64,000 bases of DNA, from contig JBHGNT010000017.1 of NCBI GenBank assembly GCA_043228905.1, positions 8,556,001 through 8,620,000 of the forward strand. The letters run 5' to 3'. Positions within the stretch are counted from its first letter, which is position 1; each line of letters starts with the position of its first letter. The notes beneath the pieces were generated by a model. That model was not told the DNA's origin. It did no database searches and saw only the letters and a list, made by a program, of their open reading frames with translations. Position numbers and translations under genes: made by a program. Below are positions 1-64,000 of this stretch, piece by piece. This DNA comes from Azolla caroliniana. Taxonomy: Eukaryota; Plantae; Polypodiophyta.

Positions 1-313
1 GACTTTCAAGCATTTTATCTACAATAGACTGAAAGACTTTGTGAGGATTAGGAGATGATCTCAAAAAAGAAATAAAACGTTGTAAAATAAGAATACTTAG
101 ATCAAAAAGTATATTCCCATTGTTTTTGATATATGTTGATGAGCAAAATATAGAAGCAATCCTTAAACATGAACTTGATTTCACACTGGTATAACTATTT
201 CAGATTCATGAACTGGATTTTTTACATTGGCAATTGAAACAGTATTTTGGTATCCAAATAGTTCAATTTCAGACATCACTAACAACTAAAGTTCAAGTAC
301 AATCGAAAGACAA

Positions 314-1324
314 TCAGGCACTAGAGGGTAACTTGGCCGATCTTGTAATGCGCTTGTTGTTGGTGCCAGATTTTTCTGATTTTACATTCTTCTTTATCTT
401 AAAGCCTTTAGGTATGAGCTGACTAAGTGGCACTTCATCATCAGAGGCATCAGAGACAGGCGTGGATGCGCGGGCACCTTGTACTGGTGGCAAGCTTGAG
501 AGAGCAACTATGTTTTCTGCAACTGCAATGCTTGTACACAAATCCACAAAGGTGCTGTCGATAGACAAATTATCACTCATCTCCTGAATGCTTGTACTCC
601 TAGCGATCTTTATTGCCCTATCATCATCACCGATGCCTATACACTCGTTCTTATTAGACTCCTGTATGTGGACCGTGGCAGTAGTCATGGTCAACTCCTC
701 TTGTACGGTGGATGTCACCTCATTCTTAAGACAATGTTGTTTGCTCTGAGTACAATCAGGCCCACCTTCATTAGTAACGTTGTTCGCTCTACACTCCTCA
801 TGGGATTCTGTACAATTAGGCTTATCTTCAGGGAAAGCGATGTTCTTTCCACGATCCTCATGGGCTTCACAAGACACTACTAGCACATTCTCAGTACAAT
901 CAAGCTCCTCTTCATTACTAGCAATGTTCTTTCCATGATCCTCATGGGAATCTTTAGATAGTACTAGCACATTATCAGTACAATCAGTCTTCTCTTCAGC
1001 ACTTGCCACATTATCAGTACAATCAGTCTTCTCTTCAGTACTTGCCATATTCTTTCCACACTCTTCATGGGCTTCAATCTTCTCTTCAGTACTTGCCATA
1101 TTCTTTCCACACTCATAGGCTTCTTTAGACAGTGTTGTTTGTACATGCCAGCTGCTCTTCACATATGAATGCTTCGTTTTTCTCACAATCCTCATGTGTG
1201 GAAGATGTGCTTCCAGAGTCTGCCTCCTTGCAAAGGTTAATTTGATTCTGACTCTGATGGGAATCTGATTCTGCACTTGTGCTCCATGAAGTTCCCGATT
1301 CATTTGATTGCAGTTGGGAATCAT
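314..1324 (-). CDS. Low-complexity acidic ORF with internal ~17-aa repeats (EECGKNMASTEEK); function unknown, possibly a downstream exon of the RING gene or TE-derived
   Basis: 336-codon ORF; degenerate ~51-bp tandem units at ~700-1130; no recognisable domain. Confidence 0.3.
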   Translation of the reverse strand: MIPNCNQMNRELHGAQVQNQIPIRVRIKLTFARRQTLEAHLPHMRIVRKTKHSYVKSSWHVQTTLSKEAYECGKNMASTEEKIEAHEECGKNMASTEEKTDCTDNVASAEEKTDCTDNVLVLSKDSHEDHGKNIASNEEELDCTENVLVVSCEAHEDRGKNIAFPEDKPNCTESHEECRANNVTNEGGPDCTQSKQHCLKNEVTSTVQEELTMTTATVHIQESNKNECIGIGDDDRAIKIARSTSIQEMSDNLSIDSTFVDLCTSIAVAENIVALSSLPPVQGARASTPVSDASDDEVPLSQLIPKGFKIKKNVKSEKSGTNNKRITRSAKLPSSA

Positions 1325-2194
1325 ATTGCTCTTGTAAACCTAATTAATGGGATTCCAAAGAATATTGGTATGAACTCACATACTCAAAAGTTTGCAAACA
1401 ATGAACATAGGGTTTAGGGCCACATTTTTACCTAATGTTACATCGTCATACTGTACAGCCGTAGACGCCCCATTGCAAGTGGTGGGCTCGGTCATCTTCT
1501 CCACAACATCTAGGTGCTCAACAGTGTTGTTATGATCTATAATAACAACAAAAATAGGGTTGTTATGAGCTAAATCATTGTTTTCAAAGTCTGGCTTTTG
1601 ACGTGTACCTGGGAGTGTGATAAATTCGTCTTCATGATCAGGTTTTGGACTCGTATCTCCGTCACCAAATATCATTTCATCATCAGCTAGTAACACAAGT
1701 ACATGGTATTAGACAATGGATTAGGTTGACAATGCTCCAGACAGGTGAGAACTTATATGACTCACCATTGCATTCAACTTTGCCTTTCTTGCCGTTTCCA
1801 TACAACATTCTTGCAGCATTTCTCTTCTTACTGGGCTCTATTTGTAAAGAAACTGCATTTCTCTTCTTAGTGGGCTCTATTTCTTGATGTTGACCGGAGC
1901 TTGGGGAATTTGTTTGTAGAAGCATATGTTCCACTGCTCCAATGGCCCTTCTCATACATTCATCCTCATCATAAAAATCATAGGTTATTGATAATGATGG
2001 TCCCTGAACCTTGGAATGTGCAGCAGATATTGAGGGTTTAGGCTACAGGGGCTGGTTGTTCCATTACCTTCCCTGGCGTGGAGTTGCTTGACACTACAAC
2101 ATTCATTGCAAGAAACAAAAAAACCTTGAATGTTAGTACCATCATCTAAAATATATAATGTAGGTCACAAGAGCTGCTTCCCATTTTACACAAT

Positions 2195-3340
2195 GTACCA
2201 ATCATGAACAATGTACTACTCACATAGTTCCTAAATTACTGAACTAGTACTAATAAGGAACACTGTACTGCTCACTTAGTTCCCAATTTACACGATTAGT
2301 ACTAATCATGCACAATATACACAAGTAGTACTAATCATGCACAATATACTACTCACTTAGTTACCAAATTACACAAGTACTAATCCCGAAAAATGTACCA
2401 CTGACTTAGACAAATTAATAAGTAGTACTAATCTTGAACAATGTACTACTCACTTATTTCCTAAATCACTGAACTAGTACTAATCCCGAACAATGTACTG
2501 CTCACTTAGTTCCCAATTTACACAAGTAGTACTAATCATGCACAATATACTACTCACTTAGTTACCAAATTACACAAGTACTAATCCTGAAAAATGTACC
2601 ACTGACTTAGTCAAATTAATAAGTAGTACTAATCTTGAACAATGTACTACTCACTTATTTCCTAAATCACTGAACTAGTACTAATCCCGAACAATGTACT
2701 GCTCACTTAGTTCCCAATTTACACAAGTAGTACTAATCATGCACAATATACTACTCACTTAGTTAGCAAATTACACAAGGAGTACTAATCCCGAACAATG
2801 TACTGCTCACTTAGTTCCCAATTTACACAAGTAGTACTAATCATGCACAATATACTACTCACTTACTTACCAAATTACACAAGGAGTACTAATCCCGAAC
2901 AATGTAATGCTCACTTAGTTCCCAATTTACACAAGTAGTACTAATCATGCACAATATACTACTCACTTAGTTAGCAAATTACACAAGGAGTACTAATCCC
3001 GAACAATGTACCACTGACTTAGTCAAATTACACAATTAGTACTAATCCTGAACAATGTACTACTCAACAATGTACCACTGACTTAGTCAAATTACACAAT
3101 TAGTACTAATCCTACAAAATGTACTACTCACTTATTTTCTAGATTACTGATCTAGTACTAATAAGGTACAAAACTAGTACTAATAAGGAACAAAGTACTA
3201 CTCAGTTCCCAAATTACAAAACTAGTATTAATCATGAGCAATGTACTAGTAACTTAGTTCACAAAGTACAGAACTAGTACTAATCATGAACCATGTAGTA
3301 CTTACTAAGTACTAATCCAACAAATGTAGATTGGTATTTT
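2195..3340. repeat. AT-rich minisatellite, ~50-52-bp unit around the palindrome TAGTACTA, with a ~201-bp higher-order period
   Basis: Unit tagtactaatcccgaacaatgtactgctcacttagttcccaatttacacaag; the block acaagtagtactaatcatgcacaatatac recurs at ~2321, ~2522 and ~2723. Confidence 0.9.
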
Positions 3341-3862
3341 GCACACAAGTAATACTAAACATGATATGTCTTCTACACACCTAGTTACATAACTTGTACT
3401 AATTACACCAACAGTATTAGTACTAAACGTGATATGTGTTTGACACACCTCATTTCCAAATTACAATAATTGTACTATTATTTAGCAATTTACTATACAC
3501 CTTGTTCCCAAATTACATTACTAGTACTAATTCCCAAGTTACACAAACAATACTAACAGTCAACAGTGTACTATAAGTATAGTGTTTACTAAACTAATAC
3601 TAGGCAAGTTGCAATATAGATTGGACGATGTTGTACCTGGTTCCCTTTTAGTACTACTAATTCTGGAAAATATCCCTTCAACTACACATACCAATTATAT
3701 ATTAAGAGTACTGCCAATACTAACCCACATAATTAGGGTTCCACATAATAGTTGTTAGAGATTACACTAAATTTGAAGTATGAGTTGTGGCATACACTAG
3801 TTCTAGTCCAAATGTTAATTGACATCATATAATACAAACAATAGAATAGTAGAGCCACATAC

Positions 3863-5195
3863 CGTACGGGTGTACTTTTAAACCCCAAGCATAGTACCAC
3901 TCAGCCGCAATTGTAGTTTTACAGTCCATACATGTATTCTCTTTCTCAAAATGATACTTAGCACATAGCACATGATATGTGTGCAAGCATGGTGTAATCA
4001 CAACATCCATAGCCTCCAGCTTGAATCCGAGGCCACAAAATATACACCTGGAAGATTGCAAACACAAGTTATAATATATTAGCTGCTCACTTATTTATAC
4101 CAGAGAAGTAGAAATAAATAACTTTTAAAGCCAATACCGTGATATAGCTATACTAATAATGGTACTTTCTATACCACTTGGGTGCTCAATTACAGATGGA
4201 CACAAAGTATCAAAACCATTTTGTTTTAAATCCTGCATCAAGCATGCAAGGTTCTCAGAATGCAACTTTAAGGCTGACAACTTATTATCTATTTCTTCAT
4301 GTGCATTCCTGCAAGTATCAAGGTCTCTCATCTGTGAACCTAATTGAGTGCCCATATTGTTTAGCTCTTTCTTCAACTCCTCTTTCAACACCTCACTTTC
4401 TGAATTTTGGATTGTCGATGCAATCCATTCATATGTAGTTTTTATTGAAGAAAATTTCTTTTCTGCCTGTATCTCAGCTGATTTAACTGCTTCCAAATCA
4501 GCAAGTAGTGTTTGTATTCTTGAGCTCATAGAAGCTATGCAACCGGCCATCATCTGTTCATGCTTTTCAGTCATTGTGGCCCGTACCTTTGCCTCTAGAA
4601 CTTGGTGGACAGGTGTTATAGCTAGAATATCCACATGAGAGGTTCCAGATGACTTCAAGCCAGTGTTGGTACTGGAGGACCCTTTGTAATGTTCTGACCG
4701 GTGCCGATTAAAATCTTCCCAATTTACGTCAATGCCACCTTGAACTTCACATGCAAAAGCACGTGCAAAAACAATACCCACCTCATTGTTAGTGATTTGA
4801 TTTGTATCATAAACATGTTCGTATCTCGTCTTCAATAAATTCATGTATTCCCTCTTCAAACCACTTATGTGGAATCCTCGCCTTGTGTCGGGATGTGCTG
4901 ACCCCCAGGTTTTTAACAACCACTCTCTCAACTCTGGATAAACGTCAGGTCGTGCTCGAAGGAAATAATTCCATCCAAGAGGTGTGTCTCGACTGATGGA
5001 GTGGTACATCTTCTTTCTTTGTGTTGATGAATTCATCACCCTTTCTCTTGTGGGTGTCTTCTTGCTTTCTTTCATGGGTGTTCTTCTTCCTTCCTTCACT
5101 GGTGTCTTCACTTTCTCTTTCATCAATGTCTTCTTTATGGGTGTCCTTCTCGTCATTGTCCTAGTGAACACAATTCTCAGGGAATGAATATGCAT
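3863..5195 (-). CDS. Spliced gene: basic N-terminus, coiled coil and RING-H2 finger (putative E3 ligase); exons 5195-4138 and 4047-3863, further exons unresolved
   Basis: GT..AG intron 4137-4048 joins the two ORFs in frame (ISR|CIFC); RING-H2 ligands CIFC...CLHTYHVLC...CMDC; next GT donor at 3862. Confidence 0.65.
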
Positions 5196-6004
5196 GTACT
5201 AGAAGAAAACTCAAGCAATTACCATCAACACATAGCAAATCATCACATTGCATGTACAAACCATGTCAAACACACAATAACCCTAAATAGTCGAAAAAAA
5301 CTCATCCATGTCAAACACACAAACAATAAAAACAGACGGATAGGAAAGTCAAAGAAAACGAAAACATTGTAAATCATCATAGCCAACTCCATCCCATCGC
5401 ATGTACAAGCCATGTCAAACACACAAAAACCCAAAATAGTCGGAAAAACACTCATCCATGTCAAACTCACACAAAATAAAACAGATGGACAGGAAACAAG
5501 AACAAAACGAAAACATAGCAACTCATCATAGCCAACTCCATTTACGTTGCATGTACAAACATGTCTAACACACAACCACCTCGATCAAAATATTGTCATA
5601 CATTTTTAAAAGAAACTCAGAGAAAACAAAAACATACCAGTTGGGCATGCAACACATAGACTATGAATAATCAAACCCTAAAAATGACCATACACATGCA
5701 AATAAAAAATAGACAGACAGGAAACATTCAGAAAAAGAAAACATACCAGTTGGGCATGCAACACAGAGAATACATGGAGGTCGTACAACTTGCAGAGGTA
5801 CCACACCGTGTTGATTTCGACAAACGAGGCTGCTGCAGAGGAGACAAACGAGCATAGACAGAGGAAACAAACGAGCATACACAAGGAAGGAAAATTAACA
5901 ACACATACAACGAGCAGGGGAAACAAAATCTCTGCGTTCAGAGATCGAACCTGGCACAGAGGGGAACACAAGAACAGCTACGCGGGGAAACAGAGAATCG
6001 AAGG

Positions 6005-6147
6005 TGGAGTGAGAGAGAGAAACAGAAAGAAAGAAAGAAACAGAGCTTTGAAGGTGGAGTGAGAGAGAGAAAGAGAGAGATAGACCTGTAATAGATATGT
6101 CGTCTTTCTTTAACTTTCTGCCACTGTCTGTCTGACAACTTCGAGAC

Positions 6148-6181
<34 letters not shown>

Positions 6182-6258
6182 GTGAGTGAGTGAGAGAGAG
6201 AGACATACCAATTGACACGTTCGACTACCCATACTAGAGAGAGAGAGAGAGAGAGATA
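6005..6258. repeat. (GA)n/(GAGT)n microsatellite cluster upstream of the RING gene
   Basis: GA runs at ~6150-6200 and ~6236-6256. Confidence 0.85.
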
Positions 6259-6656
6259 CTGAGACTGACCAACTGTCACAATGGATACCTTCTCCAGGTG
6301 TGCTTTCGTACAACTCTACCTAGGAGACTGGGGCAACAATTAATGTATTAAATATGGCCTAGGGACATTTCGAGTGTGACGTAATGAATTTGTTTTTTGT
6401 TTTTTGAAACTTATTTACAATTTTTAATGTTTATTTTCTTCTTCAATTTAGTACTAAATTTTTGGCCAAAAGTAGGTACACCGTAGCATGCTTCGACCCA
6501 GAGATATGATTGCTTGACGTAAGTTTTAAAAGGAATTCAATTTGTTGGAGAGTTTTTACCCTCCGCTAATGAAACTCTCGAACAACCTAACTTTGTCAAA
6601 GGGAATTGTAAGGTTTTCGCGTGTCCATCTTAAGTAGTGTTGTAAATAACATGGTG

Positions 6657-6728
6657 TGCGCTTGCCGAGAGTTGAACTCGGGTCTATTGCTTGGAAGGCG
6701 ATTATCCTAACCGTTGGACTACAAGCGC
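6657..6728 (-). tRNA. tRNA-Gly-TCC: tRNA-Gly(TCC), near-intact array copy
   Basis: Minus strand GCGCTTGTAGTCCAACGGTTAGGATAATCGCCTTCCAAGCAATAGACCCGAGTTCAACTCTCGGCAAGCGCA; 7-bp acceptor stem, D arm, TCC anticodon, paired T stem; one C-A mismatch in the anticodon stem; closely resembles plant nuclear tRNA-Gly(TCC). Confidence 0.75.
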
Positions 6729-7342
6729 AATTTGAACCTACTTCCAAGGGAATTTTATCCCAAACAAAAAATATACAAGATAAAATTATTATCAATGTGA
6801 GTCCTTAACCTTTACCAATTATTACTTGAGCTAGCAAATAGTGAGCCTTACTTTCTTCTAACAAGTCCACAAGAACGGCTTGTTTGAGCTAATTTCATCC
6901 TGTGTTCTTACAATCTAGTTATGAAACTCGTCCAACAACGTCATATTCTCGAATAAAATAAAATAGATTTTCTTTATCCAATTGAAGTTCTGGTCTAAAG
7001 CACATAGCGTACTTTTGCGTAATGTTGAAACGTGGTCTATTGCTTTCAAGAAAAATATCCTAATTGTAGCGCTACAAGCGCAAATATATCTCATATAAGC
7101 CTGAGTCATTAATCATTACCATTTTTTATGTTGGAAAGAAAAAGGTGACCCTAACATTCTTATAAGATAGAAACGACGCTAGTTTAGAGAAACGATTATT
7201 TGACGAAAGATTTATAGGAATTCAATTTGTCGGAGAGTTTTTACACTCCGCTAATCAAACTCTCGAACGACCTGACTTTGTCAAAAGGGAATTGTATGGT
7301 TTTCACGTTTCCATCTTAAGTAGCGGTGTAAATAACATGGTG

Positions 7343-7414
7343 TGCGCTTGCCGAGAGTTGAACTCGGGTCTATTGCTTGGAAGGCGATTATCCTAACCGT
7401 TGGACTACAAGCGC
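7343..7414 (-). tRNA. tRNA-Gly-TCC: tRNA-Gly(TCC), second near-intact copy
   Basis: Same 72-nt sequence as 6657-6728. Confidence 0.75.
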
Positions 7415-8066
7415 AATTTGAACCTACTTCCAAGGGAATTTTATCCCAAACAAAAAATATACAAGATAAAATTATTGCTGAGTAATTGCATATCAATGCG
7501 AATTCTTAACCTTTACCAATTGTTACCTGAGCGAACGAATAGTGAGCTTTACTTTCTTCTAGCATACAAATGAAACAAGTACAGGAAACAACTTGTTTGA
7601 ACTACTTTGTTCCCTTGTTCTTACAACCTCGTTTTGAAACTCGTTGAGCAATGCCATATTCTCGAATTGAATCGTATAGATTTTGATTGTCCCATTGAAG
7701 TACTGCTCTAAAGCACATAGCTTGCGCTTGCGGAATGTGGAAACCTGGTCTTTTGCTTTCCAGAAAAATATCCTAACCGTAGGCCTACAGGTGGACAGCT
7801 ATCTCATATGAACCCCAGTCCTTAATCTTTACCATTTTTAATGTGAGTGAGGAAAAGGTGAACAAAAGGTGACCCTAACGTCCTTATAAGATAGAAACGA
7901 AACTAGTTGAGAGATATGATTGCTTGATGTAAGATTTAAAAGGAATTCAATTTGTTGGAGAGTTTTGACCCTCCGCTAATGAAACTCTCCACCAACGTGA
8001 CTTTGTCAAAGGGAATTGTAAAGTTTTTACTTTTCCATCTTAAGTAGTGTTGCAAATAACATGGTG

Positions 8067-8138
8067 TGCGCTTGCCGAGCGTTGAACTCGGGTCTATTGC
8101 TTGGAAGGCGATTATCCTAACCGTTGGACTACAAGCGC
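8067..8138 (-). pseudogene. tRNA-Gly(TCC) copy with a T-loop substitution
   Basis: ccgagcgttgaac instead of ccgagagttgaac; otherwise matches type A. Confidence 0.6.
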
Positions 8139-8727
8139 AATTTGAACCTATTTAAATTAAATTTCCTCAGAAAGAAATAGTATACAATATAAAATTATTG
8201 TTGAGTAATTGCATATCAATGTGAGTTCTTAACCTTTACCAAGTCTTACCTGAGCAAACGAATAGTGAGCCTTACTTTCTTTTGGCATACAAGCGAAACA
8301 AGTCTACAAAAACAGCTTGTTTAAGCTACATTGTTCCCGTGTTCTTACAACCTCGTTATGAAACTCGTCTAACAACGTCATACTCTGGGATTGAATCGTA
8401 TAGATTTTTATTGTCTAATTGAAGTACTCTTCTAAAGCACATAGCGTGCGCTTACGGAATGTCGAAGCCTGGTCAATTGCTTTCCAAAAAAATATCCTAA
8501 CTGTAGGGGTATAGGTGCACATATATCACATATGAATCTGAGCCCTTAATCTTTACTATTTTTTATCTGAGTGAGCAAAAGGTGACCGTAACGTTCATAT
8601 AAGATAGAAACGAAACTAGTTTAGAGTAACGACTGTTTGACGAAAGATTTATAGGAATGCAATTTGTTGGCGAATTTTTACCCTGTGACTTTGTGAAAGG
8701 GAATTGTAAAGTGTTCACTTTTCCATC

Positions 8728-9254
8728 TGTTAAGCCTTGGAATAACAAGACAACCAGTCACGAATAAGAACGCACCAACAAGGACGTAGTACGAAGAGGA
8801 AACGGCAAGAGGAAAGGAAAGCAAAGAGACGGTCAAGTGTGAAAGGCCCATACCCTAAACGTGAAAGCTATATAACGATCTCCTATTGATTAGAGCTAGA
8901 GCTTCCTCTCCTTCTTCTTGTAACCTTTGAGCTTAAGAGAGATTAGTGAAGTGTTTAGTTAGAGAACACTAATCTCTCTCCTTGTTGGTGGTAGACCTCT
9001 TAGCAAAGAGGGTTAATAATAGACATACTCTTCTTTTTTATTGTCTATACCTATTAATCTATTGTCTATGAGAGAGAGCTTGAGAGAGTGAGAGAGATAT
9101 TGTGCTCGATCATTTGCTAATCGTTAAGTGAGTGTGAGGCTCGGAGGTATCCAACAAACATCTCCGCCCGATTCGCCATCAAGAGGGTATACGCCGGTCC
9201 GAATCCCGCCACGACATCGAGGAGCTTATTCCATCGATACATAGATCCTTAACA
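8728..9254 (+). repeat. 5' LTR of the Athila-like element
   Basis: TGTTAAG...CTTAACA inverted termini; TATA-like ctatataa at ~8868; followed by the PBS. Confidence 0.88.
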
Positions 9255-9260
9255 TCTATT

Positions 9261-9278
9261 TGGCGTCGTTGCCAGGGA
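9261..9278 (+). promoter_or_regulatory. Primer binding site, tRNA-Asp type
   Basis: TGGCGTCGTTGCCAGGGA resembles the Athila PBS TGGCGCCGTTGCCGGGGA. Confidence 0.8.
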
Positions 9279-9364
9279 ACCGACCGACGCTTGAAGCCTA
9301 TTTTCGAGTAGTCAAAAACTTGGAGGCAAACCACTCAACGAAGGAAGAAATCGCAAGGGAACCA

Positions 9365-9945
9365 CCATTTTCTGTTTTCTCATCATTTCATAGTTTAATT
9401 AAGTCCATATTCTTTTTTTTTCATCATTTCATAGTTTATTTAAGTCCATTTTCTGTTTTTTCTTCATTTCATAGTTTAATTAAGTCCAATTTCTGTTGTT
9501 TAGCATCATTTCGTAGTTTAATTAAGTCCATTTTCTGTTTTTTCTCATCATTTCATAGTTTAATTAAGTCCATTTTCTGTTTTTTCTCATTATTCCATAG
9601 GTTAATTAAGTCAATTTTTTGTTCATTCGCTCGGTTAACATTAAACATTGTGGAGATAAGGCCGTTACAGGGCAAGCATAATCACCGCGAGTATTGCGAC
9701 TGACGATCACTCCACGGGTTACGAAACGACCGTTGGCGCCAAAAAGTTTAAACAACCTTCGACGAAGATCCAACCTTCGCCGAATATACAAACTTCGACG
9801 AATATACAATCTTCAACGAACCTTCATCCTTCGACAAAGATTCAGCCTTCGACGAATATACAATCTCGACGAATCTTCATCCTTAGACGAAGATTCAGCC
9901 TTCGACGAAGATTCAACCTTCGAATAATATTCATCCTTCGACGAA
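9365..9945. repeat. Two short tandem arrays in the 5' leader: ~42-bp units, then ~18-bp cttcgacgaa units
   Basis: ccattttctgttttttctcatcatttcatagtttaattaagt ~6 times (9365-9620); ttcgacgaa ~10 times (9757-9945). Confidence 0.85.
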
Positions 9946-9969
9946 CCTATAAAAGCTTGGCCAGAAAAC

Positions 9970-12363
9970 ATGGCCGGATCCTCATGGACAGAGATGTTCA
10001 AAACCCGACCCGCACGCCCGAAGGAGTCCACGCAAACCAACCAAACCCACGATGCCATCCCACCTAACCCAACTTAGTACCACAGAGGGTGGCTAACTCC
10101 AGGGATACTACCAAACATGAACCTCCCATCGAGCCCAGGAACTAAAGCACTTCTCAACACACCCCCACTAAAGGAGAGCCCAATGGCAGACCCACTCAGT
10201 GTAGAACGACATATACGAGACGCAACACAAGAGTTATGGGTGATAGAACAGGAAATCAACCTATGGACAATACAGCTTGCGAAAGGAGGACAACCGGAAA
10301 GCACCACTCGAGATATCGAAGCCGCTTTGGCAGAAAGGAAGGATAGATTCGCACGAGTGCAACAAAAACTTCACCTCCTAGAAACATCGTCGCACATGCA
10401 CCGCCGAAGTCAGGAGCACAACCCCGTACCATGTTCGAGCACAACGGGCGATAGCCCGAATGAAGCCCACGCACAACGACACCCGACACCACCACGCATG
10501 GGCACAATCCCTACACCTGACCAAGCTACCCCTACACCCCCAAATGCCGAACTCGCACTAGCGCTACAATACATCCAAACTCTCGTAGCATTGATGGAAA
10601 AAGAGCGAGCACCCACAGACCATCCAAGAAACCTCACAAATGACAGTGGGAAGAGTGCTTCCATTTCTAAACTAGTACCCCGTTTCCTCAGTTTCGGCGA
10701 TGCCTATGACCATGTCAAGAGGTTCAAACAGATTTGTCGCGCTTATGAACCCCTCACAGAGATCACCAAGGTAGCCACGTTTGGACTTACACTTGATGAC
10801 CAAGCCGGAATCTGGTTTCGAAACTTGAATGAAGACATCGCCGCTGATTTCGAGTATGTCATCGAGGATTTCTTGATAAACTTCGCTCGCAAAGGGAATA
10901 AATGGAACCCAATTGAACAACTTTTCGCCCTTAAGCAAGAAGCGAACGAAACGGTCAAAGACTACATACGTCGCACGAAAAGCCTACATCATCATTGTAG
11001 TCCGAGCGACAAGATGTCGGATGACAAGTTGATGAGCCGTTTCATTAATGGGTTGTTCGATCCGACACTCCAAAATTTCCTGATTGCTAGGATGTGTCGA
11101 TCATTTGCTGAAGCCTGCACGATAGTGATGACCTTTGAAGATTCGATGAGTGGGTTACAAATACCCACTCACGCACCCACGAACAACCATGAGAAATCCT
11201 CCGACTCCACCCCTGCTCTACCCACACCACCACGAACACCCCGTATAGAAAAACCCCAAGCATACGCCCAACGAGAAAATGTAAGGTGCACGGTATGTCA
11301 CAGACACCACACGGGACATGAGTGTCCCCTCCTTCATCAACGACGACCGCAATACTGTAAGTGGTGCAAAGCTTTCGTGATGCAAACGCAAGAGAACTGC
11401 TGGCAAGCCCCCACTGGAAGGTGCGGCCAAACGCCAATGGTGGAACACCCACGCTCACCTCCACCACTTAGCCGCCCACCACTACCAGCATTACTCCCTC
11501 AACAACCCCCACTACCGCGCATTGGCGCCCGCCTCACCGAACTGGAGTATACCACAGATAACCAAACCCAAGTCGGGGCGAGTACCCCCGAATATGAAGA
11601 CTCGTACTAGGAGTATGGCATTGAGGAAGAGGTGTTGTCCCATTTCGTGGATTTTGAAGGCGACCAAATATCAGTGTACGTCTTGAGAGGGGAACAACGT
11701 GGACCCCTTACAAGATACCGCAACAACAATGGTCTAAGGAGGTTAGAATTGAAATGCTTCAACTGCCAAGGCCCACATATGGTTAGTGAGTGCCCAACCA
11801 AACATGAATACTACAACCGGATGGCCCAACGACCACGACACCTCCCACTCGACACGCCCCCGCAACCACTGGCGCAAGGTCTCACCCAACAGTCGCAAGA
11901 CCTTATCGAATGGTTCCAAAGAGAAGCATCATGCCCAAGGTGCGGTAAACAACACCTAGTACCTGATTGCCCAGAAAAGAAGCAAAGGGTCGGCACAAAC
12001 TTGTTATCCATTGTACCATCCGCGATCGGTGCCAATGTCATCACACGAGCCCAATGAGTAGCGCAAAATTTAAAATACCAAGAGCAAGGTCTCCCCGTGA
12101 CCGCGCGTAAGAGACGCAAATCTAGAAAGAATAATTCCACGCAGACCTCAAAACAAGATCAAGAACCGGAGGGAGACACAGAAACATTACCTGTCAATCC
12201 GAATCAAGAACTACCGGCACCCCTAGCAGCATACCCAAACCCAATAGCTAAGAAACAAAAGGTAGAAGAATACATCAAGCTCATACAGCATGAACAGTTT
12301 GAAAAATCACTTAGCCTCCCCAGCTTAAACTTCGACCAACTAGAAGACCATTCCTACGTATAA
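9970..12363 (+). pseudogene. gag: gag of the Athila-like element, with in-frame stops and several zinc knuckles
   Basis: One frame from ATG 9970 through ORFs 10117, 11632 and 12097; gag motif LKQEANETVKDYIRR; CFNCQGPHMVSEC and CPRCGKQHLVPDC. Confidence 0.8.
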
Positions 12364-13190
12364 GCCGTCTGGTAATGGATTTCGGGAACGATATAATCTA
12401 TATGCGTAAGGACAACAAAACATTCCGCATCAAAGCATACATGCAAAAAGTGCATGAACAAGAAGGCATCCCTCTCGTAGACGATTGGTCAGAAACCATT
12501 GAGTTCGAGACCAACCTCCTAGTGTGCAACCCCACAAAGACAGTTCAATTCTTGACCAGAGGCCAACACTTTCCTCAAAGCCTCACCACTTCCAAAGAGG
12601 AGAACTCACGTGAGAGAGACGACCAATCCGTCGCTTCCGAGACGTCAGAGATGAATTGGGTGCACGCTCTCACCACAACTGACGCAATGTACCCTATAGG
12701 TACAAAGTGTTGTGAAGAGGACGGAGAAACAATCTTGTACTTCAAGGTCACCACCCTGGGACCCCGGCGAAAAGAAGTAGACGTAAAGGACAAAGAACTG
12801 GTACAACGAGTCACACGTACAGTTGACGTCACGACCACTCAGAAGGCTATGACGGAAGCGGACTTCCCAGAGCATTTCAAACTCTATGAACAAGGGAGTA
12901 GTGCAGTGTCTTGTAAGAGACCAAAACACAAACCCCAAAGCCTAGGAGAAGTCTATGATGGACCAGCAAGGGTGAAAGAAATCAACCTTGGGAAAGGGAC
13001 AGACTCTAAATTGGTGTTCATAGCCGCAGATCTCCAGCCCGATGAGGAGGCGTCCTTGATCACCCTCCTCACGGAATTTAGCGATGTGTTTGCATGGTCG
13101 TATGTCGACATGAAGGGAGTCCTAGCTGAGGTCGTCACCCATAGTATCTCCATGCGAGCCGACGCCCATCCAATCCGTCAAAGGCCACGT

Positions 13191-13820
13191 TGTCGAGGTA
13201 TTCCTCGCGGATGCGTGGAATGAGGCGGAACCTCGGGGGTCCTGTACCAAAGAGCAAGAGAGGAAGGAGAAGAGACCCTCTACGTGCGAGCGTAGATCCA
13301 CAGGGACACGGCCCTTCGACGCAAAGACGCAAGCGGGACAGCGACACAGAAAGACACGAATGTATGTATGTATTAACAAAGACAAACAACAAGAACACGA
13401 AGACAACAAAACACGAAGTCGGTTACAACCGAACAGGCCGGCGAACAGATGCCGATACCTGCTCGTAAACGCACAGAGAGGAAGGAGTAGGTTGGAGGTG
13501 TTGCCGGAAGCACTCGGGCATTCCTCAGAGCAGCGCGAGCCTCCCGAAACCTGCACAGAAGGAAGCTATGGCGTTTGCAAACCAGAGAGAGAGAGAGAAG
13601 CCTTCGCGCGCAAACCGACAGCACTTCGTCCTCGACTCTCCGCGATCCCCCCCCCCTTTCTCGTCTCCCTCCTTTTATAGGCAAGGAAGGAGCCGTTTCC
13701 CCTTTTCTTCCTACCCACTAAATCTACCTGCCTAGGATCTTCTATGGACAACATTCGAGAAGAGCCGGTTCCTACGCTCCTGTGCACCGATTCCACTTGT
13801 GGACGGTTTTATTCACGACA
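13191..13820 (-). repeat. 3' LTR of the nested gypsy
   Basis: Near-identical to 19245-19875; adjacent PPT ggtgggggcgga on the minus strand. Confidence 0.95.
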
Positions 13821-13893
13821 TCCGCCCCCACCTAACCGCGCATCCACCGGCATGCGCCAAATTGAGTTGGGACGGAGAAAACCGGTCCAGCCT

Positions 13894-16800
13894 TCATTCC
13901 CCGCCCGTCGGTTCTTCCTCGGTTTCGGATCGTTCGTCGTCGCGGTCCAGGCCAACCGGATCCGGCTCGTCGTCGTGACGCTTCTTGAACGTTTTGATCC
14001 GCTTCCCAGCTACCGGTATCGCCATTCTCGTGCCGTCGAGCTCCCCCAGATGGTACATCCCGTTGTCGTTGGCGCTTTGTACCACGTAAGGCCCGAACCA
14101 CCTTCTTGCGAATTTTCGTGTCGCTCGGTGCTGGTTGTCAAGGCTGCTGTCGTGACTAGCACCCAGTCGCCTTCCTCGATCTTCTTCGGTCGGAGCCGGT
14201 GCATTCGGTCGAACCGGGCCCTCATCCTTGCTTCCCGAAGCTTTTCCGCAGCCTGCTCCACGTCCTCCGGTCTTCGCTCGAGCTGTCGTATACGCGCCGC
14301 CAGCAGTTCCTCCCGGCTCATCTCGTCTCTCCAGTCCACGGTTGCCCACGAGGAGATCGTACGTTCCATCGGCATGACCGGCTTCTGCCCAAACATGAGT
14401 TCTGCCGGCATGAATCCGGTTACCGAACTGTGCGTAGTTTGGTCCGCCCACAACGCGTAAGGCAACAGCCGCGGCCAGTTCCCGACTTGACCTCCGCATG
14501 CCCGAACTAACGCCTTGACGATCGGTCCGTGTCCGCGCTCCACCTTTCCATTCGCCTCCGGATTGTACGCAGTGGTAAGCGAGAGCTTGACTCCTAGCCG
14601 GTCGAACAGCTCCTCGGCCTCTTCGGCGTCCAACTCCCCGCGATCAACCACTATCTTCCCGACGCACCCGTACCGGCATATCACGTCCTCAATCAGGAAC
14701 CGACATACGGCCACGGTCGTTTTGTTTTGAAGGGCTCGGCCTTCTACCTGGTTTGTCAGATCTTCCCGAGCCAGGACCAGGTACCGCATCTGTCCTACTC
14801 CCATCGGCATCGTCACCAGATCTACCATCCATTTGAAGTGGATGGTCGGCGGGTACGTAGGGTGAAGCTCGTCCCGATGTCGGACTACGGAGTGCATCTG
14901 ACAGCTCTCGCAAGTTGTCACGAACAGATGCACGTCCCGGTACAGTCCCGGCCACCAGTACTTCCCCTTTATCTTCTCGAACGTGGCCCACGTTCCACGG
15001 TGTCCAGCCCAAGGGTTGTCGTGGTAGGCCGTCAGCAGCTCCTCCTATTCTTCCTTCATCGCCACCACCCGGAGCGGGACGTCGTTCCTCTTCTTCAGGT
15101 GCTTCCATAAGTATCCGTCCCGGAGAAAGAATCGGTAAGCTTTCTTCCGGACCCGGTTGGCCTCGTCCTTCATCCATGATGCATCCGGCGTCATTGTCCT
15201 CAAAAATCCACCGATCTGTAGCCACTCGTCGTCGTACTTGCTCTCGTCGAAGCCGTTAAGTGCCGGAGTGCTCGCCCCGTCGGTCGTCACGTACGCCGCC
15301 TCGAAGAAGTCCACGCCGATTTCTTCGTCCTCCGAAACCATGCCGCCCTCGTCATCAAACCTCGCCCTCGAAAGCATGTCGGCCATGGCGTTGTCTTTTC
15401 CGGAAATGTGTCGTATTTCCGGGTCCAGGGACTTGATGTACGTTATCCACCTGAGCATCACCAGGTCCGGTGTCGCGCATCCGGAAACTATGCCGAGAAT
15501 TGGAAGCAATCCGTCTCGATAATCACTTCTGTCCCGATCAGGTAGTCTTTGTCGGCCTTTACTGCCGAAACGATACCCCAGAGTTCGCGTTTAACCTGGG
15601 CGTACCCTCGCTGTCGCTCACTGAGGACCTTCACGCCGAATCGGATCGGGAACCGAATGCCGTCCTCGTCTTCTTGGTTGACGACCCATCCGATCCCGGT
15701 CGAACTCGTATCTACCGTTATGTATACCGGGGTACCCTTCCCGTAGACAGCCTTCCGGAGCGCCGGTGCTGTCGCAAGAGCTTCCTTCAGCTTCCAGACC
15801 GACTCCGTGTGCTCGTCTCGCCATTCGAATTTTCGCCCTTTCTTCAGCAACCCATATAGCGGCTCCGCAACGTGGGCGTAATGCGCATGCCCCCAGGAAC
15901 CTCCGAACTTCCGTAACCGAGCTACAGTCGGTCTTCATCGCGGAGATGGCTTCTACCTTTGCCGGAGACGGCTTCCGGCCATATGGCCCACATAGGTGTC
16001 CGACTACCAGGATTTCCGATTGCCCGAAGGCCGATTTCTCCCCGGAGAAGGTGAGCCTCGCATCCTCTAGCCTTTGTAGCACCTTCTCGCAGTCATCGAT
16101 GTGTTTCGCCACGAATCGCCGTCATCCGTCTGGCCCGACTGTCTCGTCCTTCTCCTCCACCGGGCACCCCTTGATCGGGATGTCGTCTAGAAACGGCATG
16201 GTGATGTTCGGGATGCAATCCCTCAGTACCTTGTTCATTGCATTCACCATGTGGGCTACCGAGTTGGTCCCTCCTTGTGGCAGGGTACACATTCGCACTA
16301 GGCCGAGGGGGGTTCGCATCGTCGTAATGTCTCTGCTCTCCACGGCTAGCTGGAACTGGTTGTACCCTGAGTACAGATCACCGACCGAGTAAATCGACCT
16401 TCCGGCGAAGGCCTCTGCGAACTCGTCTATGGTCGGTCCGATTCCTGCGTTCCGAATGGTCACTCTGTTGACCGGCTGCAGGTCTTGAATGAAGCGCAAT
16501 GTTCCGTTTTTCTTCGGTACGGTAAACCATTGGTTCGAGTATGGGGCACTCGACGGTTCAAGAATGCCCATATCTACTTTCTGCCTCAATAGCTCCATCA
16601 ACTTCTGGATGTGAGCTCTCGGTACCGGAATCGGCTTGAGATTCCACGGCACATGCGGTACCGTGAATATCACCATCGGCTCCACGATCGTCGGGTCTAC
16701 GCACCCGATCTCTTCCGGTGAGAATGCGAAGGCTTTCCCGTGCCTTCCGAGCATCCTCCGAAACCGGTCTTCCTCCACTGGCAGTAGGAACCCGGCCCCA

Positions 16801-17300
16801 CCGATTTTGAGCTCCCGGAGCGTCCCGTCAGTGAAGGTGTGTCCTATGCAGGCCGGATCTCGTAAACTGGGGTCCGACGCAACCCCTTTGATCCGGGACT
16901 CGCTGCCCTCCGGTAAGGGTGCCGCGACTGGCCTTACCTTCCGGTCCACAGTCTTGTACTTTGTGCTAACTCGGGCCGTCCGATCCGACCCGAGCCCCCG
17001 ACTGAAGTTCGCATTAAGGTATCGTCCGGTCTTCATTAAGGTCTTCTCCGGCTACCTCCCCCAGCATTCCCAAGGTGTCGTCGAAGGAGACCGCCTCCAC
17101 GGCTCCGCTGATTTCCTCGTCCGGGCCGAGAACTCCGCACGCTCGAAGTCGCACTTCCGCCCTTGTCTTTTCTCGGCCAACGATGCCGATTATCATACAC
17201 CCTCCGTTGTTGGAGAAGCAGAATTTCCTACTTATCGTACAGTCGTGGGGTCCTTTCCGAGTGTCCGGGCTGTCTCGGCCCCACGCCTTGGCAGCCCTCT
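13894..17300 (-). pseudogene. pol: pol ORF2 (RT, RNase H, integrase) of the nested gypsy, frameshifted
   Basis: VPKKNGTLRFIQDLQ; LPQG; FLDD; ITVDTSSTGIG; YAQVKRELWG; YNPEANGKVERGH; WFGPY. Confidence 0.9.
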
Positions 17301-19228
17301 CTAAAAATCCTCCCGGTTCTCGCCACCGAGGGATTCGCGGTTTCTCTCGTGGTTCGGCCGCACCGTCAGAAATTGGACCGAATGGCGCCCGTCCTGGCTT
17401 TTGACCCTCGCGTAGGCCGACCCGTTGTCCAGCACTTTGGTCTCCATCCGCGCCGCCGTGATGTATGGTTCACCTAATATGACCGGGTGCGAGGACGTCT
17501 CCTGTACGAAGAAGTGCTGGTCAATCTCGACGTCGCCGATCTTGACTCGCACGTTCGGGCAGGCCCCATGCAGTTCCTCGGTGGCGCGCGTCGCCGCCCG
17601 TATCTTCCACCCGTGCTTGGTGTTGATCGGCCACTTCCCCTTCTTATAGAAGTCCATGGACATCAGGTTTATTTCTGAACCGTGGTCCACCAATGCCACC
17701 ACCGGTTCCTGAACATCTCCAATCTTTACCGGGGTCTCCGTGGTCGCTGGGCCCAGTGTGGCCTCGAATAGTGGCTCTCCGCCCACTCATCTGCCAGCGC
17801 CGAGTCGTCGATGTGCGTCGTCCGCACCTCTACCGGTCTTTCCGGTTCCGTCTCCGTCGACAGCCTCTTCTGTTTCACCAAGTCTACAATGGAGTCGTGG
17901 AACTCCTTCTTGGCGATCCCTAGCACCTCCCGCAATGACAGCTCCACTTTGCTGTCGAGGATCCGTTCTTCTAGGACCTTTCGTAGGTCTGTAGTCCTTT
18001 CTATTTCCGTCCCCAATCGTTATCCGCCCTTCCTGGGGTTATCTTGCGAGCTGGACCCGCCGGCATCGTTCCGTCGTTGCCCGAATCGGGTCTCGTACCG
18101 TTGTGAGGGCCCGGCCGCTCCGGCTTTCCCCACTCGTTTGTCTTCTACCAGAGCCTCGTAGATCCAGCAGGCGGCTTCTACGAAGCCCGTCTTCTCCTCG
18201 ACCGGATCGCTCCACCCGGTTATTTCCCGGACCCGTCTCTCAGCGTGGTCCGTTTCATCTTTCCTTAGTCGTGCGCCAGCAAGACCTCCCAGCATTGCCG
18301 ACCAGAATCCGTCTTTGCCCTCTGTTCGGGCCTCGCTGCCCCCGACCCGAATTCCGGCCCACGCCGAGTAGTGGATGGCCTCTACGTGTCGGGCCGCTGC
18401 CTCTTCCATCAGTCTCTTCATACCTCCTCGCCTGTCGTTTCGGTTCAGGGCCCTCCTGCTGTCGCCGGCGTGCACCCGGCCTTCCCACAGGTACACCACC
18501 CGGTTCCTCAACGCCTCTGCGAAATCGCCGCAGTCCTTCCGAATGTGGCCGACCTCGTCGCACCACATGCACTTGTTCCCCGCTGCCGGTCGTCGGTCAC
18601 GAACCGGTTCGCCGCCTTCCCTTCGAGTCTGGGCGATCTGGAGATCCTTTATCGCCCGCGTCAACTCCTCTAGCGCTGCTCCTCCGACTTGTTCCCGGTC
18701 CCGCTCGTCCACCGACTTGACGAACAATAGGACTCGGCTCGTATCCAGAACGGTTCGGTCAAGCGCCGAAAGGCGCGCAAAGCGTTCTTCAAACTCCCGG
18801 AGGAGTGCCGACGTGTTTCTTCCCTTGCCGGGGGACTCCACCCATTCCATGAAGTCCCGTTTCAAAAGCCGGAGCGCGTCGTCCAGCCCGTATTTTTCTA
18901 GGAGTCGGCCTTCGAACTCCTCCCAGGTACGGCTCTCCGCCCGCACTTCGAGCACCTCCGCATGGATGCTCGGCATCGCCACTCGAGGAAACCCGGCAAG
19001 ACGCCTCTCTTCCGGAATGTCCCACATTAGCATTTCTGCCCCGTAGGACGCCAAATACTTCGTGGCATCCTTTCCGCTGAACCGGCCGATCGTACCGACG
19101 ACCGCCTCAATGGCTCTGTCGAGGGCGCTGGTGCCCTCGCGTGCACTCAATATCCGATCCACGGCCGAAGCCATGGCCTCTGCAAGATCCGACCCCTTCA
19201 TCTTCTGCTCTTCTGCCGCCTCCTTCAC
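17301..19228 (-). pseudogene. gag: gag-protease ORF1 of the nested gypsy
   Basis: CMWCDEVGHIRKDC knuckle; protease ALVDHGSEINLM...VILGEPY; ends REDF-TAG. Confidence 0.85.
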
Positions 19229-19241
19229 GTCGGGTTCACCA
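19224..19241 (-). promoter_or_regulatory. Primer binding site complementary to the tRNA-Trp 3' end
   Basis: Plus strand TTCACGTCGGGTTCACCA matches, from memory, the 3' end of plant tRNA-Trp plus CCA; 3 nt from the LTR. Confidence 0.85.
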
Positions 19242-19244
19242 AGA

Positions 19245-19875
19245 TGTCGAGGTATTCCTCACGGATGCGTGGAATGAGGCGGAACCTCGGGGGTCCTGTA
19301 CCAAAGAGCAAGAGAGGAAGGAGAAGAGACCCTCTACGTGCGAGCGTAGATCCACAGGGACACGGCCCTTCGACGCAAAGACGCAAGCAGGACAGCGACA
19401 CAGAAAGACACGAATGTATGTATGTATTAACAAAGACAAACAACAAGAACACGAAGACAACAAAACACGAAGTCGGTTACAACCGAACAGGCCGGCGAAC
19501 AGATGCCGATACCTGCTCGTAAACGCACAGAGAGGAAGGAGTAGGTTGGAGGTGCTGCCGGAAGCACTCGGGCATTCCTCAGAGCAGCGCGAGCCTCCCG
19601 AAACCTGCACAGAAGGAAGCTATGGCGTTTGCAAACCAGAGAGAGAGAGAGAAGCCTTCGCGCGCAAACCGACAGCACTTCGTCCTCGACTCTCCGCGAT
19701 CCCCCCCCCCCTTTCTTGTCTCCCTCCTTTTATAGGCAAGGAAGGAGTCGTTTCCCCTTTTCTTCCTACCCACTAAATCTACCTGCCTAGGATCTTCTAT
19801 GGACAACATTCGAGAAGAGCCGGTTCCTACGCTCCTGTGCACCGATTCCGCTTGTGGACGGTTTTCTTCACGACA
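19245..19875 (-). repeat. 5' LTR of the nested gypsy
   Basis: Near-identical to 13191-13820. Confidence 0.95.
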
Positions 19876-22601
19876 ACGTCCAATGAACCCTAGCTACGCC
19901 CAACAAGTGAAAGCCAAAATCAACAAAATGTTGGCTGCAAGCATTATCTACCCAATCGAACGAACTACTTGGGTCACCCCGATTGTAGTCGTCCCAAAGA
20001 AAAATGGCCAGATCCGCATATGTGTCGACTACCGCCAAGTTAACGAAGCCACTATCAAGGACAATTACCCGATACCCTACATCGAACATCTACTCGAAAG
20101 AACCGCGGGAGCAGAAGCGTATAGCTTCATCAACGGGTTCCCCGGGTACAACCAAATCTCGGTGGTCCCTGAGGATCAACAAAAGACAGCTTTCGCCACA
20201 GAATTTGGTACGTTCACGTATAAACAGATGCCTTTCGAACTCACGAGTGCCATGAGCACCTACCAAAGAGTGGCGGACCATATCTTTGCAACAAGGTTAC
20301 GACAAGGGGTGGAGTCTTATGTTGACGACTTATGTTGCAATTCGAAATGGCATGACCACTTGGGGCTACTCCGTTTGACGTTTGAAAAATGTTGAACCTA
20401 TCAACTCTCTCTCAACCCGCTCAAGTGTGAGTTCTGGGTCAAGCACGGAATAATATTAGGACACGTCGTGTCCCGCCACGGGATCTCGACCGATGAGGCA
20501 AAAGTAAAACTCATCCTCGACAGGCCACCCCCCACGAACGAGAAACAACTACAAGGGTTCATGGGATACGTGGGCTACTATAGACGCTTCATTAAGATGT
20601 TCGAGGACAAGGCTAGACCACTCTACTTCCTATTAAAGCAGTTTGTGTGGACAAAAGAATGCACACACTCCTTCAAGCTCTTGAAAGAGTGCCTAACTAA
20701 GGCCCCCATCCTCTGACCTCCCGATTGGACCAAAGAATTCCACGTTCACACCGACGCTTCCGCCTTCGCGATTGGTGCAGTGCTAGCTCAACCCGGTGAA
20801 GGGGCACTCGACCTTCCGGTCACCTTCACTAGTCGCCAACTAAATGCCACGGAACGAAATTACTCCACGACGGAATGGGAGGCTTTGGCCATGGTTTACA
20901 GCGTAAAGAAATTCCGCCACAACCTTTTGGCATCCCGATTCTCGTTTTTTGTAGATCATCAGGCCCTACTCTACTTAGTAAACAAAACTCACGCCACCGA
21001 ACGCATCTCACGATGGATCATAACAATACTCGAGTTCGACTTCAAGGTAGTAGTGAGAAAAGGGAAAGACCATGTACTCGCCGATCATTTCTCCCAGATT
21101 CCCAACGGAGAAGAAGCCATTGGGGTTGATTATTCGCGATCGACACCGTACCAGCATGGGCATCAGACATAGTTCGCATCCTAACTGAAGGAGCGTCCTT
21201 CCTAAAACAACTACCACGGACACACGCGCGTGTGTTGCTAAAGAAATGGGCCCCTTCACGATGCTCCGAGGCAATTTGTACCGTCGGGGTAACGACGATC
21301 TACTTTGGAGGTGTATAACAGACCATGACGTCGTCACCACCCTCGAACAAGCTCATTGCGGGAGTGGAAGTGGTCATTTCAATCACGAGACCACGTCGCG
21401 CAAGATCCTCCAGTCCGGTCTATGGTGGCCAACACTCTTCAAAGACGCATATGCGTATGTATGCCATTGTGACGAGTGCCAATGTTTCAAACACCCGCTA
21501 AAAGCGGATTTTAATACTTTAAACTCGGTGGTGGCATGGCAACCATTCGAGAAATGGGGTATCGACTTTATCGGCCCAATCAGCCCAGCTTCCAACCTCA
21601 ACCGATACATAATAACCGCCACCGACTATGCCACCAAGTGGGTTGAAGCTAAAGCTTGTGTTAACGCCGATGCGCGTAGTACTGTCAAATTCCTATATGA
21701 AAATGTCATTGTACGGTTTGGATGTCCGCTTGAAATCATTAGTGACCGAGGCTCGCATTTCCTGAACGAGGTGGCAGCACATTTACTAGGCGAGTTTATG
21801 GTGACACACCGCAAAAGTTCTCCTTATTACCCTCGATGCAATGGACAAGCAGAAAGCACGAATAAGGTGTCATGTGCAGTGCTCACAAAGATAGTCGCCG
21901 CCTCACGATCTGATTGGAGCACCAAACTCCAAGCAGCATGATGGGCTTTCCGTACTTCCTACAAGGTCGCAACTCGCCACACACCATTCAAACTAGTGTA
22001 TGGGCAAGAGGCAGTATTACCCATCGAGTTCCTTGTCCCCAGCCTCGGGATCGCCGCACAAGAACGATGGGACGGGGACCCCCTCCTGTCACGCCTAGAG
22101 AACCTACAACGACTGACAGAAACCCGCCTTCTCGCATTCCAAGCACTCTTGGCAGAGAAAGCCAATAGAAAGGTGTGGCACGACAATAAAGTCAAGAACA
22201 AAGACCTCGCTGAAGGCGACATGGCCCTCAGATTCTCCTTTTAACGACACAAGAAGAAGCTTAAGTTACGGGGTGAAGGCCCGTATGTGGTTTTGGAGAT
22301 TACCAAGACAGGAGCATGTCGCCTACGCATGATCGAAGGTTTTGAAATCCCTGGGTTCATTAATGGGAGCAAGCTCAAACGTTACTATGGACCCCTCACA
22401 CTCGAGGCTCTACTCACGGCTCGGCAACGAGAGGTAGAGGCAAAACTTAAAGCCTCCGAAGGCCGAATGGCCCGGCTCGAAACCGACCTGCACAATATGC
22501 AAGAGAAATTGAAGCAACAGGGACACGCCCATCCAGTAGCCATGGCTCAGGCGGCCAACTCTAATGACAGAACAATACAACTATGATGCTGCGTCGACGA
22601 C

Positions 22602-22900
22602 ATGCCTTTGACGACGGTAATCGACACAGGAGCATCGCTAACCCTTTTCTGCTTCGAAACATGGAGACGTCTAGGCTGCCCAGACCTCGAAGTGTGCAAC
22701 GACAACTTCCGTGGCTTCGATGCGTCCTCGTCGTGCTGCTTGGGAACTTTCGGGTGTAGCATCAAGACAAAATACAACGCGCACTCAATCCAAGTTCGGG
22801 TACTCCCACCCGGAGTGATGTACACACAATGCCTCCTCAGTTTAGATTGGTGTCGCATAAGCGAATGTCTCCTATCACCTAGCAAACACATCGTCTCTTT
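22602..22900 (+). pseudogene. Second retropepsin (aspartic protease) domain downstream of integrase
   Basis: VIDTGASLT...FRGFD...CLLSLDW; same frame as the integrase C-terminus, separated by one TGA. Confidence 0.75.
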
Positions 22901-23012
22901 CCAATCAGGAGATGGACTGAAGTCCGAGGACCTCGTCGCAACGACACTCGAATCACATCCCGCTTTCCTCGCTGATCCCCAAAGCGTGGAGTTACCCAAA
23001 CAAGCAACACAC

Positions 23013-23560
23013 CAACACCCACGGGTCATCCATGGCCAACGCGACACTAACATTAGAACACGGACACCCAAACCACGAGAATGGGTGAACATCCACGTAG
23101 TGTTCACTGAAGGCCCACGCTGCGAAGAACGTGCGGTGTGGCGAGTCAGAAAAATACTCACAACCGCACAAGGTTGGCACAATGGCGCCACTAGCTTTTG
23201 GGTTCCGAAACGAAACCGACTCCCCGCTCGCGATCGAAACACCCCTGCATGGGACATCGATGAACCCCAAGGCGCGGAGTCGCCCAACCAAACCGAATGC
23301 CAACACCCACTGGTCACCCAAGACTAGCGCGACGCTAACGTCAGAACACAGACACCCAAACCACGGGAATGGGTGAATGTTCACGTTGTTTTTGCGAACG
23401 GACAACGTTGTGGAGAATCTGCCATTTGGCGAGTCAAAAAGACACTCACAACCGCACAAGGTTGGCACAAAGGTGCCACTAGCTTCTGGGTCCCAAAACG
23501 AAGCCAACTCCCCAGGCACGATCATACCACGCCTGTAGGGGACACCTGAAAATCATACAC
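23013..23560 (+). repeat. ~288-bp tandem duplication at the end of the pol frame
   Basis: caacacccac...gaatgggtgaa...caaccgcacaaggttggcacaa at ~23013 and ~23301. Confidence 0.8.
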
Positions 23561-24814
23561 ATAAGTCTGGTATCCTACCCAGGCTAAAGCCACAGGAATC
23601 GACAAGCCTAAACAACTGAGAGACTGAACACCCCATAGAAAGGTTTCACAAATCCTCCCCATCCCCTTAACAAACATGCCGCAAGTTTGGATCCTTAAAA
23701 GTCACGGATCCGGAACCTCACACGATACCCGAATGACACTCCCTCCACATTTGCACCCTCAAGGTTTCTCAAAAGCTCTTAATTTATCCCATCCCCTACC
23801 ACGTTCCCCGTAGACCCCCGTTCAAACCTCCCGCCCGTATGCCAACCTAGCCACCCCGCAGTTTCTTAGTCATCATCGGTATCCGAATCTTTTCCATCGA
23901 TTCCCCCTTGCCTTCCGACCTCGCGTCCCCGTCGGTTGTCCCTCGTTGCCGTGGTTTATGTTTTATTTTTTTATTTTTTTTATTTTTTTATTTTTTATGA
24001 TCTTTATTATTATTTTATTGATTTAATTTATTTTTAATGACTATTATTTTCAATTTTATTTGTATTCATTGGTTTATTTTTATTTTTTAATTTTATGATT
24101 TTTATTATTTTATTTTCTATAACGATTATTATTATTATTATTATTATTTATTTTATTTTATTATTTTATTTTATTTTATTTATTTATTTATTTTGTTGTT
24201 TTCTTATTTCTTATTTCTTCTTCTTCTTTGCTCTACCCCCCCTTCCTCCTGTTTTTAGCACTCCTCCTTCTGCTTGTCCCCTTCCTTCTCGCTACCCGCT
24301 CTACAAAACTCTTCCCCCTCTCCCCCCTTACACTATTCCTCCCCTCCTCCCCCCTCTCTCTCTGTTCGGCGCCCGTGGATTTCTCCCACCCTCAGCGTTC
24401 CTGCCCCTACTCCACCGGTCCCCTCCCCCAATCGCCGCCCCGTCTCCTCCACACCCTACTTTCCCATGCCTCAGGTAGGCCCTTCCCCCCCCCCCCCTGT
24501 CGTTTCGCCACACCGCACTGCCCTCCTCTTGTTCGCCATACCTACACTTCGTTCCTCTGCGGAGGTCATGGCCGCCGCCACGACGCTGCCCCCCTCCTCC
24601 TGTCATCGGCACATTATGGGCCACCCAGCCACGACTTGTTATGCTTCCCCGGTGGCGGCCATAGCCGCCGCCCCTCCTCGTGGCACTGCTCGTTCACGAT
24701 GCCACACCGTCCCAGTATTTTTGGTTCCCCCCCCCCCGAGGCGGCCATGACAGCTGCCTCGTCGTTTTCACCCTCCCCACGTCGTTGGCCATTTACAGAC
24801 CACTACGCCTCATG

Positions 24815-25020
24815 GTTCGAGGGGCCCAACCCCTCGAACTACCCGTTGTTCGAGGAGTCCAACCCCTCGAACCACACCGAGTCCAACTCCTCGAACCACG
24901 CGTTGTTCGAGGAGCCCAACCCCTCGAACGACCCGTTGTTTAAGGAGTCCAACCCCTTGAACCACACCCAGTCCAACTCCTCGAACCACACGTTCGAGGA
25001 GTCCAACTCCTCGAACACGT
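24815..25020. repeat. Short tandem repeats (gaggagtccaacccctcgaac) in the 3' region of the element
   Basis: Visible repeats; translate as repeated EESNPSNH. Confidence 0.8.
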
Positions 25021-25150
25021 AACTCTTAGTTGTTGAGTTACTACGTAGTTAGGACTCCACGTCCCGCTCCGTCACAGGAAATCTATTGAAACTACCCGAA
25101 CTTGTTGATTCGTCACCACATTTAACTATACTAATAATTTTCCTCGCAAG

Positions 25151-28007
25151 TTGCAAATGATGACGTCTCCCCAATTCATCAAACTCCTCCACGCATACTA
25201 CCCCGACGTAGGGTGCGGTTCCTTAGTCATTCCAGCGGTGTTCAACAATACCCGATGTATTTACCGGGTCCCCACGGCCGCCACGCAGCTCAAGTACCTC
25301 GAACTCGACGTGTTCGCCACCCTCTCACGACTTGGCCTCAAGTTCTTCCTTGGGATCGGGCCGTGGGGCGTCCTACCCAAACTGGTCAACCGTTTCCTCA
25401 TCGGGTACAACCCCGATACGGGCCACGTCGATATGTAGCCTTTCGCAGACTCCCCCCTCGTTGCATTCTAGTTCACCGCGGCCGACGTTTGTGCTACGCT
25501 GCATTTACCACTCGAGGGCGCCCCCTTCTGCACCATGAGGACCCCCGGGGTTGTCCCTGGCATCATCCCTGCCGCCTACGCCGAATATTCTGGACGTGAT
25601 GGTTGGCGTTACACCGAAATCCCTCTCCATCTCCACGCCTGTTGTAGCGCAATTGCCCAAATCGGCGACACTGCATCTACCGATGCCACCGCTCCTATCA
25701 CCGGCGAGTACCTCAAGTGGGCACATGATCCGCAACCGGTCCAGTGGGTTCACGAGCCTGTCTGCCGGGTCCGAGAATGGCACACACGGCCCAAATCGAC
25801 TGTCAATTTCGCGTGGTTCCTCACCCGCTACTTGTGCGCAAAGTTCAGCATCGGACCCCCCGCCCCTCCCTTCATACGCTGCCAAGAACGCTTCCGCAAG
25901 ATCGTTGTTCCAGGCCAACTCGAGCGCCTTCGCCTCCCCAAATGCGACTTTTTATGACAGGTACACCAAGGCGAACAGGCACGGCCACCGGTGCACAAAC
26001 AACCCCCGATCACCCACGTGTCAGCCGAAGCTAACCTCGACACACCTGAGGATATCACAAATCGTGTCAAGGAATTCCAGACACACAAGTTCACCCCCAC
26101 CGAAATCCAAGCCTTGTCCACCACCTTCCACTATGTGTCACATCAGAACACAATCACGACTCCGCGTTCCCGCAGCTGCACCACTAAGTCAATCTTGCGC
26201 GACCAACGGAACCCACCAACCCCGCCTCAACCCACCTCGCCAACCCCTCTACCCCACGAATCCTCTCCCCCCGCCCCGGCCACAACTACCCCGCCTTTCT
26301 CGTCCACCACCACCGACGACACCCCGCAACCCCGACCCCATAAACTCGCCCGCCACACCGCTCCCGACACTGAAACCCTCGACCGGCCCTCGCCCGCAAC
26401 CCCGGCAGTTCCCCTCCAACCCACCATCGCCCCCGCCCAGATGGACACCCCGCCACCGCCACCGCCACCCCCACTCCCCACTCCCGACCTCTGTGCCCTG
26501 CTCGACCTCACTCACTGCAGTTACTACTCACCCTACCCTCTCCCTCGCCGTCCCCCCCAAACCCTTAACCGACATGGTGACCGACCTCCTCAAGATGACT
26601 GCCGTCGTGAACCGTCGCCTACTTCAAGTTCATGCACAGGCCCAACAGACCGCCATCGACCAACACGAGACCTCTACACGGAACAAGATCTTGGCCGCCG
26701 AGGTACGGAGCGCCCTCCATACCAATGTGTGCCAAGCGGCCGCCCACGACCTCCTCAAGCAAGAACTCCTGACAACGCAAACCCGACACCAACAACTCGC
26801 TGACGAATTCCAACAAGCTCGAACAACCTCGCACCACGACCAGGAACGCGCAACGCAAACACATGTTGAACTTTCGCCCGAGTACGTCCGCCTCACCACC
26901 CAACACTAACTGACCGAGGCCCGCCTCGCAGCCGAGACGGCTGATCTCTCCGAACGATCTGAGGCCCTGGTCGCCGCCATGGCCACCACTCACCAACTCA
27001 TGAGCGAGATCACCACCCTCAAGGCTGAACGAGACGCCATGGTCCACCAAGTTGAAGTCGCCAATGAACGGAACCGATGTCTCCTCATCAAACACCGCCG
27101 CCAATGCGCCGACCTCGAAAAGGACATCCTCCAACTCCACACGTCCAAAGCCGCCCTTGAACACACCCTCACCCCCGACATGACGGACCCCTCCACCGTT
27201 CAGACCCCTCTCCTTCCCCCAACTGGCTCTCCGATTATGATCCATGCACTCTCTGTGTACGTGACCTCGACCTCCCTGCTCTCCGAACTTTTCACTGCAC
27301 CACGCACACCACGCACCCTCCTCATCCAAGCAACGTGCGTCCTTTGGTCGTTAGCCGCCACGCATCGCGTATTCTTTGACGACACCACACCCCCAGACCG
27401 GCAGACCTTCATCCGAGTACTCCCCGAAGACAACCACGCCCTTGCCCTCTTCATGTTGTACCAGGAAGCCACCGAAGAACCTGCTCCCCCATCCAACGAC
27501 CTCTTCCCCCAACACCTCCCCATTTTGTTCCTCGAAGGTATGGCCTACCTTCACACCACCCTCACCCCCGACTTAGACATCTCCGACCTGATCTATTTCA
27601 CCTACCCTTCTGATGTCACGATGCAAGTCACCGAAGACCAGCTAGCTCACCTCTTCGCAACACTGGTGCACTTACACCAAATCACCGACACCCTCACCTG
27701 CACCCTGTTGGAAAACACAACGACCTCCGTACCCCCTTTCGGTTTCCTTTGGCTAATACGCGCTTGGCAAACCGCCTAGGATGTCGGGGTTCGTACTCAC
27801 ATATTCAGCATCGAATATGGCACGTTCAATTGGCCCACCGACCTCGAGGCCGACGACATACCACAATTAGCCCTATACCTCGACATCTCTCGCGAGTATC
27901 AACTCATGACGTTCGATGAGGCTCGTGCTCATGCCCTCCTACCCCCGCACCCCCCTTCTCCTCCCCCGGCGATTGACCTAGAGTGGGACACCGACTCACT
28001 TGATTAA
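25151..28007 (+). pseudogene. Extra ~950-codon ORF in the env-like position: Athila ORF/plant transposon protein-like N-terminus, Pro-rich linker, coiled coil
   Basis: ORFs 25151, 25535, 25991 share one frame; a shift near 26510 leads to the frame of 26979, which reads past TAG 27779 to TAA 28007; motif LVNRF...FTAADVCATLHLPLEG...VNFAWFL. Confidence 0.6.
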
Positions 28008-28009
28008 CA

Positions 28010-31000
28010 CCATCTTAAGTAGTGGCGATTATCCTAACTGTTGGACTACAAGTGGGATGTGAACCTACTTCTATGGGAATTTTATCCCAAACAAAAAATA
28101 TACAAGATAAAATTATTATTGAGTACTTGCATATCAATGTGAGTCCTTAACCTTTACCAATTGTTCACTGAGTGAACGAATAGTGAGCTTTACTTTCTTC
28201 TAGCATACAAATGAACTACTTTGTTCTCGTGTTCTTACAATCTCGTTATGAAACATGTCCAACAACGTCATATTCTCGAATTGAATCGTATAGATTTTGA
28301 TTGTCCAATTGAAGTACTGCTCTAAAGCACATAGCGTGCGCTTGCGGAATGTCGAAACCTAGTCTATTTCTTTCCAGAAAAAATATCCTAATTGTAGGCC
28401 TACAGGTGGACAGATATCTCATATGAACCCGAGCCCTTAATCTTTACCATTTTTAATGTGAGTGAGGAAAAGGTGAACAAAAGGTGACCCTAACGTCCTT
28501 ATAAGATAGAAACGAAACTAGTTTAGAGATACGATTGTTTGACGTAAGATTTATCGGAATGCAATTTGTTGGAGAAGTTTTACCCTCCGCTAATGAAAGT
28601 CTCGACCAACATGACTTTGTCAAAGGGAATTGTAAAGTTTTCACTTTTCCACCTTCGGTAGTGGTGTAAATGACATAGTGTGCGCTTGTTGAGAGTTGAA
28701 CTTGGGTCTATTGCTTGGAAGGCATTTATCCTAACCGTTGGACTACAAGCGCAATGTGAACCTACTTCCAAGGGAATTTTATCCCAAACAAAAAATATAC
28801 AAGTTGCATATCAATGTGAGTCCTTAACCTTTACCAATTATTACTTGAGCTAGCAAATAGTGAGCCTTACTTTCTTCTAACAAGTCCACAAGAACGGCTT
28901 GTTTAGGCTAATTTGTTCCCGTGTTCTTACAATCTAGTTATGAAACTCGTCCAACAACGTCATATTCTCGAATAAAATTAAATAGATTTTCTTTATCCAA
29001 TTGAAGTACTGCTTTCAAGCACATAGCGTGTGCTTGCGAAATGTTGAAATGTGGTCTATTGCTTCCAAGAAAAATATCCTAATTGTAGGTCTAGCTCATA
29101 TCAGCCTGAGTCCTTAATCCTTACCATTTTTTATGTGAGCGAGCAAAAGGTGCCCCTAACATTCTTATAAGATAGAAACGAGGCTAGTTTAGAGAAATGA
29201 TTGTTTGACGAAAGATTTATAGGAATTCAATTTGTTGGAGAGTTTTTACACTCCACTAATGAAACTCTCGAACAACATGACTTTGTCAAAGGGAATTGTA
29301 AAGTTTTCACTTTTCTATCTTAGTAGTGGTGTAGAAAACATGGGGTGTGCTTGCTGAGAGTTGAACTCGGGTTTATTGCTGGGAAGGCGATTATCCTAAC
29401 CGTTTGACTACATGCGCAATTTTAACCTCTTCAAAAAGAATTTTATCACAAAGAAACAATATACAAGATAAAATTATTGTTGAGTAGTTGCATATCAATG
29501 TGACTCCTTAACCTTTACCAATTGTTACCTCAGCGACCGAATAGTGAGCCTTACTTTCTTTTAGCATACGAATGAAAAAGTCCACAAAACAACTTGTTTG
29601 AACTACTTTGTTCCCGTGTTCTTACAATCTCGTTATGTAACTCGTCCAACAACGTCATATTCTCGAATTGAATCGTATAGATTTTGATTGTCCAATTGAA
29701 GTACTGCTCTAAAGCACATAGCGTGCATTTGCGGAATGTCGAAGCCTGGTCTATTGCTTTCCAGAAGAATATCCTAACGTTCTTATAAGATAGAAATGAA
29801 ACTAATTTAGAGAAACGATTGTTTGACGAAAGATTTATAGGAATGCAATTTGTTGGAGAATTTTACCCTCCACTAATAAAAGTCTCGAACAACATGACTT
29901 TGTCAAATGGAATTGTAAAGTTTTCACTTTCCATCTTAAGTAGTGGTGATTATCCTAACTGTTTGAGTACAAGCTCAATGTGAACCTACTTCCAAGGGAA
30001 TTTTATCTCAAACAAAAAATATACAAGATAAAATTATTATTGAGTACTTGCATATCTATGTGACTCCTTAACCTTTACCAATTATTACCTGAGCGAACGA
30101 ATAGTGAGCCATACTTTCTTCTAGCATACAATTGAAACAAGTCCACAAAACTAGCTTGTTTGAACTACTTTGTTCCCGTGTTCTTACAATCTCGTTATGA
30201 AACGTGTTCTTACAATCCCGTGTTCTTACAACGTCATATTCTCGAATTGAATCGTATAGATTTTGATTCTCCAATTGAAGTACTGCTCTAAAGCACATAG
30301 CGTGTGTTTGCGGAATGTCGAAGCCTGGTTTATTGCTTTCCAAAAAAATATCCCAACTGTAGGGCTACACGTGCACAGATATCTCATATGAACCGGAGTC
30401 CTTAATCTTTACCATTTTTTATGTGAGTGAGTAAAAGGTGAGCAAAAGGTGACCCTAACGTTCTTATAAAATAGAAACGAAACTAGTTGAGCGATACGAC
30501 TATTTGACGTAATTTTCATAGGAATGCAATTTGTTGGAGAATTTTTACCCTCCGCTAATGACAGTCTCGACCAATGTGACTTTGTCAAAGGGATTGTAAA
30601 GTTTTCACTTTAACATTGTTGGTAGTGGTGTAAATAACATGGTGTGCGCTTGCCGAGAGTTGAACTCGGGTCTATTGCTTGGAAGGCGATTATCCTAACT
30701 GTTGGACTACAAGCACAATGTGAACCTACTTCCAAGGGAATTTTATCCCAGACAAAAAATATACAAGATAAAATTATTATTGAGTAGTTGCATATCAATG
30801 TGAGTTCTTAAGCTTTACCAATTATTACTTGAGCTAACAATTAGTGAGCCTTACTTTCTTCTAACAAGTCCAAAAGAACGGCTTGTTTGAGCTAATTTGT
30901 TCCCGTGTTCTTATAATCTAGTTATGAAACTCGTCCAGGAACATCATATTCTCGAATAAAATCGAATAGATTTTCTTTATCCAATTGAAGTACTGCACTA

Positions 31001-34000
31001 AAGCACATAGCGTACGCTTGCGGAATGTTGAAGCGTGGTTTATTGGTTTCAAGAAAAATATCCTAATTGTAGGGCTGCAAGCGCATATATATCTCATATC
31101 AACCTGAGTCCTTAATCATTACCATTTTTTATGTGAGCGAGCAAAAGGTGACCCTAACATTCTTATAAGATAGAAAAGACGCTAGTTTAGAGAAACGATT
31201 GTTTGACGAAAGATTTATAGGAATTCCATTATTTGACGAAAGATTTATAGAGAAACGATGCTCGAACAACCTGACTTTGTCAAAGGGAATTGTAAGGTTT
31301 TCGTGTTTCCATCTTAAGTAGTGTTGTAAATAACATGGTGTGCGCTTGTCGAGAGTTGAACTCGGCTCTATTGCTTCGATGGTGATTATTCTAACCGTTG
31401 GACTATAAGCGCCATTTGAACCTACTTCGAACGGAATTTTGTCACAAAGAAATAGTATAAAAGATAAAATTATTGTTAAGTAGTTGCATCTCAATTTGAG
31501 TCCTTAACCTTTACCAATTGTTACCGAAGCAAACGAATAGTGAATCTTACTTTCCTCTAGCATAGAAATGAAACAAGTTCACAAAAACAGCTTGTTTGAG
31601 CTAAATATCATATTAATTCAATTTGTCCTCGTGTTCTTACAATCTAGTTATTCAAGTCATCCTGCAATATCATATTCTTGAATCGAATCGAATAGGTTTT
31701 GTTTATCCAACTGAAGTACCGCTCTAAAGCACATAGCGTGCGCTTGCGCATTGTTGAAATCTGGTCTATTGCTTTCAAGAAAAATATCCTAACTGTAGGG
31801 CTACAAGCGCACATATATCTCATATCAACCTAAGTCCTTAATCATTACCATTTTTTATGTTAGCGAGCAAAAGATGACCCTAACAGTCTTATTAGACAAA
31901 AGCGAAGCTAGTTTAGAGAAACGATTGTTTGACGAAAGATTTATAGGAGTTCCATTGTTTGACAAAAGATTTATATAGAAATGATGCTCGAACAACCTGA
32001 CTTTGTCAAAGGGAATTGTAAGGTTTTCGTGTTTCCATCCTAAGTAGTGTTGTAAATAACATGGTGTGCGCTTGCCGAGAGTTGAACTCGGGCCTTTTGC
32101 TTCGAAGGTGATTATCCTAACCGTTGGACTACAAGCGCAATTTGAATGTACTTCGAACGGAATTTTGTCACAAAGAAATAGTATAAAAGATAAAATTATT
32201 GTTGAGTAGTTGCATCTCAATTTGAGTCCTTAACGTTTACCAATTGTTACCTAAGTGAATGAATAGTGAGCCTTACTTTCTTCTAGCATACAAATGAAAC
32301 AAGTTCACAAAAACAGCTTGTTTGAGCAAAATATCATATTAATTCAATTTGTCCCCATTTTCTTACAATCTAGTTATTCAAGTCATCCAGCAATGTCATA
32401 TTCTCGAATCGAATCGAATAGGTTTTGTTTATCCAATTGAAGTACCGCTCTAAAACACATAGCGTGCGCTTGCGCAATGTTGAAATGTGGTCTATTCCTT
32501 TCAAGAAAAATATCCTAATTGTAGGGCTACAAGCGCACATATATCTCATATCAGCCTAAGTCCTTAATCATTACCATTTTTTATGTGAGGGAGCCAAAGG
32601 TGACCCTAACAATCTTATTAGATAGAAACAAAGCTAGTTTAGAGAAACGAAAGATTAATAGGAATTCAATTTGTTGGAGAGTTTTTACACTCCGCTAATG
32701 AAACTCTCGAACATCCTGACTTTGTCAAAGGGAATTGTAAGGTTTTTGTGTTTCCATCTTAAGTAGTGGTGTAAAAAAGATGGTGTGTGCTTATTGAGAG
32801 TTGAACTCGGGTTTATTGCTTGGAAGACGATTATCCTAACCGTTGGACTACAAGCACAATTTGAACCTCTTCTAATAGAATTTTACCAATTATTACTGGA
32901 GCTAACAAATAGTGAGCCTTACTTTCTTCTAAGAAGTCCACAAGAACAACTTGTTTGAGCTAATTTGTTCCTGTGTTCTTACAATCCAATTATGAAACTC
33001 ATCCAACAACGTCATATTCTCGAATAAAATCAAATAGATTTTCTTTATCCCATTGAAGTACTACTCTAAAGCACATAGCGTACCCTTGCGTAATGTTGAA
33101 ACGTGGTCTATTGCTTTCAAGAGAATTATCCTAATTTTAGGGCTACAAGCGCACATATATCTCATATTAGCCTAAGTCCTTAATCATTACCATTTTTAAT
33201 GTGAGCGAGCAAGAGGTGACCCTAACATTCTTATAAGATAGAAACGAAGCTAGTTTAGAGAAACGATTGTTTGACGAAAGATTTATAGGAATTCAATTTG
33301 TTGGAGAGTTTTTACAATCCGCTAATGAAACTCTTGAACAACCTGACTTTGTTAAAGGGAATTGTAAGGTTTTCGGTTTTCCATCTTAAGTAGTGGTGTA
33401 AATAACATGGTGTGCGCTTGCCGAGAGTTGAACTCGGGTCTATTGCTTGGATGGTGATTATCCTAACCGTTTGACTACATGCGCAATTTGAACATACTTG
33501 CAAGGGTATTTTATCAAAAGCAAACAATATACAAGATAAAATTATTGTTGAGTAGTTGCATATCAATGTGATTCGTTATCCTTTACCAATTGTTACCTGA
33601 GCGAACGAATAGTGAGCTTTACTTTCTTTTAGTATACAAATGAAACAAGTCCACAAAAATAGCTTGTTTGAGCTAAACATCAGGTTAATTCCATTTGTTC
33701 CCGTACGTATAATCTAGTTATGAAACTCGTCCAACAATGTCATATTCTCGAATCGAATCGAATAGATCTCTTTTTTCCAATTAAAGTATTGCTCTAAAGC
33801 ACATCTCGTATGCTTGCGGAATGTTGGAATGTGGTCTATTGCTTCGAAGAAAAATATCCTAATTGTAGGGCTATAGGCGCATATATATCTCATATCAACT
33901 TGAGTCTTTAATCTTTATCATTTTTTATTTGACCGAGCAAAAGGTGACCCTAACGTTCTTATAAGATAGAAACGACACTAGTTTAGAGAAACGATTTTTG

Positions 34001-35171
34001 ATGAAAGATCTATAGGAATTCAATTTGTTGGAGAGTTTTTACAATCCGCTAATGAAAGCCTTGAATAACAATGTTTTCGGTTTTCCATCTTAAGTAGTGG
34101 TGTAAATAACATGTTGTGCACTTGCCGAGAGTTGAACTCGAGTATCTTACTTGGAAGGCATTTATCCTAACCGTTGAACTACAAGCACAATGTGAACCTA
34201 TTCCAAGGGAATTTTATCCCAAACAAAAAATATCCAAGATAAAATTATTATTCCCGTGTTCTTACAATCTAGTTATGAAACTCGTCCAACAACGTCCTAT
34301 TCTCAAATAAAATCGAATAGATTTTCTTTATCCAATTGAAGTACTGCTCTAAAGCACATAGCGTACGGTTACGGAATGTTGTAACTTGGTCTATTGCTTT
34401 CAAGAAAAATATCCTAATTGTAGGGCTACAGGCGCACACATATCTCATATCAACCTGAGTCCTTAATCTTTACCATATTTATGTGAGCGAGCAAATGGTG
34501 ACCATAACATTCTTATAAGATAAAAACAAAACTAATTTAGAGAAACCGTTTTTTGACCAAATATTTATAGGAATTCAATTTGTTGGAGAGTTTTTAGACT
34601 CTCCATGCTAATGAAACTCATTGAACAACGCGGCATTGTCGAAGGGAATTGAATATATTTCTCTTTTCGATCGTAAGTAGTGGTTGAAATAACATGGTGT
34701 GCGCTTGCCGAGAGTTGAACTCGGGTCTATTCCTTAGAAGGCAATTTTCCTAACTGTTGGATTACAAGCGCAATTTGAACCTACTTCCAATGAAATTTTC
34801 TCAGAAACAAAAAAATACAAGATAAAATTATTATTGAGTAGTTGCATATCAATGTGAGTCCTTAACCTTCACCAATTGTTACCTGAGCGGACGAATAGTG
34901 AGCCTTACTTTCTTCTACCATACAAATGAAATAAGTCCACAAAAACAACTTGTTTGAGCTAAACATCATATTAATTCAATTTGTTTCCGTGTTGTGATAA
35001 TCTAGTTATGAAACTCGTCCAGCAATGTTATATTCTCGAATCGAATCGAATAAATTTTTTTTATCCAATCGAAGTACTGCTCTAAAGCACATAGCGTGCG
35101 CTTGCGGAATGTTGAAACGTGGTCTATTGCTTTCAAGAAAAATATCCTAATTGTAGAGCTATAGGCGCACA
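28010..35171 (-). repeat. tRNA-Gly(TCC)-derived tandem array, right part
   Basis: Type A copies at ~28681, 29347, 30645, 31341, 32067, 32786, 33413, 34116, 34700, partials at ~28020 and ~29945; type B copies between them. Confidence 0.92.
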
Positions 35172-35470
35172 ATGCACTCCATCTCAATGGGCAATGACTC
35201 AAAGTCGAGTACCCCAGCTTTGGTTCCTATGAAAGCCAATCTGGACTCGCTTCTATCCAAATATGGTGACTTTGCTGATGTGTTCGAGAAGAAGAATGCA
35301 GATCAATTACCGGAGCATCGACTATATGATTGTCTGATCGATCTACAAGAGGGCATATCTCCACCCTTTGGGCCCATCTATGGTCTGTCTGAACCAGAAC
35401 TAGAGGCTCTTCGCACATATCTCATCCAAAAGGGCTTCATCCAACTGTCTAAGTCACCAGTTGGGGCCCC
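35172..35470 (+). pseudogene. Chromovirus (Tcn1/Tf2-like) gypsy fragment just N-terminal to RT
   Basis: DFADVFEKKNADQLPEHRLYDCLIDLQEGISPPFGPIYGLSEPEL...SKSPVGAP. Confidence 0.75.
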
Positions 35471-38400
35471 CATGCAACTTGAGAAGTCCATTGATTGCTT
35501 GGCCGGAAAGCAAAACCGCACCCCCTTCCGGTCAAGACCACCGATGTGTGTCAAGTGGACACGAAGTCACATGCCGAATCATAGTACTTTGTGACATTCA
35601 TAGACGACCATAGCCGGAAGTTGTGGGCCACACCGTTGAAGACAAAGGATTAGGTGTTATCCGTCTTCAAAGAGCTCCACGCAACCGTGGAAAGAGAAAC
35701 CGGCCGGAAGCTGAAGGTGGTTCGAGCAGATAACGGAGGCGAATACCGGGGGCAGTTTGAGGAGTACTGCCGCTCTAAGGGAATCTGGCTCGAATTTACC
35801 GTGTTGAAGACGCCGAAACTAAACGGGTTGTCTGAGAGGATGAACCGAACCATAATGGAGAGGGTCTGGAGTATGCTGGCACATGCAAAGTTACCCAAGA
35901 CGTTTTGCGCTGAGGCGCTGGCGACAGCGATGTACGTGATAAACAGATCACCCTCAGTGCCCTTGGACGGAGACACGCCACAGAGAGTGGACCGGTAAGG
36001 AAGTGTCTTACCGGCATCTGAAGGTGTTCGAGTGTCTCGCTTACGTGCATGTTGCAAAGGACCGGAGAGCAAAGTTGGATCCAAAGACCCAGCCTTGCAT
36101 ATTCCTCGGATACGGCGATGATGAGTTCGGCTACCGAGTGTGGGATCCAGTTGACAAGAAGGTTTTCCGAAGTCGAGATATTATCTTCATGGAGGTCAAG
36201 ACCCTTGCCGACTGGGAGTCGGAGAAGAAGATAATGAACTCTGAGTTGGCCGGTAAGGATCGGTTCGATGAGATACGGACCTACCCGGCTAAGAGCCGGT
36301 TGACACTCGAAGAACCGGCCGGTTACGGAGAGGAAACCGAACCGACCGAAGAAGAAGAAGAAGAAGAAACCGGAACCGGCCAAGACCCCGAATCAGAATC
36401 AGATGAAGAACAAACAGAGGAGCCGGTTGCTGAAAGCCAAGGGACGCAGATATCCTCTCAAAGACAGAAGGGCCCCCCGGAGATTTCCGGATGCAGAGCG
36501 CATGCTACTAACCGATGAGGGGGAGCTGGAAAGCTTCGAAGAAGCAAAGGAGGACACCCACAGCCGGAAGTGGTTGAGTGCCATGTAGGACGAGATGGAT
36601 TCCCTGCATGAGAACCACACATATGAACTAGTGGAGTTGCCGAAAGGAAAGCGAGCACTCCGGAATAAGTGGGTGTACAAGTTGAAACTGGGAAATGCCG
36701 GCAAACCCCCAAGGTACAAAGGCAGGATCGTGGTGAAGGGGTTCCAGTAGAAGAAGGGTGGACTTCGACGAGATATTTGCCCCGGTAATGAAGATGACTT
36801 CCATCCAAACGGTGTTGAGTATAGCGGCAAGCATGAACCTCGAGGTAGAGCAACTAGACATGAAGACAGCGTTCCTTCACGGCGACCTCGAAGAAGAAGA
36901 GATCTACATGTAGCAACCGGAAGGATTTGTGAAGAAAGGGAAGGAGCACCTAGTTTGCCGGTTGAAGAAGAGCCTATATAGACTGAAGCAAGCTCCCTGG
37001 CAATGCTACTGGAAATTTGACTCCTTCATGACCAATCAAGGGTACCACAAGACGCAAGCCGATCACTGCGTGTTTGTAAAGAAATTTGACGGAGGAGATT
37101 TCCTGATACACCTCCTATATGTGGATGATATGTTGATTGTCAGACGAGACCAAGTCAAAATACGGATGCTGAAGACGGCCCTAAACCGGACTTTCTCAAT
37201 GAAAGACTTGGGTCCGGCAAGACAGATATTGAGAATGCAAATAATCCAGGACCGGTCGAAGAAGTTATTGTGGTTGTCACAGGAAAAGTACGTGACGAAG
37301 GTGCTTCAGCGGTTCAACATGTCGGATGCGAAATCGGTCGAATCGACACTCCCAGCAAACTGCAGATTATCCGGTAAGCAAAGCCCGAAGACGAAGGCAG
37401 AGAAGGCAGATATGATGAAGATACCATATGCCTCTGTCGTCTGGAGCTTAATGTATGCAATGGTGTGTAGTCGACCGGATATCGGATATGCAGTAGGAGT
37501 GGTGAGCCGGTTCATGAGCAATCCCGGCAGAGAGCACTGGAATGCAGTGAAGTGGATACTCCGGTACTTGAAAGGTACCTCAAGTATGTGCCTCCAATTC
37601 AACTCTAGTAAACCCCAACTTGACGATTTCACAGATTCGGATATGTCGGTTGATGCGGAAACCAGACGGTCAACATCCGGATATGTCATGACATATGCAG
37701 GGGGGACCATTTCGTGGCAGTTGAGGTTGCAGAAGACGGTTGCGTTGTCAACCACGGAAGCGGAGTACATGGCAGTTGTGGAAGCCGGCAAGGAAATATT
37801 ATGGATGAAGGACTTCATCGGAGAGCTAGGGATCCGGCAAGAGGAATACCATCTCTACTGCGACAGTCAGAGTGTCATCCACCTTGCAAGGAACGCGGCC
37901 TACCATTCCCGGACAAAGCACATCCAACGCAGGTACCACAGGATCCAAGAGCGAGTTGAAGATCGAGAGTTCGTGTTGATGAAGATCCACGCAGAGGAGA
38001 ACGGGTCGGACATGCTGACCAAAGTGCTGACACCCGACAAGCTGGACGCATATCGGACGCGGATTGGGCTGACAAAACATCCCATGTCAGAGTGAAGGGG
38101 GAGATTGTTGGGATTTCGGTCCCTCCGGATGGGATCTTGAAAACCGGATGATGAGTACCGGGTCGGACATGCTGACCAAAGTGCTGACACCCGACAAGTT
38201 GGACGCATATCGGACGCGGATTGGGCTGACGAAACATCCCATGCTAGAGTGAAGGGGGAGATTGTTGGGATTTCGGTCCCTCCAGATGGGATCTTGAGAA
38301 CTTAATGTAGAAGACCCGATGAGAACCGGATGATGCAGGCCCGGTGAGAACCTCTCACTAGATGAAGGGACATATAGGTAAATACGTTTCTGAGAGCCCA

Positions 38401-38509
38401 TTGGGGCTATATTTGTAAATATTCCTAATGTCATATTAGTATAAATATGACCTAGGGCAAACACTTATCAGTGTGTTGGTCATTCTTTGTGTTGTTGTTG
38501 TAACTACTG

Positions 38510-38545
<36 letters not shown>

Positions 38546-38839
38546 CAGAGCGATTCTCTGTTGTAACTGCTACCAGGCGAAGAGTATGAGCACGAGGTCG
38601 TTGCCTCTAAGCCCCCTATTGTGTTCTTTGACATAGTGATAGTTTGGAGTCTGTGGGCTCCCGTGGTTTTTTTCCCTCTTAGGGTTTTTTCCACGTTAAC
38701 ATCTTGTGTACTCTCTTGTTTACAATGTGTGTGGATATACGTGTATTTACCCTCCATTCCCATTCTCGGTGTTTCGATTCTAAACGACACAATTTGAGAC
38801 TCGGTTGTGGCCAAGTAATAGTCTGCATATTTCGCATCA
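35471..38839 (+). mobile_element. 5'-truncated Ty1/copia element (Tnt1/Tork-like): integrase, RT, RNase H, PPT, 3' LTR 38263-38839
   Basis: VRADNGGEY; LLYVDDML; STTEAEY; RTKHIQRRY; PPT agtgaagggggagat; LTR TGTTGG...CATCA. Confidence 0.9.
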
Positions 38840-39848
38840 ACTAAGACCGCTTTGCCGACCGCAAAATCTTTTTCACGCGCATTTCGATGCCAGTCCACAA
38901 ATGCTTTACGCCAACGTTGCTCTTGTTCCAGTATGGCCATGCTTCGTACTCGTGTCTCGCCTAGTTCAAGCAGCTGTTGTAGCCATATTTGTTAGGATTT
39001 GTCTTCTGATAGCCGGTCTCGTACCTGAATCCACAAATTGGGTACCTGAAATTCGACTGGCATTACGGCCTCTAGCCCAAATGCTAGCCGGAAAGACGTG
39101 GATTGTATGCTAGTCTTATAGCTGGTTCGGTACGCCCATAACGCGTTGTGTAATTTGGTATCCCAGTCTGTTCTATTCTCGTTGACGATCTTTTTTAGTA
39201 TGGTTTGTAACATTTTGTTCATGGACTCCACTAAACCATTCGCCCGTGGATAATACGGCGTGCTTTTCTTGTGGACCACTTCATAGTGTTGTGTCAGCTC
39301 CCGGATGATCGAATTCAGAAAGTGGCTTCCTTGGTCGCTGATGAGCTTGATAGTGCAGCCAAAACGACACCAGATGTGTTCGTAAAGAAATTTCGTCGTC
39401 ACTGTCGCGGTATTTTCTCGTAGTGCTTTCGCTTCCACCCACTTGGTGCAATAATCAGTAACCACGAGTATATATTTATTGCTAGTCCGAGATGTCGTCG
39501 GTGTAAACGGCCCCACGAAATCGAGTCCCCATTTCTAGAATGGATCCAACGACAACACTGGTTGATGTGGCATCCTTGCAACCTCCGTGGGCTAGCCCAT
39601 CCGTTGACACAGATCGCATTGTTTGCAATATTCATACGCATCCTTTTGCGTAGTTGGCCACCATAGGCCGGCTTGCCAGACTTTACGAGCTGTAACATCG
39701 CCCGCGTAGTGTCCTCCTACCATACTGTAAAAAGTAACGTGCGGAAGCAAGTATAAAGACCGAACAGAAGGAAGAAAACTCAGGTTTAATGGAGAGCTTG
39801 AGCTTATGCAGTATACTCGGGAGAGACAGAGAGAGTGAGAGAGAGAAA

Positions 39849-41329
39849 GAAAGAAAGAAAGAAAGATGTATTAACGTCTTCTAAGGCCAAATTTGGCCCA
39901 TGAGACAATTGGTTTACAACAATAGAGTATTTATCCAGTCATCATAACTAAAATAAAATTAAGTAAAAAATAGAACTTAAACTAAAAGAGTTCTAGTACT
40001 GTACAATATGTAGTATACTCGAAAGTGACTATACACTAAGCCTAATTTTATTTCCACCCAAGCCTCTCGAAAAGAAGTGGGGGGTCAAAGGGTCTTGATG
40101 TGGGTTCCAATGTAGAGAGTGCCCTAGCCATGGCTTCTAGGCGGTGTAGCTCACGTTCCCTTATTTTCAATATTGCTTCCACATCACATCGAGTTGCTTT
40201 GAAACCCGGCACCCGAGGACGTCTGGTTCTTCTCTGGTTTTCTGCCTCATCAATGGAAAGGCCGAGTGGTGCAAGTGTGTCGGCATTCGTTGTCTCCTCA
40301 GGTTCCTGAAAAACTTCATTTGTTACATGTTCGTGATCATTAGCAACATTATTGTCAACATTTTGTAACTTATTCTCTCTGTGTTGTTTTACCTCTAGAA
40401 TGTATTTGCCTAATTTCTTTATATCTAGAGTATCTAATAGTTTGGGGAGGGTGGGAGACGGACCAAGTATGTCTTGGTATTTTGCCCTTATCTCGGCATA
40501 GGTTGGACACTTGCATGTAAAGTGGTACTCATTCTCTATCTCTATGTGACATAACCTACATATACTTTCCTCCCTAGGGACTCCACTAGTACGGCCATTT
40601 TCAATCTCAAGTTGGTGAGATGATATTCTAAGTTGTCCAATGGCAACCCTTAGTGCATGTGGTAAGAATACATCTAGATATTTTGGCCGCGTGATAAAAC
40701 CTAACTCAGAGAAGTGCATGAAGTGTTTCTTATAGTACGACATTTTAGATGGGAGTGGCTCTAGTGGGGTGATCCATTTACACCGAGTGTAAATTTGTCA
40801 TATTTCTTGGCGTATTACTTTATTGCGGTTCTCATGGGAGATTAAGGTGTTATCACTCGTGTGGTTGTACCTAAGGGGAGGTAGGTTATTAATGTCTAGA
40901 CCATTCGCAAGAAGCCAACTCACCATCATGCCATACCATGAGCTAGTATAGCCGGACTCATACAATGATCGAGAGGCCTTAAAGGCTTGATGAGATATTC
41001 TATCATGTGGTTGGCTATGTATCCTATCAATGAAGACTACAAGTTGAAAAAGTGCCTCTACTAGCATTGGGGGTAACGTGAACTCGGCCCTAATAATGTC
41101 ATGTGGTACAGTCGATTTGCGTCGGAGTTGGCGTGATAGCATCATCACCAATGGTCTCTCTAATTGCGTCCACATGAAGGATGGTAATCCTGGAGCCCAA
41201 ACCGCTGATGCATACATGAGGGAGGGGGTCACTAATGAGTCAAAGAGCCACCCTTTAGTTCGTGGCTCTTGAAAGTGTGCTTGGTGGCATTGTCTCTCTA
41301 GGAGTGAGAGGGATGCATGTCCTCTCGTA
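39849..41329 (-). mobile_element. 5'-truncated non-LTR retrotransposon (RTEX/RTE-like) in the copia 3' LTR
   Basis: LRISSHQLEIENGR...ICRLC...ENEYHF...CPTY motif; (TTTC)n tail; candidate TSD AGAGAAA at 39842-39848 and 41330-41336. Confidence 0.82.
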
Positions 41330-41795
41330 AGAGAAAAAACAAGAACTATATTCAAAAAAGGTACTCAATCTCTATTCACCACACTCTATACATATGTGTG
41401 TTCAATGAACACTTTTATACAAGTCCTAGAAGGACTGACCGAAGTACTGACAGTACTTCAATGCTCATTAAGAGCTCCTACACTAACTCCCAAATATATT
41501 CCTCATGGAATATCTTTCCTAACGGCCTCCCGGTTTACGCACCGGTCTGCGTACCAGTTTATGCATTCGGCCTAACCGATCGGTCCCAACCGATCCGGTC
41601 CTCGGCTTCTTCAACTGATCCGGCCGATGTTGAGCTTGTCTCTCAACACTCCCCCTCAAGCTCAACTTGAGGCTCTTCGGGATCTTCGGGCTCACAGCTC
41701 CGGTTCTTCCTGGCTTCACGCCTCGTTCGCGCTCCACGACCTGTTCGACTCCGTGCGCTTCGACCCTTCCGGTCGGCTTGTCTGCTCATGTGGCC

Positions 41796-44700
41796 CTAAT
41801 CAGCTCTTCTGTTGTTGCGGTGTTGCCGCTTCTTCAGCTGCCTTTTCTTCCGCTTGGGCCTCGGTTGATTCAGCGTATCTGAATCAAACATCTGAACCGA
41901 CTCGGCTACCTCCGATCGGTTTTCGCTCTCGTCCGAGTTGGCTGTCTCCAACTTGTCTTCGGTCTTCTCGCCCTCGATGGCATCATCTTCCCCATGCATG
42001 GTTGGCTTCGGCTCTCTCCTTCGGTTGCTCCCCTTCTGTCCGCTTCCGAACTTTTCCGCGGGTCCGCCCTCGGCTTCTTCAGCCGATCTGAAGTCGAACT
42101 CGACAACTGAGTCAACCGACTCGGTGGTGTCGCGGTCTCCGCTCCTTTCCTGCTGCCTTGCTTGGTCGTTCGGGACTGTTCTCCCCCTCAAGTTTGGCAC
42201 GTCGAGGTGACGCAATCCGAGCGCACCTGAGAATTGCCGCAACTTGTCCAGACTAAGAGGCTTGGTGAAGATGTCGGTAGTTTGTCGATCCGTCGGAACG
42301 TACTGAAGTTCGACTTCACCGGAAAGGACACGCTCACGGACGAAATGGTAGTGCACCTCAATGTGCTTGGTCTGTGCGTGGAAAACGGGGTTTTTCGCGA
42401 GTTGGATGCTGCTGAGGTTGTCGCAGTAGATCGTCGTCAGATCTGACACCTCCTCTTGCAGGTCCTTAAGTAGCCGCTTCAACCATATGGCTTCGCATGT
42501 CGCGACAACTGATCCTAGGTACTCAGCTTTGGTGTTCGACAATGCAACTGTCGGCTGCTTCTTACTGCTCCACGCGATCGCGGCACTCCCGAGGGAGAAC
42601 ACATATCTGGACGTGGATCGGCGATCAGCGGCGTTGCCAGTCCAATCAGCATCGGTGTAGCCGACTAATTGCGCGGCTGCACCGGTCCGATATAGCAATC
42701 CCCGGTCCTTAGTGTCGTTGACATACCGAAGTATGCGTTGTGCATACAGGAGGTGCTCCTCGGTAGGTTGCGCCATGAACTGACTGATCACTCCGACTGG
42801 ATAACTGAGGTCGGGTCGGGTGATGGTCAAGTATATGAGGCTTCCGACAATTTGTCGGAACCTCTTCGGGTCGCATACCTTTCCCGTATCGGGACGAAGC
42901 TTGACGGTTCTGTCCAGAGGAGTCGAGACGGACTTACAGTCGGCCATCCCGAATTTGAAGAGCATACTCAGCACGTAATGACGTTGGCTGATTAATATGC
43001 CTTCGGGGGTACGGATTACTTCGATCCTGAGGAAGTAATGAAGGTCCCCCAAATCCTTCATGTCGAACGATGCCGCAAGTTGGAGCTTCACGCGGTCGAT
43101 TTCACCTAGGTCGGCGCCGGTGATGACCAAGTCATCAACATATAGTAAAATACTAACCGGTCCGAGTCGACCTTTCCGGATGAACAGGGAAGAGTCCGAT
43201 TTTGACGTGACCAAGCCCATCCGACGCAGTTGTTGCGTGATCTTCGCGTTCCAGGCACGCAGGGCTTGCTTCAGTCCGTCAAGGGACTTCTTCAGTCGGC
43301 ATACTGCCGAGGAGTTCGTTCCAGAGTGAAATCCGGGGGGATGTACCATGTACACCTGTTCCTCAAGGTCACCTTGCAGGAACGCATTCTTTACATCCAT
43401 CTGATGTAAGTGCCACCCCTTCACCGCAGCTACTGCGAGCAAAACACGGACGGTCGTCATTTTCGCGACCGGCGCAAATGTCTCATCGTAGTCGATGCCA
43501 TGTTTCTGCGCGTAGCCCTTTGCCACTAGCCGAGCCTTGTACCGGTTGACCGAGCCATCGGTGTTGTACTTGACCTTGTACACCCACCTACACCCTATCG
43601 GTTTTACCCCTGTTGGTGCGTCAACCAGGTCCCAGGTCTCGTTCTCCGCCAATGCGTGCATCTCTTCCTCCATCGCGGCATGCCAGTTCGCGTCTTTAGC
43701 CGCTTCGGCGTAGCTCTCCGGTTCACGCACTTTCACTACACGGGTCATGTACGCATAATGATGCGCCATATACTCATTGTATCCGAACCGCAAAACAGGG
43801 TTCTTCTGGCGGGTAGATCGGCGTAATCTCACATTAGCTGATGTCGAGGCCTTCTCGGTCGACGCGGACTTCACCTTTAAAGACCCGTCACCGGTTCCCT
43901 CGGAGTCGGACTCGCGTCGGTCTGACTCGTTCCTATCCGTTCCGGAATCCGACACCTTCTTCTTCCCTTTCTCTTTGCGCGTAAGCCGTCTCCTCAGCTT
44001 CCTGTGCGGGGAATGCACGGCCCAGTCTCCACTACTCGCCGGCTCTTCATCCGACTGATCGTACCGACTCAGTCGTCCAATCGATCCACTTAAACGGAGT
44101 GAAATCGGACTCTCTTCGCGGGTCTCGATTTCGGGCTCATCCGGAGGCATCTCGGCCTCTCTGACCTCATCGTCAGAGCTCGGATTGGAGTCGGGGCTCG
44201 GAGTCGAGGGCTGGTACCAGGACGCGGACTCGTCAAACACAACGTCGCGGCTGACACGCGCTTGTTTGGTGTGAGGGTTATAGCACTTATAACCCTTCTT
44301 CTCGTCCGAGTAACCGACCAAGATGCATTTCTCGGCCTTTGCGTCCAGCTTCCTCCTTTTCTCCTTCGGTACATGCATATACGCAATGCTACCGAACACC
44401 CTCAAGTGTCGCAAGTTCGGCTTCGTTCCGAAATATAGCTCGTGCGCCAACACTTTGTCTACGATCCGGTTCTGGATGTATACTGCGGTCCTTACCGCCT
44501 CGGCCCAGTAGAACTTGGGCAAGCTCTTCTCCTCCAGCATTGCCCGTGCCGCTTCCACAACTGACCGATTCTTCCTCTCGGCCATGTCGTTCTGCTCCGG
44601 CGTGTATCTACAACTGAATTTGCACCGAATTCCCATTTGTTGTAGATATCCGTTGAATTGACCAGAAAAGTACTCTTTCCCGCCATCTGACCGCAGGCAC

Positions 44701-45008
44701 TTGATCCTTCGTCCCGTTTCCGTTTCCACGAACCCTTTGAGGTTCCGGAAACAGTCGAAGACTTCGCTCTTCCTCTCAATGAGGTAGATCCACGTGTGCC
44801 GCGTGTGGTCGTCGATGAAGGAGACGAAATATCGGCTCCCGCCAAGACTAACGTTTTGTGTCGGCCCCCATACATCGGAGTGTATAAGGTCGAGCTTGTT
44901 CCGGCTCCGGTTTCGCTCGTTTGGGAAAGGACGTCGGTGTTGCTTCCCGAGCTGGCAGGCTTCACAAATTTGTGCCTTTCGGCCACTAAATTTGGGCAAT
45001 CCAAACAA
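41796..45008 (-). CDS. pol: Copia integrase-RT-RNase H ORF; gag-protease part (45039-46480) is frameshifted
   Basis: 1070-aa ORF; LRSDGGKEY; KARLVAKG; LLYVDDLV; TKHIEVHYHF; WYVDSGASNHMT upstream. Confidence 0.9.
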   Translation of the reverse strand: MFGLPKFSGRKAQICEACQLGKQHRRPFPNERNRSRNKLDLIHSDVWGPTQNVSLGGSRYFVSFIDDHTRHTWIYLIERKSEVFDCFRNLKGFVETETGRRIKCLRSDGGKEYFSGQFNGYLQQMGIRCKFSCRYTPEQNDMAERKNRSVVEAARAMLEEKSLPKFYWAEAVRTAVYIQNRIVDKVLAHELYFGTKPNLRHLRVFGSIAYMHVPKEKRRKLDAKAEKCILVGYSDEKKGYKCYNPHTKQARVSRDVVFDESASWYQPSTPSPDSNPSSDDEVREAEMPPDEPEIETREESPISLRLSGSIGRLSRYDQSDEEPASSGDWAVHSPHRKLRRRLTRKEKGKKKVSDSGTDRNESDRRESDSEGTGDGSLKVKSASTEKASTSANVRLRRSTRQKNPVLRFGYNEYMAHHYAYMTRVVKVREPESYAEAAKDANWHAAMEEEMHALAENETWDLVDAPTGVKPIGCRWVYKVKYNTDGSVNRYKARLVAKGYAQKHGIDYDETFAPVAKMTTVRVLLAVAAVKGWHLHQMDVKNAFLQGDLEEQVYMVHPPGFHSGTNSSAVCRLKKSLDGLKQALRAWNAKITQQLRRMGLVTSKSDSSLFIRKGRLGPVSILLYVDDLVITGADLGEIDRVKLQLAASFDMKDLGDLHYFLRIEVIRTPEGILISQRHYVLSMLFKFGMADCKSVSTPLDRTVKLRPDTGKVCDPKRFRQIVGSLIYLTITRPDLSYPVGVISQFMAQPTEEHLLYAQRILRYVNDTKDRGLLYRTGAAAQLVGYTDADWTGNAADRRSTSRYVFSLGSAAIAWSSKKQPTVALSNTKAEYLGSVVATCEAIWLKRLLKDLQEEVSDLTTIYCDNLSSIQLAKNPVFHAQTKHIEVHYHFVRERVLSGEVELQYVPTDRQTTDIFTKPLSLDKLRQFSGALGLRHLDVPNLRGRTVPNDQARQQERSGDRDTTESVDSVVEFDFRSAEEAEGGPAEKFGSGQKGSNRRREPKPTMHGEDDAIEGEKTEDKLETANSDESENRSEVAESVQMFDSDTLNQPRPKRKKRQLKKRQHRNNRRAD

Positions 45009-48000
45009 TACCTGTTTCGATTGCAGATCTTGAAGCCACTAGTAGTTGACGTGGCCTATCCGCTTGTGCGACAAGTCGATGTCCGACTCGGATTTTTGTC
45101 CTTTTGCGAACATTGCGGTGCCGCCGTCAGTGGAATCGAGGATGAACATCCTCCCGTCTCTGCGCCCTTGCGTAATCACACGGCCTTCTTCCTCAATGAA
45201 GCACCCGAGGTGTGTAAACCGAACCTCCATCCCTTGGTCGACGATCTGTCCGACCGAGACCAAGTTCTTCGTGATTGTCGGAACGTGCAGCACATTCATG
45301 AGTTTCCCTTTCTGCCCGACATGGCTAAGGGGGACTTCTCCGACATTCGCGATCGGATGCGGAGTGTCGTCTCCAGTTGCGACTACTCTAGATTGTATCG
45401 GTTTTTCAAGGTACGAGAACCACTCCTTATGGCTCGTCATGTGGTTTGACGCGCCGGAGTCTACGTACCACACCTCGTCCGATCTCGGGGTGGTCCATTT
45501 CATTGAGTTTGCTTCGTGTCTCGTCACGAAGGCAGACCCTTCTCCGGCTCTCCTAGAGTCTTCGGCGTAGTGCGATCGCTGCCAATTTCCCTTGTTGGTA
45601 TGTCCGAAGCCGTTTCCGGAACCGGTTCTCTCCGAATCAGCGCGCTTCTTCCAGCACTCACTTTCCCTGTGGCCCTTCTTGCCACAGTACCAGCACTCCG
45701 CAATGACCTTCCCTTGCCGGTTCTCATCGCTTCAACTCCCCCTTTTTCCAGAGGGCCCGGAGTTGCTGTCGGCATCACTTCGGTGCCTTCTTCCTTGATC
45801 TCGTCGGCCGCCTCCATTGCGCGCCGACTCACCTCGTCCTCCACGTCCACGGGGCCTGTCTCCCTCCGTGTACAACATTCTGTTGTCGGTGTACGTGCTT
45901 GTAGACGCACCCGCGTGGTTCTCCTCTACTAGGAGCATTGACTGTAAGTTGAAAAAGGACGGCGTATTCTCCCGGGTACACACAGGCGTTCGGAACGCTC
46001 CGAACTTCGACGCCAAACCTCTGAGACATATCTGGCCATCTCGCTCTCCTCGATGTTCACCTCTATGGAGGCGAGGGAGTCGCAGATATCCTTGATCTTC
46101 GAGGTATAGTCAGCCACCGATAAGTCGCGTTGTCGTAGGTTGCTCAACTCTTGTCAAAGCTGAAGCTTCTTGGTTGTGGTGCTCGCGGCGAAAATCTTCT
46201 TCAGATTTTCCCACGCACCCTTCGGCGTCTTTGCATGCCGAACATAGCTCAATAGTTGATCGCCCACACACGACGCGAAGTAGTATAATACCCTACTCGC
46301 CGATTGCTCCCACGACAGGAAGTCTTTGTGTGTCAATTCGGGTGCCGCGTCATTAGCTCCTTCGACATAACTCCAGTAGTCGTGCCCGAGCAGGTACTGG
46401 TGCATCTTGTAGGACCAAGACGCGTCGTTGGTTCTGTCGAGCTTCTCTGTTGGAAGCGAGCTTGCCATGCCTCTATCCATCGTTCTTCTTGTTCTTCTTC
46501 GTCAAGCTATGTCGGTTGCAGAGAGGTTCTCAACCCTCGCGCTCTGATACCATGTAAAAAGTAACGTGCGCAAGCAAGTATAAAGACTTAGGTTTAATGG
46601 AGAGCTTGAGCTTACGCAGTATACTCAGGAGAGACAAAGAGAGTGAGAGAGAGAGAGAAAAAACAAGAACTATATTCAAAAAAGGTACTCAATCTCTATT
46701 CACCACACTCTATACATATGTGTGTTCAATGAACACTTTTATACAAGTCCTAGAAGGACTGACCGAAGTACTGACAGTACTTCAATGCTCATTAAGAGCT
46801 CCTACACTAACTCCCAAATATATTCCTCACGGAATATCTTTCCTAACGGCCTCCCGGTTTACGCACCGGTCTGCGTACCGGTTTACACATTCGGCCTAAC
46901 CGATCGGTCCCAACCGATCCGGTCCTCGGCTTCTTCAGCCGATCCGGCCGATGTTGAGCTTGTCTCTCAACACGTACCACAGTGAGCTTTGCGTAAGACC
47001 GCTTCCTTCTCATCCTGGCGTATTCCGCGTCGCCAGATCCCGTCGCTGCCTTTGTGATACAGGACCCCTTCGACCAAACAGAAGTTACGACTTCGGACGG
47101 CCAATCGTTTCTTTTCGTCCGTCCTTAATTGCGGCGGTGGTAATCCTGTGGTCAGAAAGAATGTCATCTCCATCAACCAACAATCGGGAAAAGTTTTTCC
47201 GTACATGTGGCTATAGTTGCTATCCGCAATATGTTTGCATCAGGAAAGTCATCGTCATCCTTTCGCACCGTTTCTCCATTATCTATCTTGCTTAAGAAAT
47301 TTGCTACAGCGTGTTGCGTACCCAGTCGATGTTGTATAACAAAGTCGAACTCCTGGAGCAACAACATCCATCTAGCCAATTTTCTTGTTAGTGCCTGCTT
47401 CCCCTCCAGGTATAGCAGCGTCGTGTGGTCCACGTGAAACGTAAATTTCTGCCCCAATAGATAATGTCGGAATTTATTGATGATGTATATCATCCCCAAC
47501 GCTTCTCGTTCCGTTGTGGAGTAGTTATTCTCCGCCTTTGATAGCTTCCTACTAGCGTAATATACTGGTTTGTACCAAGTCAGCTCCGTGAGCTGCATCA
47601 ACGCACTACCTATTGCTATGTCCAAGGCGTCTACAAAAACGTGAAATGGTTTCCCCCAATCTGGTGGTTGTACGACTGGTGCTTGAGTCAGCATTATTTT
47701 AAGCGCATCGTATGCCTTTTCTTCAGTTGTCGTCCAGTTGAAAGGTGTACGGTGGACGGCGGCATGTAACAGCGTGGCGAAATCCGCTAGATATCGTAAC
47801 ATCCGACTATGCCAGTGTATTTGTCCTAGAAAACGGCTGAGTGCTTTGGTCGTTGTTGGCGTTTTTTCTTGAATGATCACGGAAATTTTATTAGGATCCA
47901 TCGTTATCCCCTCCTTGTTGACGATGTGGCCGAGGAGGGCTCCACTTGTGACGTCGAACGCGCATTTGGCTGGATTCAGGCTTAAGCGTGCAGCCTAGCA

Positions 48001-49733
48001 GCACTCCAGACACAGTCGTAAATGACTCACATGGTCGGTTGTTGTCCCATACAATGCGAAATTGTCCAGAAAGACTTGCATGAAGGCGGGTATGTAATCC
48101 CTAAAAATTTCCGTAATTGTCCGTTGGAATGTCGTAGGCGTCGTCTTTAACCCGAACATCATGACTACCGCAACATAAACCCCCCAGTCGGTGACAAACA
48201 TCGTCTTCTCTTGGTCGTCAGGATGCATGCATACTTGATTGTATCCACTAAAGCCGTCTAGAAAATTGTACGTGTCATGCCCTGCGACTGCGTCCAATAC
48301 GCTGTCGGTGAAAGGTAAGGGAAACGTATCTGTAATAGTTACGACGTTCAACTTCCAATAGTCTACGCAAACGCGGATTTTTCCATTTTTCTTCGGAACT
48401 ACGACTATCGGGCTCAGCCACATAGCTTGCTTGACTGATCGAATGAATCCAACTTTGAGAAGTTTGTCAATTTCTTCTTTTACGCGAGCCGCGTAGTTCG
48501 GATTCATTCGATATCGACACTGCTGAACAGGTTTCGCATCGGTAGCTAAATTGATCTTATGCTGGTAGAATTTTGGAGCTAATCCCTTCATGTCTTCGTG
48601 GGACCATGCGAACACATCTTTATATTCCTTGAGCAGAGCTAACATCGCCTCTTTCTGATCCGGTGGTAAGTCTTTCGTGATGGAGAGTAATCGAGGATCC
48701 GCCGTCGTTTCTACGTTAACTTCTTCCAATGTTGAGGCAATGACTCGTTGTGAAATTTCCATTTCTTTCTTGACACGGCCCGTGCTCGGTTTAATTCCAG
48801 TATCGACTCTGGGTTCAGTTCATAAGCCTCTTCGTGAACTGTAGTGGGAGTAGCGTACTCCGTCGTGGTTTCTATTACGTCAATTTCAAATAGCGAGATG
48901 ATTCGCGGGTGCTCATCCAAGTACGCTTCCAGCTCTGTATCATCTACTCCTTCCAGCATATTTATGTCTTCCGCGTACAATGGTGTCATTCCTTTGGGTT
49001 GCGCCATCATTTCTTTTGTGGGTACGCGAACTTTGTTGCGTCCTCGTCGGAAACTAATACAATTATGTTGCCAGCTCTGTTTGATGTTCGTCGAACGAAG
49101 CCAAGGTTTGCCAAGCAGTATTGGGTATGCTTCCGGAGCGTCGAGTGCGAGTACTACCGCCGAGATGTCAAAGTGGTGACCGCCAATGACGATGCATAGT
49201 TTCCGGATTAAGCCTAAGGGCCTGATAGATCAGGTATCTGCCATGCGAAGCCAAAAAGGGCAAGTTTCCCATTCCGAAATTCCTAACTATTCACACGTCT
49301 TTGCACTAATCACATTAACGGTCGAGCCCCCGTCGATTATACAGCCTGTTATTTCCTTCCCATGTAGTACTAGCTTAATGGCTGGATTGTGGTGATCCAC
49401 CACCGTTGGTCCGGCACTAGTTTCGGCAAAATTTGCTGAGACGTTTATACTAGGCCTACCTGTTATGCGATCTTCGACGGTTTGCTGAAATCGTGGAACT
49501 AGTTGAAGGAGTTTTTCCATAGTTATGGTTATTTCGCAATCCGCCAGTGCTTGCCATATGGGGTCCGGGGATATTATGTTTTCTTCTATCGGCCCATCCT
49601 TGTTTGCAGACTCCTACCGCATACGCGTCGTATTGGCCACATTTGCTTTTTCTACCCATGCTTGGGCCGCTTTGCGTACCTCATCTTGTGCAGCCCAGTC
49701 CGCATTCTTTGTTTGTTGCCGTGTCGTGACCTG

Positions 49734-50186
49734 TGTTACCCGTTCCTTTGGGTGAACACCTTCGATAGATCTGCGTCTATCGGTCTTCAAGGGCGTGGTA
49801 CGTGAAGGCTCGTAACAGAGGCGTAGAGAGAGATACAGGGCTCAGAGAGAAAACACTAGCGAGGTTTTGATAGACGTGGCGGCGTGAAACTCATAGGTAT
49901 GGATCAAAGCACAGACCCATGCAGCAAAATAGGCACAATTAAGATATATTACTATGGCAGAAAAGGATTACAGAACACGGCCTATGCTGGTGACCTTACG
50001 AGTTTATCTAATTACGAATGACTAAGCTAGTTCTTCCGCCTATAATTTTCTTCTCCCCCTCTAAGGTACTGCTCCTCGTTTAAATAACTTTTCCCCTAAC
50101 ACACAGCCGAGCCATCGGTGGCCCGTGATACTCGGACTCGGCGTTTGCTAATTTCCTAATTTTACATTTCTGTCCTCTGGACAACA
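49734..50186. mobile_element. Solo LTR at the gag/pol junction of the gypsy
   Basis: TGTTACC...GGACAACA; TSD ACCTG at 49729-49733 and 50187-50191; removal restores EVQQVTTR. Confidence 0.88.
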
Positions 50187-52200
50187 ACCTGCTGAACTTC
50201 TGTCGTAATCGTATTTACAACTGGTCCTTTGCCCTTGCGCAGTGGACATTGAGTTTCATAATGTCCCGGCTGTTGGCAGACAAAACAATGTATGTTGGAC
50301 TCTCCTTTCTCTGCAGCTGGTGGCGGATTCCTATCCCCAAGCGTCGTTGGCTCCTCCTGGTCTTGTTGCATTCTCCTGGAATTCCAGGGTGTTTGCAGTT
50401 GGTCCCTGTGTGACTCCTGGCGCCGGTCATCCTCCGAACTTTCCTTGTAACGTTGTTGGATCCTATACTGTCGATGCTTTCCTTGTGAGCGTGGCCCATT
50501 GAATCCACCCCGCTTATTCGTCGAACGGTGGTTGTCGTAACAACGCCCTCCTTTATTATACCGGTGGTTGACCCGATATTCTTCTTCCTCTGGCTCCTCT
50601 TCATCGGAATCGTTGTTATTCCGGAAATTATGGTAGTGCCAGTCATCACATGGATTTTGATCCATATATCGGGGTCGTTCCTCTTGGCGCCCTGGATCAT
50701 TTCGGCGAGGTGGTCGTTGTGGTTCTACGCGTCGTACTGTGGGCGTAGGTTTGTTCAGCATATTGTACTCACATTGCTCGACCGTGTGTGCCTTTGAGTA
50801 ACAAATTGGGCAATGAATTCGCATATTGCATTCCACCGCGGAATGCCCGGAATTGAGGCAAATCGTGCACTGAATAGCCTGACGAAAGTGGCGTTCCTCG
50901 TTCTGAGGCAATGCCTGTCGTAATGAGGACAGAGAAAATCCTTCCTCCTCTTTATCCAACTCAAGCTATAATGCTTGCTCAATGACCATATCAGTTGTTT
51001 CCCCTTTCACACTACATGTGTTGAGCGTCGTCCTGATAGGCTGCCACAAGGCTACCAAAAACGTCTCCCTAGCCTCGACATCTGTTGGGGCCCGTTCTAA
51101 TTTCCGTCGTAGATTTTGGAAGCGTAAGCTAAAGTCCCCGAGCAATTCTGTTGGCAGTTGCTTGATTGTGTAGAACTGCCCGATGATTTCGCGTTGAGGT
51201 ACCCTCCGATGAAAAAAGCGCAGAAATGTTGACTGCAACTGGCCGAAGGTGTGGATTGCTGGTAGATCCATCTGTGAATGCCAAAACGCAACTCTACCAT
51301 CCAGAGTTAAACCAAACTCTGTCATTTTTTACTGGCGTGCTTCCTCTTCTGGAAATCGTTGCGCCATGTGATTCGTGTTCCAAACGTTCAGGAATAGCCG
51401 AATGTGGCTTGCGGCGTCTGTTTCGCCATTAAAGCGTGGGTAAAAGAATGTCATTCCAGATGCGATGGTGGGCAGGGAAAGATCACCATACTCGTGTGGT
51501 GACAGAACTTCCCGCTTGACGTCGCGGTGTTGAGTGTGCATGGAGTCGACTTTGTGGTCCGGACAATATCACTAAGGCGAGGTTTTTGCCTTGCGCGCTC
51601 CTCTATCTAGCGTGTGATGGACCTCGTGAGTGGTCGGACTTGTATGGTCGATTCTCTGGGCCGTCTACGGCTAGACATCCATCCCTTGTTGTTCGTATGC
51701 GAGAAATCACAGATCACCAAGCATGCCAAAAGTGTTACCGATTAGGAACATTGTCTATGCTCAGTCCTTCGACGTAGACCTCAAGGTGACCATGTTACAA
51801 GGAATAGAACCGGCGTATCGTAAATCGTAATGGGGTACTCCCTCGTATCCTAGTAGCATATAAGGGAGACGTCTACAACCGAACTCCTTAGGAAGTGCAC
51901 TAGTATCCGCACTTACACCTACACCCTTACGATTAACAGTACGCAATAGAGAAACAAAGAACACAACAGAGAAAACCACAGTTATGCACACAGATCAGAG
52001 AAGATAGTATTCTATTAGAAAAACGCTCTATACTCCAAAATTACATGCTCCCTCTTACAGAGGATTTCTGCCCTTTATATACACAGGGCTTCTAGCCGTT
52101 CACGCTTCCCGCATGAACCATTACATGCATTTCTTAACACTTTACTATATTATAATGTTTCTACTCTTCTGTTCGTTGGTTACAATTCCTGCGGACAACA

Positions 52201-55200
52201 CAACACATTGTCGACGTGTTCATTCTAGATGAAATGCGGGGGGCTGAATCATATAGATTTGTTCCTCAAGATCACCTTGCCGGAACACATTTTTCACATC
52301 TGATGTAGATGCCACCCCTTCGTCGCTGTCACCGCAAGCAAGACACGGACAATCGTCATCTTCGCGACTGGTGCAAAAGTCTCGTCATAATCGATTCCAT
52401 GTTGTTGCGCATAGCCTTTGGCCACCAGTCGGGCCTTGTACCAATTGACAGAGCCATCGGCATTTTATTTGACTTTATATAGCCACCGACAATAGATCGG
52501 CTTAACTCCTTTCGGTATGTCCACTAAGTCCCACGTCTCATTTTCCATGAACGTGTGCATCTCTTCCTCCATGACCTTCTGCTTGTTCGGATCCTTAGCC
52601 ACTTCTGCGTAGCTCTCCGGCTCACACACAACTGTCACCTTTGCCATGTATGCATAATGATTCGCCATATACTCATTGTACCTATAACGAATTATAGGGT
52701 GCTTCTGACAGGTGGATCGGCGCAATCCCTGATTCGTCGATTTCTTGGTCCTCTCAGCCGATTTCGACCTCATTTTTCGAGGTTCCTTTTTGTTCCTTCT
52801 AGAATGGGATCCACTCTGATCCGACTCATCTCTGTCGGTATAGTATTTCAGCATCTTTTTCTTCCCCTTCTATTTGCACATGAACCGTCTCCTCGGTTCC
52901 TTATGCGGGGAGAGCACGGCCGAGTCTTCACTACTCGTCAGCTTGTCATCCAGTTAACCAATTCGGCTCAACTAGTCCAGATTTGGACCACTCATCCGAA
53001 GAGAAGTCGGACTATCCAACTATTCAAATTCCACTATGCTTCCCTCTGTTCCGGAATTCGTTGCTTCGTCCGCAACAATCGGCTCGGATTCAAGGGATGA
53101 GAAATACCAGGATGCCGATTCGTCAAAACGACATCGCGGCTAACTCGGACTTGCTTCCACCGGGGGTTATAGCACTTGTACCCCTTCTTCTCATCGGAGT
53201 AGCCAACTACGATGCACTTTTCGAATTTTTCATCTAGTTTCTTCCGCTTCTCATCTGCCACATGCACATAGGCAATGTTGCCGAATACCTGAAGGTGCGC
53301 TAAATTCGGCTTTCGCTCGAAGTATAGTTTGTGCAGCAACACCTTTGTCCCTGAGGCAGATATCCGATTCTGTATGTATACGATTGTCCGAATTGCTTCG
53401 GCCCAATAAATCTGGGACATGCACTTCTCTTCTAGCATCGTCCTTGTCACTTCTACCAACGTCTGATTCCGACGTTAGACCACACCATTCTACTCCAGCG
53501 TGTACCTGCAAAAGAACTCTCGATGAATTCCATTGGTCTGCAGATAACTAGTGAACTAGTCGGAAAAGTTCTCTTTTCCGCCATCCGATCTCAAACACTT
53601 GATCTTCCTTCTGGTTTCTCACTCTACATGATTCTTTAGGTCTCGAAAGCACGAGAAGAGTTCGCTCTTCATCTCGATCAAATAGATCCAAGTGTGTCGA
53701 CTGAAATCGTCGATGAAGGAGATGAAATACCGACTCCCCCCAATGCTCACGTTTTGTGTTGGTCCCCACACATCCAAATGGATGAGATCGAGCCGATTCC
53801 GGCTCCGGCTCCGATTATTCTCATTTGGGAACAAATGCCTATGTTGCTTCCCGAGCTGGCAAGCTTCACATATTTGGCCTGTCCGGCCATTGAACTTCAG
53901 AAGTCCGGAAACCACATGTTTCGACTACATCTCTTGAAGCTTCCGAAAGTTAATGTGGCTAATCCGTTTATGCCAGAGGTCGATGTCTGACTGGACCTTC
54001 TGCCCTTTCGCGAACATAGCAGTGCCTACATCATTGGTTTCAAGGATGAACATTCTTCCATCCCGGTGCCCATGTGCAATGATCTGGCCTTCCTCCTCGA
54101 TGAATCATTTGTGGTGAGTGAACCAGACAGGCATTCCTTGATCCACGATCTAACCGATCGACACCAAATTCTTGGTGATCGTCGGTACATGCAGAACGTT
54201 CCTCATGACCCCTTTCTGGCCAACATGGCTCAAGAGGACATCTCTGATGTGCTCAATGGGATGTGGGGTGTCGTCTCCGATTTCAACTACCCCCGGCTTC
54301 TCCAGCTTCTCGAGAAAAGAGAACCACTCTTTGTGGTTCTCCATGTGGTTTGAAGCTCCAGAGTCTACATACCAAACTTCTTCTGACTTTGAGTTAGAGA
54401 TACTCCCATCCGGTTGGCCTTGTGTTTCATTACGAGGATCGATCTTGACCCAGCTCTCTCTGAGCTTCTGCCGAAGTGCGATCAGTGATGCTTGTCTACG
54501 TCTTTCCGGCTCGATCCGGCTTTATCCGTATTCGCTCTTTTCTTCCAACACTCACTTTCTTTGTGGCCCTTCCGGCCACAATACTAGCATTCTGTGTCAG
54601 CCTTTCCTTGCCGACTTCTAGTGCCGCTTGGACTCCCCCTATTTCCGAAGGGTCCGGAATTGCTGTCTGCACTATCTTTGTGCCTCTGATTCTACTCTTG
54701 TCGGTTGCCTACATTGCGCGTTGATCCGCCACAACCATGAGGCCTCTCCACCTCCGCATACAACATTTTGTTGTCAGTGTGCGTACTTGTCGACACACCC
54801 GCGTGGTTCTCCTCTACAAGGAGCATCGATTGTAAGTCGAAAAACGAGGGTGTATTCTCCTTTGTATAGACCGTCGTTCAGAATGCTCTGAACTTCGATG
54901 TTGGGCCCCCGAGACAAACTTGCACCATCTCATCTTCCTCGACAGTCACGTTGATGGAGGCAAGTGAGTCGTAGATGTCTTTGATCCGGGCCATGTAGTC
55001 AACCATCGACATGTCCTTTTCTCGAACATTGCTCAACTCTTGTCGAAGTTGCAACTTTCGGGCCATGGTGCTTGCTACAAAGACCTTCTTCAAGTTTCCC
55101 CAAGTTTCCTTTGGCATCTTGGCGTCCCGGATATGGCTGAGCACCTGATCACCGACACTGGATGTGAAGCAATACATTACCATGCTTGTTGCTTGTTCCC

Positions 55201-55909
55201 AAGCCGGAAAGTCCTTGTGTGTCGCATCAGGTGTTGTATCGTTAGCTCCGTCAACATAACTCCAATAGCCATGCCCGAGCTGGTAATGGTGCATCTTGTA
55301 CGACCAAGATGCATAGTTGGATATGTTGATTCCTCGGTTCATTCTCTTCATTCTTTTCTGTTTCTTTTATCGAAAATTAGGTTTTCGTCTACCTAGCGGT
55401 TTCTGTCCGCAACAGAGGATTTCTAACCCTCGTACTCTAATTACGTGTCGAAGCATAAACAAACCAGCTCAGCCTGATATCAACAGAAAACAGAGACAAG
55501 GTTTAATGGAATCTTGAATCACACAGAGAGTACACAGGAGAGAGAGAGAGGGGGGGGGGAGGAGGGGAGAGAGAGGGAGAGAGAGAGAGAATTCAAAATA
55601 ATAACGCTTTGTGTACATAGAATGTGCTCAGAGAGCACTTTTATACAAGTCCTTACACGAACTGACACAAGTACCATAAGTAGTTGGATGCTCATAAATG
55701 TGTCTCTACACTCACTCCAAGAAATATGCCTATGTACTAGACTTAGACCGTAGACCTCTAATGGCCTACCGGTTCACACTATTCCGAAGTACGATCCGGT
55801 CCGGTTCCAAGTTCCGAACACTGATCCAGTTCTTCGTTCTAGTTACTGATCCGGCTCTGGCTTACTCAACCGATCCGGAGCCAGTTGAGCTTTACCGCTC
55901 AAGCGAACA
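52201..55909 (-). mobile_element. Older Ty1/copia element, related to 39726-46972, truncated in RT by the gypsy; 5' LTR ~55446-55909
   Basis: Homologous gag (NYASWSYKMH), integrase (HLDVWGP) and RT start; decayed iMet PBS; LTR resembles 46553-46972. Confidence 0.85.
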
Positions 55910-56329
55910 AAAACTATATTGCGGATGTTGAATACAAAATTATCGTTACCTATTACAAGTTTTCCATGCCCTTTATATACAGGGTCATGGGTGGTTACAC
56001 TTGGCCCGTGAACTGTTACTTTTCTTAAAATATTAATTACGCTTCGGTTGTCCCTACGCTACGGCCCCACCCATCTTCTTCGCTTGTCGTAGTCGTCCCT
56101 TTGTCTTTTCTCTTTCTCAACCTTTCCCACTTGGTCATCCAAGGCGGCCAACATGCGACAACACGCTTCCAATGAACTCCACCAGAACTTTGAGCATGCA
56201 CGGAATCAGAATTTGTGGTACAGTTCATTGTGGACGAGATGGCCATATACGACTCGATGCGCGAAGAACGGATGGAGAAGTTGAATGATTCATATGTAAG
56301 TACACATATTGAAAGATTGATTAGAATGT

Positions 56330-57742
56330 GGCCGATAAAATTTCTTGTATTTGTAATATGGGTGGACATGACTTTGGTAGTTTAAGAAAGTTGGTTGCCC
56401 AACGAATGATAGTGGAACGACAACCGATTGTGTATAGAACCAAATGGAGGATGAGGCACCCACCAATTAGACCCAAATGGGGTAAATGCCAAGTCAAACT
56501 GATGGACGTGGAGCTGAAGGAATTTGAGGAGATTACATCTAGTCTAAGGAAAGTGCACCTAATGTGGGAATTGTCCACATCGAGTTTGGTAAAGCCACAC
56601 GAGGATGGGACATGACAACCACTAAATCGTTTTGCTAAGTATTGTCTATGTGTTTTGTCTTCTTGCTACCAATGACACTCCTCCCAATGTAAAAAACCCT
56701 TTTCAAAATAGGTTCAAACTAGCATGTTGCATACTTGAGCTCTCGGCTTTATGTGGCTAAAACTGATTTGAGAACGTTGTGCATAGAGGGATAAATGGCA
56801 TCCACATGAACCATGGGTCTATTCACAATGTGGATGGAGTATACGATGCTCCAAGATGTGTTTGAGTGGTTCCACATTGTAGATCCACTTTGGGTGCAAC
56901 TTCACACACAAAGTTGTAAGGTGGAGGACATCCTAGGACGGGTGCCTGAATGCGATTTCATCTTCATACCCACATTGCACTCATGGCATTGGGTGTTGTG
57001 GACAAAGATGCGACACAGTCCACAGGATGTCGATGCTGCAAAGGTGACAAGCCAGGTAATCTATTGTGATCCACTTAATAATGATGCAACATGCAGCCAT
57101 ACAAACCATATGTAGCGGCAATGACGACCATTGCATTGTAAGGGAGGGTGAACATCACCAAGTGCACATCCCAACCAAGCCCATGGGTGGGAATGCGTCT
57201 ATTACATGATGCAAACCATTCATATTGTAATGGATTTCATTCAAGGCTTCACATCTTCCGATTTTGTAAGTATGACCCAATTGTGGATTGCATGGAACTT
57301 TTATAAGTAGTGGGTGGGTTCTTATAATCACACCTTTTTTACAAGGTATAGAGAGGTGGTTCGGACACGAGCATGTACAAATCTCCCTCAGACAAACATG
57401 GTGAAATGGGATCGAAGGATTTTGGGATTTCCAATTTCATAGCCATGGCAAGTTTTGTATGGTGTTTGAAAATAGAGTAGGTTGTCTGAAAATTATTAGT
57501 AAGGTGTTTGAAAATAGAGCAGGGTGTCGGACAATTATCAACAAGGTGTCTGAAAATAGAGCAAGGTGTTTGAAAATCATCATCAAGGTGTCTGAAAATA
57601 GAGCAGGGTGTCGATCGGGTGTATGGTGACAACTTTTTCATTGGCACACTTTTTTTTATCCACGTCAAACGGTGCAAATCGCAAGCGCCCTCAGCAAAGT
57701 GCCCTGCCAATTCCCTCGCCAACCGTCTTTATTATTTGATAG
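56330..57742 (+). mobile_element. Truncated TIR DNA transposon with a Ulp1/C48 peptidase remnant; right TIR ~57645-57742
   Basis: FIFIPTLHSWHWVL...YCDPL; TIR-like end aattccctcgccaa...tttgatag; ~39-bp subterminal repeats 57470-57620. Confidence 0.55.
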
Positions 57743-57811
57743 CAGTTAGACTTGAGCCTACTCTTCTTAGGGCCGCCCATGCCCATGCCCATGGATGCTC
57801 GTGTCTATCCG

Positions 57812-60510
57812 CTACCAAATCATAAATAGGCTTGACGAGGGAATTGTGGCAACAAACGGTGCAAGTCGCTTAGCTGAGGGCGCGTGTGATCTGCACCGTA
57901 AAATTTGAATAAAAAAGAACGCGCAAAAAAAAGTTGTCAAAGGTCGTCCAACCACATATGGTCACTCAACTCTGACCGTTGCAGGTCGGCCAATTGTTCA
58001 AAAAACTTAGTCTTAACAACAAAAAATCATCTTAAAACATAAAACTTAACACTTCACCTAACAACAAAAAATGAACTTTAAACGTAAAACTTAAAACTTA
58101 AAACCTAAAACATAAATCGGGATTGAGTGCTATTAGATTATGAGTCCCTGATTAAAACGAGGGTTTAGGGTTTATAATGATTAAAATAAGGGGCATTGAT
58201 TAACACTCTATGAAGATTTGAGATTAATTCCCTACACTCAAATACACATTAATATGATCGTTATTTTTGTTGTTTAATCATTTCAGGTTGTTGGCGGTTG
58301 GCGGTTGAGTGACCTAATTAAAATAGGTTGGGTGACTCAGTAATAGGTCGGACAACCTGATTAAAATAGGTTGGGCGACCTAATTAATAGGTTGGGAGAC
58401 ATGATTATAGGTTGGGCCAAGTGATTAATAAGGCGATCTGATAATTGGTTGGCCGACCTGATTAATATGTTGGGTGGTCTGATTAATAGGTTGAACACAA
58501 TTGTAATGGACTTGAGATCAAAAACTCAAGATTGACAACAACATTCTTTGAATCGTTCACTTGAGATCCAACAAGAACTTCAAATAAACTATTTTCATTT
58601 TCTGAATCATGGACACATCGGATCAAGAACTTGAAATAAACTTGACATCAAAAACTTGAGATCCAACCACAACTGAGTACTACTTGACATCAAAAACTTG
58701 AGATAAACAACAACATTTTCTGAATCAATCATTTTTTGAACCAACACTTGAATTAAAAATGGGTAGATGTTCCATTAAGAAGGTTATTCGATATACAATG
58801 TGTGACATTTTCACCATATAGAAATCCTCCATATACAAATATAATGTCATATTTACAAAATCCGCCCACCTTGTGCAGTTGGAAATCCCAATACCCTTTG
58901 TGCGCACCCTATGACCTGAATCCGAAGGAAATACATGTCATATTTGGTGAACCACATCTCTATGCCCATTCACCAAATACATATAAGAATAAAATTTACA
59001 AAATCCACATGAGACATCCATTTGCAATCACACTTACAAAATCCGGAGATAAACTCCTCGACCAACATCATCACGTAAAAGCCACAATCCCAACCATTTG
59101 GCTGAGTTGCGATGTGCATTACATGATGTCGACCCTCCAACACGATCTCATGGTCTTCCGATGCACTAGATATTTTTCGAATCGCAATATCTACAAGACT
59201 ACACAAGGTGCCAGTCACTTCGTTGTTTAGTGGATCGTTGAAGACTACTACATTGGTTAGCTTAGAAACTATGTGCCACAACTTTGTCCTCGACACCCAA
59301 TGGCCCGATACCATGATCGGAATGAAGATGAAATCACGCTCGACTACGTGTCTGAGGATGTCTTGCACCTTCGTCGTTTGTGCGTGTAGCTGCACCCAAA
59401 GTGGGTCGACTATGGTGAACCATTGTGACACCTCATGGGGCAACTAGTACTCCATCCACATGGTGAATAATGTCACAGTCCATGTGGATGCCATTTCTCC
59501 ATCCTTGCACATCGTTTGCAGATCTGACTCCGCAACGTCAACAACGAGATCGAGTCTTTGGCATGCAAGTTGGTACCTGTTTCAAAGAAACATGCATGCA
59601 ATTTGACTCGAGTTTGGAACCTCACAATCTGGTGTTGAGAGTATGCATTAGATTTGTCAGACCATATTACAAGAAGATCGAGATTATACAATGAGCTACA
59701 TCCGCATACCATTTGGAGGAACATCTTCCTCAAATGATGTTATGCCCTGTATGGGGTCAATCTGAGGAGGAGAAACCACCATTGCCTGGTCCAACCTCTC
59801 TCCACCCCCAAACATGTCAAATGTACAACTTCTCCAAAGTCTTCTAATGAAAACCCTGTAAACAAATAATCGGTAACCATATATGCATCACTAATCATTA
59901 CCATTAGCAATAAAAAAATTATCCGTGACATACCTCCCTTCACTTGGATATATGTCACTGTTATCGCAATCAAACCACTCTTTGTACTTGGACCTGGTAA
60001 CTATCTACACGATCAAGCAAAAGCTAAACCCTAAATCAAGCAAAAGAAATAATAAAAAATCAACCAAAACCCTAAGCCCTAAATCAAACATTTTTTGAAA
60101 TCAAAAGTAGAAACAAGTAAAATACATACTTGGGAATTAAGTAGGTGGCGATGTCAAATGTGGCGAATGCATGTAGTCGACGACTGTTTGGTTGAAAACC
60201 TTTTTCCAGGCAAAAAACCCTGACGATCATTTAAAAATGTGAGAAAATGATAGGTTTCAAGATTTTATACCTTAGGTTGGCGACCACTTAGGCATGTTGG
60301 GCGACCACATTAGGTAGTTGGGAGATTGAATAGTGGTTGGGCGATTCGAAGTGTCAGAGTTGGGCGACCTCTGATACCTTTTTTTCACGCGTTTAAAAAG
60401 AATTCTAAATCGGACAGTACAGATCGCACGCGCTCTCAGATGTGCGACACGACATGCACCGTCCGTGACCGCGATTCCCTCGCCAAGAAGGCCTATTTAT
60501 GATTTGGTAG
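57812..60510 (-). mobile_element. Non-autonomous TIR DNA transposon (MULE/Kaonashi-like) carrying a Ulp1-like gene
   Basis: ~120-bp imperfect TIRs: CTACCAAATCATAAATAGG at 57812 and CCTATTTATGATTTGGTAG ending 60510; ggttgggcgacc subterminal repeats. Confidence 0.72.
58970..59443 (-). pseudogene. Ulp1-like SUMO protease (peptidase C48) catalytic domain
   Basis: FIPIMVSGHW...FNDPL...QPNGWDCGFYVM retains H, D, Q and C; an in-frame TAG lies just upstream. Confidence 0.75.
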
Positions 60511-60695
60511 GATGTGGAGATAGAGAGGTCGCCCATGGATGGATGGATCATGATGGATGTGTATGGAGCATTCATGCATGCATGCATGCATGCATGGACC
60601 ATCCATCCATCCTGATGGATTCCTTCCTCCTTTTGTTCTTCGTTCTTCGTTTGGACGCATCTGTCTCTCTGTCTTGTGTGTGTGTCCTGCTACCC

Positions 60696-60696
<1 letters not shown>

Positions 60697-60737
<41 letters not shown>
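60697..60737. repeat. (CAT)n microsatellite
   Basis: ~13 CAT units. Confidence 0.9.
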
Positions 60738-60740
<3 letters not shown>

Positions 60741-60746
60741 GCGAGA

Positions 60747-62645
60747 ATGCATCATCATCCGTGTCGGGGAGACGGCCTGCGGGAGTGCGAGCAGGCATTC
60801 CAGGCTCTAGTTGTGATGCATGAGAAAGGCCTGCCCCTCTCCGCTCAGCTCTTCACCTCTCTCTTGCGCAAATGCACCTGCAAAGAGTACCTGAGCCTGG
60901 GCAGAAGAGTCCAGGAGCTGCTGCTTACTATGCGGGAGGGAAGGGGGAGCCCCACCTTCTACAACTTCATCGCGAACCATCTCATCCGCATGTTTGCATT
61001 GTGTGGCAGCTTGGCCGATGCAAACCAAGTTTTCGCATCCTTGCGCACCCCCAATGCGCATGCTTGGTCTGCTCTCATCTTCGCACACACCAAGCTGGGG
61101 CAAGACGACCATGCCATTCATCTCTTCTGCACCATGGTCTTGCACTCCAATGTATGTCCCGATGCTCCCGTGTTTGTTGCTGTTCTGAAAGCATGCTCCA
61201 ATGCACAACATTTCATCCACGGAAAGATCATCCACTCCGAGGTGGCTGCCCAAGCCTTGGAATCAAACCCACACGTTGGAAGCTCTCTGGTTGCCATCTA
61301 TGCCAAATATGGAAGCCTCAAAGATGCATGCAATGTGTTCGACTCATTGCCAGCACAAAGTACCGTGACTTGGGGTGCATTAATATCTGGTTACGTCCTC
61401 CATCATCATGGCCGTGAGGCGCTCCACGCTTTCCGACAGATGTTAGGTCACGGCATCCCCCCTGATATCATTACTCTTGTCAACATGTTGAAAGCAAGTG
61501 TTGATATCAAAGATGCAAAGCAAAGCAAGGTCTTCCATTCTTATATTAATGAGTGGAGTTTTGACTCAAACCTTATGGTTGCTAATGCCCTTGTTGACAT
61601 GTATTCAAGTTATGGCAGTATTAAAAGTGCGCGGAAAATATTCGATACGATGTTAAAACACGACGTCGTGACATGGGCTTCAATGATTGGGGGTTATACC
61701 CAACAGGGACTTGGTGAGGAAGCCCTCCTACTTTATCAACAAATGCAGCACGAGGGCACAGAGCCCAATTCGGTGACATTTGTATTCCTTATCAATGTGT
61801 GTTCAAACTTATCCCTCATGCCTTCTGGCAAGTTGATTCATAATCACATTGTGCAAAGGGATTGTGAGGAAAGTGAACATGTTGGAAATGCTCTTGTTGA
61901 GATGTATTCAAAATGTGGAAGCATTGAAGACGCATATCACGTGTTCCATGTGCTACCAAAGAGAGACCTAGTTGCTTGGAATTCCATGATAGCAGGATTT
62001 GCCAAATATGGTGACTATAAACATGCAAAACTGTCCTATGAACAAATGACAGAGAAAGGATTGAGACCCAACATTATAACCTTTATTTCTCTTCTCAGTG
62101 CATGTGGACTGCAGGGCCTTGTTCAGGAAGGCTGTGCCACCTTTAACTTATTGATGGAGCATTCCCATATTATTCCCGAAAGTGATGTTTATAGTTGCAT
62201 GGTCAATATTTTGGGCCGTGCAGGATTCCTTCTTGAAGCTGAAGATTTAGTTCAGACAATGCCATACCAACCTAACATGATAACATGGATGTGCTTGTTG
62301 GGACAGTGTAGAATGCATGGCAATGTGGAGATGGGAGGTGAAAGCTTTGAGCATGTCGTTGTCAATGCTGACGGCGATTACAGACATGCATCTGGCTATG
62401 CACTCATGGTGGACATGTATGCGAGGGCAGGAATGCAACAAGATCAAGAGGGGATGCAACACCTCAGGATTTCTGCCAATGCATGGAAGAGGCCAGCTGG
62501 AGCTCGCATCGTGCTTGCAGGAGATGCACATGACTTTATTGTAGGAGATGAGGCACATCCACAACGTACTAAGATCTATGCAGAGCTCAAGAGGCTTCAG
62601 GTTCGTGTGAGAAAGAGTGGGTATGTATGCATGTATGTACCCTGA
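60747..62645 (+). CDS. PLS-class PPR protein with E/E+ domains (organellar RNA editing factor family); start codon uncertain
   Basis: Intronless; NALVDMYSSYG, TWASMIGGY, AWNSMIAGFA, CMVNILGRAG; E+ WKRPAG...HDFIVGDEAHP...GYV. Confidence 0.9.
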   Translation: MHHHPCRGDGLRECEQAFQALVVMHEKGLPLSAQLFTSLLRKCTCKEYLSLGRRVQELLLTMREGRGSPTFYNFIANHLIRMFALCGSLADANQVFASLRTPNAHAWSALIFAHTKLGQDDHAIHLFCTMVLHSNVCPDAPVFVAVLKACSNAQHFIHGKIIHSEVAAQALESNPHVGSSLVAIYAKYGSLKDACNVFDSLPAQSTVTWGALISGYVLHHHGREALHAFRQMLGHGIPPDIITLVNMLKASVDIKDAKQSKVFHSYINEWSFDSNLMVANALVDMYSSYGSIKSARKIFDTMLKHDVVTWASMIGGYTQQGLGEEALLLYQQMQHEGTEPNSVTFVFLINVCSNLSLMPSGKLIHNHIVQRDCEESEHVGNALVEMYSKCGSIEDAYHVFHVLPKRDLVAWNSMIAGFAKYGDYKHAKLSYEQMTEKGLRPNIITFISLLSACGLQGLVQEGCATFNLLMEHSHIIPESDVYSCMVNILGRAGFLLEAEDLVQTMPYQPNMITWMCLLGQCRMHGNVEMGGESFEHVVVNADGDYRHASGYALMVDMYARAGMQQDQEGMQHLRISANAWKRPAGARIVLAGDAHDFIVGDEAHPQRTKIYAELKRLQVRVRKSGYVCMYVP

Positions 62646-64000
62646 ATGATATACGTGCATATAGTATTCACACTGATAGTATCATCCAGAACAAACAAGC
62701 AAACATCACTGTGAAGACCAGAGAAATGTGTCATGACTGCTGATTGTCAAAGAGTGTTCCATTTATTCATGATCACAATCAGGTCAAGTTGGAATTAAGC
62801 TGCCAAACATGCATAACATATCTATCCTTGTTAGGTGATATGATGGGATACAGTTAGGAACCATATGTAAAAGAATTTGATCTTTTCCAAATGCTGACTT
62901 TGTGGTGCTTGCATTTTGAAAGCTCGTGGAAAGGCAAAAGTTGTTTCAATGCCGGAGCAGACACATGTGCTGATTGATAAGCAAGGGTATTAAAAAAATA
63001 TATGATGCTGGCCCAAATTCTGATGGGTTTGAGTGAGATCGTTTGAATACTTCTTCCTAATGTGGAATTTTTGATACCTCATCCATTTGATAGTCCAATA
63101 TTTTGATAGCCTGAGTTTTTCAGGTTTTCACTGTCAAGCCTCAACAAACAGCAAGTGAAATGCCGATATTTTCTGGTTCCTACCAAAGAGGAGTTTGAGA
63201 GAGAAAATATTGGAGCAGGAAAAGCAAATGGAAGGGAAAAATCATGTGACGAAACTGTAGAATACGAGTTTTGATTCTAAAATACGAGATGAAAGTTTGG
63301 GAGTCCTGGTTAGTTTTCTTTGGCGAAGGAGTCTGGGAGAGGACATGCAAGGATGGCGTGCATCAGCAGTGTACATGTATTGACAGAAAAGTTGAAAGAA
63401 CTTTGTCTTTCTATATGTAAAAAGATAGAGGAGACAAGGACAAGGCCAGCAAGAGTATTAGGAGAACACATAGCTCTCTTCACTTTATGGCTATAAAGAA
63501 TTCCATGGGTTGGGAAACAATTGAAAGATGGCCCCATTGAATGGAACAGAGAGGGGGGGTGTGGTAGCTGGTACCTATTAAAATTATAGGATGCTAGTAG
63601 AGCTGCTATGTTGATATTGACAGAGACCAAATAGATGGTGATAATAAACTTGCAAAAAAATGACACACTTGGAACTTCAAGTTGGAAGCATTATTCAGCT
63701 TTACACTCCTTGGTAATTATCCTGTTTTAGATTTGTATTCCAGTCTCTCCAGCTTGTTTTTCTGTCTCATATGAACAGGAGCAGTGTGAACTGCTGCATT
63801 TATCATATAAGTGATCCCCAAGGTTGGTAAAATTTCCAATGTGTTTATTTTATTTTTGTCCGTATGCACGCATACTGTAATTTAATGCACAGGACTGCAC
63901 AGCTTTTTATTCAATCGTATGAATTAGCTTCTCCAACAAAGGGATCATGGCACAGCTTGTCTGAATACTTGGTCAGAAATGTTTCCGTTAAAAAATTGAT

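What the first reader, a model, noticed from the sequence alone, without database searches (positions are those of the whole stretch)
6495..35171. ~9.4-kb tandem array of about 28 tRNA-Gly(TCC)-derived units, alternating intact-like and degenerate copies
Each ~350-bp monomer carries a tRNA-Gly-like sequence on the minus strand. Type A keeps the cloverleaf and A/B boxes, with paired stems (GCGCTTG/CAAGCGC, CCGAG/CTCGG) that differ from the plant consensus I recall in a compensated way. Type B keeps the acceptor stem but has lost the anticodon stem. Tandem tRNA clusters are known (Arabidopsis Pro and Tyr/Ser, Entamoeba), but I do not know of a Gly satellite like this in a seed-free plant. It could be an amplified tRNA cluster, a Pol III-anchored satellite or a source of tRNA fragments.
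Basis: partly seen in the sequence, partly recalled or inferred. Interest (0 to 1): 0.8.

Follow-up and report, generated by a model that had tools for sequence, protein, structure and literature searches.

The report
Gene-plus-pseudogene glycine tRNA arrays
This is a real head-to-tail run of 14 repeats, each holding one glycine tRNA gene and one dead copy, split by a jumping gene and mostly decaying; it is likely an outlying piece of a family of roughly a thousand such genes in a non-flowering plant, which would help explain how a fern came to carry thousands of tRNA genes.

Summary
Confirmed with corrections. There are 28 tRNA-like cores in 9.39 kb, but the true repeat is a ~700-bp dimer (gene A + pseudogene B, 14 units), split by a 19.3-kb nested gypsy insertion with a 5-bp target duplication. 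B evolves like spacer. A is a compensated tRNA-Gly(UCC) variant, yet none of 12 full-length copies is fully paired. Nine carry a C29·A41 mismatch that is at most 0.5-7% of the matching depth in five DNA runs. The nine right-hand copies diverge at spacer rate. The family is far larger than this locus. A sister array (L124/L125) keeps A at 71/72 while spacers differ by 23%. Runs of two other organisms match only the tRNA, at about 10^3 times unique-contig depth (a rough ratio, not a count), and one has its own tandem array (L094). Best reading: a decaying outpost of a lineage-wide tandem tDNA family under birth-and-death evolution; expression is untested. Tandem tDNA clusters are known, but I found no Gly cluster or gene+pseudogene unit in plants. 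If the host is Azolla-like (not shown), this offers a mechanism for its 7,848 tRNA genes. No earlier scan note on this was found.

The parts
6495..8727 (-). Left arm of the array: dimer units 1-3 and the downstream flank of unit 4
28015..35171 (-). Right arm of the array: rest of unit 4 to unit 14
6657..6728 (-). A1 tRNA-Gly(TCC), one mismatch (C29.A41), Rfam 65 bits
7343..7414 (-). A2, identical to A1 (inside a 150-column identical tract shared by units 1 and 2)
8067..8138 (-). A3, C29.A41 plus one T-loop change, 59.8 bits
28023..28053 (-). A4, truncated (5' 31 nt only; same deletion as A7)
28681..28752 (-). A5, four broken pairs
29346..29417 (-). A6, five broken pairs
29944..29974 (-). A7, truncated (same deletion as A4)
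30645..30716 (-). A8, C29.A41 plus two other changes, 58.5 bits
31341..31412 (-). A9, five broken pairs, anticodon mutated to TCG, below Rfam cut-off
32067..32138 (-). A10, three broken anticodon-stem pairs, anticodon TCG
32786..32857 (-). A11, three broken pairs
33413..33484 (-). A12, four broken pairs
34117..34188 (-). A13, two broken pairs
34700..34771 (-). A14, two broken pairs, anticodon TCT; this edge unit is the closest to the L124 sister array
7010..7081 (-). B1 pseudogene
7723..7794 (-). B2 pseudogene
8447..8518 (-). B3 pseudogene
28337..28409 (-). B4 pseudogene (1-nt insertion)
29030..29093 (-). B5 pseudogene, 5' end deleted
29725..29779 (-). B6 pseudogene, 5' end and upstream flank deleted
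30303..30374 (-). B7 pseudogene
31013..31084 (-). B8 pseudogene
31739..31810 (-). B9 pseudogene (closest to A, 14 differences from the L124 gene)
32465..32536 (-). B10 pseudogene
33081..33152 (-). B11 pseudogene
33809..33880 (-). B12 pseudogene
34364..34435 (-). B13 pseudogene
35097..35168 (-). B14 pseudogene; its upstream flank is replaced by unrelated DNA (array edge)
8723..8727 (+). Left target-site duplication CCATC
28010..28014 (+). Right target-site duplication CCATC
8728..28009 (+). Outer Ty3/gypsy-type retrotransposon (gag, RT, RNase H, integrase in that order, frames broken); one LTR-like segment at the 5' end, no second copy in the window
13191..19875 (-). Nested Ty3/gypsy-type element, LTRs 13191-13820 and 19245-19875 (623 identities, 7 mismatches, 1 gap), 4-bp target duplication

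Best explanation
The locus is a 14-unit tandem array of a glycine tRNA gene paired with a dead copy, split by a retrotransposon and mostly decaying, and it is likely an outlying piece of a very large tandem gene family whose intact members elsewhere are predicted to make tRNA-Gly(UCC). Shown: the dimer unit, the split, neutral divergence of B, spacer-rate divergence of the nine right-hand A copies, and strong conservation of A between sister arrays and between organisms while spacers are replaced. Inferred steps: (1) a ~350-bp tRNA monomer was tandemly duplicated as DNA, one copy decayed into B, and the A+B pair became the amplified unit; (2) unequal crossing-over and gene conversion multiplied and homogenised the units into several subfamilies, on the order of 10^3 tRNA copies per genome; (3) purifying selection on expressed A copies kept the cloverleaf and fixed compensated pairs, while B rides along because it lies inside the unit; (4) this array, isolated among methylated retrotransposons, fixed a local C29.A41 defect and is dying, its three left-hand copies being the least damaged. 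Pol III transcription of intact copies, with termination at a distant T run and trimming by RNase P and RNase Z, is predicted from established tRNA biology and was not tested.
For: Dimer and shared 5' flanks. Ancient monomer: the A and B halves align over the tRNA and beyond, and the two spacers score 36 against a maximum of 26 in 300 shuffles. Block duplication: the same truncated A occurs twice, units 4/7 and 5/8 are 91% alike, units 9/10 93%. Constraint on A but not B: minimum mutations 37 against 55.4 expected from context-matched spacer columns (P=0.0002), B 50 against 51.7 (P=0.42). Sister array in an independent metagenome record (L124/L125, 712-bp period): A differs at 1 of 72 from the window majority, spacer at 125 of 538 (Fisher P=6e-7), and its gene is fully paired. 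Runs X7 and X8 (organisms C, D) cover the tRNA but no array spacer at 80% likeness. Two loose ends of X8 occur in L094, a tandem array of the same isoacceptor (spacing 299 and 369) whose spacers do not align to the window's. The A51-T61 pair occurs in 3 of 123 fetched plant genes, all three in the array records L094 and L124. Scale: summed depth at position 6700 is 63,716 (X1), 9,750 (X3), 22,776 (X7), 18,912 (X8) and 9,406 (X2), against 18-20 for long contigs in X7 and 9-10 in X8; single contigs alone reach ~48x (X7), ~54x (X8) and ~15x (X2) those levels. Local decay: 93-99.5% of that depth has the paired base at position 29, which 9 of 12 window copies lack; right-hand A copies differ at 50 of 648 cells against 412 of 4,604 in spacers (P=0.34); CG transitions 14% against 3-5% at CHH.
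Against: Expression of any copy is untested. The depth table is, by the tool's own warning, a sum over overlapping contigs and no copy number, so 10^3 is an order-of-magnitude reading. X3 (organism B) shares contigs of the same length and difference count with X1 and is not independent. Tandem arrangement is shown for the window, L124/L125 and L094, and only by one joint for X8; it is not shown for organism C. Conservation of A could come partly from gene conversion rather than selection: the left three copies (1 of 216 cells changed against 148 of 1,666) include a 150-column identical tract, and alignment cells are not independent, so the P values are optimistic. Only 2 of 12 full A copies have a T4 run within 25 nt, and L124 and L094 have none that close, against 105 of 120 other plant genes. 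The 90 bases of the L124/L125 record where B should lie were not seen. The host species is not established.
Confidence: 0.68

Rival explanations
1. The whole family is a silent, selfish or neutral satellite that happens to contain a tRNA; A stays conserved through homogenisation and conversion from a few working genes, not because array copies are used.
For: Most window copies are damaged; methylation-type decay; no nearby terminator; Arabidopsis clusters are silent and methylated (PMC7544208, abstract and one results section); PlantRNA lists over 10,000 tRNA-like or pseudogene sequences in Azolla (10.1101/2021.12.21.473619).
Against: Homogenisation should carry A, B and spacer alike, yet only A is conserved between arrays and organisms. 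The array-type gene carries its own compensated pairs. In X2 no tRNA position other than 29 is listed with 10% or more of another letter (40 of 48 rows shown), so the array type dominates and few donors of another type are available.
Confidence: 0.17
2. This very array is still in use: the three left-hand A copies are transcribed, perhaps only in some cells like the Arabidopsis SYY cluster, and the C29.A41 mismatch is tolerated.
For: A1-A3 differ from the array majority at 1 of 216 cells against 8.9% in their spacers, score 60-65 bits, and keep A and B boxes, a CAA at -6 and an AT-rich box near -30. SYY reactivation is reported (PMC12308677, search listing and passages in PMC13437025).
Against: All three carry a mismatch absent from 123 of 123 fetched plant genes and from at least 98.7% of depth in X1 and X2. 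Their uniformity fits one recent conversion tract. They sit between repeats and a retrotransposon LTR.
Confidence: 0.1
3. The repeat is a structural element (TFIIIC-anchored boundary or centromere-like satellite) or a source of tRNA fragments, with B as a working part.
For: Head-to-tail arrangement in heterochromatin-like surroundings; A keeps its internal promoter boxes.
Against: B shows no constraint and has lost its B box. A is conserved over the whole cloverleaf with compensated stems, which a promoter-only role would not need.
Confidence: 0.05

Closest known systems
Tandem tDNA clusters of flowering plants (Arabidopsis Pro and Ser-Tyr-Tyr, maize Ile and Ala, barley Gln; PMC7544208, PMC13437025, PMC11700998, PMC12652284)
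   Same: DNA-level tandem duplication of a multi-gene block with shared flanks, cluster-specific isodecoder alleles, signs of methylation.
   Different: Isotype is Gly(UCC): no plant Gly homocluster among 117 of about 121 rows seen of Table S3 (5 genes/5 kb sheet) in PMC13437025, and no fern row there. The unit holds a fixed pseudogene. The family is roughly 10^3 copies by depth against 5-76 per published cluster, and appears to be the dominant form of the isoacceptor rather than a minor extra set.
Entamoeba tRNA gene arrays (PMC2652664, abstract)
   Same: Tandem arrays kept across related species while the spacer sequences are completely replaced.
   Different: No short tandem repeats in the spacers here (one search lists none inside the array). 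Units are 80-93% alike rather than uniform. One isotype is shown; whether most tRNA genes are arrayed is unknown.
Amphibian 5S rDNA with a gene and a pseudogene in each repeat (newt, PMC2111863, abstract passage; Xenopus oocyte 5S DNA, recalled)
   Same: A Pol III gene plus a degenerate copy carried together in the amplified unit.
   Different: tRNA instead of 5S RNA; the pseudogene is full length and lies ~270 bp away rather than directly downstream.
Extreme tRNA gene count of Azolla filiculoides (7,848 nuclear genes, over 10,000 tRNA-like sequences; PMC13437025 Table S1, PMC13578239, PlantRNA 2.0 preprint)
   Same: Same order of amplification, with many pseudogenes, in a seed-free plant.
   Different: The papers ascribe it to genome duplication and repeat content and describe no tandem arrays in the passages read. 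Whether the window comes from this genus was not established.

Membership tests
Functional cytosolic tRNA-Gly(UCC) gene (type A copies) | Cloverleaf with all four stems paired | tested here: not met
   0 of 12 full-length window copies; A1-A3 and A8 have a single mismatch; the L124 sister copy meets it
Functional cytosolic tRNA-Gly(UCC) gene (type A copies) | TCC anticodon and tRNA covariance-model score above cut-off | tested here: met
   TCC in 9 of 12 full copies; 11 of 14 A copies above 29 bits; 6 ARAGORN calls
Functional cytosolic tRNA-Gly(UCC) gene (type A copies) | Pol III signals: A and B boxes, upstream CAA and AT-rich box, T4 or longer within 25 nt downstream | tested here: inconclusive
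   Boxes present; CAA at -6 in 8 of 12; T4 within 25 nt in 2 of 12 against 105 of 120 other plant genes. PMC13437025 reports this signal is least frequent in non-angiosperm land plants.
Functional cytosolic tRNA-Gly(UCC) gene (type A copies) | Transcribed, processed and charged | not testable with these tools
   No small-RNA or tRNA-seq data could be laid
Functional tRNA gene (type B copies) | Cloverleaf, B box, constraint | tested here: not met
   0 of 14 hit Rfam; T stem broken in 11 of 11 audited; divergence equal to spacer
Plant tandem tDNA cluster (5 or more genes within 5 kb, PMC13437025) | Five or more tRNA genes within 5 kb | tested here: inconclusive
   Met by Rfam cut-off (six copies in 28681-33484), not met by ARAGORN (three per arm); tRNAscan-SE was not available
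Plant tandem tDNA cluster (5 or more genes within 5 kb, PMC13437025) | Repeated block with shared upstream and downstream flanks | tested here: met
   14 aligned units, 80-93% identical
Plant tandem tDNA cluster (5 or more genes within 5 kb, PMC13437025) | Methylated and silenced | tested here: inconclusive
   Only the mutational footprint was seen: CG transitions 14%, CHG 10-14%, CHH 3-5%
tRNA-derived SINE | Copy begins at the tRNA 5' end, with unshared upstream flanks, a tail and target duplications | tested here: not met
   Upstream flanks are co-duplicated, units are head to tail, no tail or per-copy duplication is visible; related organisms share only the tRNA
Entamoeba-type tRNA arrays | Short tandem repeats between genes | tested here: not met
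   Tandem Repeats Finder lists none inside either arm
Entamoeba-type tRNA arrays | Nearly all tRNA genes of the genome in arrays | not testable with these tools
   No whole genome is held for this window
Centromeric satellite | CENH3 binding, megabase arrays | not testable with these tools
   No genome or ChIP data; the local array is 9.4 kb

The most novel reading that the evidence does not exclude
In this seed-free plant lineage the tRNA gene set has been rebuilt, Entamoeba-style, into large tandem arrays of single isoacceptors that evolve like rDNA (gene kept, spacer replaced between species, pseudogenes built into the unit). These arrays supply most of the tRNA and are the real cause of the record 7,848 tRNA genes reported for Azolla, overturning the rule that land-plant tRNA genes are dispersed.
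Probability: 0.3. Interest if true: 0.78.

Novelty: new variant of a known kind. Interest (0 to 1): 0.52.

Why it matters
Recent surveys state that land-plant tRNA genes are mostly dispersed, with clusters typically under 5% of loci and limited to a few isotypes (PMC13437025). [quoted passage not shown] This locus and its relatives show a concrete route to such numbers: tandem arrays with birth and death of copies, kept across related organisms. The array-type gene has diagnostic bases (C4-G68, A51-U61, and the local C29), so whether arrayed copies are expressed can be tested directly with existing tRNA-seq methods. The window's own copies are mostly dead, which limits the interest of the locus itself.

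Tried and rejected
No whole genome is held for this window, so no genome-wide map of the unit could be made. Expression: no RNA holder listed; the two runs guessed to be RNA laid 0 contigs, which is no evidence either way. The array-type T-arm pattern has 0 matches in genome contigs and viral contigs, so a prokaryotic or viral source was dropped. The PPR search did not name the genus (best 120 of 6,220 hits listed, identities 29-45%). My first stem audit used a dot-bracket string one base too long and its pairing counts are void; it was redone. SINE origin was rejected (shared upstream flanks). Organellar tRNA needing C-to-U repair was rejected: the gene is within 6-8 bases of the commonest plant genes fetched, which sit in dispersed loci with T-run terminators. 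A role for B was rejected for lack of constraint. Literature searches that found no description of a fern or Gly tandem tDNA array. The Supplementary Discussion of PMC6786969 (Azolla and Salvinia genomes) was too large to read and may discuss tRNA gene numbers or arrays. PMC9477723 and PMC9858662 gave nothing relevant. Scan notes: none on tRNA arrays in this genome.
Full report
Observation. ARAGORN finds 6 tRNA-Gly(TCC) genes on the minus strand. Rfam finds 12 tRNA matches, 11 above the gathering score, all type A. nhmmer with the first copy finds 28 cores inside the array and one chance-level hit outside it. They alternate A and B. The array occupies 6495-8727 and 28015-35171, 9.39 kb of AT-rich DNA (GC 0.35-0.38).

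The split. The left arm ends in CCATC followed by TGTTAA, and the right arm starts after TTAACA and a second CCATC. Between them lie gag, RT, RNase H and integrase frames in gypsy order on the plus strand, interrupted by a second element on the minus strand. The nested element has LTRs at 13191-13820 and 19245-19875 with 623 identities, 7 mismatches and 1 gap. So a 19,282-bp nested insertion landed inside unit 4.

The unit. The period is ~700 bp: 14 units align end to end at 80-93% identity. The A half and B half are 66-76% alike over the tRNA and about 90 bp downstream, and their spacers still align above 300 of 300 shuffles. An old ~350-bp monomer therefore gave rise to the dimer (inferred). 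The same truncated A occurs in units 4 and 7, and units 4/7, 5/8 and 9/10 are among the closest pairs. That is the footprint of block duplication by unequal crossing-over (inferred).

Type A against other plants. The window's gene differs from the commonest types at 6-8 positions. Position 29 is different: T pairs with A41 in 123 of 123 genes, whereas 9 of 12 full-length window copies have C. No window copy has all four stems paired. Only 2 of 12 have a T4 run within 25 nt, against 105 of 120 other plant genes; PMC13437025 notes this signal is least frequent in non-angiosperm land plants (passage).

Type B. No B copy hits Rfam. In 11 of 11 audited copies the T stem is broken and the B box altered; the acceptor stem is whole in 3 of 11. 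B carries 50 minimum mutations against 51.7 expected from context-matched spacer (P=0.42), A carries 37 against 55.4 (P=0.0002). B is a pseudogene fixed in the unit.

Decay at this locus. The A signal comes largely from the three left-hand copies (1 of 216 cells changed against 148 of 1,666), which include a 150-column identical tract, probably one conversion event. The nine right-hand copies (50 of 648) match their spacers (412 of 4,604; P=0.34). Transitions at CG are 14% in both A and spacer, against 3-5% at CHH, the usual mark of methylated DNA (interpretation from established knowledge). Cells share ancestry, so these P values are optimistic.

The family beyond the window. L124 and L125, two parts of one metagenome record, hold the same repeat with a 712-bp period. 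Its A gene is fully paired and differs from the window majority at 1 of 72 positions, while the spacer differs at 125 of 538. The unseen gap has exactly the 90 bases that B and its flanks would need. Loose ends in run X2 (organism A) match L124 and L125 flanks with 1 of 18 and 0 of 16 mismatches (2 and 3 against the window's array), so this subfamily probably exists in the host or a close relative. Laying contigs on unit 1 at 80% likeness, X1 and X3 cover all 30 bins, whereas X7 and X8 (organisms C and D) cover the tRNA and a short flank repeat but no array spacer. Two X8 loose ends occur in L094, a tandem Gly(TCC) array with spacings of 299 and 369 bases, one damaged copy, the same A51-T61 pair and spacers unrelated to the window's. 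At position 29 the paired base makes up 99.3% (X1), 99.6% (X3), 99.5% (X7), 92.9% (X8) and 98.7% (X2) of depth, so C29 is a local defect.

Scale. Summed depth at that position is 22,776 in X7 against 18-20 for its long contigs, and 18,912 in X8 against 9-10. In X1 and X2 the non-majority remainder (455 of 63,716; 123 of 9,406), if it is the window's nine C29 copies, implies about 1,300 and 700 copies. The tool warns that summed depth is no copy number, and overlapping contigs inflate it. Single contigs give floors of about 48, 54 and 15 identical copies. I read this as hundreds to low thousands.

Host. The named best hits of the neighbouring PPR protein are non-flowering land plants at 29-45% identity, and an earlier scan note calls the genome 'likely from a fern' (unchecked). 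The genus is not established. The only land plant with tRNA gene numbers of this order in the tables I read is Azolla filiculoides, with 7,848 nuclear genes and over 10,000 tRNA-like sequences. I put the chance that the host is that genus at about 0.7; this is partly circular, since it leans on the copy number.

Mechanism. Shown: dimer, split, neutral B, conserved A across arrays and organisms, local decay. Inferred: amplification by unequal crossing-over, purifying selection on expressed copies elsewhere, methylation of this outpost. Untested: transcription of any copy. Rivals are a wholly silent satellite (0.17), use of the three left-hand copies (0.10) and a structural or tRNA-fragment role (0.05).

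Comparison with what is known. Tandem tDNA clusters are described in flowering plants and are silent and methylated in Arabidopsis (PMC7544208, abstract and section 15; PMC11700998 and PMC12652284, passages). Table S3 of PMC13437025 shows no plant Gly homocluster and no fern in 117 of about 121 rows seen (sections 6 and 10 read). Entamoeba arrays share the keep-the-gene, replace-the-spacer pattern (PMC2652664, abstract). Newt 5S DNA shares the gene-plus-pseudogene unit (PMC2111863, abstract passage). PMC13578239 (passages, section 6 and part of the appendix) leaves the fern count without a shown mechanism. PMC6786969 was searched by passages; its Supplementary Discussion could not be read and may bear on novelty. 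The PlantRNA preprint was read whole.

Verdict. A real feature and a new variant of a known kind. It works like an rDNA-style tandem multigene family for one tRNA. The copies in this window are mostly pseudogenes. Interest 0.52, rising to about 0.78 if most of the lineage's tRNA genes prove to be arrayed and expressed.

Noticed in passing
window 8728-28009: The outer gypsy element has TG...CA ends and a 5-bp target duplication but only one LTR-like segment (8728 to about 9253, followed by a primer-binding-site-like motif); no second copy is in the window. The 3' LTR may have been lost by a deletion between the TTAA words at its two ends (inference).
   Followed up: partly
window 24100-27990: The outer element carries about 4 kb of extra DNA after integrase, with several long open frames that match no Pfam family above its curated cut-off.
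   Followed up: no
window 6440-6494: A short repeat at the left edge of the array with two small palindromes; single in the window but at very high depth in X1 (bin mean 54,000) and also present in X3, X7 and X8. Possibly a MITE-like family.
   Followed up: partly
run X2 contigs on window 6714-6910 and 6903-7061: Contigs at depth 266-294 (about 15 times the rarer contigs) differ by only 5 letters from unit 1, so a homogeneous sister array close to unit 1 exists elsewhere or is collapsed in this assembly.
   Followed up: no
run X12 contig on window 6663-6720: One depth-2 contig, labelled organism A, looks like a conventional tRNA-Gly(TCC) gene with a T4 run about 13 nt downstream; it may be a dispersed canonical gene or contamination.
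   Followed up: no
L094:1-742: A different tandem Gly(TCC) array (three copies, spacings 299 and 369, one with a damaged B box) whose two spacers are related to each other but not to the window's.
   Followed up: yes
L006 and L031, 1501-1675: Two tRNA-Gly(TCC) genes 152 bases apart in another plant.
   Followed up: no
window 2178-3310: A 52-bp AT-rich minisatellite with a ~201-bp higher-order period.
   Followed up: no
window 60375-62645: Open frame of 756 aa with PPR repeats; relatives are mostly from non-flowering land plants.
   Followed up: partly
window 314-1339 and 4125-5198: Two open frames of 341 and 357 aa on the minus strand with no Pfam match.
   Followed up: no
window 35172-55400: Dense gypsy- and copia-type fragments right of the array, including a copia-type element with 320-bp LTRs at 41330-41649 and 46654-46973 (98% alike).
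   Followed up: no

Follow-up and report, generated by a model that had tools for sequence, protein, structure and literature searches.

A single protease, placed ahead of the reverse transcriptase (RT) or, in copia elements, ahead of the integrase (INT), is a defining trait of LTR retrotransposons, and to our knowledge all Ty3/gypsy elements other than those described here manage with one. The 64,000-nucleotide stretch of the Azolla caroliniana genome analyzed here (contig JBHGNT010000017.1, positions 8,556,001 to 8,620,000; the window) raises the question of whether some carry a second protease behind the integrase and, if so, where it came from and what it might do. A preliminary description made from the letters of the window had read the frame behind the integrase GPY module as passing one TGA into a second retropepsin, here PR2, and had proposed an ancestral order PR-RT-RH-INT-PR from which the canonical protease, PR1, was deleted in this copy except for its tail.

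In the window, a forward frame from 21189 leads from the integrase into the GPY module (22287) and a coiled-coil-like stretch, and then through a TGA (22584 to 22586) into a domain with the motifs DTGAS and LLSLDW (Table 1). The codon at this TGA is a sense codon in 25 of 29 sister loci, a stop in 2, and without a match in 2, in keeping with the reading of a single frame. The protease tail at the canonical position was also real: it comprises the last ~30 residues of PR1 and scores E = 1.4e-17 against the family PR1 profile. Among 20 upstream stretches of sister copies, 14 have ~670 to 720 bp extra at 12339 to 12347, which contain the rest of PR1; of the remainder, one has a deletion of its own and five lack that part. 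A 6.7-kb nested element separates PR1 from RT, the RT-RH region has further stops and a frame break, two extra stops (21939 and 22242) lie between the integrase core and GPY, and the host element ends prematurely at ~28008. The window copy is dead, given the stops in RT, RH, and INT, the nested insertion, the loss of ~670 bp of PR1, the broken 3′ extra-ORF region, and the absence of the 3′ LTR.

Table 1. Features of the PR2-bearing host element and of the element nested in it, in window coordinates.
Feature	Position	Strand	Basis
5′ LTR of host element (TG...CA)	8728..9254	+	Matching LTR pairs in sister copies
Primer-binding site, tRNA-Asp(GTC) type	9261..9278	+	Window and sister copies
Gag region (Cys/His-knuckle-like motifs) plus spacer, stop-broken	10078..12338	+	Retrotrans_gag E = 1.6e-12 (Pfam), translation
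PR1 (canonical protease), C-terminal remnant	12342..12434	+	~670 bp missing just upstream
Unrelated nested Ty3/gypsy element, inserted just before RT	13191..19875	-	LTRs 98.9% identical, 4-bp TSD
Reverse transcriptase and RNase H, stop-broken	19880..21110	+	RVT_1, RT_RNaseH (Pfam)
Integrase zinc finger and core	21342..22091	+	Integrase_H2C2, rve (Pfam)
Integrase GPY/SH3-like module	22194..22410	+	SH3_Tf2-1 E = 0.019 (Pfam)
Coiled-coil-like linker, kept across clade	22413..22547	+	Selection ratio 0.05 to 0.10; found in distant families
Second retropepsin PR2, DTG motif	22587..22920	+	Profiles, fold, selection
Two in-frame 288-bp (96-codon) repeats, each with Trp/Lys-rich motif	22969..23544	+	Translation
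3′ extra ORF region, coiled coil, broken	25100..28008	+	Long forward ORFs in sisters

Several other features of the window were recorded. The TSD of the nested gypsy element is ACGT, which agrees with the reported NCGN preference of Phygy; the protease motif of this element is DHG. The host element is embedded in a ~700-bp tandem array (6500 to 8700 and 27900 to 35300) whose units carry tRNA-Gly(TCC) genes, six of them called; tandem tRNA-Asp arrays occur elsewhere in the genome (L179 to L180). The window also holds a copia element (41330 to 46973) with a 1080-aa open frame and LTRs 98% identical, a PPR gene (60375 to 62645), and a 52-bp tandem repeat (2100 to 3300).

We asked whether the domain behind the integrase is a retropepsin. 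The Pfam family gag-asp_proteas matched the window PR2 weakly (E = 0.041 for the 246-aa frame and 0.0081 for 118 aa) and was found at E ≤ 0.05 in 30 of 38 family members, the best at 1.3e-8. A profile that drew on 10 PR2 domains, none of them from the window family, matched 22587 to 22904 with E = 2.7e-17, and the top ESM Atlas match of a sister-copy PR2 was a cluster of retroviral aspartyl proteases (0.96). DTG is present in the window PR2 and in every subfamily, and the position of the hydrophobic-hydrophobic-Gly motif is occupied by LLS in the window and by LLG in most sisters. Sequence searches of the PDB with the window PR2 gave no matches at E ≤ 10, while the family alignment returned DDI1 at E = 0.025 amid chance phospholipase matches.

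In structure prediction with an alignment that included other proteases, the AlphaFold model of PR2 from sister copy L043 reached a pLDDT of 92.3; the fold from a family-only alignment, at 44.8, was unusable. The best Foldseek match of the PR2 model was the DDI1 retropepsin (E = 7.5e-9, TM 0.74 to 0.78), and retroviral proteases matched as well. Retropepsins act as dimers, and the PR2 homodimer model scored 0.66 against 0.00 for the best control, a pass that may stem from likeness to solved retropepsins; the mark applied was reached by 17 of 29 solved eukaryotic pairs and by none of 30 single chains. Across dimer runs, 87% or more of the contacts agreed and the pLDDT was 86 or higher; in these models the catalytic Asp residues of the two chains touch each other, as do the Thr residues. 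PR2 is predicted to adopt the retropepsin fold, to form a homodimer through Asp-Thr-Gly, and to be an active protease. In modeled fold and dimer mode it resembles the retropepsin domains of DDI1/DDI2 and ASPRV1, which are host genes 12 to 23% identical to PR2 in structural matches; we claim likeness, not descent. A second aspartic protease fused C-terminal to the integrase, as the preliminary description had it, was borne out by the reading of the frame, by the profile from other families, and by the predicted fold; the domain is present in sister copies, with matches to retropepsin profiles and structures.

Such a layout could also be an artefact of nested insertion, of a tandem element, or of misassembly at the locus. 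The window is itself a nest of elements, and REXdb, in the portion of its account available to us, treated repeated domains as likely mispredictions and removed the elements that had them (PMC6317226). We found at least 150 scored matches to the PR2 family among 247 candidates in the A. caroliniana genome and examined 80 ten-kb stretches, of which 20 were mostly best matches, 20 the most divergent, and 40 intermediate. Of these 80 stretches, 53 have GPY at most 600 bp upstream of PR2 and 44 have PR1 upstream of it; all six domains are present in 20, in every one of them in the order PR1-RT-RH-INT-GPY-PR2. Sister LTR pairs (four measured, 568 to 582 bp) are 97.9 to 99.0% identical and five sister copies have 5-bp TSDs, from which we conclude that the PR1...PR2 layout was mobilized as a unit, and recently. 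The sister primer-binding site matches tRNA-Asp(GTC) genes of the host genome over a 16-mer, and the hallmarks of Ty3/gypsy elements (LTRs, PBS, PPT, and the order Gag-PR-RT-RH-INT) are present. Dozens of copies share a constant spacing, LTR pairs and TSDs delimit whole elements, and independent database records show the same layout, so that an artefact is extremely improbable. The 20 complete copies, together with the two-protease polyproteins described below, also uphold the proposed ancestral order, with PR1 deleted only in the window copy.

Sister copies carry long forward 3′ extra ORFs, which matched no informative Pfam family and gave no ATHILA ORF-1 match. Two deletion derivatives that lack RT-RH-INT and keep both proteases were amplified too. 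In one, a nonautonomous Gag-PR1-PR2 element, the pre-RT linker runs directly, in frame, into PR2 (L049, L112, L118, L120, L122, L125, L127, and L088; also L123 and L124); the LTRs of L049 and L112 are 98.8 to 99.0% identical, L049 and L120 are without the 3′ extra ORF, and DTG is kept in 2 of 7 copies of this subfamily. The other reads Gag-PR1-GPY-coiled coil-PR2, with its domains in one frame among the cleaner copies (L097, L104, L109, L119, L121, L128, and L075). A search of the genome for further PR2-bearing families, with two distant PR2 proteins as queries, found spans of GPY plus protease only at places recognized as belonging to the known family, along with weak protease-only matches.

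We then sought the layout beyond this genome. A word-based homologue search with the GPY-PR2 region returned none, and a full HMMER search with a GPY-coiled coil-PR2 query, run against 1.84 billion representatives, then found 329 matches. Among 25 that we inspected, chosen mostly for spanning matches, 14, all distant, show a protease-type motif behind SH3 or a coiled coil; two of them are named proteins of Adiantum nelumboides. Uninterrupted polyproteins with both proteases, 2,454 to 3,189 aa overall, were found in three families: that of the window (P0301, P0302, and P0304; 2,454 to 2,553 aa), family B (P0312 and P0317; 3,185 to 3,189 aa; RT 57% identical to the window family), and a third (P0323; 3,139 aa; RT 62% identical). 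These full polyproteins are unnamed ENA records and possibly collapsed repeat assemblies. In family C, the PR1 motif is DGG and the PR2 motif is DTG. The two-protease layout is clade-wide, occurring in at least three distant families, and is not the trait of a single family.

In an integrase tree (FastTree), all PR2 carriers fall in one clade (support 0.97) whose other members are short-ending fragments only. In an RT tree of 78 sequences, picked from our own search matches and without labeled references, PR2 carriers and the Adiantum proteins included in that tree form one clade (support 0.99) adjoining seed-plant sequences. No PR2 follows GPY in 13 outgroup loci, some of which have little sequence there; the outgroup metagenome loci stop at GPY, and several have an ORF there that, from its motifs, we take to be RNase H-like. 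Judging from these tree neighbors, the PR2-bearing clade is likely one of plants, with ferns as the probable hosts. The seed-plant RT neighbors may be read as Athila-like, with Tat Z1 as the alternative for the clade. Pfam scans of the full polyproteins found no second RNase H family (no aRH), and the acidic catalytic residues are visible in the native RNase H.

Where did PR2 come from? PR1 and PR2 of the window family are ~25% identical. In a protease tree, the PR1s of three families cluster (support 88 to 94) apart from all PR2s; the PR2s of different families are 23 to 29% identical, and the tree leaves their monophyly unsettled. The window PR2 scored 51 bits against the profile of foreign PR2s versus 13 against the profile of its own PR1. 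Since PR1s cluster across families and the foreign profile scores higher, we rejected PR2 as a recent copy of the element's own PR1. These comparisons indicate that PR1 and PR2 have separate histories, and a single ancient gain of PR2 would be the simplest reading.

We measured selection as the ratio of subfamily-diagnostic to private changes, in comparisons that overlap (they share group A) and so are not independent. PR2 ratios were 0.18 (p = 3e-4), 0.22 (p = 0.002), 0.30 (p = 0.003), 0.38 (p = 0.06), and 0.61 (p = 0.32), while those of other regions were 0.05 to 0.15 for PR1, 0.01 to 0.10 for RT/RH/INT, 0.05 to 0.10 for the coiled coil, and 1.7 to 2.1 for the spacer after PR2. Ratios below 1 beside those of the spacer indicate that PR2 is translated and constrained, though less than the core domains. 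Net dN/dS was 0.26 to 0.53 for PR2 and 0.02 to 0.09 for PR1; since its within-group baseline is only 0.3 to 0.8 in most domains, we preferred the count of private versus diagnostic changes. Purifying selection acts on PR2 and on the coiled-coil linker; on PR2 it is several-fold weaker than on PR1. The Thr of DTG is encoded by ACA, ACC, and ACT across subfamilies. DTG is intact in 48 of 81 PR2 copies and in 26 of 42 PR1 copies, no more often in the one than in the other, from which we conclude that copy counts are dominated by decay.

Weak constraint might suggest that PR2 has been a tolerated passenger under relaxed selection since one old capture. Two variants of family B, with PR2 78% identical, PR1 96%, and spacers 67 to 86%, show a divergence of PR2 near that of spacer, and selection on PR2 was not significant in the comparisons A versus E+F and B versus C. 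However, it was significant in three comparisons, and an open frame, the fold motifs, and the triad have been kept across families whose RTs are ~40% different, so that we regard a mere passenger as quite improbable. Rather unlikely, in our estimation, is that PR2 has been kept as a dimerizing or scaffolding module, or as a regulator of PR1, with catalysis dispensable. The coiled coil is more constrained than PR2, and among 13 distant matches with a full triad, D[T/S]G occurs in 8 and another, noncanonical triad in 5; the decay of a redundant catalytic site has a precedent among Tat elements that carry two RNase H domains, according to the accessible part of their account (PMC10508981). Nevertheless, the six full-length polyproteins, which represent three families, all retain DTG in their PR2 despite the 23 to 29% identity between families.

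Our preferred explanation, to which we give about an even chance, is that PR2, by prediction an active dimeric aspartic protease, likely cleaves the precursor in its C-terminal part, in a clade of Athila-like Ty3/gypsy elements, probably of ferns, to which the dead window copy belongs. The single polyprotein of this clade has the order Gag-PR1-RT-RH-INT-GPY-coiled coil-PR2-tail. As polyproteins pack in the particle, the adjacent conserved coiled coil would help PR2 to dimerize, and PR2 would cut the far end of this very long precursor, freeing the integrase from its extension. Labor might be divided, with PR1 acting on Gag and Pol-core sites and PR2 on the integrase/tail end. On the coiled coil aiding dimerization and on PR2 releasing the integrase we are evenly divided; no substrate or cleavage site for PR2 was found.

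Alternatively, throughout a fern-wide Athila-like clade, the integrase may be armed with an active PR2 that cuts host proteins, such as silencing or chromatin factors, at or en route to the integration site. PR2 follows directly after GPY, where chromodomains sit, as stated in the part of the chromovirus account available to us (PMC2774666); its surface changes fast while the triad is kept; and its closest solved fold is that of DDI1, though this could simply mirror the set of structures solved so far. Given that PR2 has ratios below 1, with no region-wide excess of amino-acid change, we consider an attack on host proteins unlikely.

Returning to the layout itself, which known systems resemble it? 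The following comparisons draw on the accessible portions of the papers cited. Like Athila, the PR2 family has a tRNA-Asp PBS, a 5-bp TSD, a single Gag-Pol ORF, no aRH, and a forward 3′ extra ORF (PMC6317226), and the RT of the PR2 clade adjoins seed-plant relatives; unlike Athila, the window family has a second protease and a Trp/Lys-rich tail fused after the integrase. For Athila, Additional file 5 of Neumann et al. 2019 gives no extra polyprotein domain in the part available, Additional file 4 likewise names no protease among extra-ORF domains, and the main text makes no mention of ferns (PMC6317226). Tat elements with a post-integrase aRH, a sister lineage, also captured an extra enzyme, in one structure after the integrase, as seen too in outgroup loci here by our motif reading, but theirs is an RNase H in a separate ORF rather than an in-frame retropepsin; the available text of the Tat accounts describes no second protease (PMC10508981, PMC13468544). 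In lacking an aRH and having an intact RNase H, the PR2 family is like Tat Z1/Z2 (PMC10508981, PMC13468544), and unlike aRH-bearing Tat elements its polyproteins have no additional archaeal-type RNase H.

The nearest precedent for two proteases, as far as the text available goes, is wendovirus, an endogenous member of the Caulimoviridae whose two aspartic proteases differ from each other and are not the product of simple duplication (PMC9794742). Wendovirus is a pararetrovirus without integrase, and its proteases are encoded near each other upstream of RT, in two ORFs (PMC9794742), whereas in the PR2 clade they lie at both ends of Pol in one ORF. Chromoviruses, which belong to another RT clade, also fuse an extra module after the GPY motif, although theirs is a chromodomain where the PR2 clade has a coiled coil and a protease (PMC2774666), and bdelloid elements captured other enzymes after Pol (PMC5408684), both by the accessible parts of these reports. 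Our literature search, in which subscription papers were thinly covered, found no account of a protease after the integrase; the DARTS domain-order strings (PMC13468544) and the REXdb element table could also bear on novelty. The two-protease layout in this Athila-like lineage is real and clade-wide and, it seems, undescribed. An old and successful clade with a separately derived post-integrase protease adds an arrangement of domains that would escape classification tools. It also offers a natural setting in which to ask for what purpose a retroelement would need two proteases, whether to split processing, for regulation, or to attack host factors. The PR1/PR2 pair has parallels in Tat elements, with their dual RNase H, and in wendoviruses, with their two proteases.

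Several further observations concern related sequences. The Trp/Lys-rich motif of the window repeats (23064 to 23240 and 23352 to 23528) occurs as one copy after PR2 in distant families and is conserved in families B and C; the repeat gave no informative ESM Atlas match (0.75), and selection on it was not significant (ratios 0.26 to 0.86). P0123, labeled Enterobacter, has an integrase nearly identical to that of an Adiantum protein and is likely plant contamination. Two unnamed database proteins, P0198 and P0209, have two tandem retropepsin domains and group apart from the PR2 clade. In family B (P0312, P0317, and P0280), the integrase zinc-finger region is duplicated, giving two Integrase_H2C2 stretches.
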